From a virus: a stretch of DNA of 64,000 nt. The translations under genes and the position numbers were made by a program. The notes beneath the pieces were generated by a model. It was not told the origin of the DNA, searched no databases, and saw only the letters and a list, made by a program, of their open reading frames with translations. Location: the IMG/VR virus record IMGVR_UViG_3300038318_000351, one strand, 5' to 3'. Positions 1-64,000 of this stretch are shown here, piece after piece (the first letter of the stretch is position 1; every line of letters starts with the position of its first letter).

Positions 1-1232
1 GAAATATGATCGGTGAATGATGTTTTTCCAAAGAAACTCTGTTTTTCTAAAGCTTTTATAATATCTTTTTTAACAATATTCAATTGGTATTCTGTATTTC
101 CCGCTACCGTAACAAGATCATAAAAGTTTTTCAATTGGGCAAATGACATATTTTCAGCATAAGAAATATGATCCGTAAATAATGCTTTTCCAAAAAAACT
201 CTGCTTATCCGAAGCCTTTAAGATATCTTTCTTTGCAACAATCAGCTGATGTATAACCTCTTCAAAAAGTTTATCTAGATGATAACGTTCTGTTAGCTCA
301 ATATATGGTGATAAATAGAAATCTGTATAGGATAACTTGATAAGTTTTAAATAATTCGTAATAATGCTTATTGTGTTTGTATTTGTAATGACATCTGGCG
401 GAGACATAATAAGAAAATCGAATCGATTTAATGCTTTATCACCCCTTATTTTTTCATCCCAGAAAGATTTATAATATCCTGAAGCCGAACGACGATCCAC
501 AATTTTGAATTGTCCTGCACCTACCAATGTATTCAGAGTGATATTTAAATTTCTCAATGTGGGTCCACCTAGCCCTACATACAAAAGAGTTTGCACGATA
601 TCGCGATATTCATTCTTCGTCAGTACTTCTTTATAAGGTGTATACACTTTTTTTCCGATGAGATTTTCTACTGCGTTATAATCAATAGCAATATTCGTTG
701 CTATCAATTTTCCATCATCCTTATAGTACTCGGAAATATTTCTAAGAAGATACACCTTGTTATCGTGAAATGCATAATCTACATTTTTTATCAAGTTTCT
801 CCCTTTTATCGTTTGCAAGTTAAAATCGATTACGGGATAATTTCTTTGATCTAAATTTCCGTCTCTTGTCGTTGAAAAATAGATATATTTTTTCTTCGTG
901 TCTAAAATTGCAACTTTGTCATTTATCGGCATAGTATCATTCCAGTATGCGATGCGCTCACCAAGAGTCAATCCGGATAAATTATATCCACTTACAATTT
1001 TAGCATCAATCAGAATCTCGCCCACATCGTAGATTGCGTCTCCCACCTGAATGAGCTGAATTGGCATATAGCTATATATGCCAATGTTAGGAATTACTAG
1101 ATTATCGGCGGTCTGATCAATCATGTCATACAGCAAATCAAATAGTTCAGTATAAATTTGCATTTGGGTCTCAAACTTATCTGATCCATAAGAAAATTCC
1201 TTGTAAAAATTATTTAGATCACTGATAGCCAT
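1..1232 (-). CDS. Baseplate/tail structural protein, partial (runs off the window start)
   Basis: Manual translation from ATG at 1232 (MAISDLNNFYKEFSYGSDKFETQ...), RBS-like GGCGGTG upstream; appears open to base 1; directly downstream of the baseplate-J-like gene. Missing from the ORF track because no stop is in the window. Confidence 0.6.
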   Translation of the reverse strand, partial: MAISDLNNFYKEFSYGSDKFETQMQIYTELFDLLYDMIDQTADNLVIPNIGIYSYMPIQLIQVGDAIYDVGEILIDAKIVSGYNLSGLTLGERIAYWNDTMPINDKVAILDTKKKYIYFSTTRDGNLDQRNYPVIDFNLQTIKGRNLIKNVDYAFHDNKVYLLRNISEYYKDDGKLIATNIAIDYNAVENLIGKKVYTPYKEVLTKNEYRDIVQTLLYVGLGGPTLRNLNITLNTLVGAGQFKIVDRRSASGYYKSFWDEKIRGDKALNRFDFLIMSPPDVITNTNTISIITNYLKLIKLSYTDFYLSPYIELTERYHLDKLFEEVIHQLIVAKKDILKASDKQSFFGKALFTDHISYAENMSFAQLKNFYDLVTVAGNTEYQLNIVKKDIIKALEKQSFFGKTSFTDHI

Positions 1233-1251
1233 AGTCTTTCACCGCCTTATT

Positions 1252-3003
1252 TTATATTTCTGTAACAGCAAATTTATTTAATACAGGATAAGCAATTTTT
1301 GGAATTGAAAACTGCGTTTCAGTATGCCTAGATTCCAAAGGGTCACTACTATCAGCAGCAATATAAAAGCTGTCAAAGGGTAATGCAATGTACTCAATGT
1401 AATCTTTTACATCGTCATCTGTAACTAGCCAAGTTACAATATCCGATTCTTCAATGCTGCTACCAAGTAATTTTGATTGAAAGAAATTGTTTACAGAAGC
1501 CTGTATCTTCGACAACTTAATTTTATCCAGAGAACATTCTACCTTTGGTTTTATCCGGAATGCAATATTTACCGGGACCGACTGCGCTTCTCTTGCCAAA
1601 ATGTCAGAAGTTACCAAACGGTATTCCTCCTTATCAAAAACAGCACCAATGCTATTTAATGTAAAATTGACAACGTAAGTAACTGTAATCGTATTTCCAT
1701 TCGGATAATTATTAAAAGCGATTAACCGAATTAAGCATTCTTCCTGGCTAGTACCCACTTCTCCACTCTTAATAATTTCGTAATGAGATGCAGGATCCTC
1801 AATAGCCTTACCCAAGTATTCTAAAGATAAAACTTCTTTTAATGGTATACTTAGTTGCGCTGTAGTATCGCCTACTGTGAAACGATCTGTCTGATTCACT
1901 GTTTTGCCAGTAGTATCAATATAGTCATATACAATATATATTTGGCTGTCAGAGTCAACCGAAAAACTTTGTTCGTTCGTATTATCTAAGACAACCGCCA
2001 TTTTCTCGCTGCCATTTAAAGCGTACTGTGTTTTTGAGAGGATAACCGGTGTTTTTGTGGCGTCTGTGTTGTTTAATACCGCAACGCTCTCAGCGACAAT
2101 CGAACTATAACCTTGTGTAAGAACAAAGAAATTCGTTTTCAAAGTTATTTCCGTCTTTTCGGTTATATAATTACACCCCTTAATATAAAGGTCTACCATG
2201 CCGCCTACGTGTTTATCTACATAAGTGCCTTGCTCTGTACTATATACTTGCATTATGTCTCTTGCCATAAATTCATCTTTGTAGCCTGAAACATATACAT
2301 CTTCAACCTCTTCAAAATTTTCTTTGATAAATGCTTTGTAACCCGGATCCGTCCCAAGTTGTCTTGAAATATAGTAATCCTTGATACGCGCTGCATACGC
2401 CGTATTCGTGGCCTTATCCTTACCGTTTTCAGCAGCTGTCATATTTGTAATACTAACAAGATTCGTATTAAATAATACAGTACAAGTAGTAATCGTATTA
2501 GGATCAACATTGTATTCCGTACCAATACTAATTGCTTCTACGGTCACCGGTAAATCATAATTTGCTGTAGATTGGTTATAATATGGCAGCATTTCTTCAT
2601 AATTAAACGAAAATCGTTGCGCTGTTTGAAACTGTAGACCGTCGCTTGTCTGAAAAATAATTCCCATAGGGATGACAATCGTTTCGCCTTCTATGACATT
2701 GGCAAAAGAAAGCGTAAGAATGGCAGTAGCTTTGGAACCCTGTTCTCTTTTAATAGAATAATTACCCTCACCAATTTCATCAAGCTCATCTTCCGTCATA
2801 AATTCGGCATTATCCAAATTCTGCATCATCTCATATGAATTAAGTTTTTGGAATATAGGTAGCAACAGCTCTACCATTGGTTTAATAAACATGTCATCAT
2901 AGGCTGAATTTTCCGTAAGATCAAGATTGGGATATTTTGCTTGGAGTCTGCTTATTACGAATCCGCGAACTAGCCCCTCAATATTCGTTACATTTACAAC
3001 CAT
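1252..3003 (-). CDS. Baseplate J-like wedge protein
   Basis: 583 aa; N-terminal pattern typical of baseplate J/gp47 (REQGSKATAIL...IPMGIIFQT...VEAISIGTEYNV...NG.D.....Y..RI); position in baseplate cluster. Confidence 0.8.
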   Translation of the reverse strand: MVVNVTNIEGLVRGFVISRLQAKYPNLDLTENSAYDDMFIKPMVELLLPIFQKLNSYEMMQNLDNAEFMTEDELDEIGEGNYSIKREQGSKATAILTLSFANVIEGETIVIPMGIIFQTSDGLQFQTAQRFSFNYEEMLPYYNQSTANYDLPVTVEAISIGTEYNVDPNTITTCTVLFNTNLVSITNMTAAENGKDKATNTAYAARIKDYYISRQLGTDPGYKAFIKENFEEVEDVYVSGYKDEFMARDIMQVYSTEQGTYVDKHVGGMVDLYIKGCNYITEKTEITLKTNFFVLTQGYSSIVAESVAVLNNTDATKTPVILSKTQYALNGSEKMAVVLDNTNEQSFSVDSDSQIYIVYDYIDTTGKTVNQTDRFTVGDTTAQLSIPLKEVLSLEYLGKAIEDPASHYEIIKSGEVGTSQEECLIRLIAFNNYPNGNTITVTYVVNFTLNSIGAVFDKEEYRLVTSDILAREAQSVPVNIAFRIKPKVECSLDKIKLSKIQASVNNFFQSKLLGSSIEESDIVTWLVTDDDVKDYIEYIALPFDSFYIAADSSDPLESRHTETQFSIPKIAYPVLNKFAVTEI

Positions 3004-3025
3004 AAAATCACCTTCCTAATTTTAT

Positions 3026-3781
3026 TTATATTCCAATCCCTACTTCACTTTGTACGCCACTTCTGCTAAAAAGAACGAGATCTACATATATACCTCCGGA
3101 GTCTTCATCATACTCAATCGAATCAATTGAAATATGATCTAATATTTCGTCATCTGCCAGTTGATTACCATCCAGCATGGAAGCCATTTGTAATTCTTTG
3201 TATCGGTCAGCAGCAGAATAAAGAATTGAAGTTATCTCAGAACATGTTTGATTAAGATTTGTAATAACCTGACCAGCATAATCAACGATCTTTGTTCCGT
3301 ACAAATTCTCTTCTGACTGGTAGGTAAATATCATTTTAATAAAATCCTGAACGATCTTATTCATCCCGGATAGTTCGCTTATATACATTTCTGATTGTGG
3401 CATTAAGTCTACATACCACCCATTGTTTAAACAACGTGGGCAATCTTCAGATTCGTATTCCTGGATATCAGGAATAGTATAGTAACATTCCAAGTAATAA
3501 GTTTCTCCGGCACCAGGGTGATTATCGCTAATCCATTTAATGAGATTTTTATTTACGATATTATAATCTGTACCCTGACGATAAAATCGATAATCGAGAT
3601 TATTTTCATTTATTACACTATAAATATTATAAACTTTTTCTATCATAATACCCATAGAAACTTCGTCATCACCCAGTGAAGTACCATGGGTCATCGTAAG
3701 CATTCCAAGTTTTTTCTGATAAGTTTCTATGATATGATTGCATACATGAACAATTTGTGGTGCTATCGTCAAGGAAATCAC
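3026..3781 (-). CDS. Baseplate wedge protein, gp25/gp46-like C-terminal domain
   Basis: HxCxH and CPRC motifs followed by a gp25-like segment (KIVQDFIKMIFT...YGT...I..I.Y); TTG at 3772 may be the true start. Confidence 0.55.
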   Translation of the reverse strand: MISLTIAPQIVHVCNHIIETYQKKLGMLTMTHGTSLGDDEVSMGIMIEKVYNIYSVINENNLDYRFYRQGTDYNIVNKNLIKWISDNHPGAGETYYLECYYTIPDIQEYESEDCPRCLNNGWYVDLMPQSEMYISELSGMNKIVQDFIKMIFTYQSEENLYGTKIVDYAGQVITNLNQTCSEITSILYSAADRYKELQMASMLDGNQLADDEILDHISIDSIEYDEDSGGIYVDLVLFSRSGVQSEVGIGI

Positions 3782-4530
3782 CCCTCTTCCTTAATAAAAC
3801 GAGTTAACTCATTTAAAATGTCTTTCTGACTATTATGTAATAATCCGTTCAACATCGTAACATTGCTCTCGCAGTAACGATCCCATATAAAAAATGCTAC
3901 ATGCATGACATCCTTTAAAAAATTAATTTGTTTCAATATATCTTTTAACTGATTAGAGCGATCCATCATCCCTTGCAAAACAAATTCATATTTATCGATG
4001 AAGGTAATTTCCGCAGATTTTGTAACTTGCGAAAATTCCGTTTTTGTCTTTGTAATATCCGAAATAATCGTAGTAAAGTGTGACTGAATAGTTTTCCCAG
4101 TCTTATATAAATTTATTTCGTCTATCTCGCTGTTGCCGCTGTTAAAGTTTTTCCCATACTGATTAGTTAAATCCAATTCTTCTCTCCGTAACTTATCATT
4201 ACCCTCATATATAATAGAGTGCACTTTGTTATATGCCTCTTCACCTATAATGTATTTTGGATTTTTCTTTTCCTGCAGCATCTTACAGAGAAAAACATTC
4301 AAACCTACGTCAGAAGATAAGGATAAGGCAGTCTCCATATCCTTAGTTACTTCTAATAATGCAGATAATGTAGCGGAAGATGCTAAATCCAAAAACTCTG
4401 ATACGCCGTACATATTATTAATATCAAACAAATGATGCATCGCCACTGCGTGAACAATGCACTTATCGATATATGTGTTTCCCTTAGCAATAATATTTTT
4501 AATCTTGTTCACGTCGTAATCACCTTTCAC
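3778..4530 (-). CDS. Hypothetical protein in baseplate module
   Basis: 250-aa ORF whose ends overlap both neighbours; no recognisable motif. Confidence 0.6.
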   Translation of the reverse strand: MKGDYDVNKIKNIIAKGNTYIDKCIVHAVAMHHLFDINNMYGVSEFLDLASSATLSALLEVTKDMETALSLSSDVGLNVFLCKMLQEKKNPKYIIGEEAYNKVHSIIYEGNDKLRREELDLTNQYGKNFNSGNSEIDEINLYKTGKTIQSHFTTIISDITKTKTEFSQVTKSAEITFIDKYEFVLQGMMDRSNQLKDILKQINFLKDVMHVAFFIWDRYCESNVTMLNGLLHNSQKDILNELTRFIKEEG

Positions 4531-5429
4531 TACATAATTCCAGCATCTTTCAACATTTGCTTAAATTTATCAACAACTTTTTTTGCTTCGTAATACGTCA
4601 TTCCATTATTAGTTGACGCCTGGTATAGACTGCTGGCTTTGTTATTTTTAAATTCCCCAATACCATAGAAATTACGGATAAATCTTCTCTCTGTTCTCGG
4701 AAGTTTATTGATAATAGATTCTATTCTCTGATCATTTAACTGAGATTCATACATCTCTTCCGGTGTCCGGTTATCAACATTGGAAATGTCAGATAGTGTA
4801 ATGTAGTCTGCTCCGTTGCTGCCATCACTCTGTCCAATTTGTACATTTCCAGACAGTTCACTTCTATCGAGTGCATCAATTCTTTTGATCTTATCTTCTG
4901 TTATGTTCCGTGCAGTCCTAAAATTATCTTTAATATAATGATATATTTCTGGCGAAGATGGATCTCTACCCAACTCCTGTTTAAGAAAATTTTTTGCCGT
5001 AGTCACAGTCTCATTTAATCTGGTAAGTTCATCAGATTTCCTAACCGCAAAATCTCTGTTACTATATTTTAATTTCGATAGTGCTTTTGGCAGCGCTCCG
5101 ATAATATAAGTATTCGGCTGAATTTTCTTGGTAAGATCATAATTTTTTTTGACGAGTTCACGGAACGCTTTGTTTGCTTCCTGCAAAGCTGTATCACGAT
5201 CCATGACAGAAGCAATTCCGGATTGTGATATGGAAGAATTAATAATTCCGCGGTAAGCGGATTGTAATTCTCTTAGTGCCATAAAATCATCAGTTTGCTG
5301 GTATCTACGAATCAGTTCACGCTCATGTTTTGCCTGTGGCGTCATTCCACTTTCCAAGTCTTCAATATCATTATTTTTTTTAGCAGCATATTTTTGTAGA
5401 ACCTCTTCCGCAAAAAGCATCTTATACAC
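4530..5429 (-). CDS. Phage sigma-70-family RNA polymerase sigma factor
   Basis: Region-2-like (ALRELQSAYRGII...DLTKKIQPNTYI), region 3 (KQELGRDPSSPEI), region 4 (INKLPRTERRFIRNFYGIG...YQAS..NGMT). Confidence 0.8.
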   Translation of the reverse strand: MYKMLFAEEVLQKYAAKKNNDIEDLESGMTPQAKHERELIRRYQQTDDFMALRELQSAYRGIINSSISQSGIASVMDRDTALQEANKAFRELVKKNYDLTKKIQPNTYIIGALPKALSKLKYSNRDFAVRKSDELTRLNETVTTAKNFLKQELGRDPSSPEIYHYIKDNFRTARNITEDKIKRIDALDRSELSGNVQIGQSDGSNGADYITLSDISNVDNRTPEEMYESQLNDQRIESIINKLPRTERRFIRNFYGIGEFKNNKASSLYQASTNNGMTYYEAKKVVDKFKQMLKDAGIM

Positions 5430-5484
5430 CTCGCTTTACAATTATCTTTCTGCTTCTCATTATACAGCAAAAATTTTTATACTT

Positions 5485-6723
5485 CTACTGTTTCTGGGTA
5501 AACTGTTTTATCATTTCTTCCATTTTTTCAGCAGAATAACCAAGTTTCAAGAGTAATTTGGACCTATTCTTCATTTTTATCTCAAAGCGTCCAGCGCCTT
5601 GATTATCAACGGTTTCGACGACACCGTATTTTCGATTTAGAGACAGTCTAACTGAATTCTTGGTCAAATATACTACCTCGCAATTTATAAGCCTTAAATT
5701 AGCCTCATTAGAATCAGCTTGTAGCAAGGTTATCGTTGGATTGTCATTTAAACCATGATTTATTACAATTTCTTCTTTTTTCTCCCATATTTCTGTCTGA
5801 CCATTTTCCGAAATGGAAAAAGAAAAGTTTAAATTTTCATCGGAATCAAATACTTGAATTCTGTAAATAATGAGTGAGCCGCCTGCGGAGTGTGCGAGGT
5901 CTTTTTCTGATAATTTTGAAATATCAATCCGATCCCTAATTTTTTTATTCGCAGCGCATCCCTCTTCTATCTTCATGTATAGTTTTCTTAGTTTACGATA
6001 ATTTTTATGAATTTTTTCTCTCAATTCGACCATCGCATCATCCGAGTAATTTTCTCTTAAGTTCTGAATGCTAACTAAGTACTCACATATTTTATCTTGC
6101 ATTTCTTGATTTTTTTGTAAAATTAGTTCTTCGTTAGCAGGGATATTAACATCATTAACATTATAAAACTTTTTAATATAAATGGGTCTCCGTTTTTCGT
6201 TATTTATTTGAACAAAATCAGAAAATTCCTCAACCTGGCCATTGTCACAATAATATCCGTTTATATAAGATTGTTTAACGCCATCTTCTCCAAAAATTTC
6301 AGTTGAACATAACTTTGACAAAAAAACATGATTCCCTGCCAAGTCCTGTTTATAGCTAGCGTTTTTTACATACTGTTCTAATTCCCCTGGGAGAATATTT
6401 CTTACGGTATAATTTTCAGATAAAGATAATCCCCCATAAACAAGTCTTCTTCCGTCAGAAGTTCCTATAAATAATGCAAGTGAATTTTCTTCTGGCGTAA
6501 TAATACTGCCTTGTTCTTCACTAAAGCTGTCAAACACTAACGGTAGGGATTCCATTAGTGTAGAAGTGTATGGGATATAGATATCTACTCGGAGATTATT
6601 GTATACCCTTGTAACAATGCAAGGTAGTATAACAGGAGCATTCTTAAAACCCGCATTGGCATACTGCCTTGCATTGTTCAGTCCTGAAAAAGGATTAAAT
6701 ACTGCAGCCATATAACTTAGCAC
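5485..6723 (-). CDS. Baseplate spike / gp45-gp5-like OB-fold protein
   Basis: N-terminal OB-fold pattern (CIVTRVYNNLRVDIYIP...QGSIITPEENSLALFIG); downstream of hub genes. Confidence 0.55.
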   Translation of the reverse strand: MLSYMAAVFNPFSGLNNARQYANAGFKNAPVILPCIVTRVYNNLRVDIYIPYTSTLMESLPLVFDSFSEEQGSIITPEENSLALFIGTSDGRRLVYGGLSLSENYTVRNILPGELEQYVKNASYKQDLAGNHVFLSKLCSTEIFGEDGVKQSYINGYYCDNGQVEEFSDFVQINNEKRRPIYIKKFYNVNDVNIPANEELILQKNQEMQDKICEYLVSIQNLRENYSDDAMVELREKIHKNYRKLRKLYMKIEEGCAANKKIRDRIDISKLSEKDLAHSAGGSLIIYRIQVFDSDENLNFSFSISENGQTEIWEKKEEIVINHGLNDNPTITLLQADSNEANLRLINCEVVYLTKNSVRLSLNRKYGVVETVDNQGAGRFEIKMKNRSKLLLKLGYSAEKMEEMIKQFTQKQ

Positions 6724-6738
6724 CTTCTTTTAATAAAT

Positions 6739-7620
6739 TTATACTTTTTCTAGTTTGGATCTAGTTTCCGGACCAACGATACCATCTTGCTTTATTTTTT
6801 GATCCTTTTGAAAACTAATTACCGCCAATCTTGTAACAGGACCAAAGTGTCCGTCTGCGCCCCACTTGCCAAGGTTATACCCTAAGTCCATAAGAAGCCT
6901 TTGTAACTCTGCTACGAAGCCACCTCTATCACCATACCGAATATTTCTTGGCCAACGATCCATATTTGGTTTTTTTATTTTGCCTTTATTGTCTGCTGTC
7001 TTCTTAGCAGGTTTAGTAACCTTCGTCTTCGAGTTTTTACTGCTAGACGATGATACTAATAATTGTTCGGTAATATACATTTTTTTCATTTCCTCTATCG
7101 ATCTATCAACAATCTCTCGAATCCCTTCTGCTCTTTTTTTTATAAGGTCAGGAGCATTTTTATAAGCATTATCTAAAGACGATTGAATTTCTTTCAGGGT
7201 ATATTCATTGGGAAATGTTAATGTCGCACCGGTTTTTATCTTAGTACCTGGATCATTAGAAAATGTAAATGTACTGTAATTATTTTTACCAGCAGATGCA
7301 TATGATGACGATTTTGTGGAGGCTTTTGACTTTGACTTAGACGACGAAGTTTTTGGCCCATTGTCATATATGTCTTTTATTTTATACCACAAAGATGCAT
7401 TCACCCTGCCGGTAATCGGAAGGCCTTGAGATGCTTGAAAACCATTCACCGATGCCTCTGTTCTCGAACCAAATCTTCCGTCAGATGGACCGCAGTTAAA
7501 ACCTATTGCATTAAGCATTGTCTGTAATTTTTCTACATCACTAGGATTTTGATTTTTATTTCCTCTATATAGATTAATACTAAATCCTCTGCCAACTTCA
7601 ATATCTGACATAAATGCCAT
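6739..7620 (-). CDS. Protein with two peptidoglycan-binding (PGBD) domains and a Ser/Lys-rich linker
   Basis: DVEKLQTML...DGRFGSRTEASVNGFQ at the N-terminus and VAELQRLL...ADGHFGPVTRLAVISFQ...DGIVGPET at the C-terminus. Confidence 0.85.
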   Translation of the reverse strand: MAFMSDIEVGRGFSINLYRGNKNQNPSDVEKLQTMLNAIGFNCGPSDGRFGSRTEASVNGFQASQGLPITGRVNASLWYKIKDIYDNGPKTSSSKSKSKASTKSSSYASAGKNNYSTFTFSNDPGTKIKTGATLTFPNEYTLKEIQSSLDNAYKNAPDLIKKRAEGIREIVDRSIEEMKKMYITEQLLVSSSSSKNSKTKVTKPAKKTADNKGKIKKPNMDRWPRNIRYGDRGGFVAELQRLLMDLGYNLGKWGADGHFGPVTRLAVISFQKDQKIKQDGIVGPETRSKLEKV

Positions 7621-7637
7621 GAGCGTACACCTCTCTT

Positions 7638-10307
7638 TTATCTTGACAATAGTTGTTTTTTTGTCTCAAATCCAACAATGCCATCTGGCCGTATGCTATA
7701 CGCACGTTGAAAATCTATTACCGCAGATTCTGTTGCCGGCCCAAACTTACCATCAATTTCCCCTTTGTAATAATTACCTAAAGATAAAATTTTTTGTAAT
7801 TCAATAACATATTTACCCTTGCTACCTCTGCGTAAAATACAAGTGCATTCACTTAAACTTGATGTACTTGATACAACTTTGCCCGAAAGAGCTGCTCTTG
7901 TTTTAGGGCCAACTTTACCATCTGGCGTAAGTCCTTTCTTACTCTTCTGAAATTGGATTACGGCTTTCATCGTATCAGGACCAAAGTGACTATCTGCGCC
8001 ATGCTCTCCGACATCGTACCCTAAACTAATAAGCAATGACTGTAACTGTCTAACATCCTCACCCTTGCATCCTCTCTGTAAAGTTCTGGTCCATTTACTT
8101 GGATCAACACTGTGATATCTGAAATCATCTTTCTCAGTGTTTGAGGCAGTAGCTTTTTTAATTTTAAAATCATTGCCATATAAATTTTTATAATATTTAG
8201 AGTGTGCAGCATCAATGTAATCTGCTCCGTAAGTGTCAACATTCATATGAAACTTAAACATAATATTTTTTATCTTAGAGTAATCAGCAGATTTCTTACC
8301 TACAATTTCACCAAAGTCTCCGTCAGATACACGATATCCATTTTGCATCTGATTTATAAAAATGTTTGATGGTTTACCTGGGTTTAACGAAGATATCGGA
8401 TCCTTATCATTTAAGAAACTATACAACGTGCGGCCCATAGTTAAACCTAAACTCATATATACTCCATTAGGATTGCCCTGGTAAGACATTGATGAGATAT
8501 AATAAACTCGGTCAACACCAATTGGATCTACCCATACATTAAATCCGATACGTAACCATGGCATTGCCACTATCTGCAACGTTGCGATATTAACAGCCGA
8601 ATTTAGATATTCCAGCATAAACTTCGAATAAGAAACTAAAACGTCAAATGCGGGCTGGCGGTTAGTAATAGTTGCGCCAGAAGTAGAGAATTTAATCATT
8701 GGCTGATTTATATTATAAATTGATGGACCGTATTTTTTCTCATAATCAGTAGGTAAGAGTAGAGCGTCGTCACCAATAGATAAATTATAATTCCCTTTCT
8801 GCGCGGGATTTTCCGTTGCACTTAGATATATAAAGGGATTCATCCATTTGTTATTTGTGCCTTTAACCCCTATGTGTAAATGTGGCCCTGTTGAGTTACC
8901 AGTATTCCCTGCATATCCTATAAGCGACATGTTGCTCACGCTGTCTCCTGGTTTTACGGCAAAAGCAGAGAAGTGAGCATAATATATTGTGCATCCTTTA
9001 AACGAGCCACTCGTAATTTCAATGACAACGTGTTTTCCCATTCCGCTGCTTCCGTGATCATTAGTAGCGACAACCACGCCATTGCTGCCAACATGGTATA
9101 CATGGTCACCAGTTTTCATACCAAAATCAACGCCATGATGGTCATCTAATACACCCCTTAAATGGCGCATACCGTATCCGGAAGTTATATAAAGATTATC
9201 TAAGTAAGTCCCTGTCACCGAGCCATTAACATCGGCCGGAGTAGAGTTACCAACGCCTCCACCGGCCGAACCCGTAGCAGAAGTAGAATAAGTACCATCT
9301 GTACGGTATACCGCAGTAGGAGTAATATACGACTTTGTCTTAATATCATAATTATCTTCGTACCATTCCAATCCGCCATTTGCAATAATCCTGGAATATT
9401 CAGCATCCCAGTTGATAGATTCCGAAAAGTTTATAATAAAGGAAGGATCTATTACATGATTTTTCAATACTGGCTCCGACCAAAATGGAGCTTTAATTCG
9501 AATCAGTCCATCTCTGTCCTGAAAGAACTCAAGCAAAACAGATTTAATAAGATCATTCATCATTACATAAATAGAGTTCATACAGGTAGCTTCAGCAGTA
9601 ACAATAAAATCCAACGGACTTTGTTCTTTGGTATACTTTGGATCAATGTCAGCCATGTGGACAACTCTGCCAAGAGGGTTGTCAAATACTGCTACCTCGG
9701 ATTGCGAATATAGCATATTGGCTTCCATCGTACGATCCGTGATCTCTTTCCACACCTGTTCAATGTTTTTACCCCTGAAATGAAGTTCTCTCCACTGATT
9801 AACAAGAGGAAGTTTATCAATATTAATTCCCTGTGCTTTCCACCGCAGACGGTCAGGAAACGTTAATTTATCCTCTTCTGGAATTGCTAATGGAACAATA
9901 GTCTTATTAAACCAAGTAATATAATCACTTGCAGAAAAGGTAATCCGCAGACCATCTCCTGTCCGGGATAAAGATTTTGACCTAATATTTCCATCAAAAA
10001 CGCAGCAATATTTACCACTAAACTGATTCTTTACAAAAATACGGAGATTAGTCATGTCATCAATTCCATCTCCTACTTCTGACGAATCTTCTATCTTAAC
10101 ATCACCAACTTTAATGTTAGAAACTTTTCCATGTTTACGATATAAATACGGTAAATATATCATCTCTAAACTTGCGGATCCTATTAGTCCGTCTACGGCG
10201 CTTTGTGCGGACCAGTTTGTAACAAACTGGTCCACGCGCACATTGTCAAAGAAAATCGCATATTCGGTTGTGCTAGAAATTGCTTTATCATAAATTGTTC
10301 CTGTCAA
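7638..10307 (-). CDS. Baseplate hub protein with M23 peptidase and two C-terminal PGBD domains
   Basis: Hub-like N- and C-parts (EFFQDRDGLIRIKAP; LRIGFNVWVD...YYISSMSY); M23 motifs HHGVD and GNTGNSTGPHLH intact; two PGBD repeats at the end. Confidence 0.8.
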   Translation of the reverse strand: MTGTIYDKAISSTTEYAIFFDNVRVDQFVTNWSAQSAVDGLIGSASLEMIYLPYLYRKHGKVSNIKVGDVKIEDSSEVGDGIDDMTNLRIFVKNQFSGKYCCVFDGNIRSKSLSRTGDGLRITFSASDYITWFNKTIVPLAIPEEDKLTFPDRLRWKAQGINIDKLPLVNQWRELHFRGKNIEQVWKEITDRTMEANMLYSQSEVAVFDNPLGRVVHMADIDPKYTKEQSPLDFIVTAEATCMNSIYVMMNDLIKSVLLEFFQDRDGLIRIKAPFWSEPVLKNHVIDPSFIINFSESINWDAEYSRIIANGGLEWYEDNYDIKTKSYITPTAVYRTDGTYSTSATGSAGGGVGNSTPADVNGSVTGTYLDNLYITSGYGMRHLRGVLDDHHGVDFGMKTGDHVYHVGSNGVVVATNDHGSSGMGKHVVIEITSGSFKGCTIYYAHFSAFAVKPGDSVSNMSLIGYAGNTGNSTGPHLHIGVKGTNNKWMNPFIYLSATENPAQKGNYNLSIGDDALLLPTDYEKKYGPSIYNINQPMIKFSTSGATITNRQPAFDVLVSYSKFMLEYLNSAVNIATLQIVAMPWLRIGFNVWVDPIGVDRVYYISSMSYQGNPNGVYMSLGLTMGRTLYSFLNDKDPISSLNPGKPSNIFINQMQNGYRVSDGDFGEIVGKKSADYSKIKNIMFKFHMNVDTYGADYIDAAHSKYYKNLYGNDFKIKKATASNTEKDDFRYHSVDPSKWTRTLQRGCKGEDVRQLQSLLISLGYDVGEHGADSHFGPDTMKAVIQFQKSKKGLTPDGKVGPKTRAALSGKVVSSTSSLSECTCILRRGSKGKYVIELQKILSLGNYYKGEIDGKFGPATESAVIDFQRAYSIRPDGIVGFETKKQLLSR

Positions 10308-10320
10308 TTCATTTCACCCC

Positions 10321-11187
10321 TTATAATACCCCTAATAACGCACTTACGCCGCCGCAAATAGTTGTACTAATCTCTGCCCCAGAAGTATCGTACCCAGTGT
10401 AAGACGGAGTTGACATCTTTATTCTGTTTTCGATAGCCTGCGAAGATTGATAAATTAAAATGTCATTCAAAGAAACATAGGTAATACTATATTGATATAG
10501 AAATGGTTGAATGGAGGACTTTTGAATATTCATAGAATCTACGAAACCAATATATTTCTTACCCTCAATAATCAGGTTAACACTCCAATCATTAACATAC
10601 TCATTGTTTGCGTTCTTCTTGTCTTCAATATATGTTTTGTAATACTTCTCAACAAAGTCATGACGTTCCTGACAATACTTTGTATCCAGCATATACCCAG
10701 TAAGATTGATTGTCTGCATATTCCTGCCGGATCGCATAATATACCAGCCGCCCATAGTTTTATTGGCCTGTTTTGTATTGCCAAAAGAGTGACTAACGCT
10801 ACTCGGAGAAACCATAAAACCAACTACTTTTGTTTTCTTGGTTTTTAAGTTAACAAATTCGAAATATGCATTTTGGTATCCAGGTAGTTCCGAACGAAAT
10901 AACACGTGTTCGTCGTATGGACGAACAGAATCGTAATATTTTGAAGACTCCGCTTTATTCTTCTTTTTCTTTTTGGTTGTACTTAAATTCATTAATTCTT
11001 TGCTTGACCCTTTAGCCACTGTTTTTACCGATAAATTAGTATCATCTAATAATAAGTTTAAATTAGAATAATACTTTGTTTTCGCGTCTGCCTTCTTTGA
11101 TTTTGATTTTGCTACTTTTACACTATATCCTTTTGTCGTGTAGCTTATTGTAATTGTTTCCCCTGGCAAAAAAGTAGTTTTTGACAA
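10321..11187 (-). CDS. Tail tube initiator-like baseplate protein
   Basis: VSPSSVSHSFG..KQANKTMGGW......TINLTG pattern of tube-fold baseplate proteins; lies between tape measure and hub. Confidence 0.55.
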   Translation of the reverse strand: MSKTTFLPGETITISYTTKGYSVKVAKSKSKKADAKTKYYSNLNLLLDDTNLSVKTVAKGSSKELMNLSTTKKKKKNKAESSKYYDSVRPYDEHVLFRSELPGYQNAYFEFVNLKTKKTKVVGFMVSPSSVSHSFGNTKQANKTMGGWYIMRSGRNMQTINLTGYMLDTKYCQERHDFVEKYYKTYIEDKKNANNEYVNDWSVNLIIEGKKYIGFVDSMNIQKSSIQPFLYQYSITYVSLNDILIYQSSQAIENRIKMSTPSYTGYDTSGAEISTTICGGVSALLGVL

Positions 11188-11200
11188 CTTGATTACCTCC

Positions 11201-11854
11201 TTATGCTAAGTATTGATTTTGTTGTAACAAAATATTTTGTGGTATTCCTGTTAATTCAGATAACTCTTTTAGTGTTAATAGGGTGGAGGGAGTAACGAAT
11301 TGTGCTTTACTAACCGTTATACCTGTCTCATTTCTCTCCCTTGCAAATGAGTTTTTAACAATTTCAATCGTGTTTTTTTGCTCAAGCAAACGGATCAAGG
11401 ATTGTCTTAAATTATTTTTATATTCTGCAATAGAACTATCCTGTAAGACGTCATAAGGGAAATAAAAAATACTGCTTGCGTCTAAGAAATATTTTATACA
11501 TTCTAATGCACATAATTTTGCTAACATTTCTTCTTGCGCACTTGCAAGTCTCTTCAAATTGCCTTCTATAAAAATCAATATATCATTTTCGTGACCAACA
11601 AATTTATCTATCCTGGTGCTAATAAAATCCATCTTCGAATAAAAAATGGTACCATCAGCGGTAATAACATAGTTATATGGAATAACTTCATGACAAGCCT
11701 CAATATATTGGAAATTAAGCCATTTAACGTATTGCTCATTATTATATCCATTTGGCCTGGGCTGTTCTTTATCCGTGATCAAAATATTTTCTCTCTGCGT
11801 AAGATCCACTTGACTAACAACCATATCATCCGGAATAAGATCTAATCTCTCCAT
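11201..11854 (-). CDS. Amidase_2/PGRP-like protein (apparently non-catalytic) with possible C-terminal LysM
   Basis: IPYNYVITADGTIF and ILIFIEGN...AQEEMLAKL resemble PGRP/T7-lysozyme; C-terminal TLKELSELTGIPQNILLQQN resembles LysM. Confidence 0.55.
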   Translation of the reverse strand: MERLDLIPDDMVVSQVDLTQRENILITDKEQPRPNGYNNEQYVKWLNFQYIEACHEVIPYNYVITADGTIFYSKMDFISTRIDKFVGHENDILIFIEGNLKRLASAQEEMLAKLCALECIKYFLDASSIFYFPYDVLQDSSIAEYKNNLRQSLIRLLEQKNTIEIVKNSFARERNETGITVSKAQFVTPSTLLTLKELSELTGIPQNILLQQNQYLA

Positions 11855-11869
11855 ATTGTGCCTCCTTAT

Positions 11870-12490
11870 TTACTCTGTAACATACAGAACATACTTATAA
11901 ACTCTTTCAAAGTTATAAGTATCATTCGCCATATACACTTTAACATCGTATACGCCGCTGTCAGCTAAAGCTGGGACGGCGACGGAGAATGTTTTTGTAT
12001 TTCCCAATGATATCTGTTCACTTGCACCCAATAAAAATTGATATTTTTGATCATAAAGAGAATCTTCCTTAATCACCTGAACCTCGAGACGAGCATTTGT
12101 CTTATCCCAAGTATCAAAACCAACATTTCTAATCGTGGTATTCCACGAAATTTTAGTATTAACGGGAACTGAATTGGGTATGGTAATGCTTGTTATCTCT
12201 GCACGGAGTTTTACCATGTTTGCGTCGTTGGCGAAGTCAGATTCATCATATTCCACTTTGTCAGCAAGATACGAAATTGTTGAAACACACTCTTTGATCT
12301 TTTTGTTTAATATCTTTATTTTGTTTTGACGCGACATAAATTCTTTATAATGAACAAAATTACCAGCATTATATAAATCACTCTTATCCCGAATTTCGGC
12401 TGAGATTTTATCTATTTCGGCCGAATACTTATCAATAGAATCCAACAAGTTTTTTATTTGATTTTCGTACATTTTAGAAGTCTCATTCAT
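11870..12490 (-). CDS. Coiled-coil plus Ig-like domain protein
   Basis: Heptad-rich N-terminus; C-terminal beta domain (ISWNTTIRNVGFDTW...ISLGNTKTFSVAVPA...GVYDVKVYM) resembling NBR1-type Ig domains. Confidence 0.5.
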   Translation of the reverse strand: MNETSKMYENQIKNLLDSIDKYSAEIDKISAEIRDKSDLYNAGNFVHYKEFMSRQNKIKILNKKIKECVSTISYLADKVEYDESDFANDANMVKLRAEITSITIPNSVPVNTKISWNTTIRNVGFDTWDKTNARLEVQVIKEDSLYDQKYQFLLGASEQISLGNTKTFSVAVPALADSGVYDVKVYMANDTYNFERVYKYVLYVTE

Positions 12491-12506
12491 AAAGACACCT
12501 CTTTCT

Positions 12507-12547
12507 TTAAAATAAAGCTAGATGCCTATCATCTAGCTTTATTTTAA
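12507..12547. terminator. Intrinsic terminator-like hairpin downstream of tape measure gene
   Basis: 18-bp inverted repeat TTAAAATAAAGCTAGATG / CATCTAGCTTTATTTTAA with 5-nt loop. Confidence 0.7.
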
Positions 12548-12621
12548 ACCAATTTTATGGAATAAACAATACACGGGTCAGTAATATTTATTTAACTGCT
12601 CCTATTAATGTGAATGAAATT

Positions 12622-15600
12622 TCATGGATTACCACCAATGCGGAACCCGGTGATAATTCTTGAGAGCGGATTATTATTCATCTGCTGTATCTGCAATTCT
12701 AAATTATCTGCTTTTGTATCAACCCGGGTAACTGCGTCATAGAACTTATCTGTTGCGGTTAACAAAGTGTCTGCGGAATCTGATAATTTTTTACTTGCAT
12801 CTTCAATTCCATTAGATGCGTTCTTTTGAGCAGCTTTATCTTCATCAGAAAAACCTTGTTCTGCTGTAATAACAGCAATTAACTGTTCTGCCACTGCCTG
12901 GTAATCAACTGTACCACCTTTACCCTTGAATTGGAATGATCCATCTTCTGCCACCGTGAACAAATTTGATTTACCGATATAAGCATTGGTAAGTTCAGGA
13001 TCATAAAATTGACTCCAGATCTGTGCAAACTTCTCTGGATTAGCTTTTATTTTTTCAGCTAAATCAGAAATTATGTTTTCGGTTACTCTCTCTACATTTT
13101 TAAGAACTTCTCCGCTTGTCATGTTCTGCATTTTATCAGAATCAGAAATATCATCATAACCCACTTTTCCTTTAAACTTTCTGTCTTCAAATCGGTTATA
13201 GCCATATAATGTCGAAAGAGCATCTGTAACCTTGGCAAGATCCCCACCCATTAATATTGCTTCTTGCACAGCTTTGTTTGCGGACTCCGCTTGATTTATT
13301 GAACTATATCCAGCATTTTTCGCAACTACATCTTGAACAAGTTTATCTAACTCCGCAGCCATGCCCTCTCCGCCTGCGGAGTTAGCTGCTTTTCCCCTTA
13401 ACCCGCGTAATTTAGAAGCGTCGGAATCTTGCAAGGCAGCTAACATTTTTTCAGTATCGCCTGCTGAAAGTCCAGGTAAAATTTCTCCCTTCATGTCTTC
13501 CAGCGTCCGAATCCAACTATTAATATTGCTTTCGCTTTCAACGATTTCCTTCGAAACATCCTTAGTTATCGCTTCTGTCCCAGCACTAAGTTCTTTCGGT
13601 GTCATGTTAAGAAATCCTACTAAGTCGGTCTTTGCTAAAAACCCAGCAGTATCTACACTCGATCCACCTGATAACCATTTTAAAGTATTTTTATATAATT
13701 CCGTATCTTTCGCTGCTTTGTTATCTTCGGAATAAACACCTTTTTTGTTAATTTTACTCATCGTTTCACGTTCTTCTGGACTAAAGGCCAGCAAGAAATC
13801 TTCGCCCACTAAATTCTGAAAACTTTCCAAGCTAAGTTTTCCACCGGAATGTTCGCCCAAATTAGAAGAATCCAGCAATAACATTTCTTGCGAAATTTGC
13901 ATTTTATCTCCGATATTTAAATTCTTCCAATTACTTTTTTTACCTAATATAAAATTCTGAATATCTTCGTATTGTTTGTTATACCAGTCTTCTGCATAAA
14001 CAAGCCCTTTAGTTCTAGACGCTGCATTTAATTCATCTACACCTCCGATATCCGAGCCATTAGCTTGTAAAAATTGAAGGATAATTTTGTCCTCCATATC
14101 CTTTGTCAAATATATTTCGTTAAGACTGTTATTTTTTAAAACTTCTTTTTCGTAATCATTCATCTTTGAAATGATAGAATTGCCAATAATACCATTTCCA
14201 GCCCCTGTCCTGGGCGCCGCTAAAACGTTTGACATTTTTCTTCTAGCAGTACCATACTGATTAAAAATATCTTTAACATCAGAAAAATCAAGCACAGATG
14301 ATCCTAAGGATCCCTCTCCCATAATGTCAAATGCCTTATCAATGCTATCCTGAGATTTTATCGCATTATTAAATGCATCCCGGTATACTTTGTCATTCTC
14401 TATTTTAGCTTGATTTTCAACGTCTTTTTTAATTATGCTAGTCGGATCAATTAAGCCAAGTAAGTAGTCGTCGCGGAATCTTGTATTGTTATCACCTTTT
14501 TCTAGGATATTTTTTACAGATAAGCCATGACCATTTATTTTGCCGGCAAATTCATACGATAAAGTTTTTATATCATCAGCAGTTAGTTTATTATAATCCC
14601 AACCTTTTAGTCCAGATGCTTCACGTAAAAAATCAGTATACCCGCTGCCACCATTATAAAATGCATAAGCTAAAAATGGATTTTCTGTATCGTCTGTCGT
14701 AGAATTATTAAGAGCCTTTTTCATTAAATCTGCTCCAATATAAGCTGCAACATACGGATTCTTGAGTTCTTGTCTAAGAGCTTCACTCCATTTTGCATTA
14801 GGATCCTCGTTGGCTGCCATTCCAGCTACATCGCTACCAATAACATAGGTCTCTCCATTACCAACATCAATTGTACGACCAAAGTATTCCTTGCGCCAAC
14901 CCATATAGGGCATAACCTGCGTTAAACCTGAATCTCCGAATCTCCCGAGCGCACTCGGATCCCCTCCGCTCTCTGTGCGTATCATGGATGCCAGTAAATT
15001 AGGAGAAATGCCAATTTGTTCGGCCGTTGAATGGATCATATCATAATATTTCCCATTAAGCTTTGATCCTTCGGTGTAATCGTAATCATCTTCGTACCAC
15101 AAAGCACCATCTGCCAGAGGGTTACCTTCGACCTTCCAATCAACACCATGATCTTCTGGATTATAACCGCCCCTTACGTTATTCTGATACTCATGGTAAT
15201 TTGTATTATTGATAACAATGTCATTTGAATTTACTCCACCTAGCACATCCTGATTGCCATACTTTCTAAGTTTATCTATATCATATCCCTTTGCCCTTAG
15301 CTGATCGTCGACATTCTGCTGGCCTCCAAAAAAGGCTTTCATAGCAAGATCTTCGTTACCCCCATACAATCCAACTAATTTTTCAATTGCATCCGAAGCC
15401 ATTTTTAATTTATCTTCAATCGATGCATTAGGATCATAAACACTTGGGTTAGATTTTGCTATTTGTTCAATAATATCCTCATTTGCACCAAAGAGTTTTT
15501 TAGCTTCCGGCCGGTCACTAAATTTTAACAGAGCACCTACGATCGTCTCTGATAATCCGTTATCGCCGGCAATATCTTTTATCATATCGTAATCTTTTTT

Positions 15601-17631
15601 CCCGTATACTTCTTCTCCATTTTCAAAAACTTTTCTCATGTAGGAATACGTTTTACTCATGGAATCTGGCACATCAAACATATTAATGGTACTATCACTA
15701 ATATCGTATCCAGCGCCTTTTAACGTTTTTAAGGCATCCTGCGTTCCTATAATAGCATCATAAAATTCGTTCTTTTTTTTATGAATCCCATCAACAGTCC
15801 ATGCTGTATCCGTTGAAAAATTTAAGTCAGTAAATTGTTTACCGTAAAGAGAATCATTGATGTTTTGATACAAATTGCTAAATGCATTGGATACATCAGC
15901 ACCCCATGCACCAAGTTCATCCCCGATACTTTTAAATCCATATTTTATATCACCCCACAGCGTAGGCGTTCCCATCTTTGCAGTTGCCATTAAATTTTGA
16001 TATGCGGCTATATTATCCTGCTGCAACAAAATTTTCTCTCCTTGGCCATTAGCTTCTCCCAAATAGCTTGCATAGAGTGCTCTCTGGTCCGCAGACAAAT
16101 TAGGCATCATGTTTGACAAACCAACATCTAAATTATTGGGGTCTGCACCCATTGCTATACTGTTTGCTCTGGCCAAGGCATTTGTAAATCTGGAAATCTG
16201 TAATTGATTCAGCTCATTACCAAGATAAAGGTGAGCGTTGTTTTGCCAATCCAATGATGCTAGGCTACCGGCATTATTTAATTTAACAATGCCTCTATCA
16301 TGTAAATTATTAAGATCAGCTTTTCCGGATGCTGCGTCGGACATTGTTCGATTAAATTCATCCTGATCAAACTCCCAAGTATTATTGCTACTATTGTAAT
16401 TATAAAATCCAGCAGCAACATACTTATATTTATCTAACATTGCATCTTGCATTTGATTAATCATGGAAGATACCCCGGTAACGCCGCCATTGTTGTTAAT
16501 AAAGTTAAGTGCTGCGGATCCCTTAGCATCAAGCACAGGCTGATTTTCAAGCGATTCATACATATGATTTGCCAAGATAAGTGTGTCAGCAACTCTGCCT
16601 GTATACATCGTATTACTCAGCCCTGTTCCTTGCGTTAATCCGCCAGCCGTGCCAAGAACAAATCTTGTTGCTTCGCTTCCCGAGATACCAAGATTTGTGC
16701 CAACCACTTTTCCCAAGTTCATAATATCAGTATAGTTACCTGAGTTAATACCCATTTTTTTCATTTCTGCCATCAAGCTAGATATGCTTTCATAGGTTTC
16801 GTTTAGTACAGTCGCACCCACTTTTACACTCTTCGTAAGTTCCTTAATCTTATCTCTAAATGTTTCCATATCCTTTACCTCGCGCAACATGCCACTTTCC
16901 GTATAACTCGATAATAACCTAGACATATCTGTATCCGTAATATGGAAACTATTATTGACTGTCCTTAAAAAATCCGCCATTTGCTGGCTCTCATTTAAAG
17001 AGAATCCACCATAGCCTCTTCTATTATTAGATTCTGTCGGATTAATAAAACGATAAGACTCTCTTTGTAAATATTTTGAATAAGCAGATTGTACCTGTGC
17101 CTGTTCAAGTGCGTTATTAAAATATGCGCCTACAAGCGGACCGGCAACCGCCCCGCCCACAAGACCAGGGACGAGACCAAGACCATACATACCGGCCGTT
17201 GCAGCAGCGCTTGCTACGGTACCCATGCCAGCAATTGCTGCATTTGCAGATCTACCAGCAAAGTCTTGCGTCATTGCTCTGTTCATTTCGTAAGATACAT
17301 TTTCATTTGGCATAAAGGTATCTATAAAACCGTAATTAGAGCCTTTTCCGGAAAGACCTTTTGCGTACGACTGAAATTGCTGTGCTTGTGGTCTTATATT
17401 ACCAGCAGGATCAAGCATTGGTGGCATATATTGTGGAGCGTAAGCTTGATATGGAATACTGCCAGAGAATTGCATATTACGATTGAAATTGCCACCAGCT
17501 AAATTTTGCTGCTTTTGCATATTTAGCTGTTCAGCTTGCTGCATCGTTAAATCATTCATTTTTTGCAATTGCTGTCTCTGAAGTGTAACCATCTCGTTCA
17601 AAGAATTTAATAATGAATTATCCATTTCCAT
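12622..17631 (-). CDS. Tape measure protein with lytic transglycosylase (SLT) domain
   Basis: About 1670 aa; Gly/Ala-rich amphipathic N-region; SLT motifs ASMIRTESGGDPSA, GLTQVMP, AYAFYNGG; directly follows the tail chaperone pair. ATG at 17631 preferred over GTG at 17640. Confidence 0.85.
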   Translation of the reverse strand: MEMDNSLLNSLNEMVTLQRQQLQKMNDLTMQQAEQLNMQKQQNLAGGNFNRNMQFSGSIPYQAYAPQYMPPMLDPAGNIRPQAQQFQSYAKGLSGKGSNYGFIDTFMPNENVSYEMNRAMTQDFAGRSANAAIAGMGTVASAAATAGMYGLGLVPGLVGGAVAGPLVGAYFNNALEQAQVQSAYSKYLQRESYRFINPTESNNRRGYGGFSLNESQQMADFLRTVNNSFHITDTDMSRLLSSYTESGMLREVKDMETFRDKIKELTKSVKVGATVLNETYESISSLMAEMKKMGINSGNYTDIMNLGKVVGTNLGISGSEATRFVLGTAGGLTQGTGLSNTMYTGRVADTLILANHMYESLENQPVLDAKGSAALNFINNNGGVTGVSSMINQMQDAMLDKYKYVAAGFYNYNSSNNTWEFDQDEFNRTMSDAASGKADLNNLHDRGIVKLNNAGSLASLDWQNNAHLYLGNELNQLQISRFTNALARANSIAMGADPNNLDVGLSNMMPNLSADQRALYASYLGEANGQGEKILLQQDNIAAYQNLMATAKMGTPTLWGDIKYGFKSIGDELGAWGADVSNAFSNLYQNINDSLYGKQFTDLNFSTDTAWTVDGIHKKKNEFYDAIIGTQDALKTLKGAGYDISDSTINMFDVPDSMSKTYSYMRKVFENGEEVYGKKDYDMIKDIAGDNGLSETIVGALLKFSDRPEAKKLFGANEDIIEQIAKSNPSVYDPNASIEDKLKMASDAIEKLVGLYGGNEDLAMKAFFGGQQNVDDQLRAKGYDIDKLRKYGNQDVLGGVNSNDIVINNTNYHEYQNNVRGGYNPEDHGVDWKVEGNPLADGALWYEDDYDYTEGSKLNGKYYDMIHSTAEQIGISPNLLASMIRTESGGDPSALGRFGDSGLTQVMPYMGWRKEYFGRTIDVGNGETYVIGSDVAGMAANEDPNAKWSEALRQELKNPYVAAYIGADLMKKALNNSTTDDTENPFLAYAFYNGGSGYTDFLREASGLKGWDYNKLTADDIKTLSYEFAGKINGHGLSVKNILEKGDNNTRFRDDYLLGLIDPTSIIKKDVENQAKIENDKVYRDAFNNAIKSQDSIDKAFDIMGEGSLGSSVLDFSDVKDIFNQYGTARRKMSNVLAAPRTGAGNGIIGNSIISKMNDYEKEVLKNNSLNEIYLTKDMEDKIILQFLQANGSDIGGVDELNAASRTKGLVYAEDWYNKQYEDIQNFILGKKSNWKNLNIGDKMQISQEMLLLDSSNLGEHSGGKLSLESFQNLVGEDFLLAFSPEERETMSKINKKGVYSEDNKAAKDTELYKNTLKWLSGGSSVDTAGFLAKTDLVGFLNMTPKELSAGTEAITKDVSKEIVESESNINSWIRTLEDMKGEILPGLSAGDTEKMLAALQDSDASKLRGLRGKAANSAGGEGMAAELDKLVQDVVAKNAGYSSINQAESANKAVQEAILMGGDLAKVTDALSTLYGYNRFEDRKFKGKVGYDDISDSDKMQNMTSGEVLKNVERVTENIISDLAEKIKANPEKFAQIWSQFYDPELTNAYIGKSNLFTVAEDGSFQFKGKGGTVDYQAVAEQLIAVITAEQGFSDEDKAAQKNASNGIEDASKKLSDSADTLLTATDKFYDAVTRVDTKADNLELQIQQMNNNPLSRIITGFRIGGNP

Positions 17632-18214
17632 TGTTTCCACCGCTTTCTGGTAAATTTATTTTTCCTCTCTTCCTGGATTTTGGAACAATTTTTATATCCG
17701 GAATTTCCGCTCTATTTTCTTGCAAAGGTTCATTTTTAGTAGAACATTTCTTTGATTCTTTTAATATCTTACTCCTGCTGAATTTTGGTAATATATATCT
17801 ATTCTGGTTAATAACACGTGCCGGAATTGTAATAACATCTGGCGCGCTCTTATAGTATTTATTCATGTAAGCTTCTACTGCTTTTTCATCATGAATATTA
17901 AGACTATTAATATCATCATTGCCCTGCATCTCTTGTTTTTTATTTTGATCGGGATTAAATATCAAATCCGTGGTCTTCTTCCTGTATTCGGCTTTCCAAT
18001 TTATAAACTTTTCTGCTTCTTTCGGATTCATCACCACCGCCAAAGTTTCAATATCCTTAGCTAAAAGATTTTGCAAAATAACGGAATCTTTAAAATCACG
18101 ACTCCTGTATTCTATTTTGTTTTTCATGATAGCTGCATATTGAAATTGCCACTGTACCGGTGTCATTTTTTGAAATCGCTCTTCCGTTATTACGCCATTT
18201 GTTTCAATTAGCAC
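17618..18214 (-). CDS. Tail assembly chaperone, C-terminal (GT-like) part, probably reached by -1 frameshift
   Basis: No canonical RBS before GTG 18214; the -1 frame is open back to the slippery site at 18253-18247. Confidence 0.75.
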   Translation of the reverse strand: MLIETNGVITEERFQKMTPVQWQFQYAAIMKNKIEYRSRDFKDSVILQNLLAKDIETLAVVMNPKEAEKFINWKAEYRKKTTDLIFNPDQNKKQEMQGNDDINSLNIHDEKAVEAYMNKYYKSAPDVITIPARVINQNRYILPKFSRSKILKESKKCSTKNEPLQENRAEIPDIKIVPKSRKRGKINLPESGGNNGNG

Positions 18215-18243
18215 AGTGGAAACGACCTTGCCCAGTGGTGTCT

Positions 18244-18705
18244 CTAAAAATTTTCAATTTTCTTAGAAAGTTCTTCCGGATTAGAATATAGTTTATTTTG
18301 TTCTAATACAGCTTCAAGATATAATTCGTAAGCCTTTTGTACGACATATGCTGGCATATCAAGAAGCCTTTGATATAGATGTGCTTGCCGCATCGCAATC
18401 TCTTTTCGTGTCATTTTATCTTTTATGATAAGGCTACCATTAATAGAGATTGTAGCCTGCGATAGAATACTAGCACACCTTGCTTTTTGAACAATATCCG
18501 GCGGAATTTCAGGATTTACTCTCATAACAGATTCTGCTGTAATTAGTTCCCCGGCACTAAGTACCTTTACTTTAATTTTAAATCCTGGCACTACTTCGTC
18601 TTCTTTTTCAATCTGCCCTTTCTTAATAAAATCATTAAAAAAGAGATCTAAATCATCCTCCGCCTGAAAATCTTTAATGTCTTTTTCGTCACTATTTTCG
18701 TTCAT
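18244..18705 (-). CDS. Tail assembly chaperone (G-like)
   Basis: 153 aa between tail tube and tape measure; GGAG RBS; ends in A AAT TTT TAG. Confidence 0.75.
   Translation of the reverse strand: MNENSDEKDIKDFQAEDDLDLFFNDFIKKGQIEKEDEVVPGFKIKVKVLSAGELITAESVMRVNPEIPPDIVQKARCASILSQATISINGSLIIKDKMTRKEIAMRQAHLYQRLLDMPAYVVQKAYELYLEAVLEQNKLYSNPEELSKKIENF
18247..18253 (-). other. -1 programmed ribosomal frameshift slippery heptamer A AAT TTT
   Basis: X XXY YYZ pattern in the correct frame immediately before the stop codon; the -1 frame reads LETPLGKVVSTVLIETNG into ORF 17618-18214. Confidence 0.75.
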
Positions 18706-18776
18706 TGTTTTAACTCCTCCTTTTATAAACTTCTAATATCATTATATATGAGTTTGTCATAAAAATAAAATAAAAA

Positions 18777-18804
18777 AGAGAAGTAAGAATATTCTTACTT
18801 CTCT
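18777..18804. terminator. Terminator-like palindrome after tail tube gene
   Basis: Perfect 28-bp palindrome AGAGAAGTAAGAATATTCTTACTTCTCT, followed by a T-run on the minus strand. Confidence 0.75.
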
Positions 18805-18818
18805 ATTAACCTGCTAAA

Positions 18819-19433
18819 TTAGTTTCCTACTGGATCTGTTTCACTGGTTCCTGCGGTTGTTGTATAATCTGCCACAGTCTGATACATGATGTTTACATTC
18901 TCAGCAACAATAATCTGCCCAGAGGAAAGACTCTCGTTTCTTGCCTGTATCCAGCAAGTACTAAATAATCTTGTATAAACAGCTGTGCTTGCCTGATCAT
19001 AATAAGTAACTAACAAATCAAGAGGCGTTGTTACGTCTCTAATTGACCTCTTCCAACCGCTCGTCTGAATAGTGCCATCTTTAATATCCTCCGTAGGGGA
19101 ATAAAATAAGTTCGTTAAGTCGGCACCAGCAATTAATATTCTAGAAAGCGAAATTTGTCCAGTGGTACGCCCAGGAATAAGATACGGAACATCAGAACCA
19201 AGCTCAAAAATCATTTCAAGCTGTTTTTGTTCCGACCAGTTATATCCTTGAATAACACCTATTTTCGAGAACACAGCATCTTTACCATTTGCCACATTCG
19301 TGGGTTTTGCATAAATAATGCATCTTGCAGCGGATAAGAAGTTTTTATCTGTTAAATTTGTCAAATGATCATCATGATAATTCCATACGGAGTTAACACC
19401 GTCTTTTCCTGCCTTTGGATCAATATCTGCCAT
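18819..19433 (-). CDS. Tail tube protein
   Basis: Directly after sheath; KIGVIQGYNW...IFELGS...LIPGRTTGQISLSR and ENVNIMYQ patterns typical of contractile-tail tubes. Confidence 0.8.
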   Translation of the reverse strand: MADIDPKAGKDGVNSVWNYHDDHLTNLTDKNFLSAARCIIYAKPTNVANGKDAVFSKIGVIQGYNWSEQKQLEMIFELGSDVPYLIPGRTTGQISLSRILIAGADLTNLFYSPTEDIKDGTIQTSGWKRSIRDVTTPLDLLVTYYDQASTAVYTRLFSTCWIQARNESLSSGQIIVAENVNIMYQTVADYTTTAGTSETDPVGN

Positions 19434-19480
19434 TATCTGTCACCTCTCTCTTTTAAATTTTAAACAAGTTATTTACATTA

Positions 19481-20869
19481 TTATTCTAAGAACAGCGTAA
19501 GATTAATATAATTGCAAGGATAAGGAGGTTTTACTCGAACATCAACTAACAATGTATCAGGATTATCTTCATCCTGTTTCATCGCGGTAACTATCCCGGC
19601 AACAATAACCTTATCTTTCTTTAATTGATTTATTCCGCCACTTAAAGAAGATTGAATTAATGCGATTGTCTCTCCTGTAATATTATATTTACCAATGTAC
19701 TGTTCACATACCTTTCTCAGATATTTAGAAGCATAATCGCCAATCATTACAATCGAGCTCTCTTTTGTCTGAACGCTGTTCATATCAGTTGTTAATTGAT
19801 GTCTAATGATAATTGGCGTTCCAGGTCCATCCGGCTGCGTCAAAATCATAACACCTTTTTCTGCAAGCATATTCATCTGTTTGCGTCTCATGTTTACGCC
19901 TTTTAACGTATGAAATACCGTAATTCCGTCTCTTGTCTTAGAACGGTAAATCGGTAAGAAAGCTTCTCTGCCTGCATAGGCAGCTGCAATAAACGGAGCA
20001 TCAAGCTCATGATAATTCCCATCGGCAAGCATTTTTGTTGCAACGTCAGGATACAGAACAATAATTCTCTTATTTGCCTTGCTCGCAGCGTAGTCTCCGA
20101 CACCGGTGTAAACCTCGTTAAAATCAGTCGGAGCAGTTTCAAGCGGAGCACCATAGATAGCCGTTCTCTCTTTTCTTTCTTCATAAGAAGAACACTGTTC
20201 TATATGAGCATCGATCACATTATTAATTTCAGCTCCTACATCAACCGGTACAATTCTCCATGCATCATTTATAAACTCTACATATTTTTGAAGGGATGCT
20301 GCATATTCAATCGAGGTAACCTTACCAGTAGTCTCATCAGGGGCTACTTGCAATACATAAACTGCTGGCGCGCCAGCCTGTATTGCAATTTTAGCCGCAA
20401 CAGCCAATCTGTTAATCGGTGCACCCTCTTCATGCGTTCTAAAGTCAGACCCGTAGTATTGTTCTACTTCTTCCTCCAAAAATACAAGCCGAGGTTCATA
20501 TTGCTCATCAGTTACCTTGTAAGTATAGGTAATATAGTAGTTTTCTCCTGCCGCTGGTTTATTAGCAGCTGTAGTCTCCCAAGTAATGAAGTTTTCACCG
20601 GTAGTATGTTTAAAATCTTTGACTTTCTCTACACCTTCCGATTGAAAGTACGTTGCCTTTTTTGCCGTGGTACCGACAGACAGAATTTTCTCCGCACCCA
20701 TCGGTAAATAATCCGCATCGTCAGCAGAAGCTCTTGTGATAACATCAGTTCTCTCTAATACCTGCGCACCACTGCCCATGATAACCGGGATTAAAAGCGG
20801 TGTGGATCCTGTAGCATATTTAGGATTTGTTACTAACTGCAGGTATGCACCAGGCTCTCTGTATGCCAT
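19481..20869 (-). CDS. Contractile tail sheath protein
   Basis: MAYREPGAYLQ N-terminus; C-terminal sheath motifs (LAEKGVMIL, IRHQLTT, DNPDTLLVDVRVKPPYPCNYINL). Confidence 0.9.
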   Translation of the reverse strand: MAYREPGAYLQLVTNPKYATGSTPLLIPVIMGSGAQVLERTDVITRASADDADYLPMGAEKILSVGTTAKKATYFQSEGVEKVKDFKHTTGENFITWETTAANKPAAGENYYITYTYKVTDEQYEPRLVFLEEEVEQYYGSDFRTHEEGAPINRLAVAAKIAIQAGAPAVYVLQVAPDETTGKVTSIEYAASLQKYVEFINDAWRIVPVDVGAEINNVIDAHIEQCSSYEERKERTAIYGAPLETAPTDFNEVYTGVGDYAASKANKRIIVLYPDVATKMLADGNYHELDAPFIAAAYAGREAFLPIYRSKTRDGITVFHTLKGVNMRRKQMNMLAEKGVMILTQPDGPGTPIIIRHQLTTDMNSVQTKESSIVMIGDYASKYLRKVCEQYIGKYNITGETIALIQSSLSGGINQLKKDKVIVAGIVTAMKQDEDNPDTLLVDVRVKPPYPCNYINLTLFLE

Positions 20870-20907
20870 AATTTATCCACCTCTCTCTTTAAAATTAATT
20901 CTGAATT

Positions 20908-21522
20908 TTATTTGTTGTCAACAGAAACTTTTACCTTTGTAAAAGTTTTGCCCAATTTATTAATTGGCTGCGACCTGTTATTCTCTAAATAATTAAACGG
21001 CGTTTTATTTACCGCTAAATTTAGAATGCCTTGCACTGTAACCGGAGTTTGAAATATCTTTTCTGGATATTGCTCTTTTACAGAACTTGGACTTTTTGTT
21101 ATATTACGAATATTTAGCATAAGGTTATCGCTTAAATATTCGTATGCCTCAAAGTCAACATAGTAGGCAAGCCTATTTGCTAAATTTCGGCTCACATCAT
21201 ATTGCCCTAAACAGATTAAAGAAACCGAATATGGTATTTGAGCCACATACTCACTTCCATAATTTCGTATTCCGTTTACTGCAAAATTTTGATTAAAATT
21301 ATTGCTGAATCCATATTGAGACTCGTTTTGGTAACCAATACCCGTTATTACGATGTGTGGTGTTTTAAACGGAGTATCCGGGTTTGGGAAATCAGTAGTA
21401 ATAATTACTCTACTAATTTCGTCACTAACATTATACATAAATTCATCATCGAATTCAAATATTCTTCTGACGCCCCGAACATACCTTGCTTCGATCTCTC
21501 TCTCAATATCTGTAAATGCCAT
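20908..21522 (-). CDS. Tail terminator / neck protein
   Basis: Position directly upstream of sheath; beta-rich pattern (TPHIVITG...YSVSLICLG...). Confidence 0.5.
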   Translation of the reverse strand: MAFTDIEREIEARYVRGVRRIFEFDDEFMYNVSDEISRVIITTDFPNPDTPFKTPHIVITGIGYQNESQYGFSNNFNQNFAVNGIRNYGSEYVAQIPYSVSLICLGQYDVSRNLANRLAYYVDFEAYEYLSDNLMLNIRNITKSPSSVKEQYPEKIFQTPVTVQGILNLAVNKTPFNYLENNRSQPINKLGKTFTKVKVSVDNK

Positions 21523-21533
21523 TTAATTTTCAC

Positions 21534-22337
21534 CTACACTTTCAACGCATCTATATTAATCGGTATATCATACACAATACTACTTTTTGGTACCATCATC
21601 ATTTGAACGGTTTGCCTAATGAGATAAGAATTTTTTGTACTAGGCTGCCAACTTGTTACGACATATCGATTATTTTGATTATCCACAAGTATATCATCAA
21701 TTTTGATTAAAGGGTAATTCGTTGTCCACATGGTAAGCGGGGTTTTCTTTTCTCCGACATCATAAGGATTGAAATCTTCCATATGCCCAGGAGTATTAAA
21801 ATATGATACTTGAATGATTTGAGGCTCGTAATATCCGCCCACATATTTTGTGTTAAAACAGGATTTACAACTTGCTGATTGTGAACGTTGCCTAACGTCA
21901 TCATAACAAACCGAACAAATTTGTCCGCTATGCTTCCTGTTTAATAAAATCATACGGTGATTATTAATTACTCGGTCTAGGTGCATTTTATAAACTTCAA
22001 TTAGGTAAAAAGCTTCGTTATCTGGCTCATTTTTATCTAACTCATAAACATCCGACCAAGATATTTCACCTGACGGCTTATGCGTTATTTTTACCTTATA
22101 AAAATATTTAACCGATAGTGTTCTTAAATTCACTCCATAATCCAGGAAAGACATTTTTTTTATATCCAAGTAAATCAACGAAAATCCGTCTTCGGAATGA
22201 TTTGATTTATAAAGGTCAATCTGGTAATCCGAAATATCTTCATAAGTATCATTTAAGATAACTTTTCCATAAACAAAATCTACACCAAATTGTGATGACA
22301 GCCTAATCTGCTTTACACTGATCATAATCAAAACCAC
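21534..22337 (-). CDS. Neck/head-completion protein with FN3-like N-terminus and Cys4 zinc motif
   Basis: FN3-like YQIDLYKS...YFYKVK; CSVC...CKSCFNTKYVGGY. Confidence 0.55.
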   Translation of the reverse strand: MVLIMISVKQIRLSSQFGVDFVYGKVILNDTYEDISDYQIDLYKSNHSEDGFSLIYLDIKKMSFLDYGVNLRTLSVKYFYKVKITHKPSGEISWSDVYELDKNEPDNEAFYLIEVYKMHLDRVINNHRMILLNRKHSGQICSVCYDDVRQRSQSASCKSCFNTKYVGGYYEPQIIQVSYFNTPGHMEDFNPYDVGEKKTPLTMWTTNYPLIKIDDILVDNQNNRYVVTSWQPSTKNSYLIRQTVQMMMVPKSSIVYDIPINIDALKV

Positions 22338-22846
22338 CTATATCCGAATTCAGAGCCAACGCTAACAAAACCCGAATTAGAACTTCTGGGAATAACGCCG
22401 GATTTGAATTCCTTTTTATCAATCATATATTGCTGAAGTAGAATTCCTGCCCATCCTTGATACATGCCGGATTTATTAAACATCGCAATGCTCAATCCTG
22501 AATCGTTATAATCCATTTGATTTCTTAATTGCAAAATACCTTCGGACATCAGAGAAAAGATGATAGCGCCTTCCACGATTAAGTCATCATCGCCACGTTG
22601 GGTAAGAGTGAAAATTGTATATTTTGTAGCCGGATATCCGCTGTTAATATCTTTAATCGCTAATTTCAAAAATCGAACAATCTGATCATCGGAGTAATAC
22701 TCCATTTTTTTATTAATAATGTTTTTCTCCGGATCATCATCAGCCATTCGTACTCTAAAATCAGTAATTAACTCTTGTAATATTTGCTTTTCTTCTTGCG
22801 TATAATTCCCGGAAATATGATATATTTTATGCATTATTAGTGGCAT
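22328..22846 (-). CDS. Head-tail adaptor-like protein
   Basis: Helical 172-aa protein (YSDDQIVRFLKLAIKDIN...QMDYNDSGLSI) between capsid and neck genes. Confidence 0.5.
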   Translation of the reverse strand: MPLIMHKIYHISGNYTQEEKQILQELITDFRVRMADDDPEKNIINKKMEYYSDDQIVRFLKLAIKDINSGYPATKYTIFTLTQRGDDDLIVEGAIIFSLMSEGILQLRNQMDYNDSGLSIAMFNKSGMYQGWAGILLQQYMIDKKEFKSGVIPRSSNSGFVSVGSEFGYRWF

Positions 22847-22848
22847 AT

Positions 22849-23682
22849 TTAACTCACCGTCCTTTGCATACCGATAGAAGTATATCCGTCTTTTTCAAAA
22901 ACAAAATAATACTGCCCTGGCTTTAGAATCAGTGTCCACTTACCCTTTACATCGGAAGCGGTTTTAGATATTAATTCTTTTGTTAATGGATCATAAGCAG
23001 ATATTTTTACACCGGATAATGGTATATTTGAATCATTTGTAATAGTGCAATCTGTGCCATCTGTGGACTGTACAGATTTATCAGTAACAACCACAGGAGC
23101 AATGTTATCGGAAGCAGCCGTTGCAGACAATATCATCAATGTTTCATTTTCTCCATCTAAGATAGTAATATAATATTTACTATCTTCATCGGGAGTAAAA
23201 TGTGAAACTACTACCCCGCCATCCAATGCTGTCATGTTTTCATAAGCAGGTGTTATATTCCAGGTACCATTATACCAATATGTTTTATCTATATCCTTAC
23301 ATATTTGAACCTGCGGAATAATATCAGCATTATTAGCAGGATATTTAATAGTGAATTCGCAACCTGTAAGCCATTGATAACTTGCAAAATCCTCTTCGTA
23401 TACTTCTAAAGTTTCTACTTTAGAAGATTGATACGTATCAGACTTTGCAGTAATTTCAAAAACACCAGCCATATCAGGAGTAAAAACATATTGATATACT
23501 CCATCAAGTGTATGCTCTAAATAAATATCAAGTTCAGAACCACTCCAGCTAATTCCGTTCCAATAGGTACCTTTGCCGATATCCTTGATAATTACATAAG
23601 GTGAGTCATTCGTAATTCTAACCCCGTTAATATCCGTAACTAACAACGATATTGTATAACTATTACCAAGTTTTAGAAACAT
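22849..23682 (-). CDS. Virion protein with repeated Ig-like folds and a carboxypeptidase-regulatory-like C-terminal domain
   Basis: Two similar units with YWNG.W motif; C-terminal PLSGVKISAY...SDVKGKWTLILKPGQY. Confidence 0.55.
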   Translation of the reverse strand: MFLKLGNSYTISLLVTDINGVRITNDSPYVIIKDIGKGTYWNGISWSGSELDIYLEHTLDGVYQYVFTPDMAGVFEITAKSDTYQSSKVETLEVYEEDFASYQWLTGCEFTIKYPANNADIIPQVQICKDIDKTYWYNGTWNITPAYENMTALDGGVVVSHFTPDEDSKYYITILDGENETLMILSATAASDNIAPVVVTDKSVQSTDGTDCTITNDSNIPLSGVKISAYDPLTKELISKTASDVKGKWTLILKPGQYYFVFEKDGYTSIGMQRTVS

Positions 23683-23698
23683 GCCTTATCTCACCCAC

Positions 23699-24274
23699 TT
23701 ATTTAAGAATTTCTTTTGCCAAATCCACAGTACCGGGCTTATATTCAATTTCATTTTCAATGATATGATTAATAACTTCTTCGGTTACCTCTCCATTCTT
23801 AATTGCTGTATTTTTAGCCCTGGTACTAAGTGCATCAAATTCTTCCACACTCGATATGATCACTTTGTCTATGTTGATAGCTGCTTCCTCCGGAGCAACT
23901 TCTTCTGCGGTGGTTTCTTCGAGAGAGTCTTCCTCTGCAACTACTTCTTCCGGAGCAACTTCTTCTTGGACAACATCCTCTCGAATAGTTTCTTCAACGG
24001 TAGTTTCTTCGGGAACAACTTTTTCTTCCGGAACAGTAGAATCAATCTTAATTTTCTGCGCAACAACCCTTCTGCCATTTGCCTTCAAAAACTCTGCATA
24101 ATTATGTTTTATAATTTTAAACCATCCATTTTCTTCTGCCTTTTGGAGATTTAAAAATACCCTTTCCTCAACATTAGTGGTTGCTACATTCTTAGGTGTA
24201 AATCTTTTTCCGCCGATAATAATACCTCTGTTATCCTTTCCTTTATAAAGCCCAGTTATTGTTACCTCTTTCAT
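23699..24274 (-). CDS. Acidic protein with Glu-rich VxPEE repeats
   Basis: VPEEKVVPEETTVEE...VAPEEVVAEE...VAPEE; DNA repeat CTTCCGGAGCAACTTC-like occurs twice. Confidence 0.65.
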   Translation of the reverse strand: MKEVTITGLYKGKDNRGIIIGGKRFTPKNVATTNVEERVFLNLQKAEENGWFKIIKHNYAEFLKANGRRVVAQKIKIDSTVPEEKVVPEETTVEETIREDVVQEEVAPEEVVAEEDSLEETTAEEVAPEEAAINIDKVIISSVEEFDALSTRAKNTAIKNGEVTEEVINHIIENEIEYKPGTVDLAKEILK

Positions 24275-24311
24275 TGCATATCCTCCTTTTTAAATTTAAT
24301 AGTTTACAAAA

Positions 24312-24352
24312 ATAATAAGGGTAGGACCCTTATGAAGTCCTACCCTTATTAT
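24312..24352. terminator. Terminator-like hairpin after major capsid gene
   Basis: 16-bp inverted repeat ATAATAAGGGTAGGAC / GTCCTACCCTTATTAT. Confidence 0.75.
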
Positions 24353-24362
24353 AATGAATATA

Positions 24363-25385
24363 TTATTTTCCTTCAAGGGAACCAAAACCAACAGCTTTTG
24401 CACCATCTCTAGCCATTACGCTATCTCCGGAAGCAAAATGAATCTTGTCTCCGCCATCCTCAAAATCAAGAATTAACTTACCAACAGCCTTCTGAGAAGC
24501 AAGGTAAATGCCGAGGAACTCAAACATAAATAAACCTTTTTCAAGCTTATTTGCTGTTTCAGTTAATCTAACAGTAAGATCCTTCAGAATAGGCATACGG
24601 CCTACATACTCTGGATCAGCAAAAGCGTAAACAATATCCATAGGGATAATAGGAGAAGTAATTAACTTTACGCTACCCCAAATAGAATACTTAACGCCAG
24701 TCTCTAAGATCTCTCTTTGAGTTAACTGATCGACTTCGGAAGTTGCCCAGTCAAGAACATCATCCAATCTGGTAGGATTCATTACAAATGCAGCCAAAGG
24801 AACATTATGCTGAGAAAGAGTCTTCTTCAAATTTACAAGATGAGTCTTTCTCAAACTTGTATCTGCTGCAGTAACAATCTGACCATCATGTGTAGGAGCC
24901 TTCTTGGTACCATCACCAATTAACAATCTTTCAATAAGATCGATAATCTTAGTATCTTCGGCTTTTGCTACAGCCTGACCAGAAAGCTCTCTAACTCTTT
25001 CGAGATAGTTGTACTTCTGGGTCATTAATCTCTTTAAGCCGATTGTTACATCATCAGATGTAATTGTCATGATAGCAACGTTTACGCCATCACCCTCAAC
25101 CTGGTATCTAGGAACCTGCATATCAGCACCGTAAAATGCCGCATGTGAGTTTTGATCTTTCGGATAATATACATAATCTTCGCCATCGATAGGATGTAAT
25201 TCCTCGCTGACTACATTGTGTGCTATCAATACCTGACGTCCGAAAGCCTCGTAATCTCTTGTCTCACGAATAAACGGAGGCAATTTCTCCAAAGCGATTT
25301 TCTCCAGACCACCAGGCATATCTAATAATCTTGCAACGCTAAAATCCGCATTAGCCGTTTCTGCTGCTGTTTTAATAGCTAACAT
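24363..25385 (-). CDS. Major capsid protein (HK97 fold)
   Basis: 340 aa; PFIRETRDYEAFGRQVL, AVAKAEDTKII, AAFVMNP, IWGSVKLITSPIIP motifs; follows decoration and scaffold-like genes; terminator downstream. Confidence 0.8.
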   Translation of the reverse strand: MLAIKTAAETANADFSVARLLDMPGGLEKIALEKLPPFIRETRDYEAFGRQVLIAHNVVSEELHPIDGEDYVYYPKDQNSHAAFYGADMQVPRYQVEGDGVNVAIMTITSDDVTIGLKRLMTQKYNYLERVRELSGQAVAKAEDTKIIDLIERLLIGDGTKKAPTHDGQIVTAADTSLRKTHLVNLKKTLSQHNVPLAAFVMNPTRLDDVLDWATSEVDQLTQREILETGVKYSIWGSVKLITSPIIPMDIVYAFADPEYVGRMPILKDLTVRLTETANKLEKGLFMFEFLGIYLASQKAVGKLILDFEDGGDKIHFASGDSVMARDGAKAVGFGSLEGK

Positions 25386-25416
25386 ATCTTTATCACCATC
25401 CTTTATATTGTTTTAA

Positions 25417-25839
25417 TTACGCTGAAAAGATTTTTAAGTAACCGTTAACCGGTTGACCCTTTGCATATGCAACGATAGGCTTTTTACCAGCATCAGCCAC
25501 GCTATCCCAAGGAGTTAAAATACCGCCATCAGCAATTTTTAAAGGTGTCATTGTAGTATTATAAGTACCAGCTGGATCGAAGTTACTAACTTCTAATCTA
25601 AATACACCGTGTAAGAAAGCAACTTTCTTTACGGGAACGCCTCCTACTAAGTTTCTTCCAGCTCTCTTGGAACCAATTGCAATGAAGGCTTTGGTAGCAT
25701 CTGCGCCAGCAATAACTAATTTGCCAAATTCGTTAAATGTTACCCATTGACCTTCCTCTACCGTTGCAACAGAATCATCAAGATATTCATCTGCTACTCT
25801 GTACGCATATTCATCAAATCTTTGTTCGAATTTTATCAC
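25417..25839 (-). CDS. Capsid decoration/cement protein
   Basis: 140 aa directly upstream of MCP; EEGQWVTF...G.L pattern like beta-tulip decoration proteins. Confidence 0.6.
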   Translation of the reverse strand: MIKFEQRFDEYAYRVADEYLDDSVATVEEGQWVTFNEFGKLVIAGADATKAFIAIGSKRAGRNLVGGVPVKKVAFLHGVFRLEVSNFDPAGTYNTTMTPLKIADGGILTPWDSVADAGKKPIVAYAKGQPVNGYLKIFSA

Positions 25840-25873
25840 GGGGATTCCTCCTTCACTTTATTATTAATTAATT

Positions 25874-26920
25874 TTAGATTTCACTTACTGCATCTTCAAG
25901 CGAATCCGCTAACGACTTTCTATGTTCAATATTATTACTTTCCATCAGGAAAGTCAAATCATCAACGCCTGACGCAACTTTCTCTACGGCGCGAACATTT
26001 TCAATAGCCTGCTTAAACATGCGAAAAGCATTTTCATCCATCTCGATCATTTCATTGATCTTTGATTGAACGTCAGCCACTTTAATAAGACCTTTATTTA
26101 ACATCATATCAGCAACGGATTTAGCTTCATCGGCTTTCTTTATGATGCAAAGTTCGTCCATAAGCTTTTTGTTTTCGTTTGCTAATTTGATCATGTCATT
26201 TTCCATTTCTTTTTGCTTATAAGCAGCCGTTTTTAACACATTACTAGCTCTTAAAAGTAAGCCAGCTTCGTTATCAACAATCGGGGTTATGGATGCAGTC
26301 TCCGATGCACTATCTAATAATACGGCAGCAATTTTTTCTTTTAAATTTTGTCTATATTCACTTTCTTTCACTACATCATCACCACCCTTATGCCGTTTTT
26401 TTTCAACAGAGTTCATAATTTTTGAGTTAAGATACATAGCACCCGCCGTCGGTAAAACTGCCTTTTTTACTTTCTCAATTGGCGCAGTTAACGCGGGCAC
26501 AGAAACTTGTATAATTTCATCCGCAACGCCATCCGGATTTGTTTTAAGCGGAATCTTATGTTTATAGGTAAACGCGTTTCCCATTCCCTTTGTAACTTTG
26601 TTTTTAGCTAATGTCTGTTGAACTTTGTTCCCGGCTTTAATATCTGCATTACTTAATTTACGCTGAGTATTAGAAAGTTTTCTTTTGATAATATCCCCAG
26701 CCCTTTTCTTGCCGGTCACTTTGTTCAACAAGGCATTAGCTCCATCAAGGACGATAGAGCCAGAACCGCCCTTATCATACATAATATATCTGGCCAACTC
26801 TTCGGGATCAGTATGTCCCTTAAAATTTTTACCTTGTTGCTGCAGTTCCTTCAAATTTTTTACTAAATCATCAAAATTTGAAGCTTTTATGGCAGCTTGC
26901 TTAGATAGCAATTGATGCAT
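25874..26920 (-). CDS. Scaffold-like/internal head protein with K-x-A motifs
   Basis: Basic central region and coiled-coil C-terminus; KQAA, KTAA, KLAN, KVAS motifs. Confidence 0.55.
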   Translation of the reverse strand: MHQLLSKQAAIKASNFDDLVKNLKELQQQGKNFKGHTDPEELARYIMYDKGGSGSIVLDGANALLNKVTGKKRAGDIIKRKLSNTQRKLSNADIKAGNKVQQTLAKNKVTKGMGNAFTYKHKIPLKTNPDGVADEIIQVSVPALTAPIEKVKKAVLPTAGAMYLNSKIMNSVEKKRHKGGDDVVKESEYRQNLKEKIAAVLLDSASETASITPIVDNEAGLLLRASNVLKTAAYKQKEMENDMIKLANENKKLMDELCIIKKADEAKSVADMMLNKGLIKVADVQSKINEMIEMDENAFRMFKQAIENVRAVEKVASGVDDLTFLMESNNIEHRKSLADSLEDAVSEI

Positions 26921-26940
26921 ATAATTGCACCCCCTATCTA

Positions 26941-27621
26941 TTATTCACCATATCCTGCAACGATATCACTTAAATTCATAAGAATATCATCGGCTACCTG
27001 GAGTGAATTTCTGCCAGAAAGATAAGCAAGTTTTTCCGACTTATCAGCAACAAAACTAGCAATCTTTTCATCGGGAAGTTTAGTATATACATAGTCAAGC
27101 AGCGAGTATCCTTCTTCGGCAAGCTTCTCTTCCACTACTTCGTAAGCAACCTTAACTAAGTCATCATGCTCATACTCAGATGCCATAACAGATTCTTCTT
27201 CATTCGAAGAATCATCAACTTCTTCTTCAACTTCCTTAGCCCGAGGATCAACGATTTCCTCTTTTTCTTCTTTTGTCTTTGCCTCTTCCGCTTGTTCCGA
27301 ATCAGTAGCGTCAACTCTTTCGTCGGCTTTTTCACCCTCACCAGGATCAGCTACTTTTGCGGCGTTTTGCTGCGCCAACTCCTCTTTTCTTTTTTCTTCA
27401 TCAACCTGGGTATCCTCTGCAATCTTTTCCTCGATTGTAGCCGGGCTAGAAGCATTCTTCTCATAAGCTATCTTTAACTCGGATGCAAGAGCCTCTAACT
27501 CGTCCGTCGAAAAAGCATCCAGCATTGATTCAGTAGCCTGATTATTTTCAAAAGCTGTTTTTTCCTCATAATAGTCATCTTTAATAAGAGACTCGTAAAA
27601 ATTCGTTCTTTGACCTGCCAC
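26941..27621 (-). CDS. Acidic scaffold-like protein rich in K-x-A motifs
   Basis: Very Glu/Asp-rich; nine K-x-A motifs in 226 aa; directly downstream of the protease. Confidence 0.6.
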   Translation of the reverse strand: MAGQRTNFYESLIKDDYYEEKTAFENNQATESMLDAFSTDELEALASELKIAYEKNASSPATIEEKIAEDTQVDEEKRKEELAQQNAAKVADPGEGEKADERVDATDSEQAEEAKTKEEKEEIVDPRAKEVEEEVDDSSNEEESVMASEYEHDDLVKVAYEVVEEKLAEEGYSLLDYVYTKLPDEKIASFVADKSEKLAYLSGRNSLQVADDILMNLSDIVAGYGE

Positions 27622-27647
27622 TTTAAATGCGCTCCTTTCGGTTTAAT

Positions 27648-30131
27648 TTATTTTAATGATTGTGTTGGTGCAACATCATTTATTTTTGATGATCTAATAT
27701 CTGCACCTTTTTTTGATTTATTAAATAGTTTTGAAAAAATAAAACTATCAATGACGTTACCCGGGATAGTAGCAAATAACGATGTACCTTCCGGGTTAAA
27801 CAATATGTCTCCTACCGTATTCTTAGCTATTTGCTTAGTTAATCCCTCATCTGCAACTTTTTCAATTTCTATTTTAATGCAATCACTTGCTGTTTTCAAG
27901 TATTCTTCCAAATCATCTTCGGTTAAGGCATTTTTAAACAAAATATCATTGACAACATCCTGTCTTTGCTCCGCCATTAAAATACATGCTTGTTTAATTA
28001 CACCTAGTTCTTCTCTGGAATACTTTTTTAACATTGTTGCGTCAATGCTTTCATCTTTGAACATATCTTTATTATATAATGTATCACCCTCATTATCAAA
28101 CGAAGCATTCTTCTCCTGACCACTATAGGGTAATCCCGAAGCAAACTTTTTATATAAAACATCATCTACGGTTTTTACAACATTAGCAGCACCCTTGCTA
28201 TTCTTTATTTTGTTAACACCTTTACTAATTGCAGGGGCAAATGCCAATTGTAATAAAGCTAAGTTACCAGGATTTTCTGCTGCAAAGCGATTTGCCGTGC
28301 TAACTCTTTTACCGTTATGAATTCTCGCTCGCTGTAAAGCGGAATAAGCATATGCTGCAGGTACACCGATAACAACCGCCTTACTTACCTTCCACGGATT
28401 CTTCTGTTGATTTTTTTGTTTTGAAGCAACTTTATCCATTTCGAGCGACTCTATATCATAAATCTCGTTCGCAAATTTGTTTATTCCATCTTGTAATTCT
28501 CCACTTAAGTAGCTCGCAACTCGTTCATCTTCATAGGTCGAATACATTAATCCTGACAATATATAGGGGATGGTAGATGCAACCTTATGAATAGATGCCC
28601 CATTATTAATCATTTTTACTGGCATAAAATGATTAATATTTTCCGGATGCTGCACTGGACCATTACTAATCATTCTAACTAGTCTCGGGATAAGGAATTT
28701 ACGGTGCATACTTCTCTCAGGAAGTAATGGCTTTACGATATCATTCATAATATCATATTGCATAGCATCATCCTGTACAGACGGAACAGGTCTCTTCATT
28801 ATAACAATTGTCGCTTTTGTTTTTTTAATAGGATCTCCTACATTATTCATCAAGTTTATAATTTTATCATGACGTGGCATAAATCCTTCAGAGATAGTTT
28901 TAAACAAAGATGGTAGATTCATATACTCAGACATGGAATTTTCACTTGTCACTTCGTCTACTTCTTTAGCTATGTTATGCGCAGTATCATCGTTAACTTC
29001 TTCCACCAAATTAATTTTTCTTAAATCCGGCGTATTGCAGCCGACCAAGGAACAGGATATATCATGTAATTCCAACGGAGTTAATTCAATGCCAGCAAAA
29101 TTTAACACCTTTAAAAACTGATCAAGAGCAGCATCTACCGGAACACCTCTTTTTGTAGCTAAGCTTTTGATGCTATTAGCGATTTTAACACATTTATCAC
29201 GGTCCCAGTAATCTTCATAAAGTATTTTAAGAAGTTCGGACATAGCTTCAACCTTGTCTCGCCTCTCATTAATATAATCCCCTTTTGCAGCACTCAAGAT
29301 TTTACCTTGTAAATCTTTCTTTATCTCTGCAATCTTTTGAACGTAAGCTTTCTTGTCCATCTTTTTATACATGTTCATGTCAAGATCAATAGTATCAAAC
29401 TCATTTGCAACTTTCTCAGTAATATCTGGTACAATCATCTGACTAATAGATTCCTGAAAACTTGCAACTTTCTCCAAAGTTTTATCCTCTCTAAATGCTA
29501 CCTTATCTCCAACAATAAAAAGACCAGTCACTTTTGCTGCTTTTTCTGCACCATTTAGCACAGTAGAAATATCATGGAATTTGGGACCGATATTAATTTC
29601 ATATATCTTTCTACCATCCTCGAGTATTCTTCCTCTCTGATATTTGATATGATCACAATATTCAAATTTGGTTTTAGCTTTATTTCCACAAATTGAGCAA
29701 ACAGAATAGTTAATTCGACAGCCCATAGAAACGTCAGTCATGAATCCTTTTTCGAACCCGCGTACGATGGTTGGTGCTATTTTACGATCAATTCTCAAAA
29801 GAAGATCTACACCTTTCATCTTGTCGTTCCATTCAGCACTCAAGACATCTCCGATGGTATTTTTAATATCTTTATTTTCGTGATTCTTAAAAGCATGAGC
29901 TGTTAAAAACGTTGGATAACCTTGTATTAACTCACCTTCAGGAAAGAAATCAGAGTTTTTATTACACCCCCAATATTCACCAGCACTCACTGCTCTTACC
30001 TTCATATAGAGAAAATCCGGATCATAAACTACCCCGTCAGGCAATTTAAGCGCAGCTGTTTTTAATAAATCTCCATCTAATATTTCAACATCATCCCAAC
30101 CTAGCGAAGAGGTTGTCATTTTATCAAACAT
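27648..30131 (-). CDS. Prohead maturation protease with a long C-terminal extension
   Basis: N-terminal domain with GCNKNSDFF, AFKNHENKD (candidate His), DVSMGC (candidate Ser), CSICG..YCDH and FHDISTV, typical of HK97-type head proteases; first gene of the head operon. Confidence 0.75.
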   Translation of the reverse strand: MFDKMTTSSLGWDDVEILDGDLLKTAALKLPDGVVYDPDFLYMKVRAVSAGEYWGCNKNSDFFPEGELIQGYPTFLTAHAFKNHENKDIKNTIGDVLSAEWNDKMKGVDLLLRIDRKIAPTIVRGFEKGFMTDVSMGCRINYSVCSICGNKAKTKFEYCDHIKYQRGRILEDGRKIYEINIGPKFHDISTVLNGAEKAAKVTGLFIVGDKVAFREDKTLEKVASFQESISQMIVPDITEKVANEFDTIDLDMNMYKKMDKKAYVQKIAEIKKDLQGKILSAAKGDYINERRDKVEAMSELLKILYEDYWDRDKCVKIANSIKSLATKRGVPVDAALDQFLKVLNFAGIELTPLELHDISCSLVGCNTPDLRKINLVEEVNDDTAHNIAKEVDEVTSENSMSEYMNLPSLFKTISEGFMPRHDKIINLMNNVGDPIKKTKATIVIMKRPVPSVQDDAMQYDIMNDIVKPLLPERSMHRKFLIPRLVRMISNGPVQHPENINHFMPVKMINNGASIHKVASTIPYILSGLMYSTYEDERVASYLSGELQDGINKFANEIYDIESLEMDKVASKQKNQQKNPWKVSKAVVIGVPAAYAYSALQRARIHNGKRVSTANRFAAENPGNLALLQLAFAPAISKGVNKIKNSKGAANVVKTVDDVLYKKFASGLPYSGQEKNASFDNEGDTLYNKDMFKDESIDATMLKKYSREELGVIKQACILMAEQRQDVVNDILFKNALTEDDLEEYLKTASDCIKIEIEKVADEGLTKQIAKNTVGDILFNPEGTSLFATIPGNVIDSFIFSKLFNKSKKGADIRSSKINDVAPTQSLK

Positions 30132-30240
30132 TGATAGGGCACTCTCCTTTCAATTAAAATTACAATTTAAGTATAACACTTTCCCTCATTATATTAAAAT
30201 ATCAGCTAGATTTCCAGAAATTTTATTTAACATTCATCAT

Positions 30241-30730
30241 GGACATTTGTATAGACGTACGGACATCACATGTCCGTATAAATAAATGCGCTTGTATAGA
30301 AGAAATTTAAAAAACAGATGGACGTATAAAAATTACTATTTTTGGAAACGTCCACGACGCAGACAAGATAAACGTTGAACGACAATGCTTTCAATTTTCG
30401 TGGACGTATGGACGTGGACTTTTAGAAAAAACACCCCTCCTTTTTAAAAAATTTATCTAATGATTATTGGTGTGTGCTTGGAAAAAGTTTTGTACTCCAA
30501 AGGAGGGTATTTGGGGTATAGCAAAGTCCGCTTTCTTTATTATATTATATTTATTATTTATATATATATAAATATAATATATATAGCAATGGTTTCGTCC
30601 ATTTTATCAAAATTACAATTTACATTTTTTTACACCAACGGGCAAAATGCCAGGACTTTTACCTGCTTTTTTATGGACTTTGCTATGGACTTTACCATAC
30701 TAGAAGTGGACATATCCACGTAAAATGGAC
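30241..30730. repeat. GGAC-core repeat array with a 50-bp pure A/T tract (origin-like)
   Basis: 15 GGAC/GTCC cores counted in about 490 bp, mostly TGGAC[G/T]; A/T-only 30536-30585. Confidence 0.6.
30260..30276. promoter_or_regulatory. Operator-like palindrome CGGACAT-cac-ATGTCCG
   Basis: Same 7-bp arms and 3-nt spacer as the copy at 30830-30846. Confidence 0.6.
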
Positions 30731-30756
30731 GTATGAAAACATTTTGCTTATTACCA

Positions 30757-30785
30757 TTGCTCCAAGGAAAATATGATGATATAAT
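30757..30785 (+). promoter_or_regulatory. sigmaA-type promoter
   Basis: TTGCTC-17 bp-TATAAT with TGn extension, upstream of the AGGAGG RBS of ORF 30815. Confidence 0.7.
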
Positions 30786-30814
30786 AAATTTACACTATAC
30801 AAGGAGGTTTTTGT

Positions 30815-31495
30815 ATGAAAGAGGTAAATCGGACATCTGATGTCCGCAATAAAAAAGTAAAAAAATCATTAACACCGGGACCTAAGATTGCCATGGATAA
30901 ATCAGGAAGATATCTATACACTGCAGAAGAGAATGATCATATACAAAAGCACAATAAGGATATTTCAGATGCTAATCAAAAATTATCCCGCATTAGTAAC
31001 CTCGCACACAATGCTGACAAGGGAGACACTGCTCCTAAACCAGCTGGATATCTTGGGAAGCTGGGTGGCAAGGGGATTATAGAAAAAGATGGCATGATAC
31101 TTCATAATAGAGCGAATTCAGATTATGATGAACTCTTTCATTACTTTTTAAAGAATGAGGCAGAAGATTACTTTAGAGAAATGGGATATAGCAAAGAGGA
31201 TGTTATACGCATCGGATATAAGAATTTTATCGATGCACATGACTGGAGTACTATAGAAGATATTAAGAAATGGAGAACCGATGCGGTGCATATTATACCG
31301 TGTGTACATTGTAAGAAGGAGTTTGCAACATATGAACTGGATTTTGGTTTGTGCAAAAAATGCACAAACCTCTATGATATGCAAAAATTTGCAAAAACGT
31401 GCGCTGCAAACGAAGCAAAAGATCCTGGAATATCCTACGGAATGAGAGCTGCGTTTGCCTTTCACAAATCTTTTAGGGAATGCTATTTAAAGTGA
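30815..31495 (+). CDS. Hypothetical protein with C-terminal Cys4 zinc finger
   Basis: Strong RBS; CVHC...CKKC. Confidence 0.7.
   Translation: MKEVNRTSDVRNKKVKKSLTPGPKIAMDKSGRYLYTAEENDHIQKHNKDISDANQKLSRISNLAHNADKGDTAPKPAGYLGKLGGKGIIEKDGMILHNRANSDYDELFHYFLKNEAEDYFREMGYSKEDVIRIGYKNFIDAHDWSTIEDIKKWRTDAVHIIPCVHCKKEFATYELDFGLCKKCTNLYDMQKFAKTCAANEAKDPGISYGMRAAFAFHKSFRECYLK
30830..30846. promoter_or_regulatory. Operator-like palindrome CGGACAT-ctg-ATGTCCG
   Basis: Second copy, 15 nt inside ORF 30815 and about 45 bp downstream of the -10 box. Confidence 0.55.
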
Positions 31496-31522
31496 GAATA
31501 TTTTATAAATGAAAAAGATATT

Positions 31523-31537
31523 GTATAAGTAATAAAA
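31523..31537 (+). promoter_or_regulatory. Repeated GTATAAG-WAATAAAA promoter-like motif
   Basis: Also at 55561, 56271, 58678 and (variant) 32323, each time upstream of a plus-strand gene. Confidence 0.55.
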
Positions 31538-31545
31538 TAAAGGGG

Positions 31546-31574
31546 AATACCGACAAAAAGTTTTTGTCGGTATT
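31546..31574. terminator. Hairpin with T-run
   Basis: AATACCGACAAAAA-G-TTTTTGTCGGTATT followed by TTTTT. Confidence 0.6.
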
Positions 31575-31605
31575 TTTTTCTTGCACGGAAAGGAGGTTAA
31601 TAACT

Positions 31606-32247
31606 ATGAGAACAATATACGGATTAAAAATGTTTACACTGGAAGACATTATTAACAACATCGGCGGCAGACCTGCGATATGTAATTTTCTAAAAGAGAA
31701 TTCGAATATCCTAGATAAATTTGATGACGATGAAATCATTGTCCTAGATACTGGGATACACGAAAATTTCCCAATCTATAACATGGCAAAGAGCATGAAA
31801 TTTGTTTTTGTCTCGATTGATTTACTCGAGGAAAGATTGATTTTAGATAACATGGTGACAAATGTTGAAGAAGTATCAAAGTTATTTGTTACTGCAAACC
31901 GAACTGAGAAAGTGGAGAGAATTGTAAATAAATACAACGACAGTTACGAAAGATACGCCGAATCAAATTCCGGCGAAGTTCTTATGAAAAAATCTTGCTT
32001 TATGTTCGTGTATGATAATGACGAACATAAGCTGATGGATGTTTTTACCGCAATCCCAGCAAACGTCGTGGCGCTGTTAACAGAACCAATCGAATATAAG
32101 TGCGATGTATGCGGTAAAATTGAAGAAGCAAACAATACTTCTTTTGATAATTTTATGCCGGATATGTATTACAAGGTAATTGATAACAAAATTGATTATC
32201 GGTGTCCCGCGCATAAGGAAGATGATTATTCTCATGTTGGTGAATAA
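31606..32247 (+). CDS. Hypothetical protein with C-terminal zinc-ribbon-like motif
   Basis: AGGAGG RBS before ATG 31606; CDVCG...CPAH. Confidence 0.7.
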   Translation: MRTIYGLKMFTLEDIINNIGGRPAICNFLKENSNILDKFDDDEIIVLDTGIHENFPIYNMAKSMKFVFVSIDLLEERLILDNMVTNVEEVSKLFVTANRTEKVERIVNKYNDSYERYAESNSGEVLMKKSCFMFVYDNDEHKLMDVFTAIPANVVALLTEPIEYKCDVCGKIEEANNTSFDNFMPDMYYKVIDNKIDYRCPAHKEDDYSHVGE

Positions 32248-32284
32248 AATCATTGACGGACAATGGATTTTTTAAAAATAGTCC

Positions 32285-32313
32285 TTGTCAAGATGAAAAA
32301 CTATTGGTAAAAT
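32285..32313 (+). promoter_or_regulatory. sigmaA-type promoter
   Basis: TTGTCA-17 bp-TAAAAT with TGn. Confidence 0.6.
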
Positions 32314-32407
32314 AGTTATGTGGTATAAGAAAGAAAACAACGGAAGCAATATATGACTTCTGTTGCAATTAAATTATTTTTATTATATTAAAGGAGGGCC
32401 AACAATT

Positions 32408-32764
32408 ATGGCAGCAATTTCATTTACACATTCAGAATTAAAGGACTGGCTTGCAGACAATTTTATAGTCGGGGAAGAGAAGAACCCGGAAGGCACAGTA
32501 TCCGAAGTGAAGCTTACAAAGAAGCAGGCGGATGATCTGGTTAAAATGATTTTCGGCAAAATCACAGAGGAGGTTGTCGCTGGCAAGGACGTTAAGATGC
32601 TCGGTCTCGGAACTGTAAAAAGAGTTTTAAGACAAGAAAGAACCGGCAGAAATCCACAGACCAACGAAAATATTGTTATTCCAGCACACTATGCTATTAA
32701 GTTAGATGCTGAAAAATCTATCAAAGATACTCTGAAGAATATTCCGGTTGATGTTGCAAAATAA
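32408..32764 (+). CDS. hup: HU-family DNA-binding protein
   Basis: VKMLGLGTVKRVLRQERTGRNPQTNENIVIPA signature; GGAGGG RBS before ATG 32408. Confidence 0.9.
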   Translation: MAAISFTHSELKDWLADNFIVGEEKNPEGTVSEVKLTKKQADDLVKMIFGKITEEVVAGKDVKMLGLGTVKRVLRQERTGRNPQTNENIVIPAHYAIKLDAEKSIKDTLKNIPVDVAK

Positions 32765-32842
32765 TAGAAAACTACTTATTACGGAGTAAACAAAGTAAAC
32801 AGAGTGAGCAAAGTAAAAAAATAAAAAGGGGGCCAATAAATT

Positions 32843-33673
32843 ATGGCAGGAAAAGAAGAAAAGAAAGACGCATTAGTAGTAGATCAAAATTTTGATCTGG
32901 ATTTATTTACTGATTTTGCTTCAGAAAACGGAGTTACTGGTTTGGAAGCACTAGACCAAACTGATTTAAAACTTCCTAAGGTGAAGATTGTTCAGATGAC
33001 TTCGGAAGAGTTTACAAAGGACGGAGTTAAACCGGGTTCCTTCTATAATTCAGTGACAAAGGAGTCGCATGATGAGTTAAATTGTATTCTACTTGCCCTT
33101 GGTAAAAGCAGAGTAATGTGGCCGCCGCAGTTTAAACGTGGTGACAAACCTCTCTGCAGAAGTTTTAATGGTAAGAAGAAGACAGAAGGGTGCGGTGACG
33201 GAGTTTGTGAAAGTTGCCAGTATGCACAATGGGGAGCAAACGGGGAGAAAGCAGATTGCACCATGGGATATGTATGGCTTATGCTTGATGATGAAAACCG
33301 TCCATGCCGTTTTTCTGCACAGGGCGCATCTGTCTCTCCGACCAAAGATTTTATTAATTCGGTTGCCCCGAAATTAAAGAGAGGCGGAAAGCAACTCGGT
33401 ATCTTTGTATTCAAGGTAAAACTTTCTACAGAGAAACAAATGAACGACAAAGGAACATATTTTACCGTGAAGTATGATATTGTAGGTACAATTAATCCGG
33501 AAGATTATACTGATTTAGAGAACATGAGTGATTCTCTTCGAGATCTCTTCTTGAAGGCAATTGACAAGGATACTCAGGTTGTTGATTCGGAATCTTATAA
33601 TGAGCCGGAGAATGATGGTGCACCAGCTGACAACGAAACAGCTCCAAAGAGTTCGAATAACGTATTATTCTAA
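32843..33673 (+). CDS. Single-stranded DNA-binding protein-like
   Basis: LKLPKVKIVQ...GSFYNS N-terminus, Cys cluster, acidic tail ending in hydrophobic VLF. Confidence 0.6.
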   Translation: MAGKEEKKDALVVDQNFDLDLFTDFASENGVTGLEALDQTDLKLPKVKIVQMTSEEFTKDGVKPGSFYNSVTKESHDELNCILLALGKSRVMWPPQFKRGDKPLCRSFNGKKKTEGCGDGVCESCQYAQWGANGEKADCTMGYVWLMLDDENRPCRFSAQGASVSPTKDFINSVAPKLKRGGKQLGIFVFKVKLSTEKQMNDKGTYFTVKYDIVGTINPEDYTDLENMSDSLRDLFLKAIDKDTQVVDSESYNEPENDGAPADNETAPKSSNNVLF

Positions 33674-33748
33674 TTTATAATTAATAACTTGTACTCTGTG
33701 GCCGTAAGGCTGCGGGTACAAGTTATTAATATTATTGGAGGTAGATCT

Positions 33749-34444
33749 ATGTCGGCTAAAATAGTTTTTTTAGAAGGTCCTAATTATTGTGGAAAGTCCA
33801 CAATAATTAAAGCATTGACGGAAATTTTGTCTAACGAAGGTAAAAAAGTTTATGGTACTTGCGAACCTGGTGGAAATTTGTTCGAAGACGGGATTAGGAG
33901 ACTGCTGCTTGATAAAGAATTAAACGACAAATGCGAAATGGATTATACCTGTAGGCGATTTTTATACGCGGCAGCACACGCGCAGAAATTAAAGGAATTA
34001 AAAGAAAAAATCCCAGAATATGATTACATTATTGTGGATCGCTATAACCCAGTATCAGATTTAGTATATGGAATGATGAGTAAAAGCAAGGAAGAAAAAG
34101 GGCCGTACAAAAAATACCTTATTTCACAAAATATCTTTTCTAGCTTCGATCATAGTTTTCTGAAGGATAACGCAACACTGATATTTCTGGAAATTTCTTT
34201 AGAGACGCTAAATGATAGAATTAAAGCCAGAAATACTACCGAAAATAAAATCTATGATTATGAAGATTTGGATTTTAAAATTGGAATACGTGATAATTAT
34301 TACTATCTTGCGCATAGCTTAAAAAATAACCGTACTAACATTTATAAAGATTTTGTTCCTTTTAACGACGTGCACATTGTAAACGCAAATCGAAGTGCTA
34401 ACGAAGTAGCGAGAGATGTTATAAGATTATTAGCTTCCAAATAG
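33749..34444 (+). CDS. tmk: Thymidylate kinase
   Basis: VFLEGPNYCGKST P-loop, CEPGG, IIVDRY; GGAGG RBS before ATG 33749. Confidence 0.85.
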   Translation: MSAKIVFLEGPNYCGKSTIIKALTEILSNEGKKVYGTCEPGGNLFEDGIRRLLLDKELNDKCEMDYTCRRFLYAAAHAQKLKELKEKIPEYDYIIVDRYNPVSDLVYGMMSKSKEEKGPYKKYLISQNIFSSFDHSFLKDNATLIFLEISLETLNDRIKARNTTENKIYDYEDLDFKIGIRDNYYYLAHSLKNNRTNIYKDFVPFNDVHIVNANRSANEVARDVIRLLASK

Positions 34445-34456
34445 AGAAAGGTAAGT

Positions 34457-35314
34457 GTGGGGGTTAAATTGGCCAATAGAGAATGGAAAGAAGAAGAGAT
34501 TCAGTTTCTAAAAGATAAATGGGGAGAAATGAGCATCGTGCGCATTGCAAAAAAACTTAACCGTAGTGTTGATGCGGTTAAGGTAAAAGCGTCGCGAATA
34601 GGGCTGACGAGCGCACTGAATTACATTGATGGGATTACCTTAAACCAATTAGCAAGGATATTTGATGTGAGCTATGGATGGACGATTAAAAGGATATGGA
34701 TTGATCGTCTTAATATTCCTTACAAAACAAAAATAACTGCTAGAACACAGGCTTATCGGTATATCTGCATTGATGATTTTTGGAAGTGGGCAGCAAAAAA
34801 TAAACACCGAATCAATTTTGGAAAATTGGAAAAAAACATATTGGGAAAAGAACCTGACTGGGTGGATGAAAAAAGAAAAGCCGACCAGCAGAATTTAACA
34901 TACAAAAAAACCAATATTCCGTGGTCCAAATATGAAGAGGGGTTACTTAAAACAATGCTCATTAGGTATAAATATACCTATCCTCAAATATCTAAACGCC
35001 TAGGAAGAACGGAAGGCGCTATAAAGAAACACATTGAAGATCTTGGTTGGCCAGAACGCCCCATAAAGACAGAACACAATACAAAGTGGTCAGAAAAAGA
35101 CATAGGAATTATGATTAAGATGAAAAATCTGGGCTACGGAAATAACTCCGTAGGAGACGAAATTGGGAGAACCGCAAGAGCCGTAGAAAGGAAATTAGAC
35201 TGTGTCGCCAGGGATCCAAAATATAAGTACAAACTTGCACCGCATTTAAGAAAAGAAAAATCACTTATGTTTTTGAAAATCCAAGATATCAGTTTATTCT
35301 TGCGGGACATCTAA
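34457..35314 (+). CDS. Multi-HTH (Myb-like repeat) DNA-binding protein
   Basis: Repeats WKEEE..FL...IAKKLNRS..AV, WSKYEE..L...ISKRLGRT..AI, WSEKDI...VG.EIGRT..AV. Confidence 0.75.
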   Translation: MGVKLANREWKEEEIQFLKDKWGEMSIVRIAKKLNRSVDAVKVKASRIGLTSALNYIDGITLNQLARIFDVSYGWTIKRIWIDRLNIPYKTKITARTQAYRYICIDDFWKWAAKNKHRINFGKLEKNILGKEPDWVDEKRKADQQNLTYKKTNIPWSKYEEGLLKTMLIRYKYTYPQISKRLGRTEGAIKKHIEDLGWPERPIKTEHNTKWSEKDIGIMIKMKNLGYGNNSVGDEIGRTARAVERKLDCVARDPKYKYKLAPHLRKEKSLMFLKIQDISLFLRDI

Positions 35315-35328
35315 AAAGGAGAGAAAAC

Positions 35329-36378
35329 ATGAAAGTAGAGAATAATGGAATAGACATGCAGATAGAAAATAGAGGGATAGGTTATTTGTCTCATCCGATA
35401 ACGACATATGGTTCTGTGGAAGATAACGTTGCAAGTTCTGTAAAAATACAGAATATTTTAATTCAAGAATATGGTCTTAGCATATTAAATCCGGCAACCT
35501 CAGTTAATAAACTTCTTTCCTGGGCAGACGCTATGGAAAAGTGTAGAACGCTATATAAGGCTTGTGATGTTTTAATTTTGTGTCCTAATTGGCATTTATC
35601 AAAAGGTTGCCAAAGAGAAGCAAAATGGGCTTTGTGTGATAAAAAACCAATCTATTATTTTTCTTACATAGATGGCGCTAATAGTAGTTTGGATATAGCT
35701 GACAAAGAAGATGTGAAGAAACTACTGAACGTAGAAGTTATATATACAGGAGATCAATTCATAATCCAACAAGATAAAAATAATGTTTATATTGATTACT
35801 TCGGCGACCAGTATATCCTTTCAAAGAATGTGAAGCGTGTTATGTCATCAAAAGCGGAGGATAATGTAAGACCGGAAGATTATGTAATAGTTATCGGGGC
35901 GAGGATAAATCTTTGGGAAATGCTTCCAGAGAAGTTCCACAATCTTCTTACTCAAAATAAAAAGTACAGTTTCTTTTTATGTAAGCAGAGTCAACTATGC
36001 ATAAAATCAGAGGACGAGAGTATCTATATGAACAAATATAATGCCTATACGTTAATGCAGATACTTCTATATAAAACTGGAACTTCTGACAGTCATAAAA
36101 ATTTATTTTGGCAACAATATTGCCGTGTTACTACTTTTAACGGGGGGGATATTGTAAAGATATCTTATTACGTAGAACCCGATGGTAAAGCTGTTAACTT
36201 CAATTACCCGCTATTCGAACATACGAATTACGACATTGATATTACTTATAACGAACTTAACAAATCGGTCAAAATTGCAAAAGAAAAACATGAATTTAGC
36301 TTAACTCCACTAGAAACACATTATTTACAACGTTTGCTTTTAAATAATGTTGAATTGTTGGAGGCTGCAGCTATTTAA
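35329..36378 (+). CDS. DUF4406/nucleoside 2-deoxyribosyltransferase-like N-terminal domain protein
   Basis: YLSHPIT...LNPA...CDVLILCPNWHLSKGCQRE. Confidence 0.6.
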   Translation: MKVENNGIDMQIENRGIGYLSHPITTYGSVEDNVASSVKIQNILIQEYGLSILNPATSVNKLLSWADAMEKCRTLYKACDVLILCPNWHLSKGCQREAKWALCDKKPIYYFSYIDGANSSLDIADKEDVKKLLNVEVIYTGDQFIIQQDKNNVYIDYFGDQYILSKNVKRVMSSKAEDNVRPEDYVIVIGARINLWEMLPEKFHNLLTQNKKYSFFLCKQSQLCIKSEDESIYMNKYNAYTLMQILLYKTGTSDSHKNLFWQQYCRVTTFNGGDIVKISYYVEPDGKAVNFNYPLFEHTNYDIDITYNELNKSVKIAKEKHEFSLTPLETHYLQRLLLNNVELLEAAAI

Positions 36379-36386
36379 AACAGATA

Positions 36387-36436
36387 AATGATGCAAATAG
36401 GTGACCAGAATACGCTGGTCACCTATTTGCATCATT
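36387..36436. terminator. 22-bp hairpin after ORF 35329-36378
   Basis: AATGATGCAAATAGGTGACCAG / CTGGTCACCTATTTGCATCATT. Confidence 0.6.
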
Positions 36437-36666
36437 GTCAGTTGTCTATATATAAAAAGGAGAAGCACCGAAATGTCCTCGGTTCTTGATTTAATAATAA
36501 GATAAAAGAAGAAATTATTTCAATATAAATAGCAACATAAGATCCTACTATAATTTCGCATCTAAAGAGTAATGGGATCTTATAACTCACAAGGTTATAC
36601 GAAGATATTGGGACTAATTAGTGGATTTATGTAATGTGGAAAGGCTAACAGAGCTAAGTCCCAAAT

Positions 36667-37368
36667 ATGATTAGTGAAGGGAACGTGTGTAATATGATTG
36701 TAATGGCATTTGACTTATCTTCTGTTTGTATTGGTATTACCACGGCGGAAATGGATTTGTACGGTAATATAAAAGTGATGAGATCATGTCCTATTATCCC
36801 AAAAGAGTTTAATCCTGAAACATTGGGATATATGAAATCGAAGAAAAAACTCCCTACAAGAAACGGGGAGTTAATAAATACATATTGGCGCAGAGGAGAA
36901 ACTTCTATATCAAAAGTAGAAAAGAAGCGACGCGACAACGAGGTCAGAGCACAAAAGGATATCCGGATGTTGCAAGAGATATCTAAATCGATGAACGATT
37001 TAGTAACTGCGATTAAACCTGATCGAATTGTCGCAGAGAAAAACGAGATTTTTAATGGAATCCTGACTTCTGTATTACTGGGAAAGGTCATGGGTACCCT
37101 TGTTAGCATTACCGGCATAAACGGAATAGTTTTTGAAGAGATTAAAGTTACAGAGGCTCGCAGCATTTTTGATATTCCGAAAATACTAAATCAATTTCGT
37201 AGCGGACATACGGACAAAGAGCTGATGATAGTACCAGACGTAACGAAAAGGGCTCTCCGAGAAGAAATGGAAAGACTCTATAGTCAATACGGAATACGAT
37301 TTCAAACAGATGACGAAAGCGATTCCTGTGTGGTATTTCACTATTGGTACAACAAAAGGTATATGTAG
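36667..37368 (+). CDS. ruvC: RuvC-like Holliday junction resolvase
   Basis: MAFDLSSVCIG (D), IVAEKN (E), DDESDS (D..D) RNase H-fold acidic residues; true start may be a few codons downstream. Confidence 0.65.
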   Translation: MISEGNVCNMIVMAFDLSSVCIGITTAEMDLYGNIKVMRSCPIIPKEFNPETLGYMKSKKKLPTRNGELINTYWRRGETSISKVEKKRRDNEVRAQKDIRMLQEISKSMNDLVTAIKPDRIVAEKNEIFNGILTSVLLGKVMGTLVSITGINGIVFEEIKVTEARSIFDIPKILNQFRSGHTDKELMIVPDVTKRALREEMERLYSQYGIRFQTDDESDSCVVFHYWYNKRYM

Positions 37369-37384
37369 AAAGGGGATATTAAAA

Positions 37385-39520
37385 TTGGACAAGAAAGAAA
37401 TTGATGACGTATTTGATGCTTTACAAAATCCAATGGAACAAATTGTAAAAGACATTGATCTGTTATTTTCCGAAAATGGAATTATCAAAAGGCATAAGCA
37501 GGATTATTCACCAAGAGAGAGTCAAATCGAAGCTTCGAAGAAAATTATGGAAACACTGGTACAACGTGGTCATGCTATATTGGAAGGACCTTGTGGGTTC
37601 GGAAAAACATTTGCATATCTAGTTCCGGTTTTTATGGATATTATTCATTCTGCCGGCAGACCAAGAACGATCATTGTTACCAGTGGAATCAGTTTACAAG
37701 AACAACTGTTTTATAAGGATATCCCTTTTATTGAAAAGCTGTTTTACGAAATGTATAGTAAGCATGTGAACTTTGCCATGTTAAAGGGGAAAGGTAATTT
37801 TATTTGCAAAAATAAGATGTCAGATTTGTTTATGACAAGAGAATTTAGTGGCTCTGCAACAAGCAAAATTCTACAAATGTATAGTAATGATCAGATTAAG
37901 GATGGTGACATTTCTAATCTTGATTTTGTACCGGACTATGCTACTTCGACCGATGTTTCATGCATTAGCGAGGGAGAGTGCCTAGGATCATCGTGCGGCT
38001 TTTATGATGAGTGTTATTATCAACACGCAAAGGAAAAAGCTGCAGCATCTCAAATCGTTGTTACGAATTATCATATGCTGTTTAGTGATTTAAAAACCGA
38101 GGGTAAAATTTTAGGTGAGTACGATAATCTAATATTTGATGAAGCGCACGAAATTCCGAATATTTATCGTGATTTCCTCGAAGAAAAGATATCACTGGGT
38201 ACAATTACCTATATAAAAAATAAGATAGTAGAAGCGGGCAACAAAGACAAAAAAATCAAGGAGACTATTATATCAGGAATTAATTTTGACTGGGTATTAA
38301 GTACATCCGAAGAGTTTTTCTCCAAGGTAAAGCGGTCGCTCTTTATAAACCCGGAAAAAGATGATATAAAAATTCTTGATAGCACAATGCCCCTGTGTTT
38401 ATATCCAAAAGAACAGAAAAATTTTATAACTATGCTTGATTACCTAAACTCTAGTGCAACCAGAATTGTTGACTATTGTGATGATCAAATAGAAGCACTG
38501 AAGGAAACGTATGACGAAAGTGCTATGCCCGCAGAAGAAGTCGAAGAATGCAACCGCTATATTGGGATCTATAACAAGTTTACTGTTTTGTTAGAAAAAA
38601 TTATTAGCACAAAAACGTTGATCGAAGATTATAAGAATATTGTAAGCGACGATCATTGTGTTTACTGGGTAGAAAATAAAGAAGGGAAGATCTCAATAAA
38701 AACAAAACCCATTTCCGTGGCAGAAGAATTGTATAATAATTTCTTTGATAAGTCTGACTTGTCATGCATTATTACCTCGGCAACATTAAGTGTAAATGGT
38801 AACTTTGAATACATTAAGGATCAGCTAGGACTTAATTTATTGACTAAAGATAGTAACAAGAAGTTCACTGAATTTATTGGTAAATCACCTTTTGATTTAA
38901 AGAAACAGGAACTTTGGTATCTTCCGGAAAACTCCGTTGATGGAGACAGCAGAAATTCAAAAACTTTCCGTGAATTACTTCCAAAACAAATAACGGAGAT
39001 ATTAAAGGCTACGAACGGAGGCGCGTTATGTCTGTTTACTTCGTATTCGAATCTAAACTACGCACACAGTGCTGTTAGGGTTTCTCTGCCAGGAATGAAA
39101 ATATTTAAACAAGGTGATTTACCTAGAAATAATTTATTGGAGGCTTTTAAAAATAATAAAGATTCTGTACTCTTTGCTACAAGGTCTTTTTTTACGGGTG
39201 TAGATATTCCAGGAGACAGCTTGAGATGTTTGATCATTGATAAATTCCCTTTCCCCTCTCCCGGAGAACCTGTTATGATGAAAATACAAAAAATATTAGG
39301 GAGTAAGACATTTAACAAAGTTTATATTCCAGAAATGGTAATTACATTAAAACAAGCTGTTGGCAGAGGCGTGCGAACAGTTGATGATAAATGTGTCATT
39401 GTCGTATTAGACGGAAGAATGTCAACAGCAAGATACAAAGGACAAATATTTAACAGTTTTCCTTATGAAAAGACAGGTACCAGAGATATTAAAGAAGTAG
39501 AAAAATTCTTAATAAAATAA
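37385..39520 (+). CDS. dinG: DinG/YoaA-family Fe-S DNA helicase
   Basis: Q motif PRESQ, EGPCGFGKT, KGKGNFIC, four Fe-S Cys, VVTNY, DEAH, TSATL, LFTSY, KLPF-like KFPF, QAVGRGVR; TTG at 37385 after AGGGG. Confidence 0.9.
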   Translation: MDKKEIDDVFDALQNPMEQIVKDIDLLFSENGIIKRHKQDYSPRESQIEASKKIMETLVQRGHAILEGPCGFGKTFAYLVPVFMDIIHSAGRPRTIIVTSGISLQEQLFYKDIPFIEKLFYEMYSKHVNFAMLKGKGNFICKNKMSDLFMTREFSGSATSKILQMYSNDQIKDGDISNLDFVPDYATSTDVSCISEGECLGSSCGFYDECYYQHAKEKAAASQIVVTNYHMLFSDLKTEGKILGEYDNLIFDEAHEIPNIYRDFLEEKISLGTITYIKNKIVEAGNKDKKIKETIISGINFDWVLSTSEEFFSKVKRSLFINPEKDDIKILDSTMPLCLYPKEQKNFITMLDYLNSSATRIVDYCDDQIEALKETYDESAMPAEEVEECNRYIGIYNKFTVLLEKIISTKTLIEDYKNIVSDDHCVYWVENKEGKISIKTKPISVAEELYNNFFDKSDLSCIITSATLSVNGNFEYIKDQLGLNLLTKDSNKKFTEFIGKSPFDLKKQELWYLPENSVDGDSRNSKTFRELLPKQITEILKATNGGALCLFTSYSNLNYAHSAVRVSLPGMKIFKQGDLPRNNLLEAFKNNKDSVLFATRSFFTGVDIPGDSLRCLIIDKFPFPSPGEPVMMKIQKILGSKTFNKVYIPEMVITLKQAVGRGVRTVDDKCVIVVLDGRMSTARYKGQIFNSFPYEKTGTRDIKEVEKFLIK

Positions 39521-39549
39521 AAATACCACCGGGTTTCCCGGTGGTATTT
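39521..39549. terminator. Bidirectional terminator between convergent genes
   Basis: AAATACCACCGGG-TTT-CCCGGTGGTATTT. Confidence 0.8.
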
Positions 39550-39862
39550 ACTTTTGTCTTATATTTTTTATTCTATTTGAAAACTCCCTATTAAATGACA
39601 TCTTGGGCAGCGTTCGACTTGGCCTTACTACGTTTCGCTGTAACTGGAAATCCCATGCGGGTTTCTTGGCTACTCGTTCCACTCTCATTGTACCGAGGTA
39701 CTGAATACCAACATTGTGCCCGGAGCACATTTGTTCCATAATCGTATCAATATAGCAGTTGATATGCTTTTGTACCTCTTCTTCACTACCGCCTGTTTTA
39801 TTGCATACCATTTTAATGATCTGCTTGTGACTAATTTTTTTTACCGCGCTCTTACTTTCCAT
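39548..39862 (-). CDS. Divergent HU/IHF-like protein
   Basis: HKQIIKMV...VGIQYLGTMRV..VAKKPAWDFQ....RPSRTLPKMSF fits the HU fold. Confidence 0.7.
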   Translation of the reverse strand: MESKSAVKKISHKQIIKMVCNKTGGSEEEVQKHINCYIDTIMEQMCSGHNVGIQYLGTMRVERVAKKPAWDFQLQRNVVRPSRTLPKMSFNREFSNRIKNIRQK

Positions 39863-40001
39863 GGAAATTTCTCCTTATAATTTATTACGGGCCATCCTTC
39901 AGTTTTTGACCCTCCTTGTGGCCACAAAAGGAGTAGTTTGCTTATAGGCCTAGAAGTAAACGAACCAAGATCACGACCCGTAATTTTATATAAACGGAGG
40001 A

Positions 40002-40394
40002 TCAGACGTTTCTAACGCTACCGCCGTTTATTACAAGTTTGTCGGGACATTTAGCATAATCCTGAAAAGCATCCCGAATAATCTTTTCGTGTTTCTCTTT
40101 TGTCTTCTCCTTAATCTGAAGACTTTTTTCTTTTAAATCTTTATAGTATCTCATTCGATCAAGATAATATTCTATAGATCCTTCATAAGCTAAAATCCTA
40201 CTCTGAATTTCTTCCTTTGGCATAAAATAATTTGATGTACCCACTTCTTCATTTTCTGGATCATCCATTTTTTTAATGAAATCACGCAAGAATTTTACTT
40301 CGAGCTGCGCTCTAATTAATTGCTCTCTTGAATAATTAACCTCTTCATTAATAATTTTTTGTTTGATTGGTAATTCTCGTTTTTTATCATTCAT
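40002..40394 (-). CDS. Hypothetical coiled-coil protein
   Basis: GGAGGG RBS and its own consensus promoter. Confidence 0.7.
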   Translation of the reverse strand: MNDKKRELPIKQKIINEEVNYSREQLIRAQLEVKFLRDFIKKMDDPENEEVGTSNYFMPKEEIQSRILAYEGSIEYYLDRMRYYKDLKEKSLQIKEKTKEKHEKIIRDAFQDYAKCPDKLVINGGSVRNV

Positions 40395-40438
40395 TGTCTA
40401 AATCCCTCCCAATATCAGAATGTTTGTTCCATATGATA

Positions 40439-40468
40439 ATTATAGAATATTTCTTATTCTCTTGTCAA
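40439..40468 (-). promoter_or_regulatory. Consensus sigmaA promoter
   Basis: TTGACA-18 bp-TATAAT. Confidence 0.8.
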
Positions 40469-40476
40469 GAGATAAA

Positions 40477-40506
40477 ATATAGCAGACTGATATCAGTCTG
40501 CTATAT
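40477..40506. terminator. Terminator-like palindrome after RNAP gene
   Basis: 30-bp perfect palindrome ATATAGCAGACTGATATCAGTCTGCTATAT. Confidence 0.7.
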
Positions 40507-40508
40507 CC

Positions 40509-43500
40509 CTACTTCTTGCTGAATAGATTAAACATTCTAGTTGCAATACCATTCTTTTTATCTGGTGCAATCTTAAATCCCTCGCCTATATTTAATAGTT
40601 TGCCTGCCATTTGTCTGGATCGTGGATCATTTAATTTGTCTACCTGGCCAATGGCTGCTCCCCTTGCAAGTTGTGTCATGACATCTTTATGCCCAAGGTT
40701 ACTAAACCAATTTTCGTGTCCGCTGGTAGCAATCGTATCCTTGGAGTGCAAAGTATTTTCAAAGTTAATCAATTTCGGATATACCTTGATGTCTTTATAT
40801 CCTGCATTTTTTAATGCAACCAAAGTGGCATCGGATATAACTTCTCCCTTAGCAATAATTGTTTTACCTTTTTTGTCCTTGTAAGTTTCTCCGGATTTGT
40901 GTCCCGTAACTGCTGCTGCATTATTAAGAGATAACTTCTTTACACTGTAGGGCGTGGCATTTTCTGTATTCCATTTTACAAGAATATTGCGGTCTACTTC
41001 CTCACCCTTCATATAAGGAGAATCGCCCGGGTCAATTACTTTAGCCTTTGAAGTAATCTTGCCAATAATAGTTTCCATATGTCTACGATCCATTGCACCT
41101 GGGCTGGTAGCTTTAGATATCGCATAATCCATGGAATCAGTTAAATATTCCTGGACATAATCTCTAGCAGTATCCTGGTCAAAAGCATTCGCCTTTAACT
41201 TATAGAGTTTCCTCGGATCAGCATTAGTAAACACAACATTCTCATTTGCTTCATTAAGCAGATCGTTAACATCACCATAAGTAAGGAAATCACCCTTAAT
41301 CACTTTGTCTCCAACAGAAACCTTCAATTTCTGGCTCTTGCCATCAACATGAGGAATAATTTGCGGCTTGTTATCAATGTAAATAGTATCTTTCGCAACT
41401 CCATTTTCGATCCTTGTTATCGTGCCACTATTATTAGCAAGTGCTGCAGGGTTTACTTTGTTCTTTCCGAGATTTAAGATTTCTTCAATTCTTGGTATTC
41501 CTAATGTTGCAGAGGAACCAGTTCCACCAGAGTGGAACGTATTAAGCGTCATCTGCATAACTGGTTCGCCCATTGCCTGAGATGCTAATACGCCGATCGG
41601 AGTACCTTCCTTTGGAAGTTGAATTGTGCCGGGCATTGCACCATAGCATTGTTGACAAACGCCGCCAGTAGATTTGCATTTTAATGGAGATCTTACTTTT
41701 ACCTGTTTAATTGATGTGTCTTTGTAAATTCTGTTGCGGATTTCTTTTGTAATCATCTGGTTTCTCTTTACAAGTAAGGTCCCTTTTTCGCTTACCAAAT
41801 CTTCGGCTGCAATTCTACCCTCAAGACCAAGGTTATTTTTATTCATGTATATACCATCTCTAGTACGGCAATCTTTCTCTACAATAATAACATCTTGAAC
41901 AGCGGACCAAACTTCACGAGTAATTTGACCTGGTTCTCTTGTTGAAATAGATCTATCCGACATACCTTTTCTTGAATCCTTGCCATGAATCCAATACTCT
42001 TCAGGGGATAAGCCATCAAAATGAGAGTGTTTAATAGGCGAAATTAGTTTTTTGTTTATATCCATACCAACACCAGTAGTTACTAACATTCTTCTAATTT
42101 GGCCTGCGTTAGCTCGTGCACCAGACGCCATCATCATTTGAATTGGATTATCACTATCAAGTATTTTGCCGTTTTTAAGATCATTTTCGATTTCTTTTTC
42201 AGCTCGTTGCCATCCAGTAATAAGTGCTTCTTCCGTATCTCCAAGTTCTTTTTGTGCTTCTTTTACATGCTTGTCGAAAATTGTTTCTGCATTATCTACT
42301 TTCTTAAAGTCTGTCGCACTAATAGAAATACCTGATCTCGTTGAAGCTTCAAATCCCAATTGTTTGATATCATCCATGATATTACTGATTTGTATCTTTG
42401 AAATATTTTTCCAGCCATCGGCCTCTGCGTCCGCATACATCTGTCGCATCGTCTGGCCAATTTGTGACTTACCCCAAACTTGCTTCAAATTACGATATTT
42501 TTTCGGAAGTAAGTAGTTAAACATTGCTTGACCAGCGGTTACGTTATTCATGTCTCCAATGCTAACTTTTGTACGAGCTTTTATATTGCCTTCTCGGTAG
42601 TCTTTTCTAAGTTTTTTATAATCTGTATAATTGATTCCTTTACCCTCTGGTTTATCCCAGTGAGAAGTTAAGTAGTATACACCTAAAACCATCTCGTGAC
42701 GCAGATTAATAATCATTTTCCCGTTGGTGGGATTAATTAAATTATCTGACGGCATCATTATCCTCTTCGCTTCATCTTTAGCCCTTTCTGTTACTGGAAC
42801 GTGAGATGCCATTGTATCTCCATCAAAATCAGCATTAAAACCCTCTACTACCAAAGGATTAAGATGAATACTACGCACTACTTCGCCATCTTCGGTTTCC
42901 TTGATAATAGGATTAAATGCCATAATATTAAATTTGTGGAGAGAAGGCTGACGATTAAGCAACACGGGCCTGTCTTTTGCCACTTGTCTAATTACATACT
43001 TCGTGTCATCGTCAAGTGCCTTAATCTTGTTTTTTGCCTCCGGAACGCTTGCTGCAAACCCCTCGTCAATTAACTCTTTTACAACAAACGGCTTATACAA
43101 ATCACGAGCCATATCCATAGGAATACTCGCTTCGTTTATCTTGAGGTTAGGATCTACACCGATTACAGAACGTCCAGAGAAATCTACCCGTTTACTAAGT
43201 AGCTGTCCACGGACAATACCCTCTTTGCCGCCTATACTATCTTTAATACCTTTTAAGTCTCGCTTAGTTCTCTTGTCTCTTTTTGTAACATGGCCACTTA
43301 AGTTCATCATAGCCTTATATATATTCCCGGTACCTCGTGCTGCGCTAACAGCGTCTTCTACCTGATATAAGTCACCTGCTTCAGCAATATCCTTTACCGG
43401 ATTATTTGCTTTAATCAGCTCACCATACAGTGTGTTTAAATCATCAATGATGTACTTCTTTTTATCATCTGTCTTACTTACCGGTCTTAAATAAGATGGA

Positions 43501-46500
43501 GCAACTGGTACATAGTGCATCATAAGATCAGATGCTTCCATCTTATTATTGTTTAACATAGTAAGGACCTTAACTTTTTTGTATGCCTTATCAATTTTAG
43601 TTCCTTGTGCTGCATTTAATTCTTTTTTTGCCTTTTCAAGCTCTTCCCTTACATCAATTTTATCCATTATGCTCTGAAGAGCCTGACCACCAACCTGCCA
43701 AAGAATGTATTTACCTTGTGAATTTAATTTATCAATTTTTTCAGGGGAAACCAAATCACCAGGTTTTAATCCCGCTTCTATCATATCCTTTTTATGTTTT
43801 TCCCTAATACTAGGATCCAAGTTGTTAAATGGCGCATATTTATCTGGGTCACTAATCATTACCTTTTTACCAGTAGACAAAGCTTGCAGATCATCCGTCT
43901 TCATACCGGTTAATAAAGAGTATGGGTTATAAGATTTATTTTGCATAAATACTGGATTTGGCAATGGAGCACCTAATTTAATATAGCCCCATTTTTTTCT
44001 TTCATCCAGAGTACCAGGTTCACCAAATATTCTTGGATCTGCCAATCCATCTTTTACTGGTTCATCTTCCTTTATTACTGTTTTCTTCTTTGACTTTGAA
44101 GCTTCATCGCCTTCTTTTGATGATGTTTTTTTCTTTGTCTTTGAAGCCTCGCCCGTAATATCTTTGGCGTTATACATCTTAGGCGCTTTTACCTCTGCAT
44201 TTTTTCCAACCATCTTGATAAATTCAGAAGATTTAATAGGCTGAATCATCATGCTATCAAAAACATCATCAAATGTACCTACTTCTTTCCCATTATATAA
44301 AGGCTTTACATTTAACCCTAATACTTTCAAGGAATCACTCAAAACCTTCAAGGATTCTGGCGTTGCGGGTACATCTAAGCTATCTAAGTTACCGGTGGCA
44401 ATTGCATTAAACATAGCAATTCTCTGTTGAGCATCTCCACCACCGTCCGATTTGATGGTAGAGTTCTCTAGGATATTCCAAACAGCTTGATGACCTTGTA
44501 ATGCCCTCATTTCCATTTCGCCAAGACTTTGTGGATTATGCTTTTCGCCTGCCGCAGATCCGACAACTTTTGCCGGCATAAAGTTTTTCCTATTTGGACT
44601 GGTTTCCATGTTAGACCTAGCCTGTATTTTATCATCAGCTTTATGTTTCAATTTCATGATATACATATTACCTACAGTAACAGGGTTTTCAGCAGGAATT
44701 TCTTTAATCGTGCCATCTGGATTTTTTTCTTTTAGCGTAACTTTCATTTTTCCATCCGGATAACCAATTTCTTTAAGTGCTTTCATCACTTTATCTTTTT
44801 CTTTATGATTGAAGTTAGTAATAGCATATGGCTGACCTTTTTTTTCTGCAGCTAATCCTGCATGTACCTCGAGTAACTGTCCAACGTTCTTACGTGAGGG
44901 AACAGCAAGAGGAGAAAACATTATGTCAATCTCGCTTCCATCTTCTGCAACGGGCATTTCATCATCGTCTAAAATTTTGGTAATAGTACCCTTATTACCA
45001 TGACGTCCAGAAATTTTATCACCAATCTTAAGTGGCTTAGAATTTATAAGCGTAATAACAATCTTCTGTTTATTTGATCCATCTGGATTATTAACCACGG
45101 TAACCCTTTTAACTTCGCCCTCAACGTAACTGGAACTATCGATACTGAAATAATTTTTCTTGTAATTTTGGTTTTTATCCGCAGACAAAATAGCATCTTC
45201 TATACTATCTCCAGCATCCTGAATAACCGGCTTTAAAGTAGCGACTAATACATCACCACGTTTTACATGCTGACCAACTTTAATAATTCCGTCATTATCT
45301 AAACGCTGCCTAAGGGAAGGGTCTCTATCGTAAGCGATAAGTTCTTCCATAACATTGCTGCCACGTCCACCCTTGTGCGTGGTAGGAATGTTAATCTCTT
45401 GCTCTTCCATTCCCTCTGTAGCCATACGTTTCGCAAGAGAGCGGCTTACCACAATGCCATCTTCGTAGTTGTAGCCTTTATATGGAAGAAAAGCGACTTT
45501 TGCATTAAGACCCAGAGCAAGTTTTCCGTCTTTTGTCTGCCATCCTTCTGCTAGCATATCGCCTTTTTTTACCTTGTCACCAGGTTTAACCTTGACTTCG
45601 TTGTTGATAAAGCTTTGATTAAGCGGATAATATTCATAATATGGTTTAATGTAAGTCTTTCCATCATTACCTTTAATAGTAATTTTACCTTTGTCAACGT
45701 TCTCAACTACGCCAACTACGTCAGCACGCACCGGTTTACCATATTGTTCTCCGATATATTCATCGTAAGTAATTCCTTTATCAGGATCCATTAAAGTAGT
45801 GACAAGTGGAGCTTCTCGGTTAACAATATTAATTGCCTGTTTTTGCATATTCGATCCCATAAGTGCTCTATTACCATCATCATGAGCAACAAATGGAATC
45901 ATGTTTGCAGCATACCCCATAACATCTCTAGGACTTTTATCAATATAATCAATTTCTGATACAGAAACTTCCTTAACTTTCCCGGCTCGTCTTGCCGGAA
46001 CCTTTGCTTTAAGAAAAGTGATGTTGTCTTTATTATTACTAACATAGCGAGAATCGTTGAACGCTATTGTTTTGTGATATTCTTCATCTGGAGATAGATA
46101 AAACTCATTTGATTTTATTTTCTTCGCAACTCCATCACGCACTTTTAAAACTGGGGCTTTAATTGTTCGGTCTTCAATTTTAGCATCTTGTGTTAAGTGT
46201 TCAACTAATCCAATATTTGTGGATTCGGGAGTTTCGATAGGATCAATTCTGTTCATGGAGTTTGCGGAAAGATTTCTCGCAGAAAATTCATTTCTTGCAG
46301 AATCAGGACTTAAACCACCTTCGCCTAATTGAGTAATTTTCTTTGTCATTCCTGTCATAAACAATGGATTTGTTTCTTCCGGAGTTTGAACAAGAGAACT
46401 ACTGCTCATAAATTTACCTAGTGATTTTCCAATCTTTGTGGTGGCTCTGATATCAGTATGTCGAATATCTTTTCTGCCACTATCCAATACCATTTGTGCA

Positions 46501-47462
46501 TCGTTAACAAAGTCCATCCAATCTTTCTCAATTTGTTCTAATATAAAATCATTATCATCAAAGACATCTTTAAATCGAAGATCGTCTTTATCATCTTCTT
46601 CCACCTGATCTTGAAATACGGCAAAAGTTTTTGTAACAGCGCCAGCAATCATCTTTGGAGAAAGATAGTCTTCCTTTAACCCTAAGTTTGCCTGAACAAC
46701 CGGAATCCCTGTTCCGAATTTTGCATTTTTCTGAAGAAAATCAAACAATTCCGTTTTTAATTCGGTAGGAGTTTTATCAGTTGGAACAGTTCCAATAACT
46801 GCAGTATATAAATCATTTATGCCCTTTAGATTCTTATTACCGTACTTTTCAAAAAGCTGATCCGATACAATCCCATTTCCAAGCATCTTTTTAATATCAG
46901 GATCTCTAAACCCTAGAATACGTAAGAAGTTAATACCGTTAAAATTATATGTTTTATTCCCTCTTTTAATAGAAACAGTAAATTCATTTTTAGACGGTTT
47001 GTATTCTACGGTCATCTGTGGAACATATTCCCCGCTAGAAATAGAAGAGTTGTCTACCATGATATTTGTTTTAACATCACCCAAGCTAGATGTTTTGTTT
47101 GTGTAAATACCAGGTTTTAACCTCATCTGATTAAGAATATTTTTCTCGGTTCCATTAACGATATAAGTATCTCTTTCTGTTATAACCGGAACAGGTATCA
47201 GATTTTTCTTTATATTGCTTTTAGCAATAATCTTATCATCAGCATCTCTTATTATAATTCTGCCACTGATATATCCTTCTAAATTCCCATTCTTCGAATA
47301 CTTCATTTGAAGCTGTTTATCTATATCATCAACAGCTTTAGGAGCTGTAAATTCAATATCTTCTACTGCAATCGTCCGTCCATCTTTACCCTTAATAGGA
47401 GTTGTACGGTGAATCAAATCTATAATGGAATTTTTTAAATCTTCTGTTTTTTGACTAACCAT
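40509..47462 (-). CDS. rpoBC: Single-chain beta-beta' DNA-directed RNA polymerase
   Basis: beta motifs PIETPE, RALMGSNMQKQA, GDKISGRHGNKG, LGEMEMRAL; beta' motifs LSKRVDFSGRSVI, LLNRQPSLH, NADFDGD, SQAMGEPVMQMTLNTFH, RRHME; one continuous ORF. Confidence 0.95.
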   Translation of the reverse strand: MVSQKTEDLKNSIIDLIHRTTPIKGKDGRTIAVEDIEFTAPKAVDDIDKQLQMKYSKNGNLEGYISGRIIIRDADDKIIAKSNIKKNLIPVPVITERDTYIVNGTEKNILNQMRLKPGIYTNKTSSLGDVKTNIMVDNSSISSGEYVPQMTVEYKPSKNEFTVSIKRGNKTYNFNGINFLRILGFRDPDIKKMLGNGIVSDQLFEKYGNKNLKGINDLYTAVIGTVPTDKTPTELKTELFDFLQKNAKFGTGIPVVQANLGLKEDYLSPKMIAGAVTKTFAVFQDQVEEDDKDDLRFKDVFDDNDFILEQIEKDWMDFVNDAQMVLDSGRKDIRHTDIRATTKIGKSLGKFMSSSSLVQTPEETNPLFMTGMTKKITQLGEGGLSPDSARNEFSARNLSANSMNRIDPIETPESTNIGLVEHLTQDAKIEDRTIKAPVLKVRDGVAKKIKSNEFYLSPDEEYHKTIAFNDSRYVSNNKDNITFLKAKVPARRAGKVKEVSVSEIDYIDKSPRDVMGYAANMIPFVAHDDGNRALMGSNMQKQAINIVNREAPLVTTLMDPDKGITYDEYIGEQYGKPVRADVVGVVENVDKGKITIKGNDGKTYIKPYYEYYPLNQSFINNEVKVKPGDKVKKGDMLAEGWQTKDGKLALGLNAKVAFLPYKGYNYEDGIVVSRSLAKRMATEGMEEQEINIPTTHKGGRGSNVMEELIAYDRDPSLRQRLDNDGIIKVGQHVKRGDVLVATLKPVIQDAGDSIEDAILSADKNQNYKKNYFSIDSSSYVEGEVKRVTVVNNPDGSNKQKIVITLINSKPLKIGDKISGRHGNKGTITKILDDDEMPVAEDGSEIDIMFSPLAVPSRKNVGQLLEVHAGLAAEKKGQPYAITNFNHKEKDKVMKALKEIGYPDGKMKVTLKEKNPDGTIKEIPAENPVTVGNMYIMKLKHKADDKIQARSNMETSPNRKNFMPAKVVGSAAGEKHNPQSLGEMEMRALQGHQAVWNILENSTIKSDGGGDAQQRIAMFNAIATGNLDSLDVPATPESLKVLSDSLKVLGLNVKPLYNGKEVGTFDDVFDSMMIQPIKSSEFIKMVGKNAEVKAPKMYNAKDITGEASKTKKKTSSKEGDEASKSKKKTVIKEDEPVKDGLADPRIFGEPGTLDERKKWGYIKLGAPLPNPVFMQNKSYNPYSLLTGMKTDDLQALSTGKKVMISDPDKYAPFNNLDPSIREKHKKDMIEAGLKPGDLVSPEKIDKLNSQGKYILWQVGGQALQSIMDKIDVREELEKAKKELNAAQGTKIDKAYKKVKVLTMLNNNKMEASDLMMHYVPVAPSYLRPVSKTDDKKKYIIDDLNTLYGELIKANNPVKDIAEAGDLYQVEDAVSAARGTGNIYKAMMNLSGHVTKRDKRTKRDLKGIKDSIGGKEGIVRGQLLSKRVDFSGRSVIGVDPNLKINEASIPMDMARDLYKPFVVKELIDEGFAASVPEAKNKIKALDDDTKYVIRQVAKDRPVLLNRQPSLHKFNIMAFNPIIKETEDGEVVRSIHLNPLVVEGFNADFDGDTMASHVPVTERAKDEAKRIMMPSDNLINPTNGKMIINLRHEMVLGVYYLTSHWDKPEGKGINYTDYKKLRKDYREGNIKARTKVSIGDMNNVTAGQAMFNYLLPKKYRNLKQVWGKSQIGQTMRQMYADAEADGWKNISKIQISNIMDDIKQLGFEASTRSGISISATDFKKVDNAETIFDKHVKEAQKELGDTEEALITGWQRAEKEIENDLKNGKILDSDNPIQMMMASGARANAGQIRRMLVTTGVGMDINKKLISPIKHSHFDGLSPEEYWIHGKDSRKGMSDRSISTREPGQITREVWSAVQDVIIVEKDCRTRDGIYMNKNNLGLEGRIAAEDLVSEKGTLLVKRNQMITKEIRNRIYKDTSIKQVKVRSPLKCKSTGGVCQQCYGAMPGTIQLPKEGTPIGVLASQAMGEPVMQMTLNTFHSGGTGSSATLGIPRIEEILNLGKNKVNPAALANNSGTITRIENGVAKDTIYIDNKPQIIPHVDGKSQKLKVSVGDKVIKGDFLTYGDVNDLLNEANENVVFTNADPRKLYKLKANAFDQDTARDYVQEYLTDSMDYAISKATSPGAMDRRHMETIIGKITSKAKVIDPGDSPYMKGEEVDRNILVKWNTENATPYSVKKLSLNNAAAVTGHKSGETYKDKKGKTIIAKGEVISDATLVALKNAGYKDIKVYPKLINFENTLHSKDTIATSGHENWFSNLGHKDVMTQLARGAAIGQVDKLNDPRSRQMAGKLLNIGEGFKIAPDKKNGIATRMFNLFSKK

Positions 47463-47468
47463 TAGTTA

Positions 47469-47636
47469 TCATCCCTCCTTACTGTGATCTTCCCATTTTA
47501 AATACAGGAATATAAATCCATCTTTAGGACATGCAGTTTTTAATTCATCTACAACAACATAATCCTCGTTGTTGTAGATTTCCTCAGCTAAACGCTCTTC
47601 TCCTGGTAATATAAATACTTTAACCCTGATCTTCAT
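47469..47636 (-). CDS. Small hypothetical protein (55 aa) between portal and RNAP
   Basis: Manual translation MKIRVKVFILPGEERLAEEIYNNEDYVVVDELKTACPKDGFIFLYLKWEDHSKEG; AAGGTGG RBS; fills the gap exactly. Confidence 0.65.
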   Translation of the reverse strand: MKIRVKVFILPGEERLAEEIYNNEDYVVVDELKTACPKDGFIFLYLKWEDHSKEG

Positions 47637-47653
47637 ATAATAAAAACACCACC

Positions 47654-49609
47654 TTACTTTAAGCTATCTCTTCTAGGAGGTAATTTTTCTGGCATTGGTC
47701 TCATATCAATTTGCGCTTTTTTCTTTGCATCCTCCGACTGTTCCAATAATTGGATTGCTTTTCTTATCTGATTTTGGACATTAGCAGGAAATGAAGCGAT
47801 TGGTTTATCACGATAAGCGCGTGGTAGTTTTGCAATTTGCATAGCGATCTTTTTAATCTCAGGAGGCATGTTATTAATGAAGTCTTCAGCTTGACTTTGC
47901 TGTTGTATCATTGCTTCTTGTTCTTGTACAGGCTGTTGATTAACTTGTTCTTGTTCTGGTCTAGGCTGCTGATTAACCTGTTCCTGTACAGGCTGCTCTT
48001 GCTGATCTACGTTTTGTTGTTGTGGCATAACTCCTTCAACTTGTTCGTCAACAGGTTCGCCAGACTGTGGCATTAATTGCTGCGCTTGATTTTGTAAAGC
48101 CGCATTCATTTCAACCTGTTTTTGTTGCAATTTAAGCTGCAGTTCCATTTCATTCATTTGACATTCCATTTTTTTCATGAGTACTTTGCTCTCTAGTTCC
48201 ACTGCAGTTAAAGCTTCACGCTCAATTTCCTCTCTCATCTTTTCGGGATCGATGCCTATGGTTTTCCACATAAATTCATCTGAGCACTTACCAGCACCAT
48301 TAAGCTGAATAATTAATTGTTTCTGCTGAACATCATCCTGCATCTTTAAATCAGTCATCTTAGCAGTTACTAATTGGTCGTCATCATTTTCATTAACCCA
48401 TTCTTTGCGAGCTTGGGCCATTCTCCTGATGACAAAATTCTGTATAAAATCTTTTAACAAAACGCGATAAGTAATAAAATTATTCTCTAAGATTTTCAAA
48501 GAAATGGAACTACCGGAATAACTTATTCCGCCGAATATGAACTCTCTCGGTACATTCATCCCAGCAAGAATTTCTTCCTGTACCTGCTGAATTTCCGGAG
48601 TTAGCAACAATGCTCTACCCTGCCCCCCGACACTTAACATGTTTACCGGGACAGGAGAAACAACTTTGTAATTGGGGTCTCTCACAGATTTCATTAGTTC
48701 TTGTGCAAAATCATTTGCTACCTTATTCCAGTCTGCTTCCGGGTTAAAATCATCTGTTTTCTGGAGATAATATATTCTCATAGGTACAATATGTTCTCGC
48801 GCAATTGCTTCCTGTGCCTGCCTAAGCGTATTACGATACATTAACAATTTAAGAACATTTGCAACAACAGGGGTACCCCACACTTGGTTATCGCCAAGGG
48901 AATCTGTTGCTCTTGAAAAATGATAAACATTATTTGGATTTAATATAACCGATTTTTTATCAATAACAGCTTTTTTTATCATTTCTGGTATTTTGTCATA
49001 TTCCGCTTTTGGTTTTTTTGTTCGCACAATTCTTGCAATGCCATAAGGTATCTCCCATTTATATATCTTTTCCTGTGTTGCGGGATTATAATCGATCGTT
49101 ATCTTGGAAGGATCCAAGCGTACCATGTGCTTCCATTCTTTTTGACCAGTTGCCGGATTGGTGTACATTTCCCCGAATACAAAACAATTTCCGTAAAGGT
49201 AATAATCGATACCTATTTCGATTAGCAACTTATGGATATTTAAAGTTTTATGAATTACTCTGTTATAAGTTTTCAGAGTATCACTATCATCACGGCCTTT
49301 TTTATCCTTCACATCTTCCAGATAAACTTCCGTAATGGGGAAAACCGCCAAAGCATTAATCGCTCCGGCAACTAGCGGATCAAACATATAGAAATATTTA
49401 CACCAGCGGAATATTTCTTGTGATGTTTCCGGAATTTTTGTATCTGAAAGATTAAGAAAAGGGGATGGATAAGGGTCCTGAGTATTCCCTCTAAAATTTG
49501 CTACCTTAATCATTCCTTTAGCTTCTTCCTTTGCCTCACTCAATATTTGCTCTTTTTGTTTTGCCGAAGTAGCAACTTGAATTAAAGGATCTCTCATTTC
49601 GTCTGACAT
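47654..49609 (-). CDS. Portal protein with Gln-rich C-terminal extension
   Basis: KYFYMFDPLVAGAI, YYLYGNCFV, LDPSKITI, VYHFSR...WGTPVV, EEILAGMNVPREFIFGG. Confidence 0.8.
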   Translation of the reverse strand: MSDEMRDPLIQVATSAKQKEQILSEAKEEAKGMIKVANFRGNTQDPYPSPFLNLSDTKIPETSQEIFRWCKYFYMFDPLVAGAINALAVFPITEVYLEDVKDKKGRDDSDTLKTYNRVIHKTLNIHKLLIEIGIDYYLYGNCFVFGEMYTNPATGQKEWKHMVRLDPSKITIDYNPATQEKIYKWEIPYGIARIVRTKKPKAEYDKIPEMIKKAVIDKKSVILNPNNVYHFSRATDSLGDNQVWGTPVVANVLKLLMYRNTLRQAQEAIAREHIVPMRIYYLQKTDDFNPEADWNKVANDFAQELMKSVRDPNYKVVSPVPVNMLSVGGQGRALLLTPEIQQVQEEILAGMNVPREFIFGGISYSGSSISLKILENNFITYRVLLKDFIQNFVIRRMAQARKEWVNENDDDQLVTAKMTDLKMQDDVQQKQLIIQLNGAGKCSDEFMWKTIGIDPEKMREEIEREALTAVELESKVLMKKMECQMNEMELQLKLQQKQVEMNAALQNQAQQLMPQSGEPVDEQVEGVMPQQQNVDQQEQPVQEQVNQQPRPEQEQVNQQPVQEQEAMIQQQSQAEDFINNMPPEIKKIAMQIAKLPRAYRDKPIASFPANVQNQIRKAIQLLEQSEDAKKKAQIDMRPMPEKLPPRRDSLK

Positions 49610-49636
49610 TTATAATTTCACCACCTTATTAACAGT

Positions 49637-51574
49637 TTATTGATTATGCAATCCTAAATCCGTAAGCTGATTTATAAGCATTTGCTCCCTTTTATCAAGT
49701 TCTGCATCTAACACTATATTCTTAACCACTTGACGTATAATAACTTCAGCAACATTTTTATCAGCGAATGAACTATTAAGAATTCCTCTTACAAAATCTC
49801 CAACATTTGTTTTAGGATCACTCAAAAGTTGTTTTTGAACCATGCTAATTAATTGCAAGGATGTATTAAATATTAATTCATTTTCCCTAATTATATCATT
49901 TTTTTTAGTAGAGTTACTAATTAATTCAGTAAAACGTTTATTCAACTCGGACAATAGAGAATAATTTAACAAAGTAATAAATTGTACCTCTTCACTAGTG
50001 CCGCTAACATTTACTCCCCAAATATAATTCCCCTTGTCAGCAAGAATTTTTACCATATAATCATAAACTTCCGGCGAAAAGTTATCATAGGTATTATCAT
50101 AAGGAGTAACCCTGTTTAAGACGTCAAGGCCGAAAACGAAGTCCTCTAAATCAAGATCCTGTGTTTCTCTTGCAAAAAAATCAATTGGTTTATTGTTAAA
50201 AGAACGAATAACTTTTTCGAAGGCATGTCTGCTTGTATAAGCGACGTCACCGTTGCTTGCGACTTTTACAGACAAAATTTTGTTTAATGGGATATCTCCT
50301 ATAGGTCTTGATAAACAAAAATCCTTTTCTATAATCTGTACCAAAGAAGCAGCATCAAAATCCACCCACTCATACCCATATTTTGCAGTCATCAATAAGA
50401 AATATACTACTGGATGAACATTGTTATTTACAAATATATTTTGTTCATCTAGTTTTTCTTCGGCTGTTTTTTCTTGTTTAATCGGAGACGGAAATTTGTC
50501 ATTTAATCTAGCAATCCCTTTGCGAACTTCTTTTACAAAAAATGATTTAAAAAAATCAGTATCTTTCTTCTCAAAGTGTACAAATCCTTCCTCATTCATT
50601 GAAATCACAGGAAGGCTACTAACTATTTTACCATCTACAACAAAGATCACCCTGTCAGGAAAAAATCCAATTTTAACATTGTTTTTTAAATAGTTCGGGT
50701 TTAGAAATTTACCCTGTAAAGACGATATGTTATTTTCACGCTTGTGAAATGGTAATAAACTTAGCGTATCTGTAATTACACCGGCATATTTATCAAATGG
50801 TCTCTCTAATTTAGCTTCCGCTATCACGCATTCATCCTCATCTTCTAAATCGCTCAGTATAACATTTGCCATCTTCTCAATAATGATATTCGACTTACTG
50901 AAAAAATCTCTGGCTAAAGATGCATAATGATAGAGTTCTATGTCAGTTAAATCATCAAAATCTAAGTCATAACATTCTGACGATTCCTTGTTTATAGCTT
51001 TATTTATACCCATTTGCTTTTCTAGAATTTTTTTGGCAAATGCTTTTTCAGCAAATTGAATTTCAGAGTACATCTTATTTAAGATTAGATTCTTATAATA
51101 AGAGTAGTCCTTTCGTTTCCATGCTTCATACATATCTTCATTCATTTCATCTACTTCGATTGTATCTAAAGGAATGTCTTTCATTTTATCTTTAACTACG
51201 TAAACAACGCTTAACGGCGTAAATATAACTTTTAAATTATTTGAAAGATGTTCCATCTGCTTGTAATAATCATATTGCTCAAATCCTGGATCTTGTCGAT
51301 GGTGTTTTTCTGCGGGCAAAATAATCGGCAATTGCTGTTTTCGCGCTTTATTCTTGGCGAAACTATTACCAAGAACAGCCCCGATAATTGCAGAAGGAAC
51401 TGTCTTAACAAAAAAATTTCCTTTTTGCTTTTGTTTTTTTTCGTCATCCTTTTGATAAAAGCCAGATTCGGCCGGAATTGTAATAGGCATCGGACGGAAT
51501 TCAGGTGTGGGATTTGAAATGCTACTACTGCCAACAGTAGCTTCTTTAAAAAAATTGTTCTCTTCTATTTTCAT
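49637..51574 (-). CDS. Hypothetical head-module protein with internal domain duplication
   Basis: 645 aa; two related segments each followed by a K-x-A-like motif. Confidence 0.7.
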   Translation of the reverse strand: MKIEENNFFKEATVGSSSISNPTPEFRPMPITIPAESGFYQKDDEKKQKQKGNFFVKTVPSAIIGAVLGNSFAKNKARKQQLPIILPAEKHHRQDPGFEQYDYYKQMEHLSNNLKVIFTPLSVVYVVKDKMKDIPLDTIEVDEMNEDMYEAWKRKDYSYYKNLILNKMYSEIQFAEKAFAKKILEKQMGINKAINKESSECYDLDFDDLTDIELYHYASLARDFFSKSNIIIEKMANVILSDLEDEDECVIAEAKLERPFDKYAGVITDTLSLLPFHKRENNISSLQGKFLNPNYLKNNVKIGFFPDRVIFVVDGKIVSSLPVISMNEEGFVHFEKKDTDFFKSFFVKEVRKGIARLNDKFPSPIKQEKTAEEKLDEQNIFVNNNVHPVVYFLLMTAKYGYEWVDFDAASLVQIIEKDFCLSRPIGDIPLNKILSVKVASNGDVAYTSRHAFEKVIRSFNNKPIDFFARETQDLDLEDFVFGLDVLNRVTPYDNTYDNFSPEVYDYMVKILADKGNYIWGVNVSGTSEEVQFITLLNYSLLSELNKRFTELISNSTKKNDIIRENELIFNTSLQLISMVQKQLLSDPKTNVGDFVRGILNSSFADKNVAEVIIRQVVKNIVLDAELDKREQMLINQLTDLGLHNQ

Positions 51575-51615
51575 ATTAAGAAAGGCAGAGGCTTAAGCCC
51601 TGCCTTTTTCACCTC

Positions 51616-51756
51616 CTAATCAGCGGTTGTTTTCACATTTTCTTTCTTTTCTTCTGTCTCCGGCTGCTGCTGCGCTACAGGTTGATTTGTAGTGTTTGAT
51701 TTTAATCCAGCCTTAATCCAATCCGGAGTACCAGGTATATCTCTCATTTCTGCCAT
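51616..51756 (-). CDS. Small hypothetical protein (46 aa)
   Basis: Manual translation MAEMRDIPGTPDWIKAGLKSNTTNQPVAQQQPETEERKENVKTTAD; GGAGGTG RBS; promoter upstream. Confidence 0.65.
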   Translation of the reverse strand: MAEMRDIPGTPDWIKAGLKSNTTNQPVAQQQPETEEKKENVKTTAD

Positions 51757-51786
51757 TTAAAAGCACCTCCATCATTTAATACATTT

Positions 51787-51815
51787 ATTCTATAGCAAAA
51801 AAACTCTCTTGTAAA
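51787..51815 (-). promoter_or_regulatory. sigmaA-type promoter
   Basis: TTTACA-17 bp-TAGAAT upstream of the 46-aa ORF. Confidence 0.6.
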
Positions 51816-51824
51816 GAAAATATA

Positions 51825-53231
51825 TTATTCCTTCATCCTGCGTTGTTTTAGAATACCTTGTTTTAAATCATCGTAGTTAATTAAAGATATTTGCTTTTGC
51901 ATTTCTTTCTTTTTCTGTTTTTCAGTATCGGTATTTTCGATACTTTTTTTGATATTCTTCTCAGTCTTCTCAACAGAAGAAGCTATTTTTACTAAGTCAT
52001 CCAGTTTTTGAGAAGCTTTTTTGCTAATCCCAGAACCATTAGTTTGGACAATAATACGAGCCATGCCATTAGGTAAAGGCGCATTTATCGGTGTATTTTT
52101 TTTACTTGATTTTTTCTTTTCCAACCCACCTTTAATATTCCTGCCTGTGACATTAATAACAATTGCCGGTAATATTGTAGTTCCTAATCCACGCGCTACT
52201 CTTCTGGGCAGCGTATCTAATGCCCATTCTTTCCATGATAAACTCTTTGGATGCTGCATTTCAGAAGCTTGTTTTGGCATACGGGATTCTTTTTTTTTAT
52301 TATTCCCATACAGATAGTCTATTGGGATATCAATCACAGCTTGCGTAACATCTGAATTGTTTGGCGATATCTGTTTTGGAATATCGTATTTTTTCTTTTT
52401 GTTATTTCCATACAGATATTCTATTGGTACATCAATAACAACCTGTGTAACATTCGAATCGTGATCCGTAGACTCATCAGAATGCCTACTTTTACTCTTA
52501 TTTGTAAAATATCTAAGAGCTGCGGGCGTGGCTGAATAAGGTATCGATTCTATTCCACCACGTATAAAATCATCCCTAATTATACTTTTAAGCCTATCAC
52601 TTGCAGTTTTTTCAAACATCTTGTCAATAAACTCACTAGTAGTAGCATCTTTATGAAATGTTCTACACACTGGTTTTGTGCCAGTTTTTATAACATCAAG
52701 AATATTGCGTACAGTCTTATTTTTGCCAATAGTCTTTCTTGGAATTTTATGAATAAACTTTTCCGTTCCTTTTCTTGCGCTGTTAACGGGAGCCATAGGA
52801 TCTTTTGTAAGCAAGGCTTGTAACGCAGCGGAACCTAATACAGCACCACCCGCTGTAAGATAAGGATTAAGAGAAGATTTGTCATTATCATTAATTTCCC
52901 TTAAATGAATTTCTTCTTTTGCGTCATAAGGTTTATTTTTGTTGTATGGGCGTCTATCTCTGTTACCGCGATTATAACCTTTTTGTTGCCGATTATCCGA
53001 TGCTACTTTATAAAGAAAATCAATTTTTTCTCCAGCATTTCGAAACATGGGATTTATATTTACTGCGTTTCTCACTCCTCCGCCCCCGGGAGCCTTGATA
53101 ATTTGATTTTTTAGGATTTTATCATATTTATTTGTTCCGGCCTTTAATTGCTGTTTAGCATTTTTATCAGTATCTTTTGCAGTTCTAGCAATTTCTTGAC
53201 CAGTAAAAATCGCTGTGATTGGGTCCATCAT
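51825..53231 (-). CDS. Basic, Lys-rich putative internal head protein
   Basis: GAAAGGAG RBS before ATG 53231; KVAS, KTAS, KQAS, KKAS, KIAS motifs; 34-aa tandem duplication. Confidence 0.65.
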   Translation of the reverse strand: MMDPITAIFTGQEIARTAKDTDKNAKQQLKAGTNKYDKILKNQIIKAPGGGGVRNAVNINPMFRNAGEKIDFLYKVASDNRQQKGYNRGNRDRRPYNKNKPYDAKEEIHLREINDNDKSSLNPYLTAGGAVLGSAALQALLTKDPMAPVNSARKGTEKFIHKIPRKTIGKNKTVRNILDVIKTGTKPVCRTFHKDATTSEFIDKMFEKTASDRLKSIIRDDFIRGGIESIPYSATPAALRYFTNKSKSRHSDESTDHDSNVTQVVIDVPIEYLYGNNKKKKYDIPKQISPNNSDVTQAVIDIPIDYLYGNNKKKESRMPKQASEMQHPKSLSWKEWALDTLPRRVARGLGTTILPAIVINVTGRNIKGGLEKKKSSKKNTPINAPLPNGMARIIVQTNGSGISKKASQKLDDLVKIASSVEKTEKNIKKSIENTDTEKQKKKEMQKQISLINYDDLKQGILKQRRMKE

Positions 53232-53347
53232 AATTCTCCTTTCGGTCTTTTTATATATTAAAATTAAGGCATTTCCTTTTATAATCAAGGAAATGCCTTA
53301 AGCCTTTAGCAACTAAAGGAAATCCTTTAGTACGTATTGGATTGTCG

Positions 53348-53686
53348 TTAGTCGTCTAGCAAGCCATAATCGTTAAATATCTTGATTGCAGCTTCCTTAT
53401 ATACTTGAGCTTCTTCGAGTACGTTGTTAGCTGCCTTTTCCATAGCATCGGCATCTTCGAATACAGCAGCAGCTTTTTGGATAGCTGCAATAATGTATTC
53501 CTCTGCTTCCTTATCTTCTTCATCCTTAGTATCATCCTCGGTATCTTTGTCCCTTTTTTGTTCCTTTTCTTCTGTATCGGTATTATCTTTCTTCTCTTCG
53601 TCTTCCAACTTCTCGGCGATAGCATCATTTACAATTTCTTCTGCAAGCTTCTCTACGAATTCATTATATTCTGCCTGTTTAAGCAT
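53348..53686 (-). CDS. Small acidic protein with K-x-A motifs
   Basis: AGGAGG RBS; KQA, KLA, KAA, KAA, KEA in 112 aa. Confidence 0.7.
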   Translation of the reverse strand: MLKQAEYNEFVEKLAEEIVNDAIAEKLEDEEKKDNTDTEEKEQKRDKDTEDDTKDEEDKEAEEYIIAAIQKAAAVFEDADAMEKAANNVLEEAQVYKEAAIKIFNDYGLLDD

Positions 53687-53786
53687 AGCGATTAATCCTC
53701 CTTTTAATAAAATAACATGCTTTGTTTATCTTTTTTTATTATAACCTTTTATAGCGTTACTTTTCAAGTACACAGTGAACAGAATT

Positions 53787-55469
53787 TTAATAATATATGC
53801 CTGAATTCTGTTTTTGCTTACGTTTTTTTGCTTCGTTTAAACCAATTCCAACACCTGTGCCGACTAAAGCGGCACCTCTTGCTTTCTTCCTGGAAGCGAT
53901 CGCTTTATTATATGCTTTTTCTGCATCCTTTACTGCTTTACTAGCGCCTTCAATATCGATTTCATTTTCGATATTAGAAAGTTTTCTCTGAGCGTTATCA
54001 ATTTGGTCAACTAAATCTCGTTTTATTCTCTTAGTCTGCTGCTTGGTCATATTCTGCGCTCTTTTAAGTTCCTGTTTACCAGCAGACAAATCTAATTTTG
54101 CTTTTATTGCACTGGGAGAAAAATATTTTGATGGATTTAAAGGACCTTTTAAAGCGTTTTCATTGATCACTTTATCAGCTTTGCTAGTAACTCCATCGTA
54201 CTTATTGAATGCTTTATTTAAAACTTCATTTGCTTCTTCCATACGAGGATGAATATCTACGTTTCTTTTTGCCTTAGTAAGTGTATCTAGTGTCTTTTTA
54301 GCACTCACCAGTCTATCATCGTTTATTTTCTTTGACAATGATTCAGTGGTATCCTTAAGACCTTTTTTTGCTTTTCTGACATTGGATCCAGTCAACGCTT
54401 TACCAAACGCAATGATACCCTTGCCAGCAGATGCAATTTTTTCAGCCTGATCTTCTGTAATCCCTGCCGATTTAATTAAATCGTCTTTTTTGTGCAGGTT
54501 ATCTTTTACCGCTTTAGTATTAGTCGAAATATCATTTACCTGCTGAACTAAATCAACTATATTACGAATTGTTGCTTCATCTGTAATGACAACCGGTAAA
54601 GTCTGATTACTGCTTGTAACAAATTCTGCTTCTTTCATAAAGGAATATTGTTTTAACGAAAATTCATTTGATTCCTTTACGGTATCTACAAAATCTAATT
54701 TCAATTCATAATTATCAGGGAGTGTTTTAGCTTCCTTCATAATAGCAATTTGATTTTCTGTAGCAGTTTTTATCATTAACTGCGTTTTCGGATTACACTC
54801 CGCCCTTTTACATACTTCGTCAAAGATATTTTGTGCGTTTAAACCATGTACGGAATACTGAATAAGAGCATTCGCAACTGTATGTGAACTTGAAGCAACT
54901 TTCTCAACATACTTATTAATTTGTTGATCAATTGCCTGCAACTCTGTAACAGCTTCTTCCAGTTTAATGTTATCTTTTGTCCTCTTTAATTCCGGAGATA
55001 ACGAACCAAACTCATAGGATAGCGAATTAAACATATTTGGCATATCTCCACTATTATCTTCCCAGCTAGCTTTCTTTTCTAAACTATGATTGTTATTTAA
55101 ACCGGCCTCTTGATTTATAGCTTGATTTTTTTCTACGGATTCAGTGTTACCCGTAACCTCTTCTTTAATTTTTTTTAAAGACGCTAAGTCGAATACAACA
55201 TCTCTATCAGGAGAGTTTTTCATCTGATTATACTTAATTAAGTATACCTGATTATTCACTTCTTCTACTATTCGCTGTATTTGATCATCATTTAAGTTAT
55301 CATTCTTCGCAATTTTAGCAATAGACTTATTTAGGTCTATATTATATTTCATGTAATCGTCTACAACTTTATTTCTATAAATATTTAGTTTACGAGTGAA
55401 ATCTCCGTTTACTGTTTTGCTGCCTACAGTATCAAATCCATTTGATAATGCTTCTAATAATGATGGCAA
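53787..55469 (-). CDS. Putative internal head protein with K-x-A motifs and basic C-terminal module
   Basis: GGAGGTG RBS before TTG; KKAS, KVAS, KTAT, KEAE, KIAS; C-terminal Gly-rich hydrophobic segment. Confidence 0.7.
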   Translation of the reverse strand: MPSLLEALSNGFDTVGSKTVNGDFTRKLNIYRNKVVDDYMKYNIDLNKSIAKIAKNDNLNDDQIQRIVEEVNNQVYLIKYNQMKNSPDRDVVFDLASLKKIKEEVTGNTESVEKNQAINQEAGLNNNHSLEKKASWEDNSGDMPNMFNSLSYEFGSLSPELKRTKDNIKLEEAVTELQAIDQQINKYVEKVASSSHTVANALIQYSVHGLNAQNIFDEVCKRAECNPKTQLMIKTATENQIAIMKEAKTLPDNYELKLDFVDTVKESNEFSLKQYSFMKEAEFVTSSNQTLPVVITDEATIRNIVDLVQQVNDISTNTKAVKDNLHKKDDLIKSAGITEDQAEKIASAGKGIIAFGKALTGSNVRKAKKGLKDTTESLSKKINDDRLVSAKKTLDTLTKAKRNVDIHPRMEEANEVLNKAFNKYDGVTSKADKVINENALKGPLNPSKYFSPSAIKAKLDLSAGKQELKRAQNMTKQQTKRIKRDLVDQIDNAQRKLSNIENEIDIEGASKAVKDAEKAYNKAIASRKKARGAALVGTGVGIGLNEAKKRKQKQNSGIYY

Positions 55470-55560
55470 ATGAATTCACCTCCCGTTTCTTTCTACCACT
55501 ATTATATGTGTTCTATTATAAAAAAACAAGTTTAGCAATTTTAAAAGCCTAGCATTTCTA

Positions 55561-55577
55561 GTATAAGTAATAAAACA
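55561..55577 (+). promoter_or_regulatory. TTTTAAAA-14-GTATAAG-WAATAAAACA promoter-like motif
   Basis: GTATAAGTAATAAAACA; TTTTAAAA lies 14 bp upstream. Confidence 0.6.
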
Positions 55578-55607
55578 AAACAATATTAAATACAGGAGGA
55601 AACAAAT

Positions 55608-55808
55608 ATGAAAGTAAAAAAACCAGGGAACACAGAAATAAAAATAGAGAAGGCATTTGATTTAGGATCAAAAGCAACAAAGGCAATAATAGGCTTAGGA
55701 GTTTCAGTAACAATGGCAGTAATAACAGAAAAAGTAACTGATATGAATGGAGCATACATTGATAAAAGAGTACAAGGCATTAAAAAAGAAATATTCGAAA
55801 AACATTAA
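55608..55808 (+). CDS. Small cassette protein with hydrophobic segment (66 aa)
   Basis: AGGAGG RBS, promoter motif and terminator; AIIGLGVSVTMAVI. Confidence 0.7.
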   Translation: MKVKKPGNTEIKIEKAFDLGSKATKAIIGLGVSVTMAVITEKVTDMNGAYIDKRVQGIKKEIFEKH

Positions 55809-55832
55809 ATGTGAAATATTCTAAAATACAAA

Positions 55833-55852
55833 AGGGTGATATATATCACCCT
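55833..55852. terminator. Terminator-like palindrome
   Basis: AGGGTGATATATATCACCCT with flanking AAAATAC/GTATTTT. Confidence 0.65.
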
Positions 55853-55898
55853 GGTATTTTTTGCAATATTATAAAATATTTTTTAAGGAGGATTTAAG

Positions 55899-56243
55899 AT
55901 GGAAGAAAACAGTTTATTAACAACAGCAGTAAATTGTGGCGGCCAACACAGCGGATTAAAAGTATTAACGGGTATAGGTTTATTGGCAGGCGGTAGCCTA
56001 ATAGGAACTTTAGGAACCCAGGCATATAACCGTAAACGCTATAGCAAAGAAAGAAGAGCTGAATTATTATTACTATGGTTACTGAAAAATGTAAGAATTA
56101 ATGTTAACCAGAATGAGGCAGAAATACGGATTGGCGTTGCGAGATTATCTTTTGACAGAAGTGCGAAAAAAGATAACAATATCGGGAAAGAAAGCAATTC
56201 TTATTACACCCAAGTGGACGATGAAGACATTGATATACAATAA
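55899..56243 (+). CDS. Small membrane-associated hypothetical protein
   Basis: AAGGAGG RBS; VLTGIGLLAGGSLIGTLG hydrophobic segment. Confidence 0.7.
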   Translation: MEENSLLTTAVNCGGQHSGLKVLTGIGLLAGGSLIGTLGTQAYNRKRYSKERRAELLLLWLLKNVRINVNQNEAEIRIGVARLSFDRSAKKDNNIGKESNSYYTQVDDEDIDIQ

Positions 56244-56270
56244 AAATATTTTAAAAAGATTGTATTTTTG

Positions 56271-56287
56271 GTATAAGAAATAAAACA
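56271..56287 (+). promoter_or_regulatory. TTTTAAAA-14-GTATAAG-WAATAAAACA promoter-like motif
   Basis: GTATAAGAAATAAAACA; TTTTAAAA lies 14 bp upstream. Confidence 0.6.
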
Positions 56288-56320
56288 AAATAACCATAAA
56301 AAAATAAGGAGGAACAGATT

Positions 56321-56656
56321 ATGAAATTGAACAAAGTATTAAATGTAACAAAGGAAATGGGAAAGGCAATGGTAACAAAGCAAAATGCAATAACAGCAGC
56401 AAAGATACTCGGTGGAGTAGCTATAGGAATAGGAACAACAATGGTAGAGAAGAAAAGTAACATGTTTGGCGGTAAAACAGTAGTTAAGCACAACAAGAAA
56501 ATCGCAGTTAAGAATTGTGATAACAAGAAAATTGCAGTAGTAGGAACCGGAATAGGTTTGGGAGTAACAGCAGTAATAGCAGCTAAGAACGCAATACCAC
56601 ACATTAAAAGTGTAATGAAAGTAGCAGGAGAGGTTGCGGAAGAAGTTATCGAATAA
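56321..56656 (+). CDS. Small cassette protein with two Gly-rich hydrophobic segments (111 aa)
   Basis: AAGGAGG RBS; ILGGVAIGIG and VVGTGIGLGVTAVIA; GGGCAGC/GCTGCCC hairpin at 56671-56688. Confidence 0.7.
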   Translation: MKLNKVLNVTKEMGKAMVTKQNAITAAKILGGVAIGIGTTMVEKKSNMFGGKTVVKHNKKIAVKNCDNKKIAVVGTGIGLGVTAVIAAKNAIPHIKSVMKVAGEVAEEVIE

Positions 56657-56713
56657 ATAAAAAAATAAATGGGCAGCTCATGCTGCCCAATATTTTATAA
56701 GGGGGATGTATGT

Positions 56714-56929
56714 ATGTGTTTTACAGATATAGATGATATATTATACGAAAAGAGAGATCGGATAATTAAAAACTTACGCGAAAGAATGGATGAGATACCT
56801 TTATTAGAGGATATAGTAGAGGAATTATCAGAGATCAAAATTGGAGACGGTAAAAATGTAAAAGTCACAATTGTAAAACAAGACTTTAAAAAATGCGAAA
56901 ATACAACATATGAAAAAATATTAAAGTAA
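56714..56929 (+). CDS. Small hypothetical protein (71 aa)
   Basis: AAGGGGG RBS before ATG 56714. Confidence 0.6.
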   Translation: MCFTDIDDILYEKRDRIIKNLRERMDEIPLLEDIVEELSEIKIGDGKNVKVTIVKQDFKKCENTTYEKILK

Positions 56930-56931
56930 AG

Positions 56932-56960
56932 AAGAAAGTAGGGCAATGCCCTACTTTCTT
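56932..56960. terminator. Bidirectional terminator (GGGCAATGCCC core)
   Basis: AAGAAAGTAGGGC-AAT-GCCCTACTTTCTT between convergent genes. Confidence 0.75.
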
Positions 56961-58582
56961 TACACGTTTACTCCATAAACATTTGAGAATTCAACCGCTT
57001 TTCCGCCGCCAGATCCTTTACCATATAGTTTAGAGGCGAGATAAGCATAAACTCCGGAATGCAATCCATCATCTGGCTGTCCTTCTGGATGAGTATACAT
57101 AAGATCCTCTGACCTCCCGTTCATTGACTTACGATATTCGGCAAGCTCCACTAAGTGATGATCAAACAACCAAGAATACTTTGCTTTATCGGCTCCTGGC
57201 CATAAGATATCTTGGCTATGTATTGCGGTAACATACTGTTGCATTACTTCGGTACGATTTACAACCCACATACATTTCTGCGGGTTGTATTTTGCTTTTT
57301 GATTCTGGTTAAAAGAATAGTAACATGCCGCAACACGATTTCCAAAAATTGATCTCATTTTTTTGTATTGTACAAATCCAAAACCCCAGTCAACTATTGC
57401 ATACGCAATTTTAAACAATTTCATAAGGTTACATATATCTCTTAATTGCCAATCTGGATCAATCTCTTCTCCTGTGTCATATCTCTTAACGTACAGCAGT
57501 TGAAATTTGCCTGCGGAATTATAAGAATATATGCTTACTATGGTATATGATTTTTCTCCTGTACCCCAATCAACGCCCATAAAGTTTTTAGTGTTGGCAA
57601 ATTCTCGTTCGGCTCTTGGATACATTTTTAAAGTGTTATTACTAATACTTGCAAGTACTAAAGAATTAAATGGCTTTTCGGCATTTTCATAACTACGACC
57701 TAATACCTCGTTATAAAATTTATCTGGTGCATAGGTTGTATATTTGCTCCAAATATCATCTGCCTGAATCCATGGAACCATTAATTGCGATATTCGAAAA
57801 CCTTTTAATTTTTTACCCGGTTGAAGTTCATACCAAAAGCCGTTAATTATGCTTTCTTTTGGTAATTCTTTTTTACATTTGCAGCACACAAACTTCGTCG
57901 GCTCAAGATTCTTGATGCCCATAATCTGATGCGTTCCACAATGGGGGCATTTGATTATCCACTCCGACTGAGTGGATCTATCCCAATATTGCTGTATTGT
58001 GTTGCTGTACGTCTTAGGTGTTCCAGTGTACCATGTTATACGCATTCTGGCTCCAGCATCTAATGCATGGGCCTGTGTCTCTTTTATAACGGGAATTGCG
58101 TCAATATGAATATCCTGAATTTCATCGCCCCACACGCCATTTACCGTAATACCACGAATATTGTCAGCCATCCCAAAACAGTGTTTAAAATAATTAACGG
58201 ATCCATTGCGGAACTCCTTAAATTGCACCGCCTGCGAATCATGGGTTCCTATAAAATTGTCTCTTACAACTTGATCTTGACTGTATTCATACAATTTTCC
58301 GATTCTCTCTTTGGAAAATTCACGCACCTGCGATGTTAATGGTGCGAAATACAGCGCTTTAAAATGAGGCACTAATAAAGTATACGACCCCATCATAGTA
58401 GAATTGGTGGTAGATTTTTCTACTTGCCTACCCGACATAATCATGCCTTCCTCGATGTTTGCATCGTAGATGGGTTTTAAATAATGACGATTTGTTAAGC
58501 GAAAAGGACGACCATCTAATTGAAACGTGGCTTCGGCAAACACTGAAGGTATGATTTGGGCTATTTTTGACACATCGCTCAT
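56960..58582 (-). CDS. terL: Terminase large subunit
   Basis: RHYLKPIY adenine-binding region, GRQVEKST Walker A, VWGDEIQD Walker B, GTPKT, CPHC/CCKC zinc ribbon, nuclease MGVDWG and DDGLHS. Confidence 0.85.
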   Translation of the reverse strand: MSDVSKIAQIIPSVFAEATFQLDGRPFRLTNRHYLKPIYDANIEEGMIMSGRQVEKSTTNSTMMGSYTLLVPHFKALYFAPLTSQVREFSKERIGKLYEYSQDQVVRDNFIGTHDSQAVQFKEFRNGSVNYFKHCFGMADNIRGITVNGVWGDEIQDIHIDAIPVIKETQAHALDAGARMRITWYTGTPKTYSNTIQQYWDRSTQSEWIIKCPHCGTHQIMGIKNLEPTKFVCCKCKKELPKESIINGFWYELQPGKKLKGFRISQLMVPWIQADDIWSKYTTYAPDKFYNEVLGRSYENAEKPFNSLVLASISNNTLKMYPRAEREFANTKNFMGVDWGTGEKSYTIVSIYSYNSAGKFQLLYVKRYDTGEEIDPDWQLRDICNLMKLFKIAYAIVDWGFGFVQYKKMRSIFGNRVAACYYSFNQNQKAKYNPQKCMWVVNRTEVMQQYVTAIHSQDILWPGADKAKYSWLFDHHLVELAEYRKSMNGRSEDLMYTHPEGQPDDGLHSGVYAYLASKLYGKGSGGGKAVEFSNVYGVNV

Positions 58583-58606
58583 GAAATCACCGCCTTTACA
58601 ATACCA

Positions 58607-58615
58607 ATTATAGCA
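58607..58615 (-). promoter_or_regulatory. Extended -10 element upstream of terL
   Basis: TGCTATAAT about 25 bp upstream of the start codon. Confidence 0.45.
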
Positions 58616-58677
58616 TAAGCACTATAAATTTAGTAATCAATGGATATCTTGATTTTAGTATGTTAAGAATATTTACG

Positions 58678-58694
58678 GTATAAGAAATAAAACA
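58678..58694 (+). promoter_or_regulatory. GTATAAG-WAATAAAACA promoter-like motif
   Basis: GTATAAGAAATAAAACA followed by AAGGAGG RBS. Confidence 0.6.
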
Positions 58695-58712
58695 GGATAA
58701 GGAGGATATAAA

Positions 58713-59057
58713 ATGAAACATCAAATTTTAAAAGAAAACACGAAGTACTCATTGGAGATTACGGTAAAGGCAAAAGGAGGAATTATAAAGATCACAGATC
58801 ACTCATTAACAAAATGGGAAGAAAGGAAAGAATACAGGAAAGATGAGGTATTACAAATAATAAATGATTTAAAAGAGCGTAGCAAAAGCACTGGTATGCA
58901 TGGAGAGATTATAATCTCTGAGGTAATAAAATCCTATGATTTTGTAATGGATACTTATAAAGAAGATCCAAAAGACAAAGACGCAGAAGAAATACATTAT
59001 ATGGCGTTAAGATTAGTACCGATAGATTTTAAAGAAATTGATAAGTATAAATTTTAA
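58713..59057 (+). CDS. Small cassette hypothetical protein (114 aa)
   Basis: AAGGAGG RBS, promoter motif and terminator. Confidence 0.75.
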   Translation: MKHQILKENTKYSLEITVKAKGGIIKITDHSLTKWEERKEYRKDEVLQIINDLKERSKSTGMHGEIIISEVIKSYDFVMDTYKEDPKDKDAEEIHYMALRLVPIDFKEIDKYKF

Positions 59058-59082
59058 GATTAGGGGGCAATGCCCCCTAATC
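59058..59082. terminator. Bidirectional terminator (GGGCAATGCCC core)
   Basis: GATTAGGGGGC-AAT-GCCCCCTAATC. Confidence 0.75.
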
Positions 59083-59087
59083 ATTTT

Positions 59088-60902
59088 TTAACTAAATCTA
59101 TAATGTGGTGTAAATACTGGTTGCGATGAATTTTGCTGATTATTCTTATCTTTTGCATTTTCCAAAGCTTTGGCGCCAGCATATGCTCCGGTACCAAGTG
59201 CACCATAAGCACCCACTGTTTTTGCCAGTTCTTTATTGTAGCGGTTACGCGCTTTATTTGCGACAGCGTTTGCAGGGTTGCCAATACCTGCAGCTCGCCC
59301 AATTTCTCCGATTGTTCCGGCAGTATTCTTCACGGTAGATGTTCTATCACTAATATTTTTAGCATCATTTACCGCTCTCATTTTCTTCTTTAGTTCATCT
59401 GAGTTTTTCACAGCATTCAACTCATGCTGAATATCGCCAATTGTAACTTTTGATCTTCCCATCTGTTTCTGAGCTTTGTTCGCATTTGCCGAAGCCACGT
59501 TAAATCTTCTAATTTCGTCTAAGAAATCTTGGTTTCCAATTACTTTCTTTTTACCAGTAAACGTCTTTTTAACTTCTGCCAAGTCCTTATTACTAATCGC
59601 CTGATTCTGTTTCATACGATCAACGATATCATCAATCTTTTCATTATATTTGCGATTTTTATTAAACTGCTTAGAATGAACAATATTATCAACCTTGCTA
59701 AAAACACCTTCTCTGTCAGAGGCCGTCTGCTTTTTAGCTTTTTCTAAAGTGCCACGTATGTCGTTGATTTCTTTTTGACTATTACGATACTCCTTATTTA
59801 AAGTACCAATGTGACTGCGAGCACCATTTAAAGCATTTGCTAATTCATCCTCTGCTTTCCCAGAAAACCTCGTTTTTACAAGATCCCCGTTTCTGTCTAT
59901 ACGTATTCTTTTGCCTTTGGACCAGTCCTTTAAAGCTTTTTGCTTATTCCTTACAAGAGTATTTAAACTGTCATCGGCAACGTTAACTACTTTGTTAGCA
60001 TTATTTAATAAACCAGCGCCCGATTCTGCTGCATTTAATGCACCTTTTGCCTTCCGAACATTTTTACCAGAGAGAATATCTCCAACATCTTTTAATAAAC
60101 TGTGATGCGCGGCAAGTTTTTCATATCCACTATTTACGATTTCCTCTGCCGTCTTATCAATTTTAGTTTCCATGATATCTTCATCATAAGAAGCCATTTT
60201 CTCATAAGCCTCATCAATGATTTCAAAAGCATTTTTTAATTTCATGTTGTTATTAACTCCTTTCGATTTTTTCTTTGATTTTATAATCGTTTCCGGTGTA
60301 TAAGCAAGTTGCGCAAGATCAGCTGCATCACCAAGTAATTTCAGTGATCCACCTGTGGCTGCTCCTGCGCCCAATGCTTTAATCGCTTTTTTTCTATCTG
60401 CCCACTTTGTTGACGGCTTAATTATCTTTGGAGCATTTTGAATTGTTTTTGTTAAGTTATCTACAAGCTTACTTCTGTTTTTGTATAGCATTCCATAATA
60501 AGCTGCAGTTGGTATACTTTTTACAGAGATTAACTTCGCATAATCTTCTGGATCAGGGTTTGTTCCAAACTCTTTCTTGTGCAATTTTTTAAGTCGAACG
60601 GACGGTACCGCTCCATCGGTTATAATGCTCGAAATTGCAAAAGCAGGTATACCGGCATTTAGGAAAGAGTTTTTCAAAATATTCTTCTGTTGAATCTTAC
60701 TTAAATTACGCCACTTGGTTTTACCTAATTCCTTTGTAATTCCGCCCGCTAATCCAAGTCCACCAACACCGAGAGAAATTCCATTTCCGATTATTTCGTC
60801 TTTCTTGGAAGAAATAGCTCTGTCGTTAATAACATCTTTCACAACATTTACTATTTTATCCCTCTTATCTTTATTATAATTCATATCATTTTTATTGTCC
60901 AT
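59088..60902 (-). CDS. Putative internal head protein, two basic modules split by a K-x-A cluster
   Basis: EKMAS, DKTAE, EKLAA in a central acidic linker; C-terminal module resembles that of 53787-55469. Confidence 0.7.
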   Translation of the reverse strand: MDNKNDMNYNKDKRDKIVNVVKDVINDRAISSKKDEIIGNGISLGVGGLGLAGGITKELGKTKWRNLSKIQQKNILKNSFLNAGIPAFAISSIITDGAVPSVRLKKLHKKEFGTNPDPEDYAKLISVKSIPTAAYYGMLYKNRSKLVDNLTKTIQNAPKIIKPSTKWADRKKAIKALGAGAATGGSLKLLGDAADLAQLAYTPETIIKSKKKSKGVNNNMKLKNAFEIIDEAYEKMASYDEDIMETKIDKTAEEIVNSGYEKLAAHHSLLKDVGDILSGKNVRKAKGALNAAESGAGLLNNANKVVNVADDSLNTLVRNKQKALKDWSKGKRIRIDRNGDLVKTRFSGKAEDELANALNGARSHIGTLNKEYRNSQKEINDIRGTLEKAKKQTASDREGVFSKVDNIVHSKQFNKNRKYNEKIDDIVDRMKQNQAISNKDLAEVKKTFTGKKKVIGNQDFLDEIRRFNVASANANKAQKQMGRSKVTIGDIQHELNAVKNSDELKKKMRAVNDAKNISDRTSTVKNTAGTIGEIGRAAGIGNPANAVANKARNRYNKELAKTVGAYGALGTGAYAGAKALENAKDKNNQQNSSQPVFTPHYRFS

Positions 60903-60966
60903 ATAGCAAAACCCCTTTTATGATATCATATACTTTACTATGATATCATAAAAGGGGTTTTGCTAT
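60903..60966. promoter_or_regulatory. 28-bp perfect inverted repeat covering the RBS of ORF 59088-60902
   Basis: ATAGCAAAACCCCTTTTATGATATCATA-8 nt-TATGATATCATAAAAGGGGTTTTGCTAT, ending right at the ATG. Confidence 0.75.
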
Positions 60967-60988
60967 CAACGCCATTAATCTATTCTTA

Positions 60989-61402
60989 CTATCTGGCTCT
61001 ATAGATATTAGCATATAAATAATTATTTGAATTTATAGCTTGATAGTAATCTGCTCCGATATAATATTGACTCTCTTCCTTTGTAATTAAGTTTTTTATT
61101 ATTACGTATTTCTTTTGTATTTGTTTACAGATAGTTGGCGTAATAACATTTTCTATATCAACTCCATATCCAGTAAGCATACCTTTATCGACAATTATAT
61201 CTGACATTGTATCTTCTTCCGACCCAAATTCATGCCCATGGATAATAACTAAATCACCATATTTAACAGTCTTTCGCGGTATTTCTTCATTTGCGAAAAA
61301 TCCCAACATATCAAATGAAGAAATACTTTTTAATGACTCGGATACATATTGTGATAGTTTTACGCAATGATTAAGTTCTTTTCGTAATTTTCGAAAAAAC
61401 AT
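60989..61402 (-). CDS. Hypothetical protein
   Basis: AGGAGG RBS; 137 aa. Confidence 0.65.
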   Translation of the reverse strand: MFFRKLRKELNHCVKLSQYVSESLKSISSFDMLGFFANEEIPRKTVKYGDLVIIHGHEFGSEEDTMSDIIVDKGMLTGYGVDIENVITPTICKQIQKKYVIIKNLITKEESQYYIGADYYQAINSNNYLYANIYRAR

Positions 61403-61413
61403 TTCTATCCCTC

Positions 61414-61731
61414 CTACAGATCAATAACTGTCTGAGCAGTTATACTTGCTCCCTTTTTATTATATTGAATACGCGCTTTCCATTCACTTATTTCCGGAGA
61501 GTGCTCCTTGCTAATTACACGTACCTGATTATGAGGATCACATTTTAATAAAGCTACCGACGTTTCATCAACTGAAATAATCGTAGGCTTAGCATTTGCC
61601 GATTGCTCTCCTACTAAATCAATCAAAAGTCTTATCGCATCAACGCGATGATTGCACCCCATTTTCTCTTGAAATCTATTTAGTGCTTCTTCCCTCTTAT
61701 CATCTAAGCTAATTAAAAACTTTGCACTCAT
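61414..61731 (-). CDS. Ribbon-helix-helix (CopG-like) N-terminal domain protein
   Basis: KFLISLDDKREEALNRFQEKMGCNHRVDAIRLLIDL fits beta-strand-helix-helix. Confidence 0.55.
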   Translation of the reverse strand: MSAKFLISLDDKREEALNRFQEKMGCNHRVDAIRLLIDLVGEQSANAKPTIISVDETSVALLKCDPHNQVRVISKEHSPEISEWKARIQYNKKGASITAQTVIDL

Positions 61732-61858
61732 TATAACACTTCACCTCTCTTTATTAATTAATATATACTATAACCGAAAAAATATATAAAATCAAGTATT
61801 GAATTATATACCTGATGTGTATATAATATATGTAAATGAAAAAGGGGTGAGAAATATA

Positions 61859-62140
61859 ATGAAAAGAGAAAACTATATTGCATCAGTTATGCAAATAAGC
61901 TTTTCGAAGAATGGCAAAATGCCCAATTTTGAACAGCTAAAACATAAGGTAAATATTATGGACGAGATACCTGTCGTAACACCGGAAGAATATTATTCAG
62001 CTCAAAACAAGAATAAAAAAGATAGTTTTGATAGCCTATCTTATAACCAAAGAAAAATTATCATCCAAGAGGTAACTTTGTATCTAATGGCAAAAGATTT
62101 ATATTGCAAAATAAAACAAATTGAGGGAGGCAATGCTTAA
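61859..62140 (+). CDS. Hypothetical protein
   Basis: AAGGGGTG RBS before ATG 61859. Confidence 0.6.
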   Translation: MKRENYIASVMQISFSKNGKMPNFEQLKHKVNIMDEIPVVTPEEYYSAQNKNKKDSFDSLSYNQRKIIIQEVTLYLMAKDLYCKIKQIEGGNA

Positions 62141-62767
62141 ATGGAAAACCATCAAAACGAAAACCACGTGTTAACATTTGAAAATTTAGCCAACACGATC
62201 AAAGATAGACTACTACAATTTAAAGCCGAAGATAGAGATTTATTTGTTTGCGATAGAATTATGGACAATATCGGATTTTTATCTTTGTTCAAAGATGCTT
62301 TGTATGAATATAAAAATGGAGTAATACTTTGTGAACGTTTTTTTCTGCGAAACATAGTACAATACGAAGAAAGAGAAATGATTAAATACACGGAAGAAAA
62401 TAAAAAATTGTATGAGGATTTTCTAAATTTCGCTAACAATGAAGCAATTAACAAGGATGCAGATCAGGAAGAGATTTCGAAAAAATTAAAAGAATACGAA
62501 AATAAATTTAATACGGATAATATCCCGACAGAAAAAAAGAAGCTCCCCTATTATGAAGTTATGCGTGGAGCACAAAATAAAATTTTGTTAAAGGATTTAA
62601 AAAATATCGATAACGACGTAATTGAAATAACTTCTAAAATCATTTCTGATTTTATCGTTTCTTTTTACAGAACCATGTTTTTTGTTCCGGATAAAGAATA
62701 CGGAATAATGCTAAGAAGCATTACACATCCAAATTGGATAGATATAATTGCAATTATAATAAAATAG
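62141..62767 (+). CDS. Hypothetical protein
   Basis: GGGAGG RBS; starts directly after the previous stop. Confidence 0.7.
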   Translation: MENHQNENHVLTFENLANTIKDRLLQFKAEDRDLFVCDRIMDNIGFLSLFKDALYEYKNGVILCERFFLRNIVQYEEREMIKYTEENKKLYEDFLNFANNEAINKDADQEEISKKLKEYENKFNTDNIPTEKKKLPYYEVMRGAQNKILLKDLKNIDNDVIEITSKIISDFIVSFYRTMFFVPDKEYGIMLRSITHPNWIDIIAIIIK

Positions 62768-62786
62768 CGGGATATCCCGCTATTTT
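62761..62786. terminator. Bidirectional terminator palindrome
   Basis: AAAATAGCGGGATATCCCGCTATTTT between convergent genes. Confidence 0.75.
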
Positions 62787-62787
62787 A

Positions 62788-64000
62788 TTATTCTATATCG
62801 TCATCGTCCTCGGTGATAATATTTGAACCAAGCTCTTCAATGCCAGCAATCTCATCAGCATTAATCAGCGGATCTAATTCCCCTGCATCCATATCGGAAA
62901 GTGCTTGATTTGCACGTTTAATCTGTTCATCTGCAATTTCATCCATGCGCTTTTTGTAAAGTTCCATAATAACACCTTGCGAATGTGTGTCCGTAATGCC
63001 GCTATTCCTGCCTGCACCCGAATCAGTAGCCTGAATAGATTGTACTTTGTCATGAGCAAAAGACATCATTTTGGCAGTTTTTACAAGAGGATCTACCACA
63101 TCACGATCCTTGTAATTATCAAGTTGTTTAAAGCGATTATATCCTCTCGCTACAATGTCAGAGAACATACTCAAAAAATCATTTCTATCCTCGGTAGCTG
63201 ATTTAAAAGCAAATTCAGAATACATCGCGTTTAAAGTTTTGATATTGTCATCTAATTCTTCAATTCTAGTTTCACTCTGTCTTTTTATCAACAAGCGTTC
63301 TCCGAGATCCATGTCACCATAATCTTCCGTGTTATCAAGGTCATGAAGTAACTGCTCAAGGGAAATTTTTTCTGATTCTAAGGATTGAATCCTTTCCTCG
63401 ACAGACTGTGTTTTAATATTAAAAAAAGATTTCTTATAGCAAGCAATATCATAACGATTAATCTTTACATTAAGTTTAGTTTTAAAATAATCTGCGATTC
63501 TTGCATCTGGCACATTTTCTAAGATCATCTTGTCAATCAAGTAACGTTTCGGATGTAGCAAAATCTTATCCATGACTTTAAATGTTGTTGACGAATCTAG
63601 AATGCGTTCTCCGTTTTCATCAACAGGAAGTCTAGCTGCACTTCCATGATATTTATATATCTCGTTAAGCCATAAATCACCAACCTCGATATACTTAATA
63701 AATTTACAAAACTTAACTTGCATATCGAGATCATTATCAATATGAAGTCTATAGTTTAAAATATCTTTTGAAAAATCCCCTCTAATATTGCCATCTCTCA
63801 AAAGTTTATTTTTGTATGAACCATATAATGTCCCTACTCCGAAAGCTTTCGTAATTGGATCAATTACGCATAAATAATAAGCAGTTAAGTTTGCTTCGTG
63901 CGGCGCGGAAAGCCCCAAACGATACAATTCCTTTTTTATTACTGTAGGCGAATAACGTTTCGTTAGTAAATATCGTATATATCGAACATGAGGTTTGGAT
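62788..64000 (-). CDS. HTH/coiled-coil protein, 5'-truncated; possible terminase small subunit
   Basis: Frame is open to the window edge (SKPHVRYIRYLLTKRYSPTVIKKELYRLG...); HTH-like DKMILENVPDARIADYF, coiled coil and acidic tail. The TerS call rests on architecture and proximity only. Confidence 0.45.
   Translation of the reverse strand, partial: SKPHVRYIRYLLTKRYSPTVIKKELYRLGLSAPHEANLTAYYLCVIDPITKAFGVGTLYGSYKNKLLRDGNIRGDFSKDILNYRLHIDNDLDMQVKFCKFIKYIEVGDLWLNEIYKYHGSAARLPVDENGERILDSSTTFKVMDKILLHPKRYLIDKMILENVPDARIADYFKTKLNVKINRYDIACYKKSFFNIKTQSVEERIQSLESEKISLEQLLHDLDNTEDYGDMDLGERLLIKRQSETRIEELDDNIKTLNAMYSEFAFKSATEDRNDFLSMFSDIVARGYNRFKQLDNYKDRDVVDPLVKTAKMMSFAHDKVQSIQATDSGAGRNSGITDTHSQGVIMELYKKRMDEIADEQIKRANQALSDMDAGELDPLINADEIAGIEELGSNIITEDDDDIE

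What the first reader, a model, noticed from the sequence alone, without database searches (positions are those of the whole stretch)
24363..60902. Recurring K-x-A motif across head-module proteins: candidate capsid maturation signal
Seen: the tripeptide K-x-A, usually E/L/V/I-K-x-A-S/A/E/N, recurs in otherwise dissimilar proteins: MCP N-terminus (MLAIKTAA), portal N-terminus (MIKVAN), 25874-26920 (KQAA, KTAA, KLAN, KVAS), 26941-27621 (9 in 226 aa), protease (about 14), 49637-51574, 51825-53231 (five KxAS), 53348-53686 (5 in 112 aa), 53787-55469 and 59088-60902. By eye it is much sparser in tail and replication proteins (the tape measure has LKMAS and QKNAS). Established: T4 gp21 cleaves after I/L-x-E and the phiKZ/SPN3US proteases after AxE-type motifs, removing propeptides from capsid, portal and internal proteins. 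Inference: the protease at 27648-30131 cuts at K-x-A, a specificity different from the Glu-specific proteases, and the motif marks the packaged proteome, including genes far from the capsid operon.
Basis: partly seen in the sequence, partly recalled or inferred. Interest (0 to 1): 0.9.

Follow-up and report, generated by a model that had tools for sequence, protein, structure and literature searches.

The report
Lys-x-Ala cleavage motif of capsid protease
A short peptide signal (hydrophobic-Glu-Lys-x-Ala-Ser) is repeated and strongly conserved in the head-assembly proteins of this large uncultivated phage and its relatives, and is most likely where the phage's capsid-maturation protease cuts, a specificity not described for phages in the papers I could search.

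Summary
K-x-A is about 2-4 times over-represented in the 827-aa protease fusion (20 vs 6.3), in the two proteins after it, and in three proteins near the portal. Tail and replication proteins sit at expectation (70 vs 75).

Several tests support a functional motif:
- Sites survive as conserved islands in otherwise unconserved, low-confidence linkers across 120 protease homologues.
- The portal N-terminal site is kept in 120 of 120 homologues.
- Five metagenomic relatives repeat the pattern.
- So do cultured distant relatives: Bacillus phage G, Salmonella phage Arash and Vibrio phage D69.

The N-terminal domain has the T4 gp21 / herpesvirus assemblin fold. Known enzymes of that fold read P3-x-P1, and herpes assemblins cut Ala|Ser.

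My reading (about 0.8) is that this is the prohead protease's recognition motif, probably cut after Ala. No cleavage was shown here.

"Marks the packaged proteome" overreaches. It marks the processed subset: the neighbouring 2317-aa RNA polymerase is depleted in K-x-A, and two listed proteins are marginal.

The profile finds 4579 protein clusters, and K-x-A was checked in only 78 distant ones. I rate it a new variant of a known kind.

The parts
27648..30131 (-). 827-aa protease-scaffold polyprotein: N-terminal protease core followed by about 600 aa of helical modules separated by K-x-A-bearing linkers
   Evidence: K.A 20 vs 6.3. 120 homologues have a median observed/expected ratio of 2.5, and K.A is the top pair in 73 of 120. 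The full-length AF2 model has low-pLDDT linkers at 1-27, 193-258, 561-584, 639-683, 767-792 and 810-827, which hold 9 of the 20 sites.
29559..30050 (-). Protease core, residues 28-191 (assemblin / T4 gp21 fold)
   Evidence: AF2 gives high pLDDT for 28-191. Foldseek top hit is 5jbl, T4 gp21, probability 1.0. VIA Z 11.1, rmsd 3.0 over 130 residues; herpes proteases score Z 6-7.4. phrog_18299 'head maturation protease', 1e-7.
29718..29735 (-). DVSMGC, with Ser135 as the candidate nucleophile
   Evidence: S135 and H84 are invariant in the close homologues and in G gp19, Arash gp222, D69_0270 and Catera gp94. C145, C148, C159 and H161 are also invariant, forming a Zn-ribbon-like insert.
30051..30062 (-). 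Site LLKTA|A (residues 24-27), at the N-terminal edge of the protease core
   Evidence: K.A is kept in 120 of 120 homologues. It aligns with LVKTAA in G, LTKQAAA in Arash and LEKSAAA in D69. It lies in the low-pLDDT segment 1-27.
29460..29471 (-). Site LEKVA|S (residues 221-224), a release-type site just after the protease core
   Evidence: Kept in 98% of 120 homologues while flanking identity is 0.26. ILEKVAS in G, VLEKVAN in Arash and VLQKVAS in D69. Highest flank-PWM score in the window.
28422..28433 (-). Site MDKVA|S (residues 567-570), in a disordered linker
   Evidence: K.A is kept in 98% of homologues while flanking identity is 0.08. K567 and A569 are among the few invariant residues of the C-terminal 600 aa.
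28137..28148 (-). Site KKFA|S (residues 662-665), in a disordered linker
   Evidence: Kept in 81% of homologues with flanking identity 0.10. Lies in the low-pLDDT segment 639-683.
27849..27860 (-). Site IEKVA|D (residues 758-761)
   Evidence: Kept in 64-73% of homologues. Family logo is I/L-E-K-x-A-S.
26941..27621 (-). 226-aa very acidic protein (net charge -40) with 9 K.A; candidate scaffold or core protein cut into peptides
   Evidence: 9 vs 2.3, p=4e-4. Orthologues: 7 vs 2.0 and 6 vs 2.3. Equivalent small proteins in L011-L013 are also enriched. Composition.
25874..26920 (-). 348-aa scaffold-like protein with 10 K.A, clustered in residues 196-316
   Evidence: 10 vs 4.75. Full-motif sites 5 vs 0.23, p=5e-4. 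Orthologues: 9 vs 5.2 and 8 vs 4.7.
24363..25385 (-). Major capsid protein, related to phage G gp27, with two N-terminal candidate sites
   Evidence: phrog_2522 at 1e-26. PDB 6wkk gp27 at 5e-26. No overall enrichment, 3 vs 2.1.
25362..25373 (-). MCP site AIKTA|A (residues 5-8)
   Evidence: Conserved in L001, L002, L012 and L013. L011 has K-T-G instead.
25290..25301 (-). MCP site GLEKIA|L (residues 29-32). Cutting here would remove a 31-aa propeptide.
   Evidence: Aligns column for column with GLVKEA|G in Arash and GLTKEA|G in D69. FQKIAS, FEKFAS and FNKIAL in L011-L013. Phage G has lost the Lys and has no K.A anywhere in its MCP.
47654..49609 (-). Portal protein
   Evidence: phrog_16240 at 7e-22. 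No overall enrichment.
49496..49507 (-). Portal site MIKVA|N (residues 35-38); candidate 37-aa N-terminal propeptide
   Evidence: K.A sits at this column in 120 of 120 portal homologues, consensus M-[VI]-K-[VITLM]-A-S-F. Motif sites in the family are concentrated in the first decile of the protein. Phage G portal has MAKQA|A at residues 18-20.
51825..53288 (-). 467/487-aa protein with five K-x-A-S sites (residues 94, 227, 339, 423, 434); candidate internal head protein precursor
   Evidence: K.A[SN] 5 vs 0.6, p=4e-4. Full-motif sites 5 vs 0.14. In 7 homologues at 26-41% identity the sites persist next to indels.
53348..53686 (-). 112-aa acidic helical protein with 6 K.A; ambiguous, since helix composition may contribute
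   Evidence: 6 vs 2.1, p=0.009. Only 2 sites have motif-like flanks. The orthologue keeps 5 of 6.
53787..55469 (-). 560-aa protein: N-terminal half with K.A sites (132, 190, 234, 279, 333, 344), then a basic C-terminal module
   Evidence: 12 vs 6.2. Full-motif sites 5 vs 0.30. Orthologue 14 vs 6.4, with 9 of 12 sites kept.
49637..51574 (-). 645-aa protein next to the portal; marginal candidate substrate
   Evidence: 5 vs 2.9, not significant. Orthologues: 7 vs 3.7 (p=0.06) and 7 vs 2.4 (p=0.0075). The site at residue 234 is kept in both orthologues.
59088..60902 (-). 604-aa basic protein; no overall enrichment, but a cluster of three sites at residues 235-265 (window 60108-60200) ahead of a basic module
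   Evidence: 7 vs 8.9. Full-motif sites 2 vs 0.33, p=0.04. The cluster is partly kept in a partial orthologue (279 aa, cut by the locus end; about 47% identical over the 219 residues matched).
40509..47462 (-). 2317-aa fused beta-beta' RNA polymerase next to the portal; context only: depleted in K.A and with no N-terminal site
   Evidence: 9 vs 16.5, P(<=obs)=0.019. Orthologue 6 vs 14.7. Orthologous products carry Rpb2 and Rpb1 Pfam domains.

Best explanation
The extended motif is [L/M/I/F]-[E or I/V]-K-[T/V/I/x]-A-[S/A/G/N]. I read it as the recognition and cleavage site of the phage's own prohead serine protease, which is the N-terminal assemblin/gp21-fold domain of the 827-aa protein.

Shown here:
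- The fold of that domain.
- The enrichment of the motif and its extended logo.
- Its conservation as islands in disordered linkers.
- Its placement at the protease-core boundaries and at the portal and MCP N-termini.
- Its recurrence in the head modules of distant relatives.

Inferred sequence of events:
1. The polyprotein co-assembles into the prohead.
2. It frees a protease of about 197 aa by cutting at KTA|A (after residue 26) and KVA|S (after residue 223).
3. It chops its own C-terminal helical modules and the two downstream scaffold-like proteins into fragments.
4. It removes about 37 aa from the portal and 7 or 31 aa from the MCP.
5. It removes N-terminal pro-regions from internal proteins encoded beside the portal, releasing basic C-terminal modules.

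The scissile bond is probably after Ala (P3 Lys, P1 Ala, P1' Ser). This follows the P3-x-P1 rule of T4 gp21, phiKZ/SPN3US gp245 and herpes assemblin.
For: 1. Enrichment. Values are: K.A z=8.4 and K.AS z=12.3 in six proteins, with none in the tail or replication proteins.
2. Shared extended motif. A PWM of flanking positions only was trained on protease homologues, leaving out the window's own protein and its ten closest relatives. It separates K.A sites of the non-protease head proteins from other positions in the same proteins (p=4e-14; 41% above the 95th percentile). It does not do so in the remaining proteins (p=0.76; 8%).
3. Purifying selection. Sites 24, 221 and 567 are kept in 98-100% of 120 homologues where the flanks are 8-58% identical. 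Lys and Ala inside K.A are twice as conserved as other Lys and Ala in the C-terminal region (0.57 vs 0.29 and 0.26; p about 1e-3). The portal site is kept in 120 of 120. Sites in the 487-aa family persist next to indels.
4. Accessibility. The best-conserved sites lie in low-pLDDT linkers.
5. Replication. Relatives L001, L002, L007, L009, L011, L012 and L013 show the same pattern.
6. Distant phages with other hosts. G gp19 has the same motif on both sides of its core. Arash gp220, gp223 and gp225 and D69_0268, 0271 and 0273 are loaded with it. Arash has 24 motif sites in 6 head ORFs against 4 in 67 ORFs elsewhere. Among 78 distant cluster representatives K.A is 627 vs 294.5.
7. Enzyme. T4 gp21 fold at Z 11.1, with invariant Ser135 and His84.
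8. Precedent. T4 uses L/I-x-E (PMC9026906). SPN3US uses A-x-E at P3-P1 with Ser preferred at P1' (PMC10052503). Herpes R and M sites are YLQA-T and VQA-S, in a protease-scaffold fusion (PMC4498786).
Against: - There is no biochemical or mass-spectrometric evidence of cleavage for this phage or any relative.
- The scissile bond is inferred by analogy. HK97-type enzymes of the same fold are reported to cut after Lys (from memory).
- Several K.A sites lie in confidently predicted helices (residues 316, 713, 746, 758) and may not be cut.
- The 112-aa protein's sites look like Ala/Glu/Lys helix periodicity.
The per-protein tests, the flank-only PWM and the relatives do not depend on that choice.
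- The homologues are related, so the conservation counts are not independent.
- The complex prediction gave no verdict.
Confidence: 0.8

Rival explanations
1. The motif is recognised by the protease, but the cut is after the Lys (P1 Lys, P2' Ala), as reported for HK97-type prohead proteases, rather than after the Ala.
For: Lys is as invariant as Ala. The enzyme shares its fold with HK97-type proteases: BFVD hits include COG3740-type prohead proteases. HK97 MCP cleavage after a Lys is from memory, not tested here.
Against: The three specificities documented for this fold in the papers read here are all P3-x-P1 (PMC9026906, PMC10052503, PMC4498786). The position after Ala is strongly restricted to small residues, with Ser in 111 of 118 at site 221; this fits P1' as in SPN3US and herpes. 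A strict P2' Ala with beta-branched P1' would be unusual.
Confidence: 0.12
2. K-x-A is a non-cleaved docking or capsid-targeting motif: a short linear motif that binds the scaffold, the MCP inner surface or the protease and recruits proteins into the prohead.
For: The distribution is the same as expected for a targeting signal, namely head-module proteins and N-termini. T4 capsid-targeting sequences are short N-terminal peptides (PMC9026906).
Against: In T4 the targeting peptide ends in the cleavage site, so the two roles are not exclusive. Up to 20 copies per protein, and sites on both edges of the protease core and between modules, fit fragmentation better than docking. The logo has the P3-x-P1-P1' shape of protease sites.
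Confidence: 0.06
3. The enrichment is a by-product of composition or secondary structure, such as Ala/Lys/Glu-rich amphipathic helices or coiled coils in scaffold-like proteins, or of chance after looking at many tripeptides.
For: Several enriched proteins are helical and rich in K, A and E. The sites in the 112-aa protein have Glu/Ala flanks typical of helices.
Against: The shuffles preserve composition. K.A is first of 400 pairs, while A.K, R.A, K.[GS] and the other spacings are at expectation. The best-conserved sites are in non-helical, low-confidence linkers. The flank-only PWM test gives p=4e-14. The pattern repeats in phages of other bacterial phyla.
Confidence: 0.02

Closest known systems
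Herpesvirus assemblin (pUL26 / VP24) with its R- and M-sites
   Same: Same fold (Z 6-7.4). The N-terminal protease is fused to a C-terminal scaffold. A release site lies directly after the protease domain, with further sites in the scaffold. The inferred rule is the same: P1 Ala, P1' Ser/Thr (YLQA-T and VQA-S in PrV, PMC4498786).
   Different: Herpes enzymes want a hydrophobic P3/P4 ([VLI].A is not enriched here). This motif has an invariant Lys at P3 and Glu at P4. There are many more sites per substrate. The core carries a Cys3-His insert. No Pfam family matches.
T4 gp21 prohead protease (L/I-x-E)
   Same: Best structural match: 5jbl, Z 11.1, 130 residues, rmsd 3.0. It cuts the MCP, portal-vertex, scaffold and internal proteins, with the scaffold cut into many fragments, and it probably processes both of its own termini (PMC9026906). 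Recognition is P3-x-P1.
   Different: P1 is Glu in T4. [LI].E is at expectation here (29 vs 28.6). T4 gp21 is not fused to a long scaffold.
phiKZ gp175 / SPN3US gp245 (A/S/G-x-E)
   Same: Large phages with many processed internal or ejection proteins and a virion RNA polymerase. The motif is repeated inside propeptides, and Ser is preferred at P1' (PMC10052503).
   Different: Those enzymes are Glu-specific at P1. Here [SAG].E shows only a weak excess (z=2.4) against z=8.4 for K.A. The MCP lineage also differs (phage G type).
Bacillus phage G gp19, Salmonella phage Arash gp222, Vibrio phage D69_0270, mycobacteriophage Catera gp94
   Same: True sequence homologues of the protease core (29-39% identity in the alignment). 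They share the K-x-A sites on both sides of the core, and their neighbouring head proteins are loaded with the motif.
   Different: The C-terminal extensions differ: gp19 is 300 aa in all, Arash and D69 about 480 aa, Catera 1369 aa. In Catera the flanks of K.A do not fit the PWM. The phage G MCP has lost its sites. None of these proteins has a published cleavage specificity in the papers I could search.
Protease-scaffold fusions of small phages (P2 gpO, lambda gpC/Nu3)
   Same: A single gene supplies both protease and scaffold and is auto-processed (from memory, not tested here).
   Different: Different protease families and sizes. No K-x-A rule is known for them.

Membership tests
Assemblin-fold prohead serine proteases (T4 gp21 / herpes assemblin / HK97 gp4 superfamily) | Characteristic beta-barrel protease fold | tested here: met
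   AF2 core 28-191 at high pLDDT. Foldseek 5jbl probability 1.0, TMt 0.55. VIA Z 11.1 to T4 gp21, well above the next rows; herpes proteases Z 6-7.4.
Assemblin-fold prohead serine proteases | Conserved catalytic Ser and His | tested here: inconclusive
   Ser135 (DVSMGC) and His84 are invariant from the close homologues out to G, Arash, D69 and Catera. I did not superpose them on the gp21 or assemblin triad, and the third triad member is not identified.
Assemblin-fold prohead serine proteases | Sequence match to a curated protease family (Pfam S77/S78/S21) | tested here: not met
   No Pfam hit for the whole protein at E<=0.01 or for 28 domain sequences at E<=1. No PDB hit by profile. Only phrog_18299 'head maturation protease' at 1e-7. 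The clade is not covered by the curated models.
Assemblin-fold prohead serine proteases | Encoded in the head module, upstream of the scaffold and MCP genes | tested here: met
   Gene order is protease, 226 aa, 348 aa, 140 aa, MCP, then tail genes. The same order holds in L001, L002, L011-L013, G, Arash and D69.
Assemblin-fold prohead serine proteases | Proteolytic activity on head proteins, with autoprocessing | not testable with these tools
   Only inferred from motif placement at both edges of the core.
Glu-specific prohead proteases (T4 L/I-x-E; phiKZ/SPN3US A/S/G-x-E) | Recurrent x-x-Glu motif in substrates | tested here: not met
   [LI].E 29 vs 28.6 (z=0.1). [SAG].E 54 vs 40.6 (z=2.4). 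K.A z=8.4 and K.AS z=12.3 in the same six proteins.
Herpes-type Ala|Ser specificity | P1 Ala, P1' Ser, hydrophobic P3/P4 | tested here: inconclusive
   Ala is invariant and Ser dominates the following position. However, P3 is Lys and P4 Glu, [VLI].A is not enriched, and the scissile bond is not determined.

The most novel reading that the evidence does not exclude
Phi-E-K-x-A|S would define a further specificity class of assemblin-fold capsid proteases (P3 Lys, P1 Ala). The protease-domain profile finds 4579 protein clusters at 50% identity, which is the clade that may share it; K-x-A itself was checked in 78 distant cluster representatives and in several cultured large phages (G, Arash, D69, probably cluster-C mycobacteriophages). 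If so, the processed head proteome (propeptides, scaffold fragments, basic internal proteins) could be read from sequence alone. Packaged enzymes such as the fused virion RNA polymerase would be evolving to avoid the motif.
Probability: 0.65. Interest if true: 0.7.

Novelty: new variant of a known kind. Interest (0 to 1): 0.65.

Why it matters
Experimentally defined phage prohead-protease cleavage rules are few; those I could document in the papers read here are the Glu-specific ones of T4 and phiKZ/SPN3US. A well-supported sequence rule for a large, mostly uncultivated clade would be useful in several ways.

- Annotators could predict mature N-termini, propeptides and internal or ejected proteins in these genomes, most of whose head proteins have no annotation.
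- Cryo-EM model building could use predicted mature boundaries, and mass-spectrometry searches could use semi-specific cleavage after K-x-A.
- It would extend the evolutionary link between phage and herpesvirus capsid proteases from fold to substrate logic (P1 Ala, P1' Ser, with the protease released from a fused scaffold).
- It suggests a tag for loading foreign proteins into capsids, as was done with T4 targeting sequences.

It can be tested at once, because Arash, D69 and phage G are in culture and virion LC-MS/MS has been reported for Arash and phage G.

Tried and rejected
- **Complex prediction.** Protease core (28-195) against its own downstream linker (200-262), with paired alignments: 'no answer', score 0.01. 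This is neither for nor against.
- **Curated families and sequence-level structure search.** Pfam on all ten head proteins, and on 28 protease-domain sequences, gave no meaningful family. A PDB profile search of the protease domain gave only chance zinc-ribbon-like hits. The portal has no PDB relative by sequence.
- **C-terminal 600 aa.** A BFVD search with the full-length model matched only through the protease domain, so this region stays without a known fold.
- **Decoration protein.** The 140-aa ORF 25417-25839 shows no detectable similarity to phage G decoration protein gp26.
- **Near-identical genome.** No GenBank phage matches by megablast, and no whole genome is held for this window.
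- **Literature.** The Arash supplement holds only the feature table, not peptides.
- **487-aa protein.** The homologue search returned only 6 proteins.
- **DNA-level explanation.** Rejected: codon usage at the sites equals background, and 68 of 84 nine-mers are distinct.
- **Tail and replication candidates.**
  - The tape-measure sites (LKMAS, QKNAS) and the sigma-factor KYAA have poor flanks.
  - The single good-looking site in 22849-23682 is absent from its orthologue, which has 0 K.A in L001.

Full report
**What the window is.** All 64 kb is phage DNA at about 35% G+C. On the minus strand there is a myovirus tail module (sheath 19481-20869, a 1672-aa tape measure). A head module follows: the 827-aa protein 27648-30131, a 226-aa protein, a 348-aa protein, a 140-aa protein and the MCP 24363-25385. 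A second head block holds terminase 56960-58582, four unannotated proteins, the portal 47654-49609 and a 2317-aa fused beta-beta' RNA polymerase.

The MCP is a distant relative of Bacillus phage G gp27 (27% identity; PDB 6wkk at 5e-26). No near-identical GenBank phage exists. Homologous proteins sit on 130-170 kb metagenomic contigs. Some of these are labelled as Clostridia MAGs: Herbinix, Anaerovoracaceae, Paraclostridium.

- 827-aa protein: 20 vs 6.3; K.A[SAEN] 12 vs 1.6; Poisson 1e-5 and 1.5e-7.
- 226-aa protein: 9 vs 2.3.
- 348-aa protein: 10 vs 4.75.
- 560-aa protein: 12 vs 6.2.
- 112-aa protein: 6 vs 2.1.
- 487-aa protein: five K.AS, with K.A[SN] 5 vs 0.6.

The MCP, the portal, 49637-51574 and 59088-60902 are not enriched as whole proteins.

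In that set K.A is the most over-represented of all 400 residue pairs at spacing one (87 vs 44.6, z=6.3). All other proteins of the window have 70 against 75 expected.

The signal is specific to Lys and Ala in that order and at that spacing. In the six enriched proteins K.A has z=8.4 and K.AS z=12.3. R.A, A.K, K.[GS], [VLI].A and the T4-type [LI].E are all at expectation. Codon usage at the sites matches the genes' general usage, and 68 of 84 nine-mers are distinct, so this is a protein-level feature.

**The motif is longer than K-x-A.** I aligned 120 homologues of the 827-aa protein and took the aligned sites. They give this logo:
- P5: L/M/I/F.
- P4: Glu, or Ile/Val at the N-terminal site.
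- P3: Lys.
- P2: Thr/Val/Ile.
- P1: Ala.
- P1': Ser, then Ala, Gly, Asn.

I built a weight matrix from the flanking positions only, without the Lys and Ala. I left out the window's own protein and its ten closest relatives. I then asked whether K.A sites in the other head proteins share these flanks. They do:
- Median flank score is -0.86 against -7.79 for other positions in the same proteins (p=4e-14).
- 41% of the sites lie above the 95th percentile.
- In tail, replication and other proteins, K.A sites cannot be told from background (p=0.76; 8%).

Counting only K.A sites with motif-like flanks:
- 348-aa protein: 5 vs 0.23 expected.
- 226-aa protein: 3 vs 0.14.
- 487-aa protein: 5 vs 0.14.
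- 560-aa protein: 5 vs 0.30.
- All of the roughly 40 non-head proteins together: 5 sites.

**Selection acts on the motif itself.** In the protease family several sites are islands of conservation in poorly conserved sequence:

| Site | Share of homologues keeping K.A | Identity of flanks |
|---|---|---|
| 24 | 100% | 0.58 |
| 221 | 98% | 0.26 |
| 567 | 98% | 0.08 |
| 662 | 81% | 0.10 |

K221, A223, K567 and A569 are among the few invariant residues of the C-terminal 600 aa. Lys and Ala residues inside K.A are twice as conserved as other Lys and Ala there (0.57 against 0.29 and 0.26; p about 1e-3).

The portal site M-I-K-V-A-N (residues 33-38) is present at the same column in 120 of 120 portal homologues down to 46% identity, with consensus M-[VI]-K-x-A-S-F. 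Motif sites in that family pile up in the first tenth of the protein. In the fast-evolving 487-aa family (26-41% identity), three to five sites persist next to large indels.

**Replication in relatives.**
- Two IMG/VR relatives (protease 66% and 52% identical) show the same enrichment in the same three proteins, and none in tail or replication genes.
- The second head block of one of them repeats the enrichment in the orthologues of 53787, 53348, 51825 and 49637.
- Three more diverged contigs do the same and carry both MCP N-terminal sites.

**Distant relatives with cultured hosts.** This is the most telling result. The motif appears in phages of other host groups.
- Phage G gp19 has LVKTAA before its protease core and ILEKVAS after it.
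- Salmonella phage Arash gp222 and Vibrio phage D69_0270 have L-x-K-x-A-A-A before the core and VL[EQ]KVA[NS] after it.
- Their neighbouring head proteins are packed with the motif: Arash gp220 10 vs 3.0, gp223 8 vs 3.0, gp225 7 vs 1.8; D69_0268 11 vs 3.9, 0271 10 vs 2.9.
- In Arash, 6 head ORFs hold 24 motif sites, while 67 ORFs in the first 50 kb hold 4.
- The Arash and D69 MCP site GL[VT]KEA|G aligns exactly with GLEKIA|L (residues 26-32) of the window's MCP.
- A profile of the protease domain finds 4579 clusters at 50% identity (956 below 1e-30). In 78 distant representatives K.A is 627 vs 294.5 expected.

**The enzyme.** Residues 28-191 fold with high confidence, while residues 1-27 and 192-235 do not. 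The best structural match is T4 gp21 (Foldseek probability 1.0; VIA Z 11.1, rmsd 3.0 over 130 residues). This is well above the next rows. Herpesvirus proteases follow at Z 6-7.4.

Ser135 (in DVSMGC) and His84 are invariant out to G, Arash, D69 and Catera. So is a C-x2-C...C-x-H insert. No Pfam protease family matches, so this clade is outside the curated models.

In the full-length model the C-terminal 600 aa are helical modules separated by low-confidence linkers. Nine of the 20 K.A sites, including all of the best-conserved ones, fall in the 25% of the chain with pLDDT below 50.

**How it most likely works.** The shown facts fit the standard pattern of prohead maturation, as described for T4 in PMC9026906: scaffold cut into many fragments, propeptides removed from the portal, MCP and internal proteins, and the protease trimmed at both ends.

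The architecture parallels herpesvirus pUL26: an N-terminal protease, a release site directly after it, and a scaffold with further sites (PMC4498786).

I infer the following:
1. The polyprotein is built into the prohead.
2. It frees a protease of about 197 aa by cutting after A26 and A223.
3. It fragments its own C-terminal modules and the 226-aa (net charge -40) and 348-aa proteins.
4. It removes about 37 aa from the portal and 7 or 31 aa from the MCP.
5. It trims the N-terminal halves of the 487-, 560- and perhaps 604-aa proteins, leaving basic C-terminal modules inside the head.

The cut is probably after Ala. The specificities documented for this fold in the papers read here are all P3-x-P1: T4 L/I-x-E, SPN3US A-x-E with Ser favoured at P1' (PMC10052503), and herpes x-x-A followed by S/T. 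The position after Ala is also restricted to small residues. Cutting after Lys remains possible.

- The motif does not mark everything that is likely to be packaged. The RNA polymerase beside the portal has no N-terminal site and is depleted in K.A (9 vs 16.5, P=0.019; orthologue 6 vs 14.7). In Arash the RNA polymerase subunits are the most abundant proteins by spectrum count in virion preparations (PMC10585845). The depletion may therefore reflect avoidance of the protease, but I did not control for what is normal in beta and beta' subunits.
- Phage G's MCP has no K.A at all, and the deposited capsid chain is 280 of 282 residues. This is consistent with an uncut MCP there.
- The 112-aa protein's sites may owe something to helix composition.
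- 49637-51574 and 59088-60902 are marginal.

**Novelty.** The concept of a prohead-protease motif that marks processed head proteins is well known. The specificity, and the finding that it extends to distant members of a large clade missing from the curated protease models (Pfam) that also includes cultured phages, appear new. I file it as a new variant of a known kind. The earlier notes on this genome are first-reader notes on the same window and added no independent evidence.

Noticed in passing
40509-47462 (minus strand): The 2317-aa single-chain beta-beta' RNA polymerase next to the portal is depleted in K-x-A (9 vs 16.5; orthologue 6 vs 14.7) and has no N-terminal site. Orthologues of 2277-2319 aa carry Rpb2 and Rpb1 Pfam domains in one product. 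Arash, a distant relative, has RNA polymerase subunits as its most abundant virion MS proteins. This may be protease avoidance in a packaged enzyme.
   Followed up: partly
29640-29699 (residues 145-164 of the protease): Invariant C-x2-C ... C-x-H (C145, C148, C159, H161) inside the protease core, conserved out to phage G, Arash, D69 and Catera. It looks like a zinc-ribbon insert, which I do not recall in T4 gp21 or the herpes assemblins.
   Followed up: partly
53787-55469 and 59088-60902: Both proteins have a cluster of K-x-A sites followed by a similar Lys/Arg-rich module (…SNVRKAKKGL… and …KNVRKAKGAL…) ending in Gly/Ala-rich hydrophobic stretches. They may be paralogous basic internal head proteins released by processing.
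   Followed up: no
26941-27621: The 226-aa protein after the protease has net charge -40 (28% Asp+Glu) and nine K-x-A sites. It looks like a disposable acidic core or scaffold protein. The 112-aa protein 53348-53686 is similar (net charge -23).
   Followed up: partly
L003 (phage G 10000-30000) and PDB 6wkk: The phage G MCP gp27 has no K-x-A at all (0 vs 1.6 expected) and has Ala in place of the Lys of the MCP site. The deposited capsid chain is 280 of 282 residues. G apparently does not trim its MCP, while its protease and portal keep the motif.
   Followed up: partly
L006 (mycobacteriophage Catera gp94, 1369 aa): The homologous protease is fused to more than 1100 aa. K.A is still the top residue pair (18 vs 8.3), but its flanks do not fit the PWM. 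The rule may have drifted in high-G+C actinophages.
   Followed up: no
L011:11697-12740 (MCP orthologue): The first MCP site reads A-I-K-T-G instead of K-T-A, while the second site (FQKIA|S) is intact. This suggests the second site is the essential one.
   Followed up: no
28200-28380 (residues about 585-640 of the 827-aa protein): A well-conserved hydrophobic Gly/Ala/Pro-rich helical hairpin (Y596, S597, Q600, R615, A618 and P621 nearly invariant) sits between two cleavage-type linkers. Its function is unknown; it could be the capsid-binding or membrane-active part of the polyprotein.
   Followed up: no

Follow-up and report, generated by a model that had tools for sequence, protein, structure and literature searches.

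A fused beta-beta' RNA polymerase gene beside the portal gene in a large clade of phages

The window, a 64,000-nucleotide stretch of virus record IMGVR_UViG_3300038318_000351 (IMG/VR), contains a gene whose product combines, in one chain, the two large subunits of a bacterial-type RNA polymerase. The gene and its parts are:

40509..47462, minus strand: fused beta-beta' RNA polymerase gene, a single stop-free open reading frame of 2317 aa (~258 kDa)
44292..47462, minus strand: beta module, aa 1-1057 (Pfam and alignment to E. coli and S. aureus)
44268..44291, minus strand: beta-beta' junction, GKEVGTFD, ~8 residues, conserved across the family (same alignment)
40512..44267, minus strand: beta' module, aa 1066-2317 (Pfam and the same alignment)
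43989..44024, minus strand: site at which the beta' N-terminal zinc-binding domain, equivalent to E. coli residues 65-92, is missing (alignment)
43281..43448, minus strand: beta' clamp helices, aa 1339-1394, predicted docking site of sigma region 2 (alignment and complex model)
42816-42836, minus strand: beta' NADFDGD Mg site (alignment to E. coli and S. aureus)
41895-42005, minus strand: beta' bridge helix (same alignment)
41646-41870, minus strand: second beta' zinc site, Zn2 (same alignment)
41460-41597, minus strand: beta' trigger loop, without the SI3 insertion (same alignment)

Pfam identified the beta domains Rpb2_3, Rpb2_45, Rpb2_6 (1.3e-68) and Rpb2_7 at aa 361-1053 of the 2317-aa chain and the beta' domains Rpb1_1 to Rpb1_5, in complete order, at aa 1126-2152. 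A motif search found the GDKxxGxHGxKG motif of the beta double-psi barrel, and alignment to E. coli and S. aureus showed conservation of NADFDGD, the bridge helix, the trigger loop and the four Zn2 cysteines; at this level of comparison, the catalytic machinery is shown to be intact. The whole chain contains only four cysteines, which are the exact ligands of the second beta' zinc site, and both the alignment and this count indicate that the CxC...CxxC N-terminal zinc-binding domain of beta' is absent. A sequence-only reading of the window had described full beta and beta' motif sets in one open reading frame; the single frame held, but the beta' set lacks this deleted domain. Elsewhere in the alignment, cluster I of the Rif pocket is substituted (aa 351-383), the flap tip is weakly conserved (aa 741-771), and the clamp-helix residues matching the E. 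coli sigma contacts R275, R278 and R281 are A, P and D.

Homology to beta stops at residue 1057 (...LGLNVKPLYN), and homology to beta' begins at ~1066 (FDDVF...). The earlier reading had placed a linker of ~12 aa near 44250-44310; the linker is indeed short, but its length is ~8 residues, and the peptide quoted in that reading lies at 44238-44321. The junction was also said to lack a KxA site, and we found no K-x-A within residues 1040-1080, the nearest being at 1087.

Phylogenetic analysis placed the window's polymerase inside a clade of fused, portal-linked phage polymerases that comprises at least 75 IMG/VR loci. In 66 of 82 loci a single open frame contained the beta-barrel, beta' Mg-site and Zn2 motifs, and the clade received SH-aLRT support of 99 (LG+G4, 84 rows) and 100 (LG+C20+F+G4, 47 rows). 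The zinc ribbon was lost in every fused-clade member examined; it is retained in bacteria, in the fusions of CPR bacteria, in mReC set B and in Rhizobium phage TM30. The complete relative G001 carries a single polymerase copy. Judged from these trees and motifs, the fusion is shown to be old, and it is conserved in a phage clade that is large and separate from both bacteria and mReC.

Salmonella phage Arash (OQ632216; PMC10585845) and Vibrio phage D69 nest within this clade, to which D148 and D181 also belong. The Arash/D69 group aligned with the window's chain at about 27-30% identity and shares its gene order of portal, small ORF and polymerase. The Arash polymerase consists of Gp206 and Gp216. 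Its beta-beta' junction is also covalent, as Gp206 spans query residues 94-1636; the chain of this group is secondarily split inside beta', near residue 1636-1690, into pieces of ~1525 and ~606 aa with other genes between them. In the Arash publication the pieces are annotated simply as beta and beta', and the fusion is not mentioned (PMC10585845). Our literature search found no paper describing the fused form, and the fused-polymerase phages are a large undescribed lineage with a cultured cousin.

Cellular RpoBC fusions (Helicobacter, Wolbachia, and CPR bacteria such as Paceibacteria) are likewise single chains with beta followed by beta'. Against the corresponding NCBIfam models, the phage chain scored 671 bits for NF007172 (cut-off 5372) and 599 bits for NF011417 (cut-off 4632). 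Unlike the phage chain, the CPR fusions fall inside the bacterial clade and retain the zinc ribbon and canonical Rif and sigma contact residues; the cellular and phage fusions are therefore independent events.

Other genes and sites of the window that bear on the polymerase are:

47469..47636, minus strand: ORF of 55 aa that separates portal from polymerase, conserved in 9 close loci
47654..49609, minus strand: portal protein, 651 aa, directly upstream of the polymerase (PHROG 16240, E 7e-22)
56960..58582, minus strand: large terminase, GpA_ATPase (PF05876; PHROG 675)
24363..25385, minus strand: major head protein (PHROG 2522; no Pfam match)
40439..40468, minus strand: TTGACA-18-TATAAT promoter-like site, 12/12 to the sigma-70 consensus, between the polymerase stop codon and the next gene (130 aa)
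4530..5429, minus strand: divergent full-length sigma-70-family protein, 299 aa, in the baseplate module (hhalign, Foldseek and complex model)
34457..35314, plus strand: 285-aa regulator with a sigma region-4-type helix-turn-helix (Sigma70_r4_2, 4.9e-8; PHROG 323)

The polymerase gene lies just downstream of the portal gene on the same strand, as first reported from the sequence, with the 55-aa ORF between them. A homologous portal gene was found directly upstream of the polymerase, on the same strand, in 66 of the 82 loci, including Arash and D69, and both of these phages carry small ORFs at the same spot in the gap. The AAGGAGG ribosome-binding site of the polymerase falls within the last codons of the 55-aa ORF, and by this arrangement the two are translationally coupled. 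The terminase gene marks the packaging/head module that holds the polymerase gene, and a sequence scan found no terminator-like site from the upstream head genes to the polymerase.

The 299-aa protein matched sigma profiles at 95.9% in hhalign, and among the best 50 Foldseek matches to its model nearly all were sigma factors. A canonical short sigma of 203 aa is encoded on the phage's own contig just outside the window, and the 285-aa regulator is possibly a further transcription factor. We modeled the 299-aa sigma with beta' residues 1130-1560 and obtained a score of 0.62, against 0.00 for the best of three controls; 58 of 80 solved complexes reach that mark, as do 2 of 110 mismatched pairs. 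The model runs agreed on at least 58% of contacts, with a partner pLDDT of at least 69, and the modeled interface joins clamp helices 1348-1380 to sigma residues 47-94. As sigma and beta' are a textbook pair, this result may reflect likeness to solved holoenzymes. The sigma Gp10 of Arash is the counterpart of the 299-aa sigma, with weak but specific similarity; in both phages the sigma gene lies in a block of structural genes, and in Arash it adjoins the cell-wall hydrolase gene.

The sequence-only reading had seen no alpha gene, and the Pfam tables for every called gene in the window contained none. We extended the search to alpha and omega in 28 long relatives, 14 of which are at least 90% complete. 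Profiles PF01000 (alpha) and PF01192 (omega) matched in 0 of 28 records, PF01193 (alpha) exceeded its cut-off in 0 of 28, and PF03118 (alpha) had no match in complete relative G001, whereas positive-control profiles matched in 14 of 14 genomes. Likewise, no alpha or omega appeared in the gene tables of the phage's own contig at positions 6018-121868 (115.9 kb of 121.9 kb); this contig is probably incomplete, as judged against the 166.8-kb relative. A missing alpha gene is no proof that alpha goes unused.

The best reading, which we hold with moderate confidence, is that the gene encodes a sigma-dependent polymerase that works without alpha and is probably delivered in the virion. The gene product would supply the catalytic core of the sole RNA polymerase of the phage. 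This enzyme is of the bacterial two-barrel type, and its beta C-terminus is joined directly to the beta' N-terminus. This covalent link would do the work of the alpha dimer in assembly, and the chain and a phage sigma would thus together make the holoenzyme, with the 299-aa sigma docked at the diverged clamp helices as sigma factors usually are. The enzyme would be produced alongside the head proteins, packaged in the capsid and injected together with the DNA, and transcription of phage genes would then start without the host polymerase. Because its Rif pocket is substituted, the enzyme is probably insensitive to rifampicin.

Single-chain two-barrel polymerases are minimal enzymes, whereas the window's chain keeps nearly the whole bacterial domain set. 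The YonO, crAss-like virion, P23-45 (tape-measure-fused) and N4 virion polymerases resemble it in consisting of one polypeptide, and several of them begin transcription once ejected from the virion. YonO and the crAss-like enzyme are described as having diverged beyond recognition by beta/beta' sequence models (PMC7481178), whereas the N4 polymerase is a member of the unrelated T7-like family (PMC7824862).

For virion delivery we counted the coupled ORFs, the stretch free of terminators ahead of the polymerase, and proteomic data from Arash particles, in which Gp206 was the most detected protein and Gp216 and sigma Gp10 were also present (PMC10585845). These data are mass spectrometry of sucrose-gradient particles, with 116 "structural" proteins listed, so carry-over is possible (PMC10585845). 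Packaging in the virion is shown for Arash only, a distant cousin at about 29% identity; for the window's phage it is suggested by that analogy and by its genes.

Alternatively, the polymerase may not be in the virion: early genes would be transcribed by the host polymerase from sigma-A-type promoters, with the phage enzyme, synthesized in the course of infection, taking over at the middle and late stages. Because the polymerase gene is closely followed by a perfect host-type promoter, host polymerase may read part of the phage genome, and the phage's several sigma-like genes could equally redirect the host core enzyme. Further near-consensus sites occur in the region; however, promoter-like sites were not enriched (54 found versus 60.7 expected in shuffled sequence). 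The location of the gene within a portal/head operon, the retention of its portal-linked position across a very deep clade and the abundance of polymerase and sigma in Arash particles also argue against this alternative, which we consider somewhat unlikely.

A second alternative is that this is a real phage polymerase that still requires a host alpha dimer, and perhaps omega, as its assembly platform. The fused RpoBC of Helicobacter needs the alpha dimer in this role, and to our knowledge all cellular polymerases use alpha-like subunits. The phage enzyme is a full-length protein of bacterial type that carries every Pfam beta and beta' domain, and CPR fusions with an equally short junction sit in genomes that retain rpoA. 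The Arash proteomics used a phage-only database and so could not have detected host alpha (PMC10585845). However, the partner surfaces that we checked (clamp-helix sigma contacts, flap tip and zinc ribbon) are strongly diverged, and an enzyme injected from the virion would have to encounter host alpha once inside the cell. PhiKZ- and AR9-type phage polymerases, which are also of multisubunit type without alpha or omega, function without alpha, and one of their sets is carried in the virion (PMC7598289). Those enzymes divide beta and beta' among four or five polypeptides and have two sets per genome, whereas the window's phage has one chain with sigma-family partners and, as in complete relative G001, one set. 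Dependence on host alpha seems unlikely to us. The full form of the alpha-less reading, in which the chain and one phage sigma are a complete, self-sufficient holoenzyme without alpha or omega that is packed in the capsid with its sigma and injected to give host-independent transcription from the start of infection, is put forward tentatively and is less probable than the general reading.

Multisubunit RNA polymerases are regarded as universally assembling on a platform of alpha-like subunits, and the sole exceptions known to us are the highly diverged, fragmented phiKZ- and AR9-type enzymes. Here, one polypeptide forms a near-complete bacterial-type enzyme in a natural family that is very large and includes cultured phages of Salmonella and Vibrio; no alpha or omega gene was found alongside, and sigma-family factors are still encoded, with pairing predicted. 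If the alpha-less reading is true, this would be the first single-gene bacterial-type core enzyme that still uses sigma factors. With one gene and one sigma, the need for alpha could be tested directly, and the chain is a potential programmable single-gene polymerase of bacterial type.

The sequence-only reading had considered the phage a probable member of the mReC clade or of its vicinity. Like the mReC phages, the window's phage is an uncultured tailed phage, and its cellular-type beta and beta' also branch outside all bacteria; an AU test neither established nor rejected the fused clade and mReC as sisters (p = 0.51). However, mReC, including two verified contigs, formed its own clade that excludes the fused clade (SH-aLRT 99-100), and every published mReC entry is a two-gene enzyme (Weinheimer and Aylward 2020, Supplementary Data 2; PMC7481178). 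The two verified contigs encode beta' followed by beta, of about 900 and about 1000 aa, and the one contig checked in full carries a second polymerase set. Compared with the window's phage, mReC phages have smaller subunits, often two polymerase sets, a zinc ribbon kept in set B, and polymerase genes that are not portal-linked on the contigs checked. Their T4-like capsid (PF07068/VOG11186) and terminase (PF03237/VOG01069) also differ from those found here (capsid PHROG 2522, terminase PF05876) in a Pfam/PHROG comparison; since the head protein has no Pfam match, it is not of the Gp23 family reported for mReC. Based on the clade separation and the separate-gene architecture versus a single ORF, we rejected mReC membership, which is very improbable. 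The published survey, with two-gene enzymes only, omits a sister-scale lineage of phage polymerases (PMC7481178).

Recent capture of a cellular rpoBC, or its misassembly onto phage DNA, would explain only the general similarity to bacterial rpoB and rpoC and is almost certainly wrong, as the best match among 185,579 species genomes had 31% identity, the bacterial clade (support 100) leaves out the phage chain, the identical 2317-aa protein occurs on six contigs from several samples and so is no assembly accident, and the genome of a collinear relative, 166.8 kb long with terminal repeats, is complete. The chain thus stands as a genuine phage enzyme of cellular type, with no more than 31% identity to any bacterial genus.

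The phage probably infects a Gram-positive bacterium of the Bacillota (Clostridia), judging from the gene content, which includes a SpoIIID-like gene and lysins with CHAP, SH3 and PG_binding domains, and from a close relative that was binned with a Herbinix MAG. Hosts of the Arash/D69 group, in contrast, are Gram-negative. The source samples include one fermentation metagenome.

The polymerase belongs to a large and so far undescribed phage clade (the fused clade) of bacterial-type enzymes made as a single chain and linked to the portal gene; a full-text literature search found no description of this fused polymerase family. Based on Pfam analysis, a single 2317-aa ORF carries the beta domains Rpb2_3, Rpb2_45, Rpb2_6 and Rpb2_7 (aa 361-1053) and, C-terminal to them, the beta' domains Rpb1_1 to Rpb1_5 (aa 1126-2152), as the sequence-only reading had claimed. 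The top NCBIfam models are fused RpoBC equivalogs, with a score (671 bits) far under the cut-off of 5372. The same protein, 100% identical, is present in several samples (six contigs in all), including a fermentation metagenome, and Megablast against phage records returned no match.

Polymerase gene and downstream features in the window
40509-47462, minus strand: fused beta-beta' RNA polymerase, single ORF of 2317 aa, from ORF reading
40439-40468, minus strand: perfect TTGACA-18-TATAAT site, past the polymerase stop codon and before a 130-aa gene
39548-39862: HU-like gene, next after the 130-aa gene
39521-39549: strong bidirectional hairpin

The placement just downstream of the portal also held: a portal gene (PHROG 16240, E 7e-22) lies immediately upstream, with a 55-aa ORF between. 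The three genes are tightly packed, with adjacent or overlapping signals, and the AAGGAGG ribosome-binding site of the polymerase sits within the final codons of the 55-aa ORF. No terminator-like sites were found on the coding strand from the upstream head genes to the polymerase. Promoter-like sites were not enriched relative to shuffled sequence, and we therefore claim no promoter class.

Using protein searches, we identified fused homologues of ~2250-2340 aa on contigs of up to 170 kb, forming a continuum from 74% down to ~27% identity. An IMG/VR search with the single Rhizobium phage TM30 protein gave no match; an alignment query succeeded, recovering 125 stretches, of which 80 were kept. 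In an ORF-by-ORF check, the beta barrel, beta' Mg site and Zn2 motifs fell in one open frame at 66 of 82 loci, and most of the remainder were single long frames missed by a motif pattern or were cut by contig ends. A homologous portal lies directly upstream at 66/82 loci. The cultured Salmonella phage Arash and Vibrio phage D69 have the same portal-polymerase order as the window, but their chain is broken within beta' (~1525 + ~606 aa). The portal linkage of the polymerase is ancient. Collinsella rpoB-rpoC looked fused in TBLASTN and proved to be two adjacent ORFs. Several fused chains of 2500-3000 aa contain intein or homing endonuclease domains (PF14528, PF05204), and in Vibrio phages D148 and D181 homing endonucleases adjoin the split polymerase genes.

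Relatives with intein or homing endonuclease domains (P, proteins; L, IMG/VR stretches)
P0010, P0016, P0099, P0117, P0120
L018:5950-14385
L094:5917-14874

The sequence-only reading had placed the phage in or near the multisubunit-RNAP-encoding Caudovirales (mReC). We built a tree of concatenated beta and beta' (84 rows, 1258 columns, LG+G4) that included cellular and mReC sequences; this analysis resolved three well-separated groups: the fused clade (40 rows, SH-aLRT 99), mReC (11 rows, support 100) and bacteria including CPR fusions (32 rows, support 100). The fused clade takes in Arash, D69 and two further split variants, and the window's own family is a subclade with support 100. Under a site-heterogeneous model (LG+C20+F+G4; 47 rows, 1004 columns), the fused, mReC and bacterial groups held at 100, 99 and 100, respectively. 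Membership in mReC, a separate supported clade (99-100) of two-gene enzymes, is therefore excluded, whereas constraining the fused clade and mReC together was not rejected (AU p = 0.51), and the two may be sister clades. The mReC paper makes no mention of fusion, alpha or sigma, and in every entry shown of its Supplementary Data 2, beta and beta' are different ORFs (PMC7481178). Recent capture from a cellular genome is likewise excluded, since the best match among 185,579 species (one genome each) has 31% identity.

Two mReC contigs had exact counterparts in IMG/VR, judged by metagenome and length, 3300017989 (149,482 bp) and 3300005915 (152,423 bp), and both encode beta' (~900 aa) and then beta (~1000 aa). 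The first also carries a second polymerase set (1005 + 1371 aa), and the second at least one second beta gene (1348 aa). Both sets of IMGVR_UViG_3300017989_000062 (stretches L262, L264 and L266) run beta' then beta, and one lacks the zinc ribbon; this two-set arrangement resembles the virion/non-virion polymerase pairs of jumbo phages. On a further contig labeled viral (L237, IMGVR_UViG_3300029491_000146), rpoB and rpoC nest within Bacillota in the tree, representing either host contamination or recent capture.

We aligned family members with E. coli rpoB and rpoC and the S. aureus rpoBC region. Homology to beta extends to residue 1057, and homology to beta' starts at ~1066; the junction, conserved across the family, is thus short, as had been reported, but spans ~8 residues rather than ~12. 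The motif sets, described earlier as complete, are so for NADFDGD, the bridge helix, the trigger loop (which lacks SI3) and the second zinc site, but a clean deletion has removed the beta' N-terminal zinc-binding domain. The whole polymerase contains only four cysteines, every one a ligand of the second zinc site. The zinc ribbon is absent from every fused-clade member examined; it is kept in bacteria, CPR fusions, mReC set B and Rhizobium phage TM30. Rif cluster I carries the substitutions H526 to M, S531 to T and D516 to E, and the clamp-helix positions corresponding to E. coli sigma contacts have changed (R275, R278 and R281 to A, P and D). Only weak similarity remains at the flap tip, and a Lys/Ser-rich insert of 25 residues (aa 1111-1135) lies within the beta' N-terminus. 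K-x-A tripeptides, proposed from sequence as prohead-protease sites, are under-represented in the polymerase (9 observed vs. 16.5 expected from composition).

Neither an alpha nor an omega gene accompanies the polymerase, from which the zinc ribbon is also missing. The window is collinear from end to end, at 65-77% nucleotide identity, with IMGVR_UViG_3300042922_000850, a 166,758-bp genome with terminal repeats (100% complete by CheckV) that has one polymerase copy only. A six-frame search of this relative found no RNA_pol_A_bac, RNA_pol_L, RNA_pol_A_CTD or Rpb6 at E values up to 10, while all four profiles matched in 14/14 control genomes. Among 28 records of ≥100 kb with related polymerases (14 of them ≥90% complete), PF01000 and PF01192 matched in none, and PF01193 had no match over the cut-off (a single 11.9-bit match was at chance level). 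Gene by gene from position 6018 to the end of the phage's own 121,868-bp contig, no called gene had an alpha or omega family match. No ordinary rpoA elsewhere in the genome, which would have refuted the sequence-only reading, thus turned up in that interval (6018-121868) or in the 28 relatives, and the reading stands on this point. That reading is upheld in its observation and, as to interpretation, in the lack of rpoA and of recent capture, but not in mReC membership.

The polymerase is predicted to pair with phage sigma factors. The contig encodes a canonical sigma ~3 kb past the right end of the window, and its pairing with an SNF2-family helicase brings to mind the RapA-like helicases associated with the polymerases of jumbo phages.

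Sigma and adjoining helicase on the phage's own contig (stretch L268)
L268:14974-15585: canonical 203-aa sigma, Sigma70_r2 + r4
L268:16925-20074: SNF2-family helicase, 1049 aa, adjoining the sigma

A second candidate, the 299-aa protein at 4530-5429 (minus strand), has no Pfam or PHROG match. It aligns to Arash sigma Gp10 with 26% aa identity (pairwise E 6e-6), comparison of its family profile with a sigma profile gives a 95.9% match across 199 columns, and homologues occur in 5/5 family-level relatives among the 28 records. PDB matches of its alignment-based model (pLDDT 73) are almost all sigma factors; the single-sequence model (pLDDT 48) was too poor for use. Modeled as a complex with beta' 1130-1560, the 299-aa protein scored 0.62 (best control, 0.00), a mark attained by 58/80 solved complexes and 2/110 mismatched pairs, with contact agreement of at least 58% between runs and partner pLDDT of at least 69. 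In the model, sigma residues 47-94 dock on clamp helices 1348-1380. Such docking is the textbook arrangement, so similarity to holoenzymes of solved structure may account for part of the pass. In a complete relative (G003:C1:57303-58100), the homologue is broken by one TGA and one TAG, which pseudogenization, a sequencing error or recoding might explain.

We infer that the mechanism most likely combines independence from alpha with virion delivery. The polymerase would be made alongside late head proteins, carried over in the particle, and serve early transcription; given such co-production, an early role would be possible only via carry-over. Known alpha-less phage polymerases are all of the phiKZ and AR9 type (PMC7598289). 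In Arash particles, Gp206 was detected more than any other protein, with Gp216 and sigma Gp10 present as well; these particles were purified by sucrose gradient only, 116 proteins were called structural, and a phage database alone was searched (PMC10585845). YerA41 particles also contain polymerase and sigma (PMC7354516); YerA41 forms a long branch that falls outside the fused clade, has the order beta' then beta, and offers an analogy only. Arash helicase Gp217, also in particles, directly follows the beta' piece, and the window has an XPD/DinG-type helicase near the polymerase gene (37310-39520, plus strand).

Other window genes encode the large terminase, portal, prohead protease, major head protein, sheath, baseplate J and a cell-wall hydrolase. 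A close relative was binned with a Herbinix MAG, and the contig encodes a SpoIIID-like gene (86 aa, L270:4731-4991) and CHAP, SH3_3 and PG_binding lysins, all of which hint at a Bacillota host.

Further genes on the phage's own contig
L274:1-2247: DNA polymerase III alpha subunit, 1180 aa
L274:10891-14094: Toprim primase-helicase, 1067 aa
L271:17205-18551: radical-SAM protein, 448 aa
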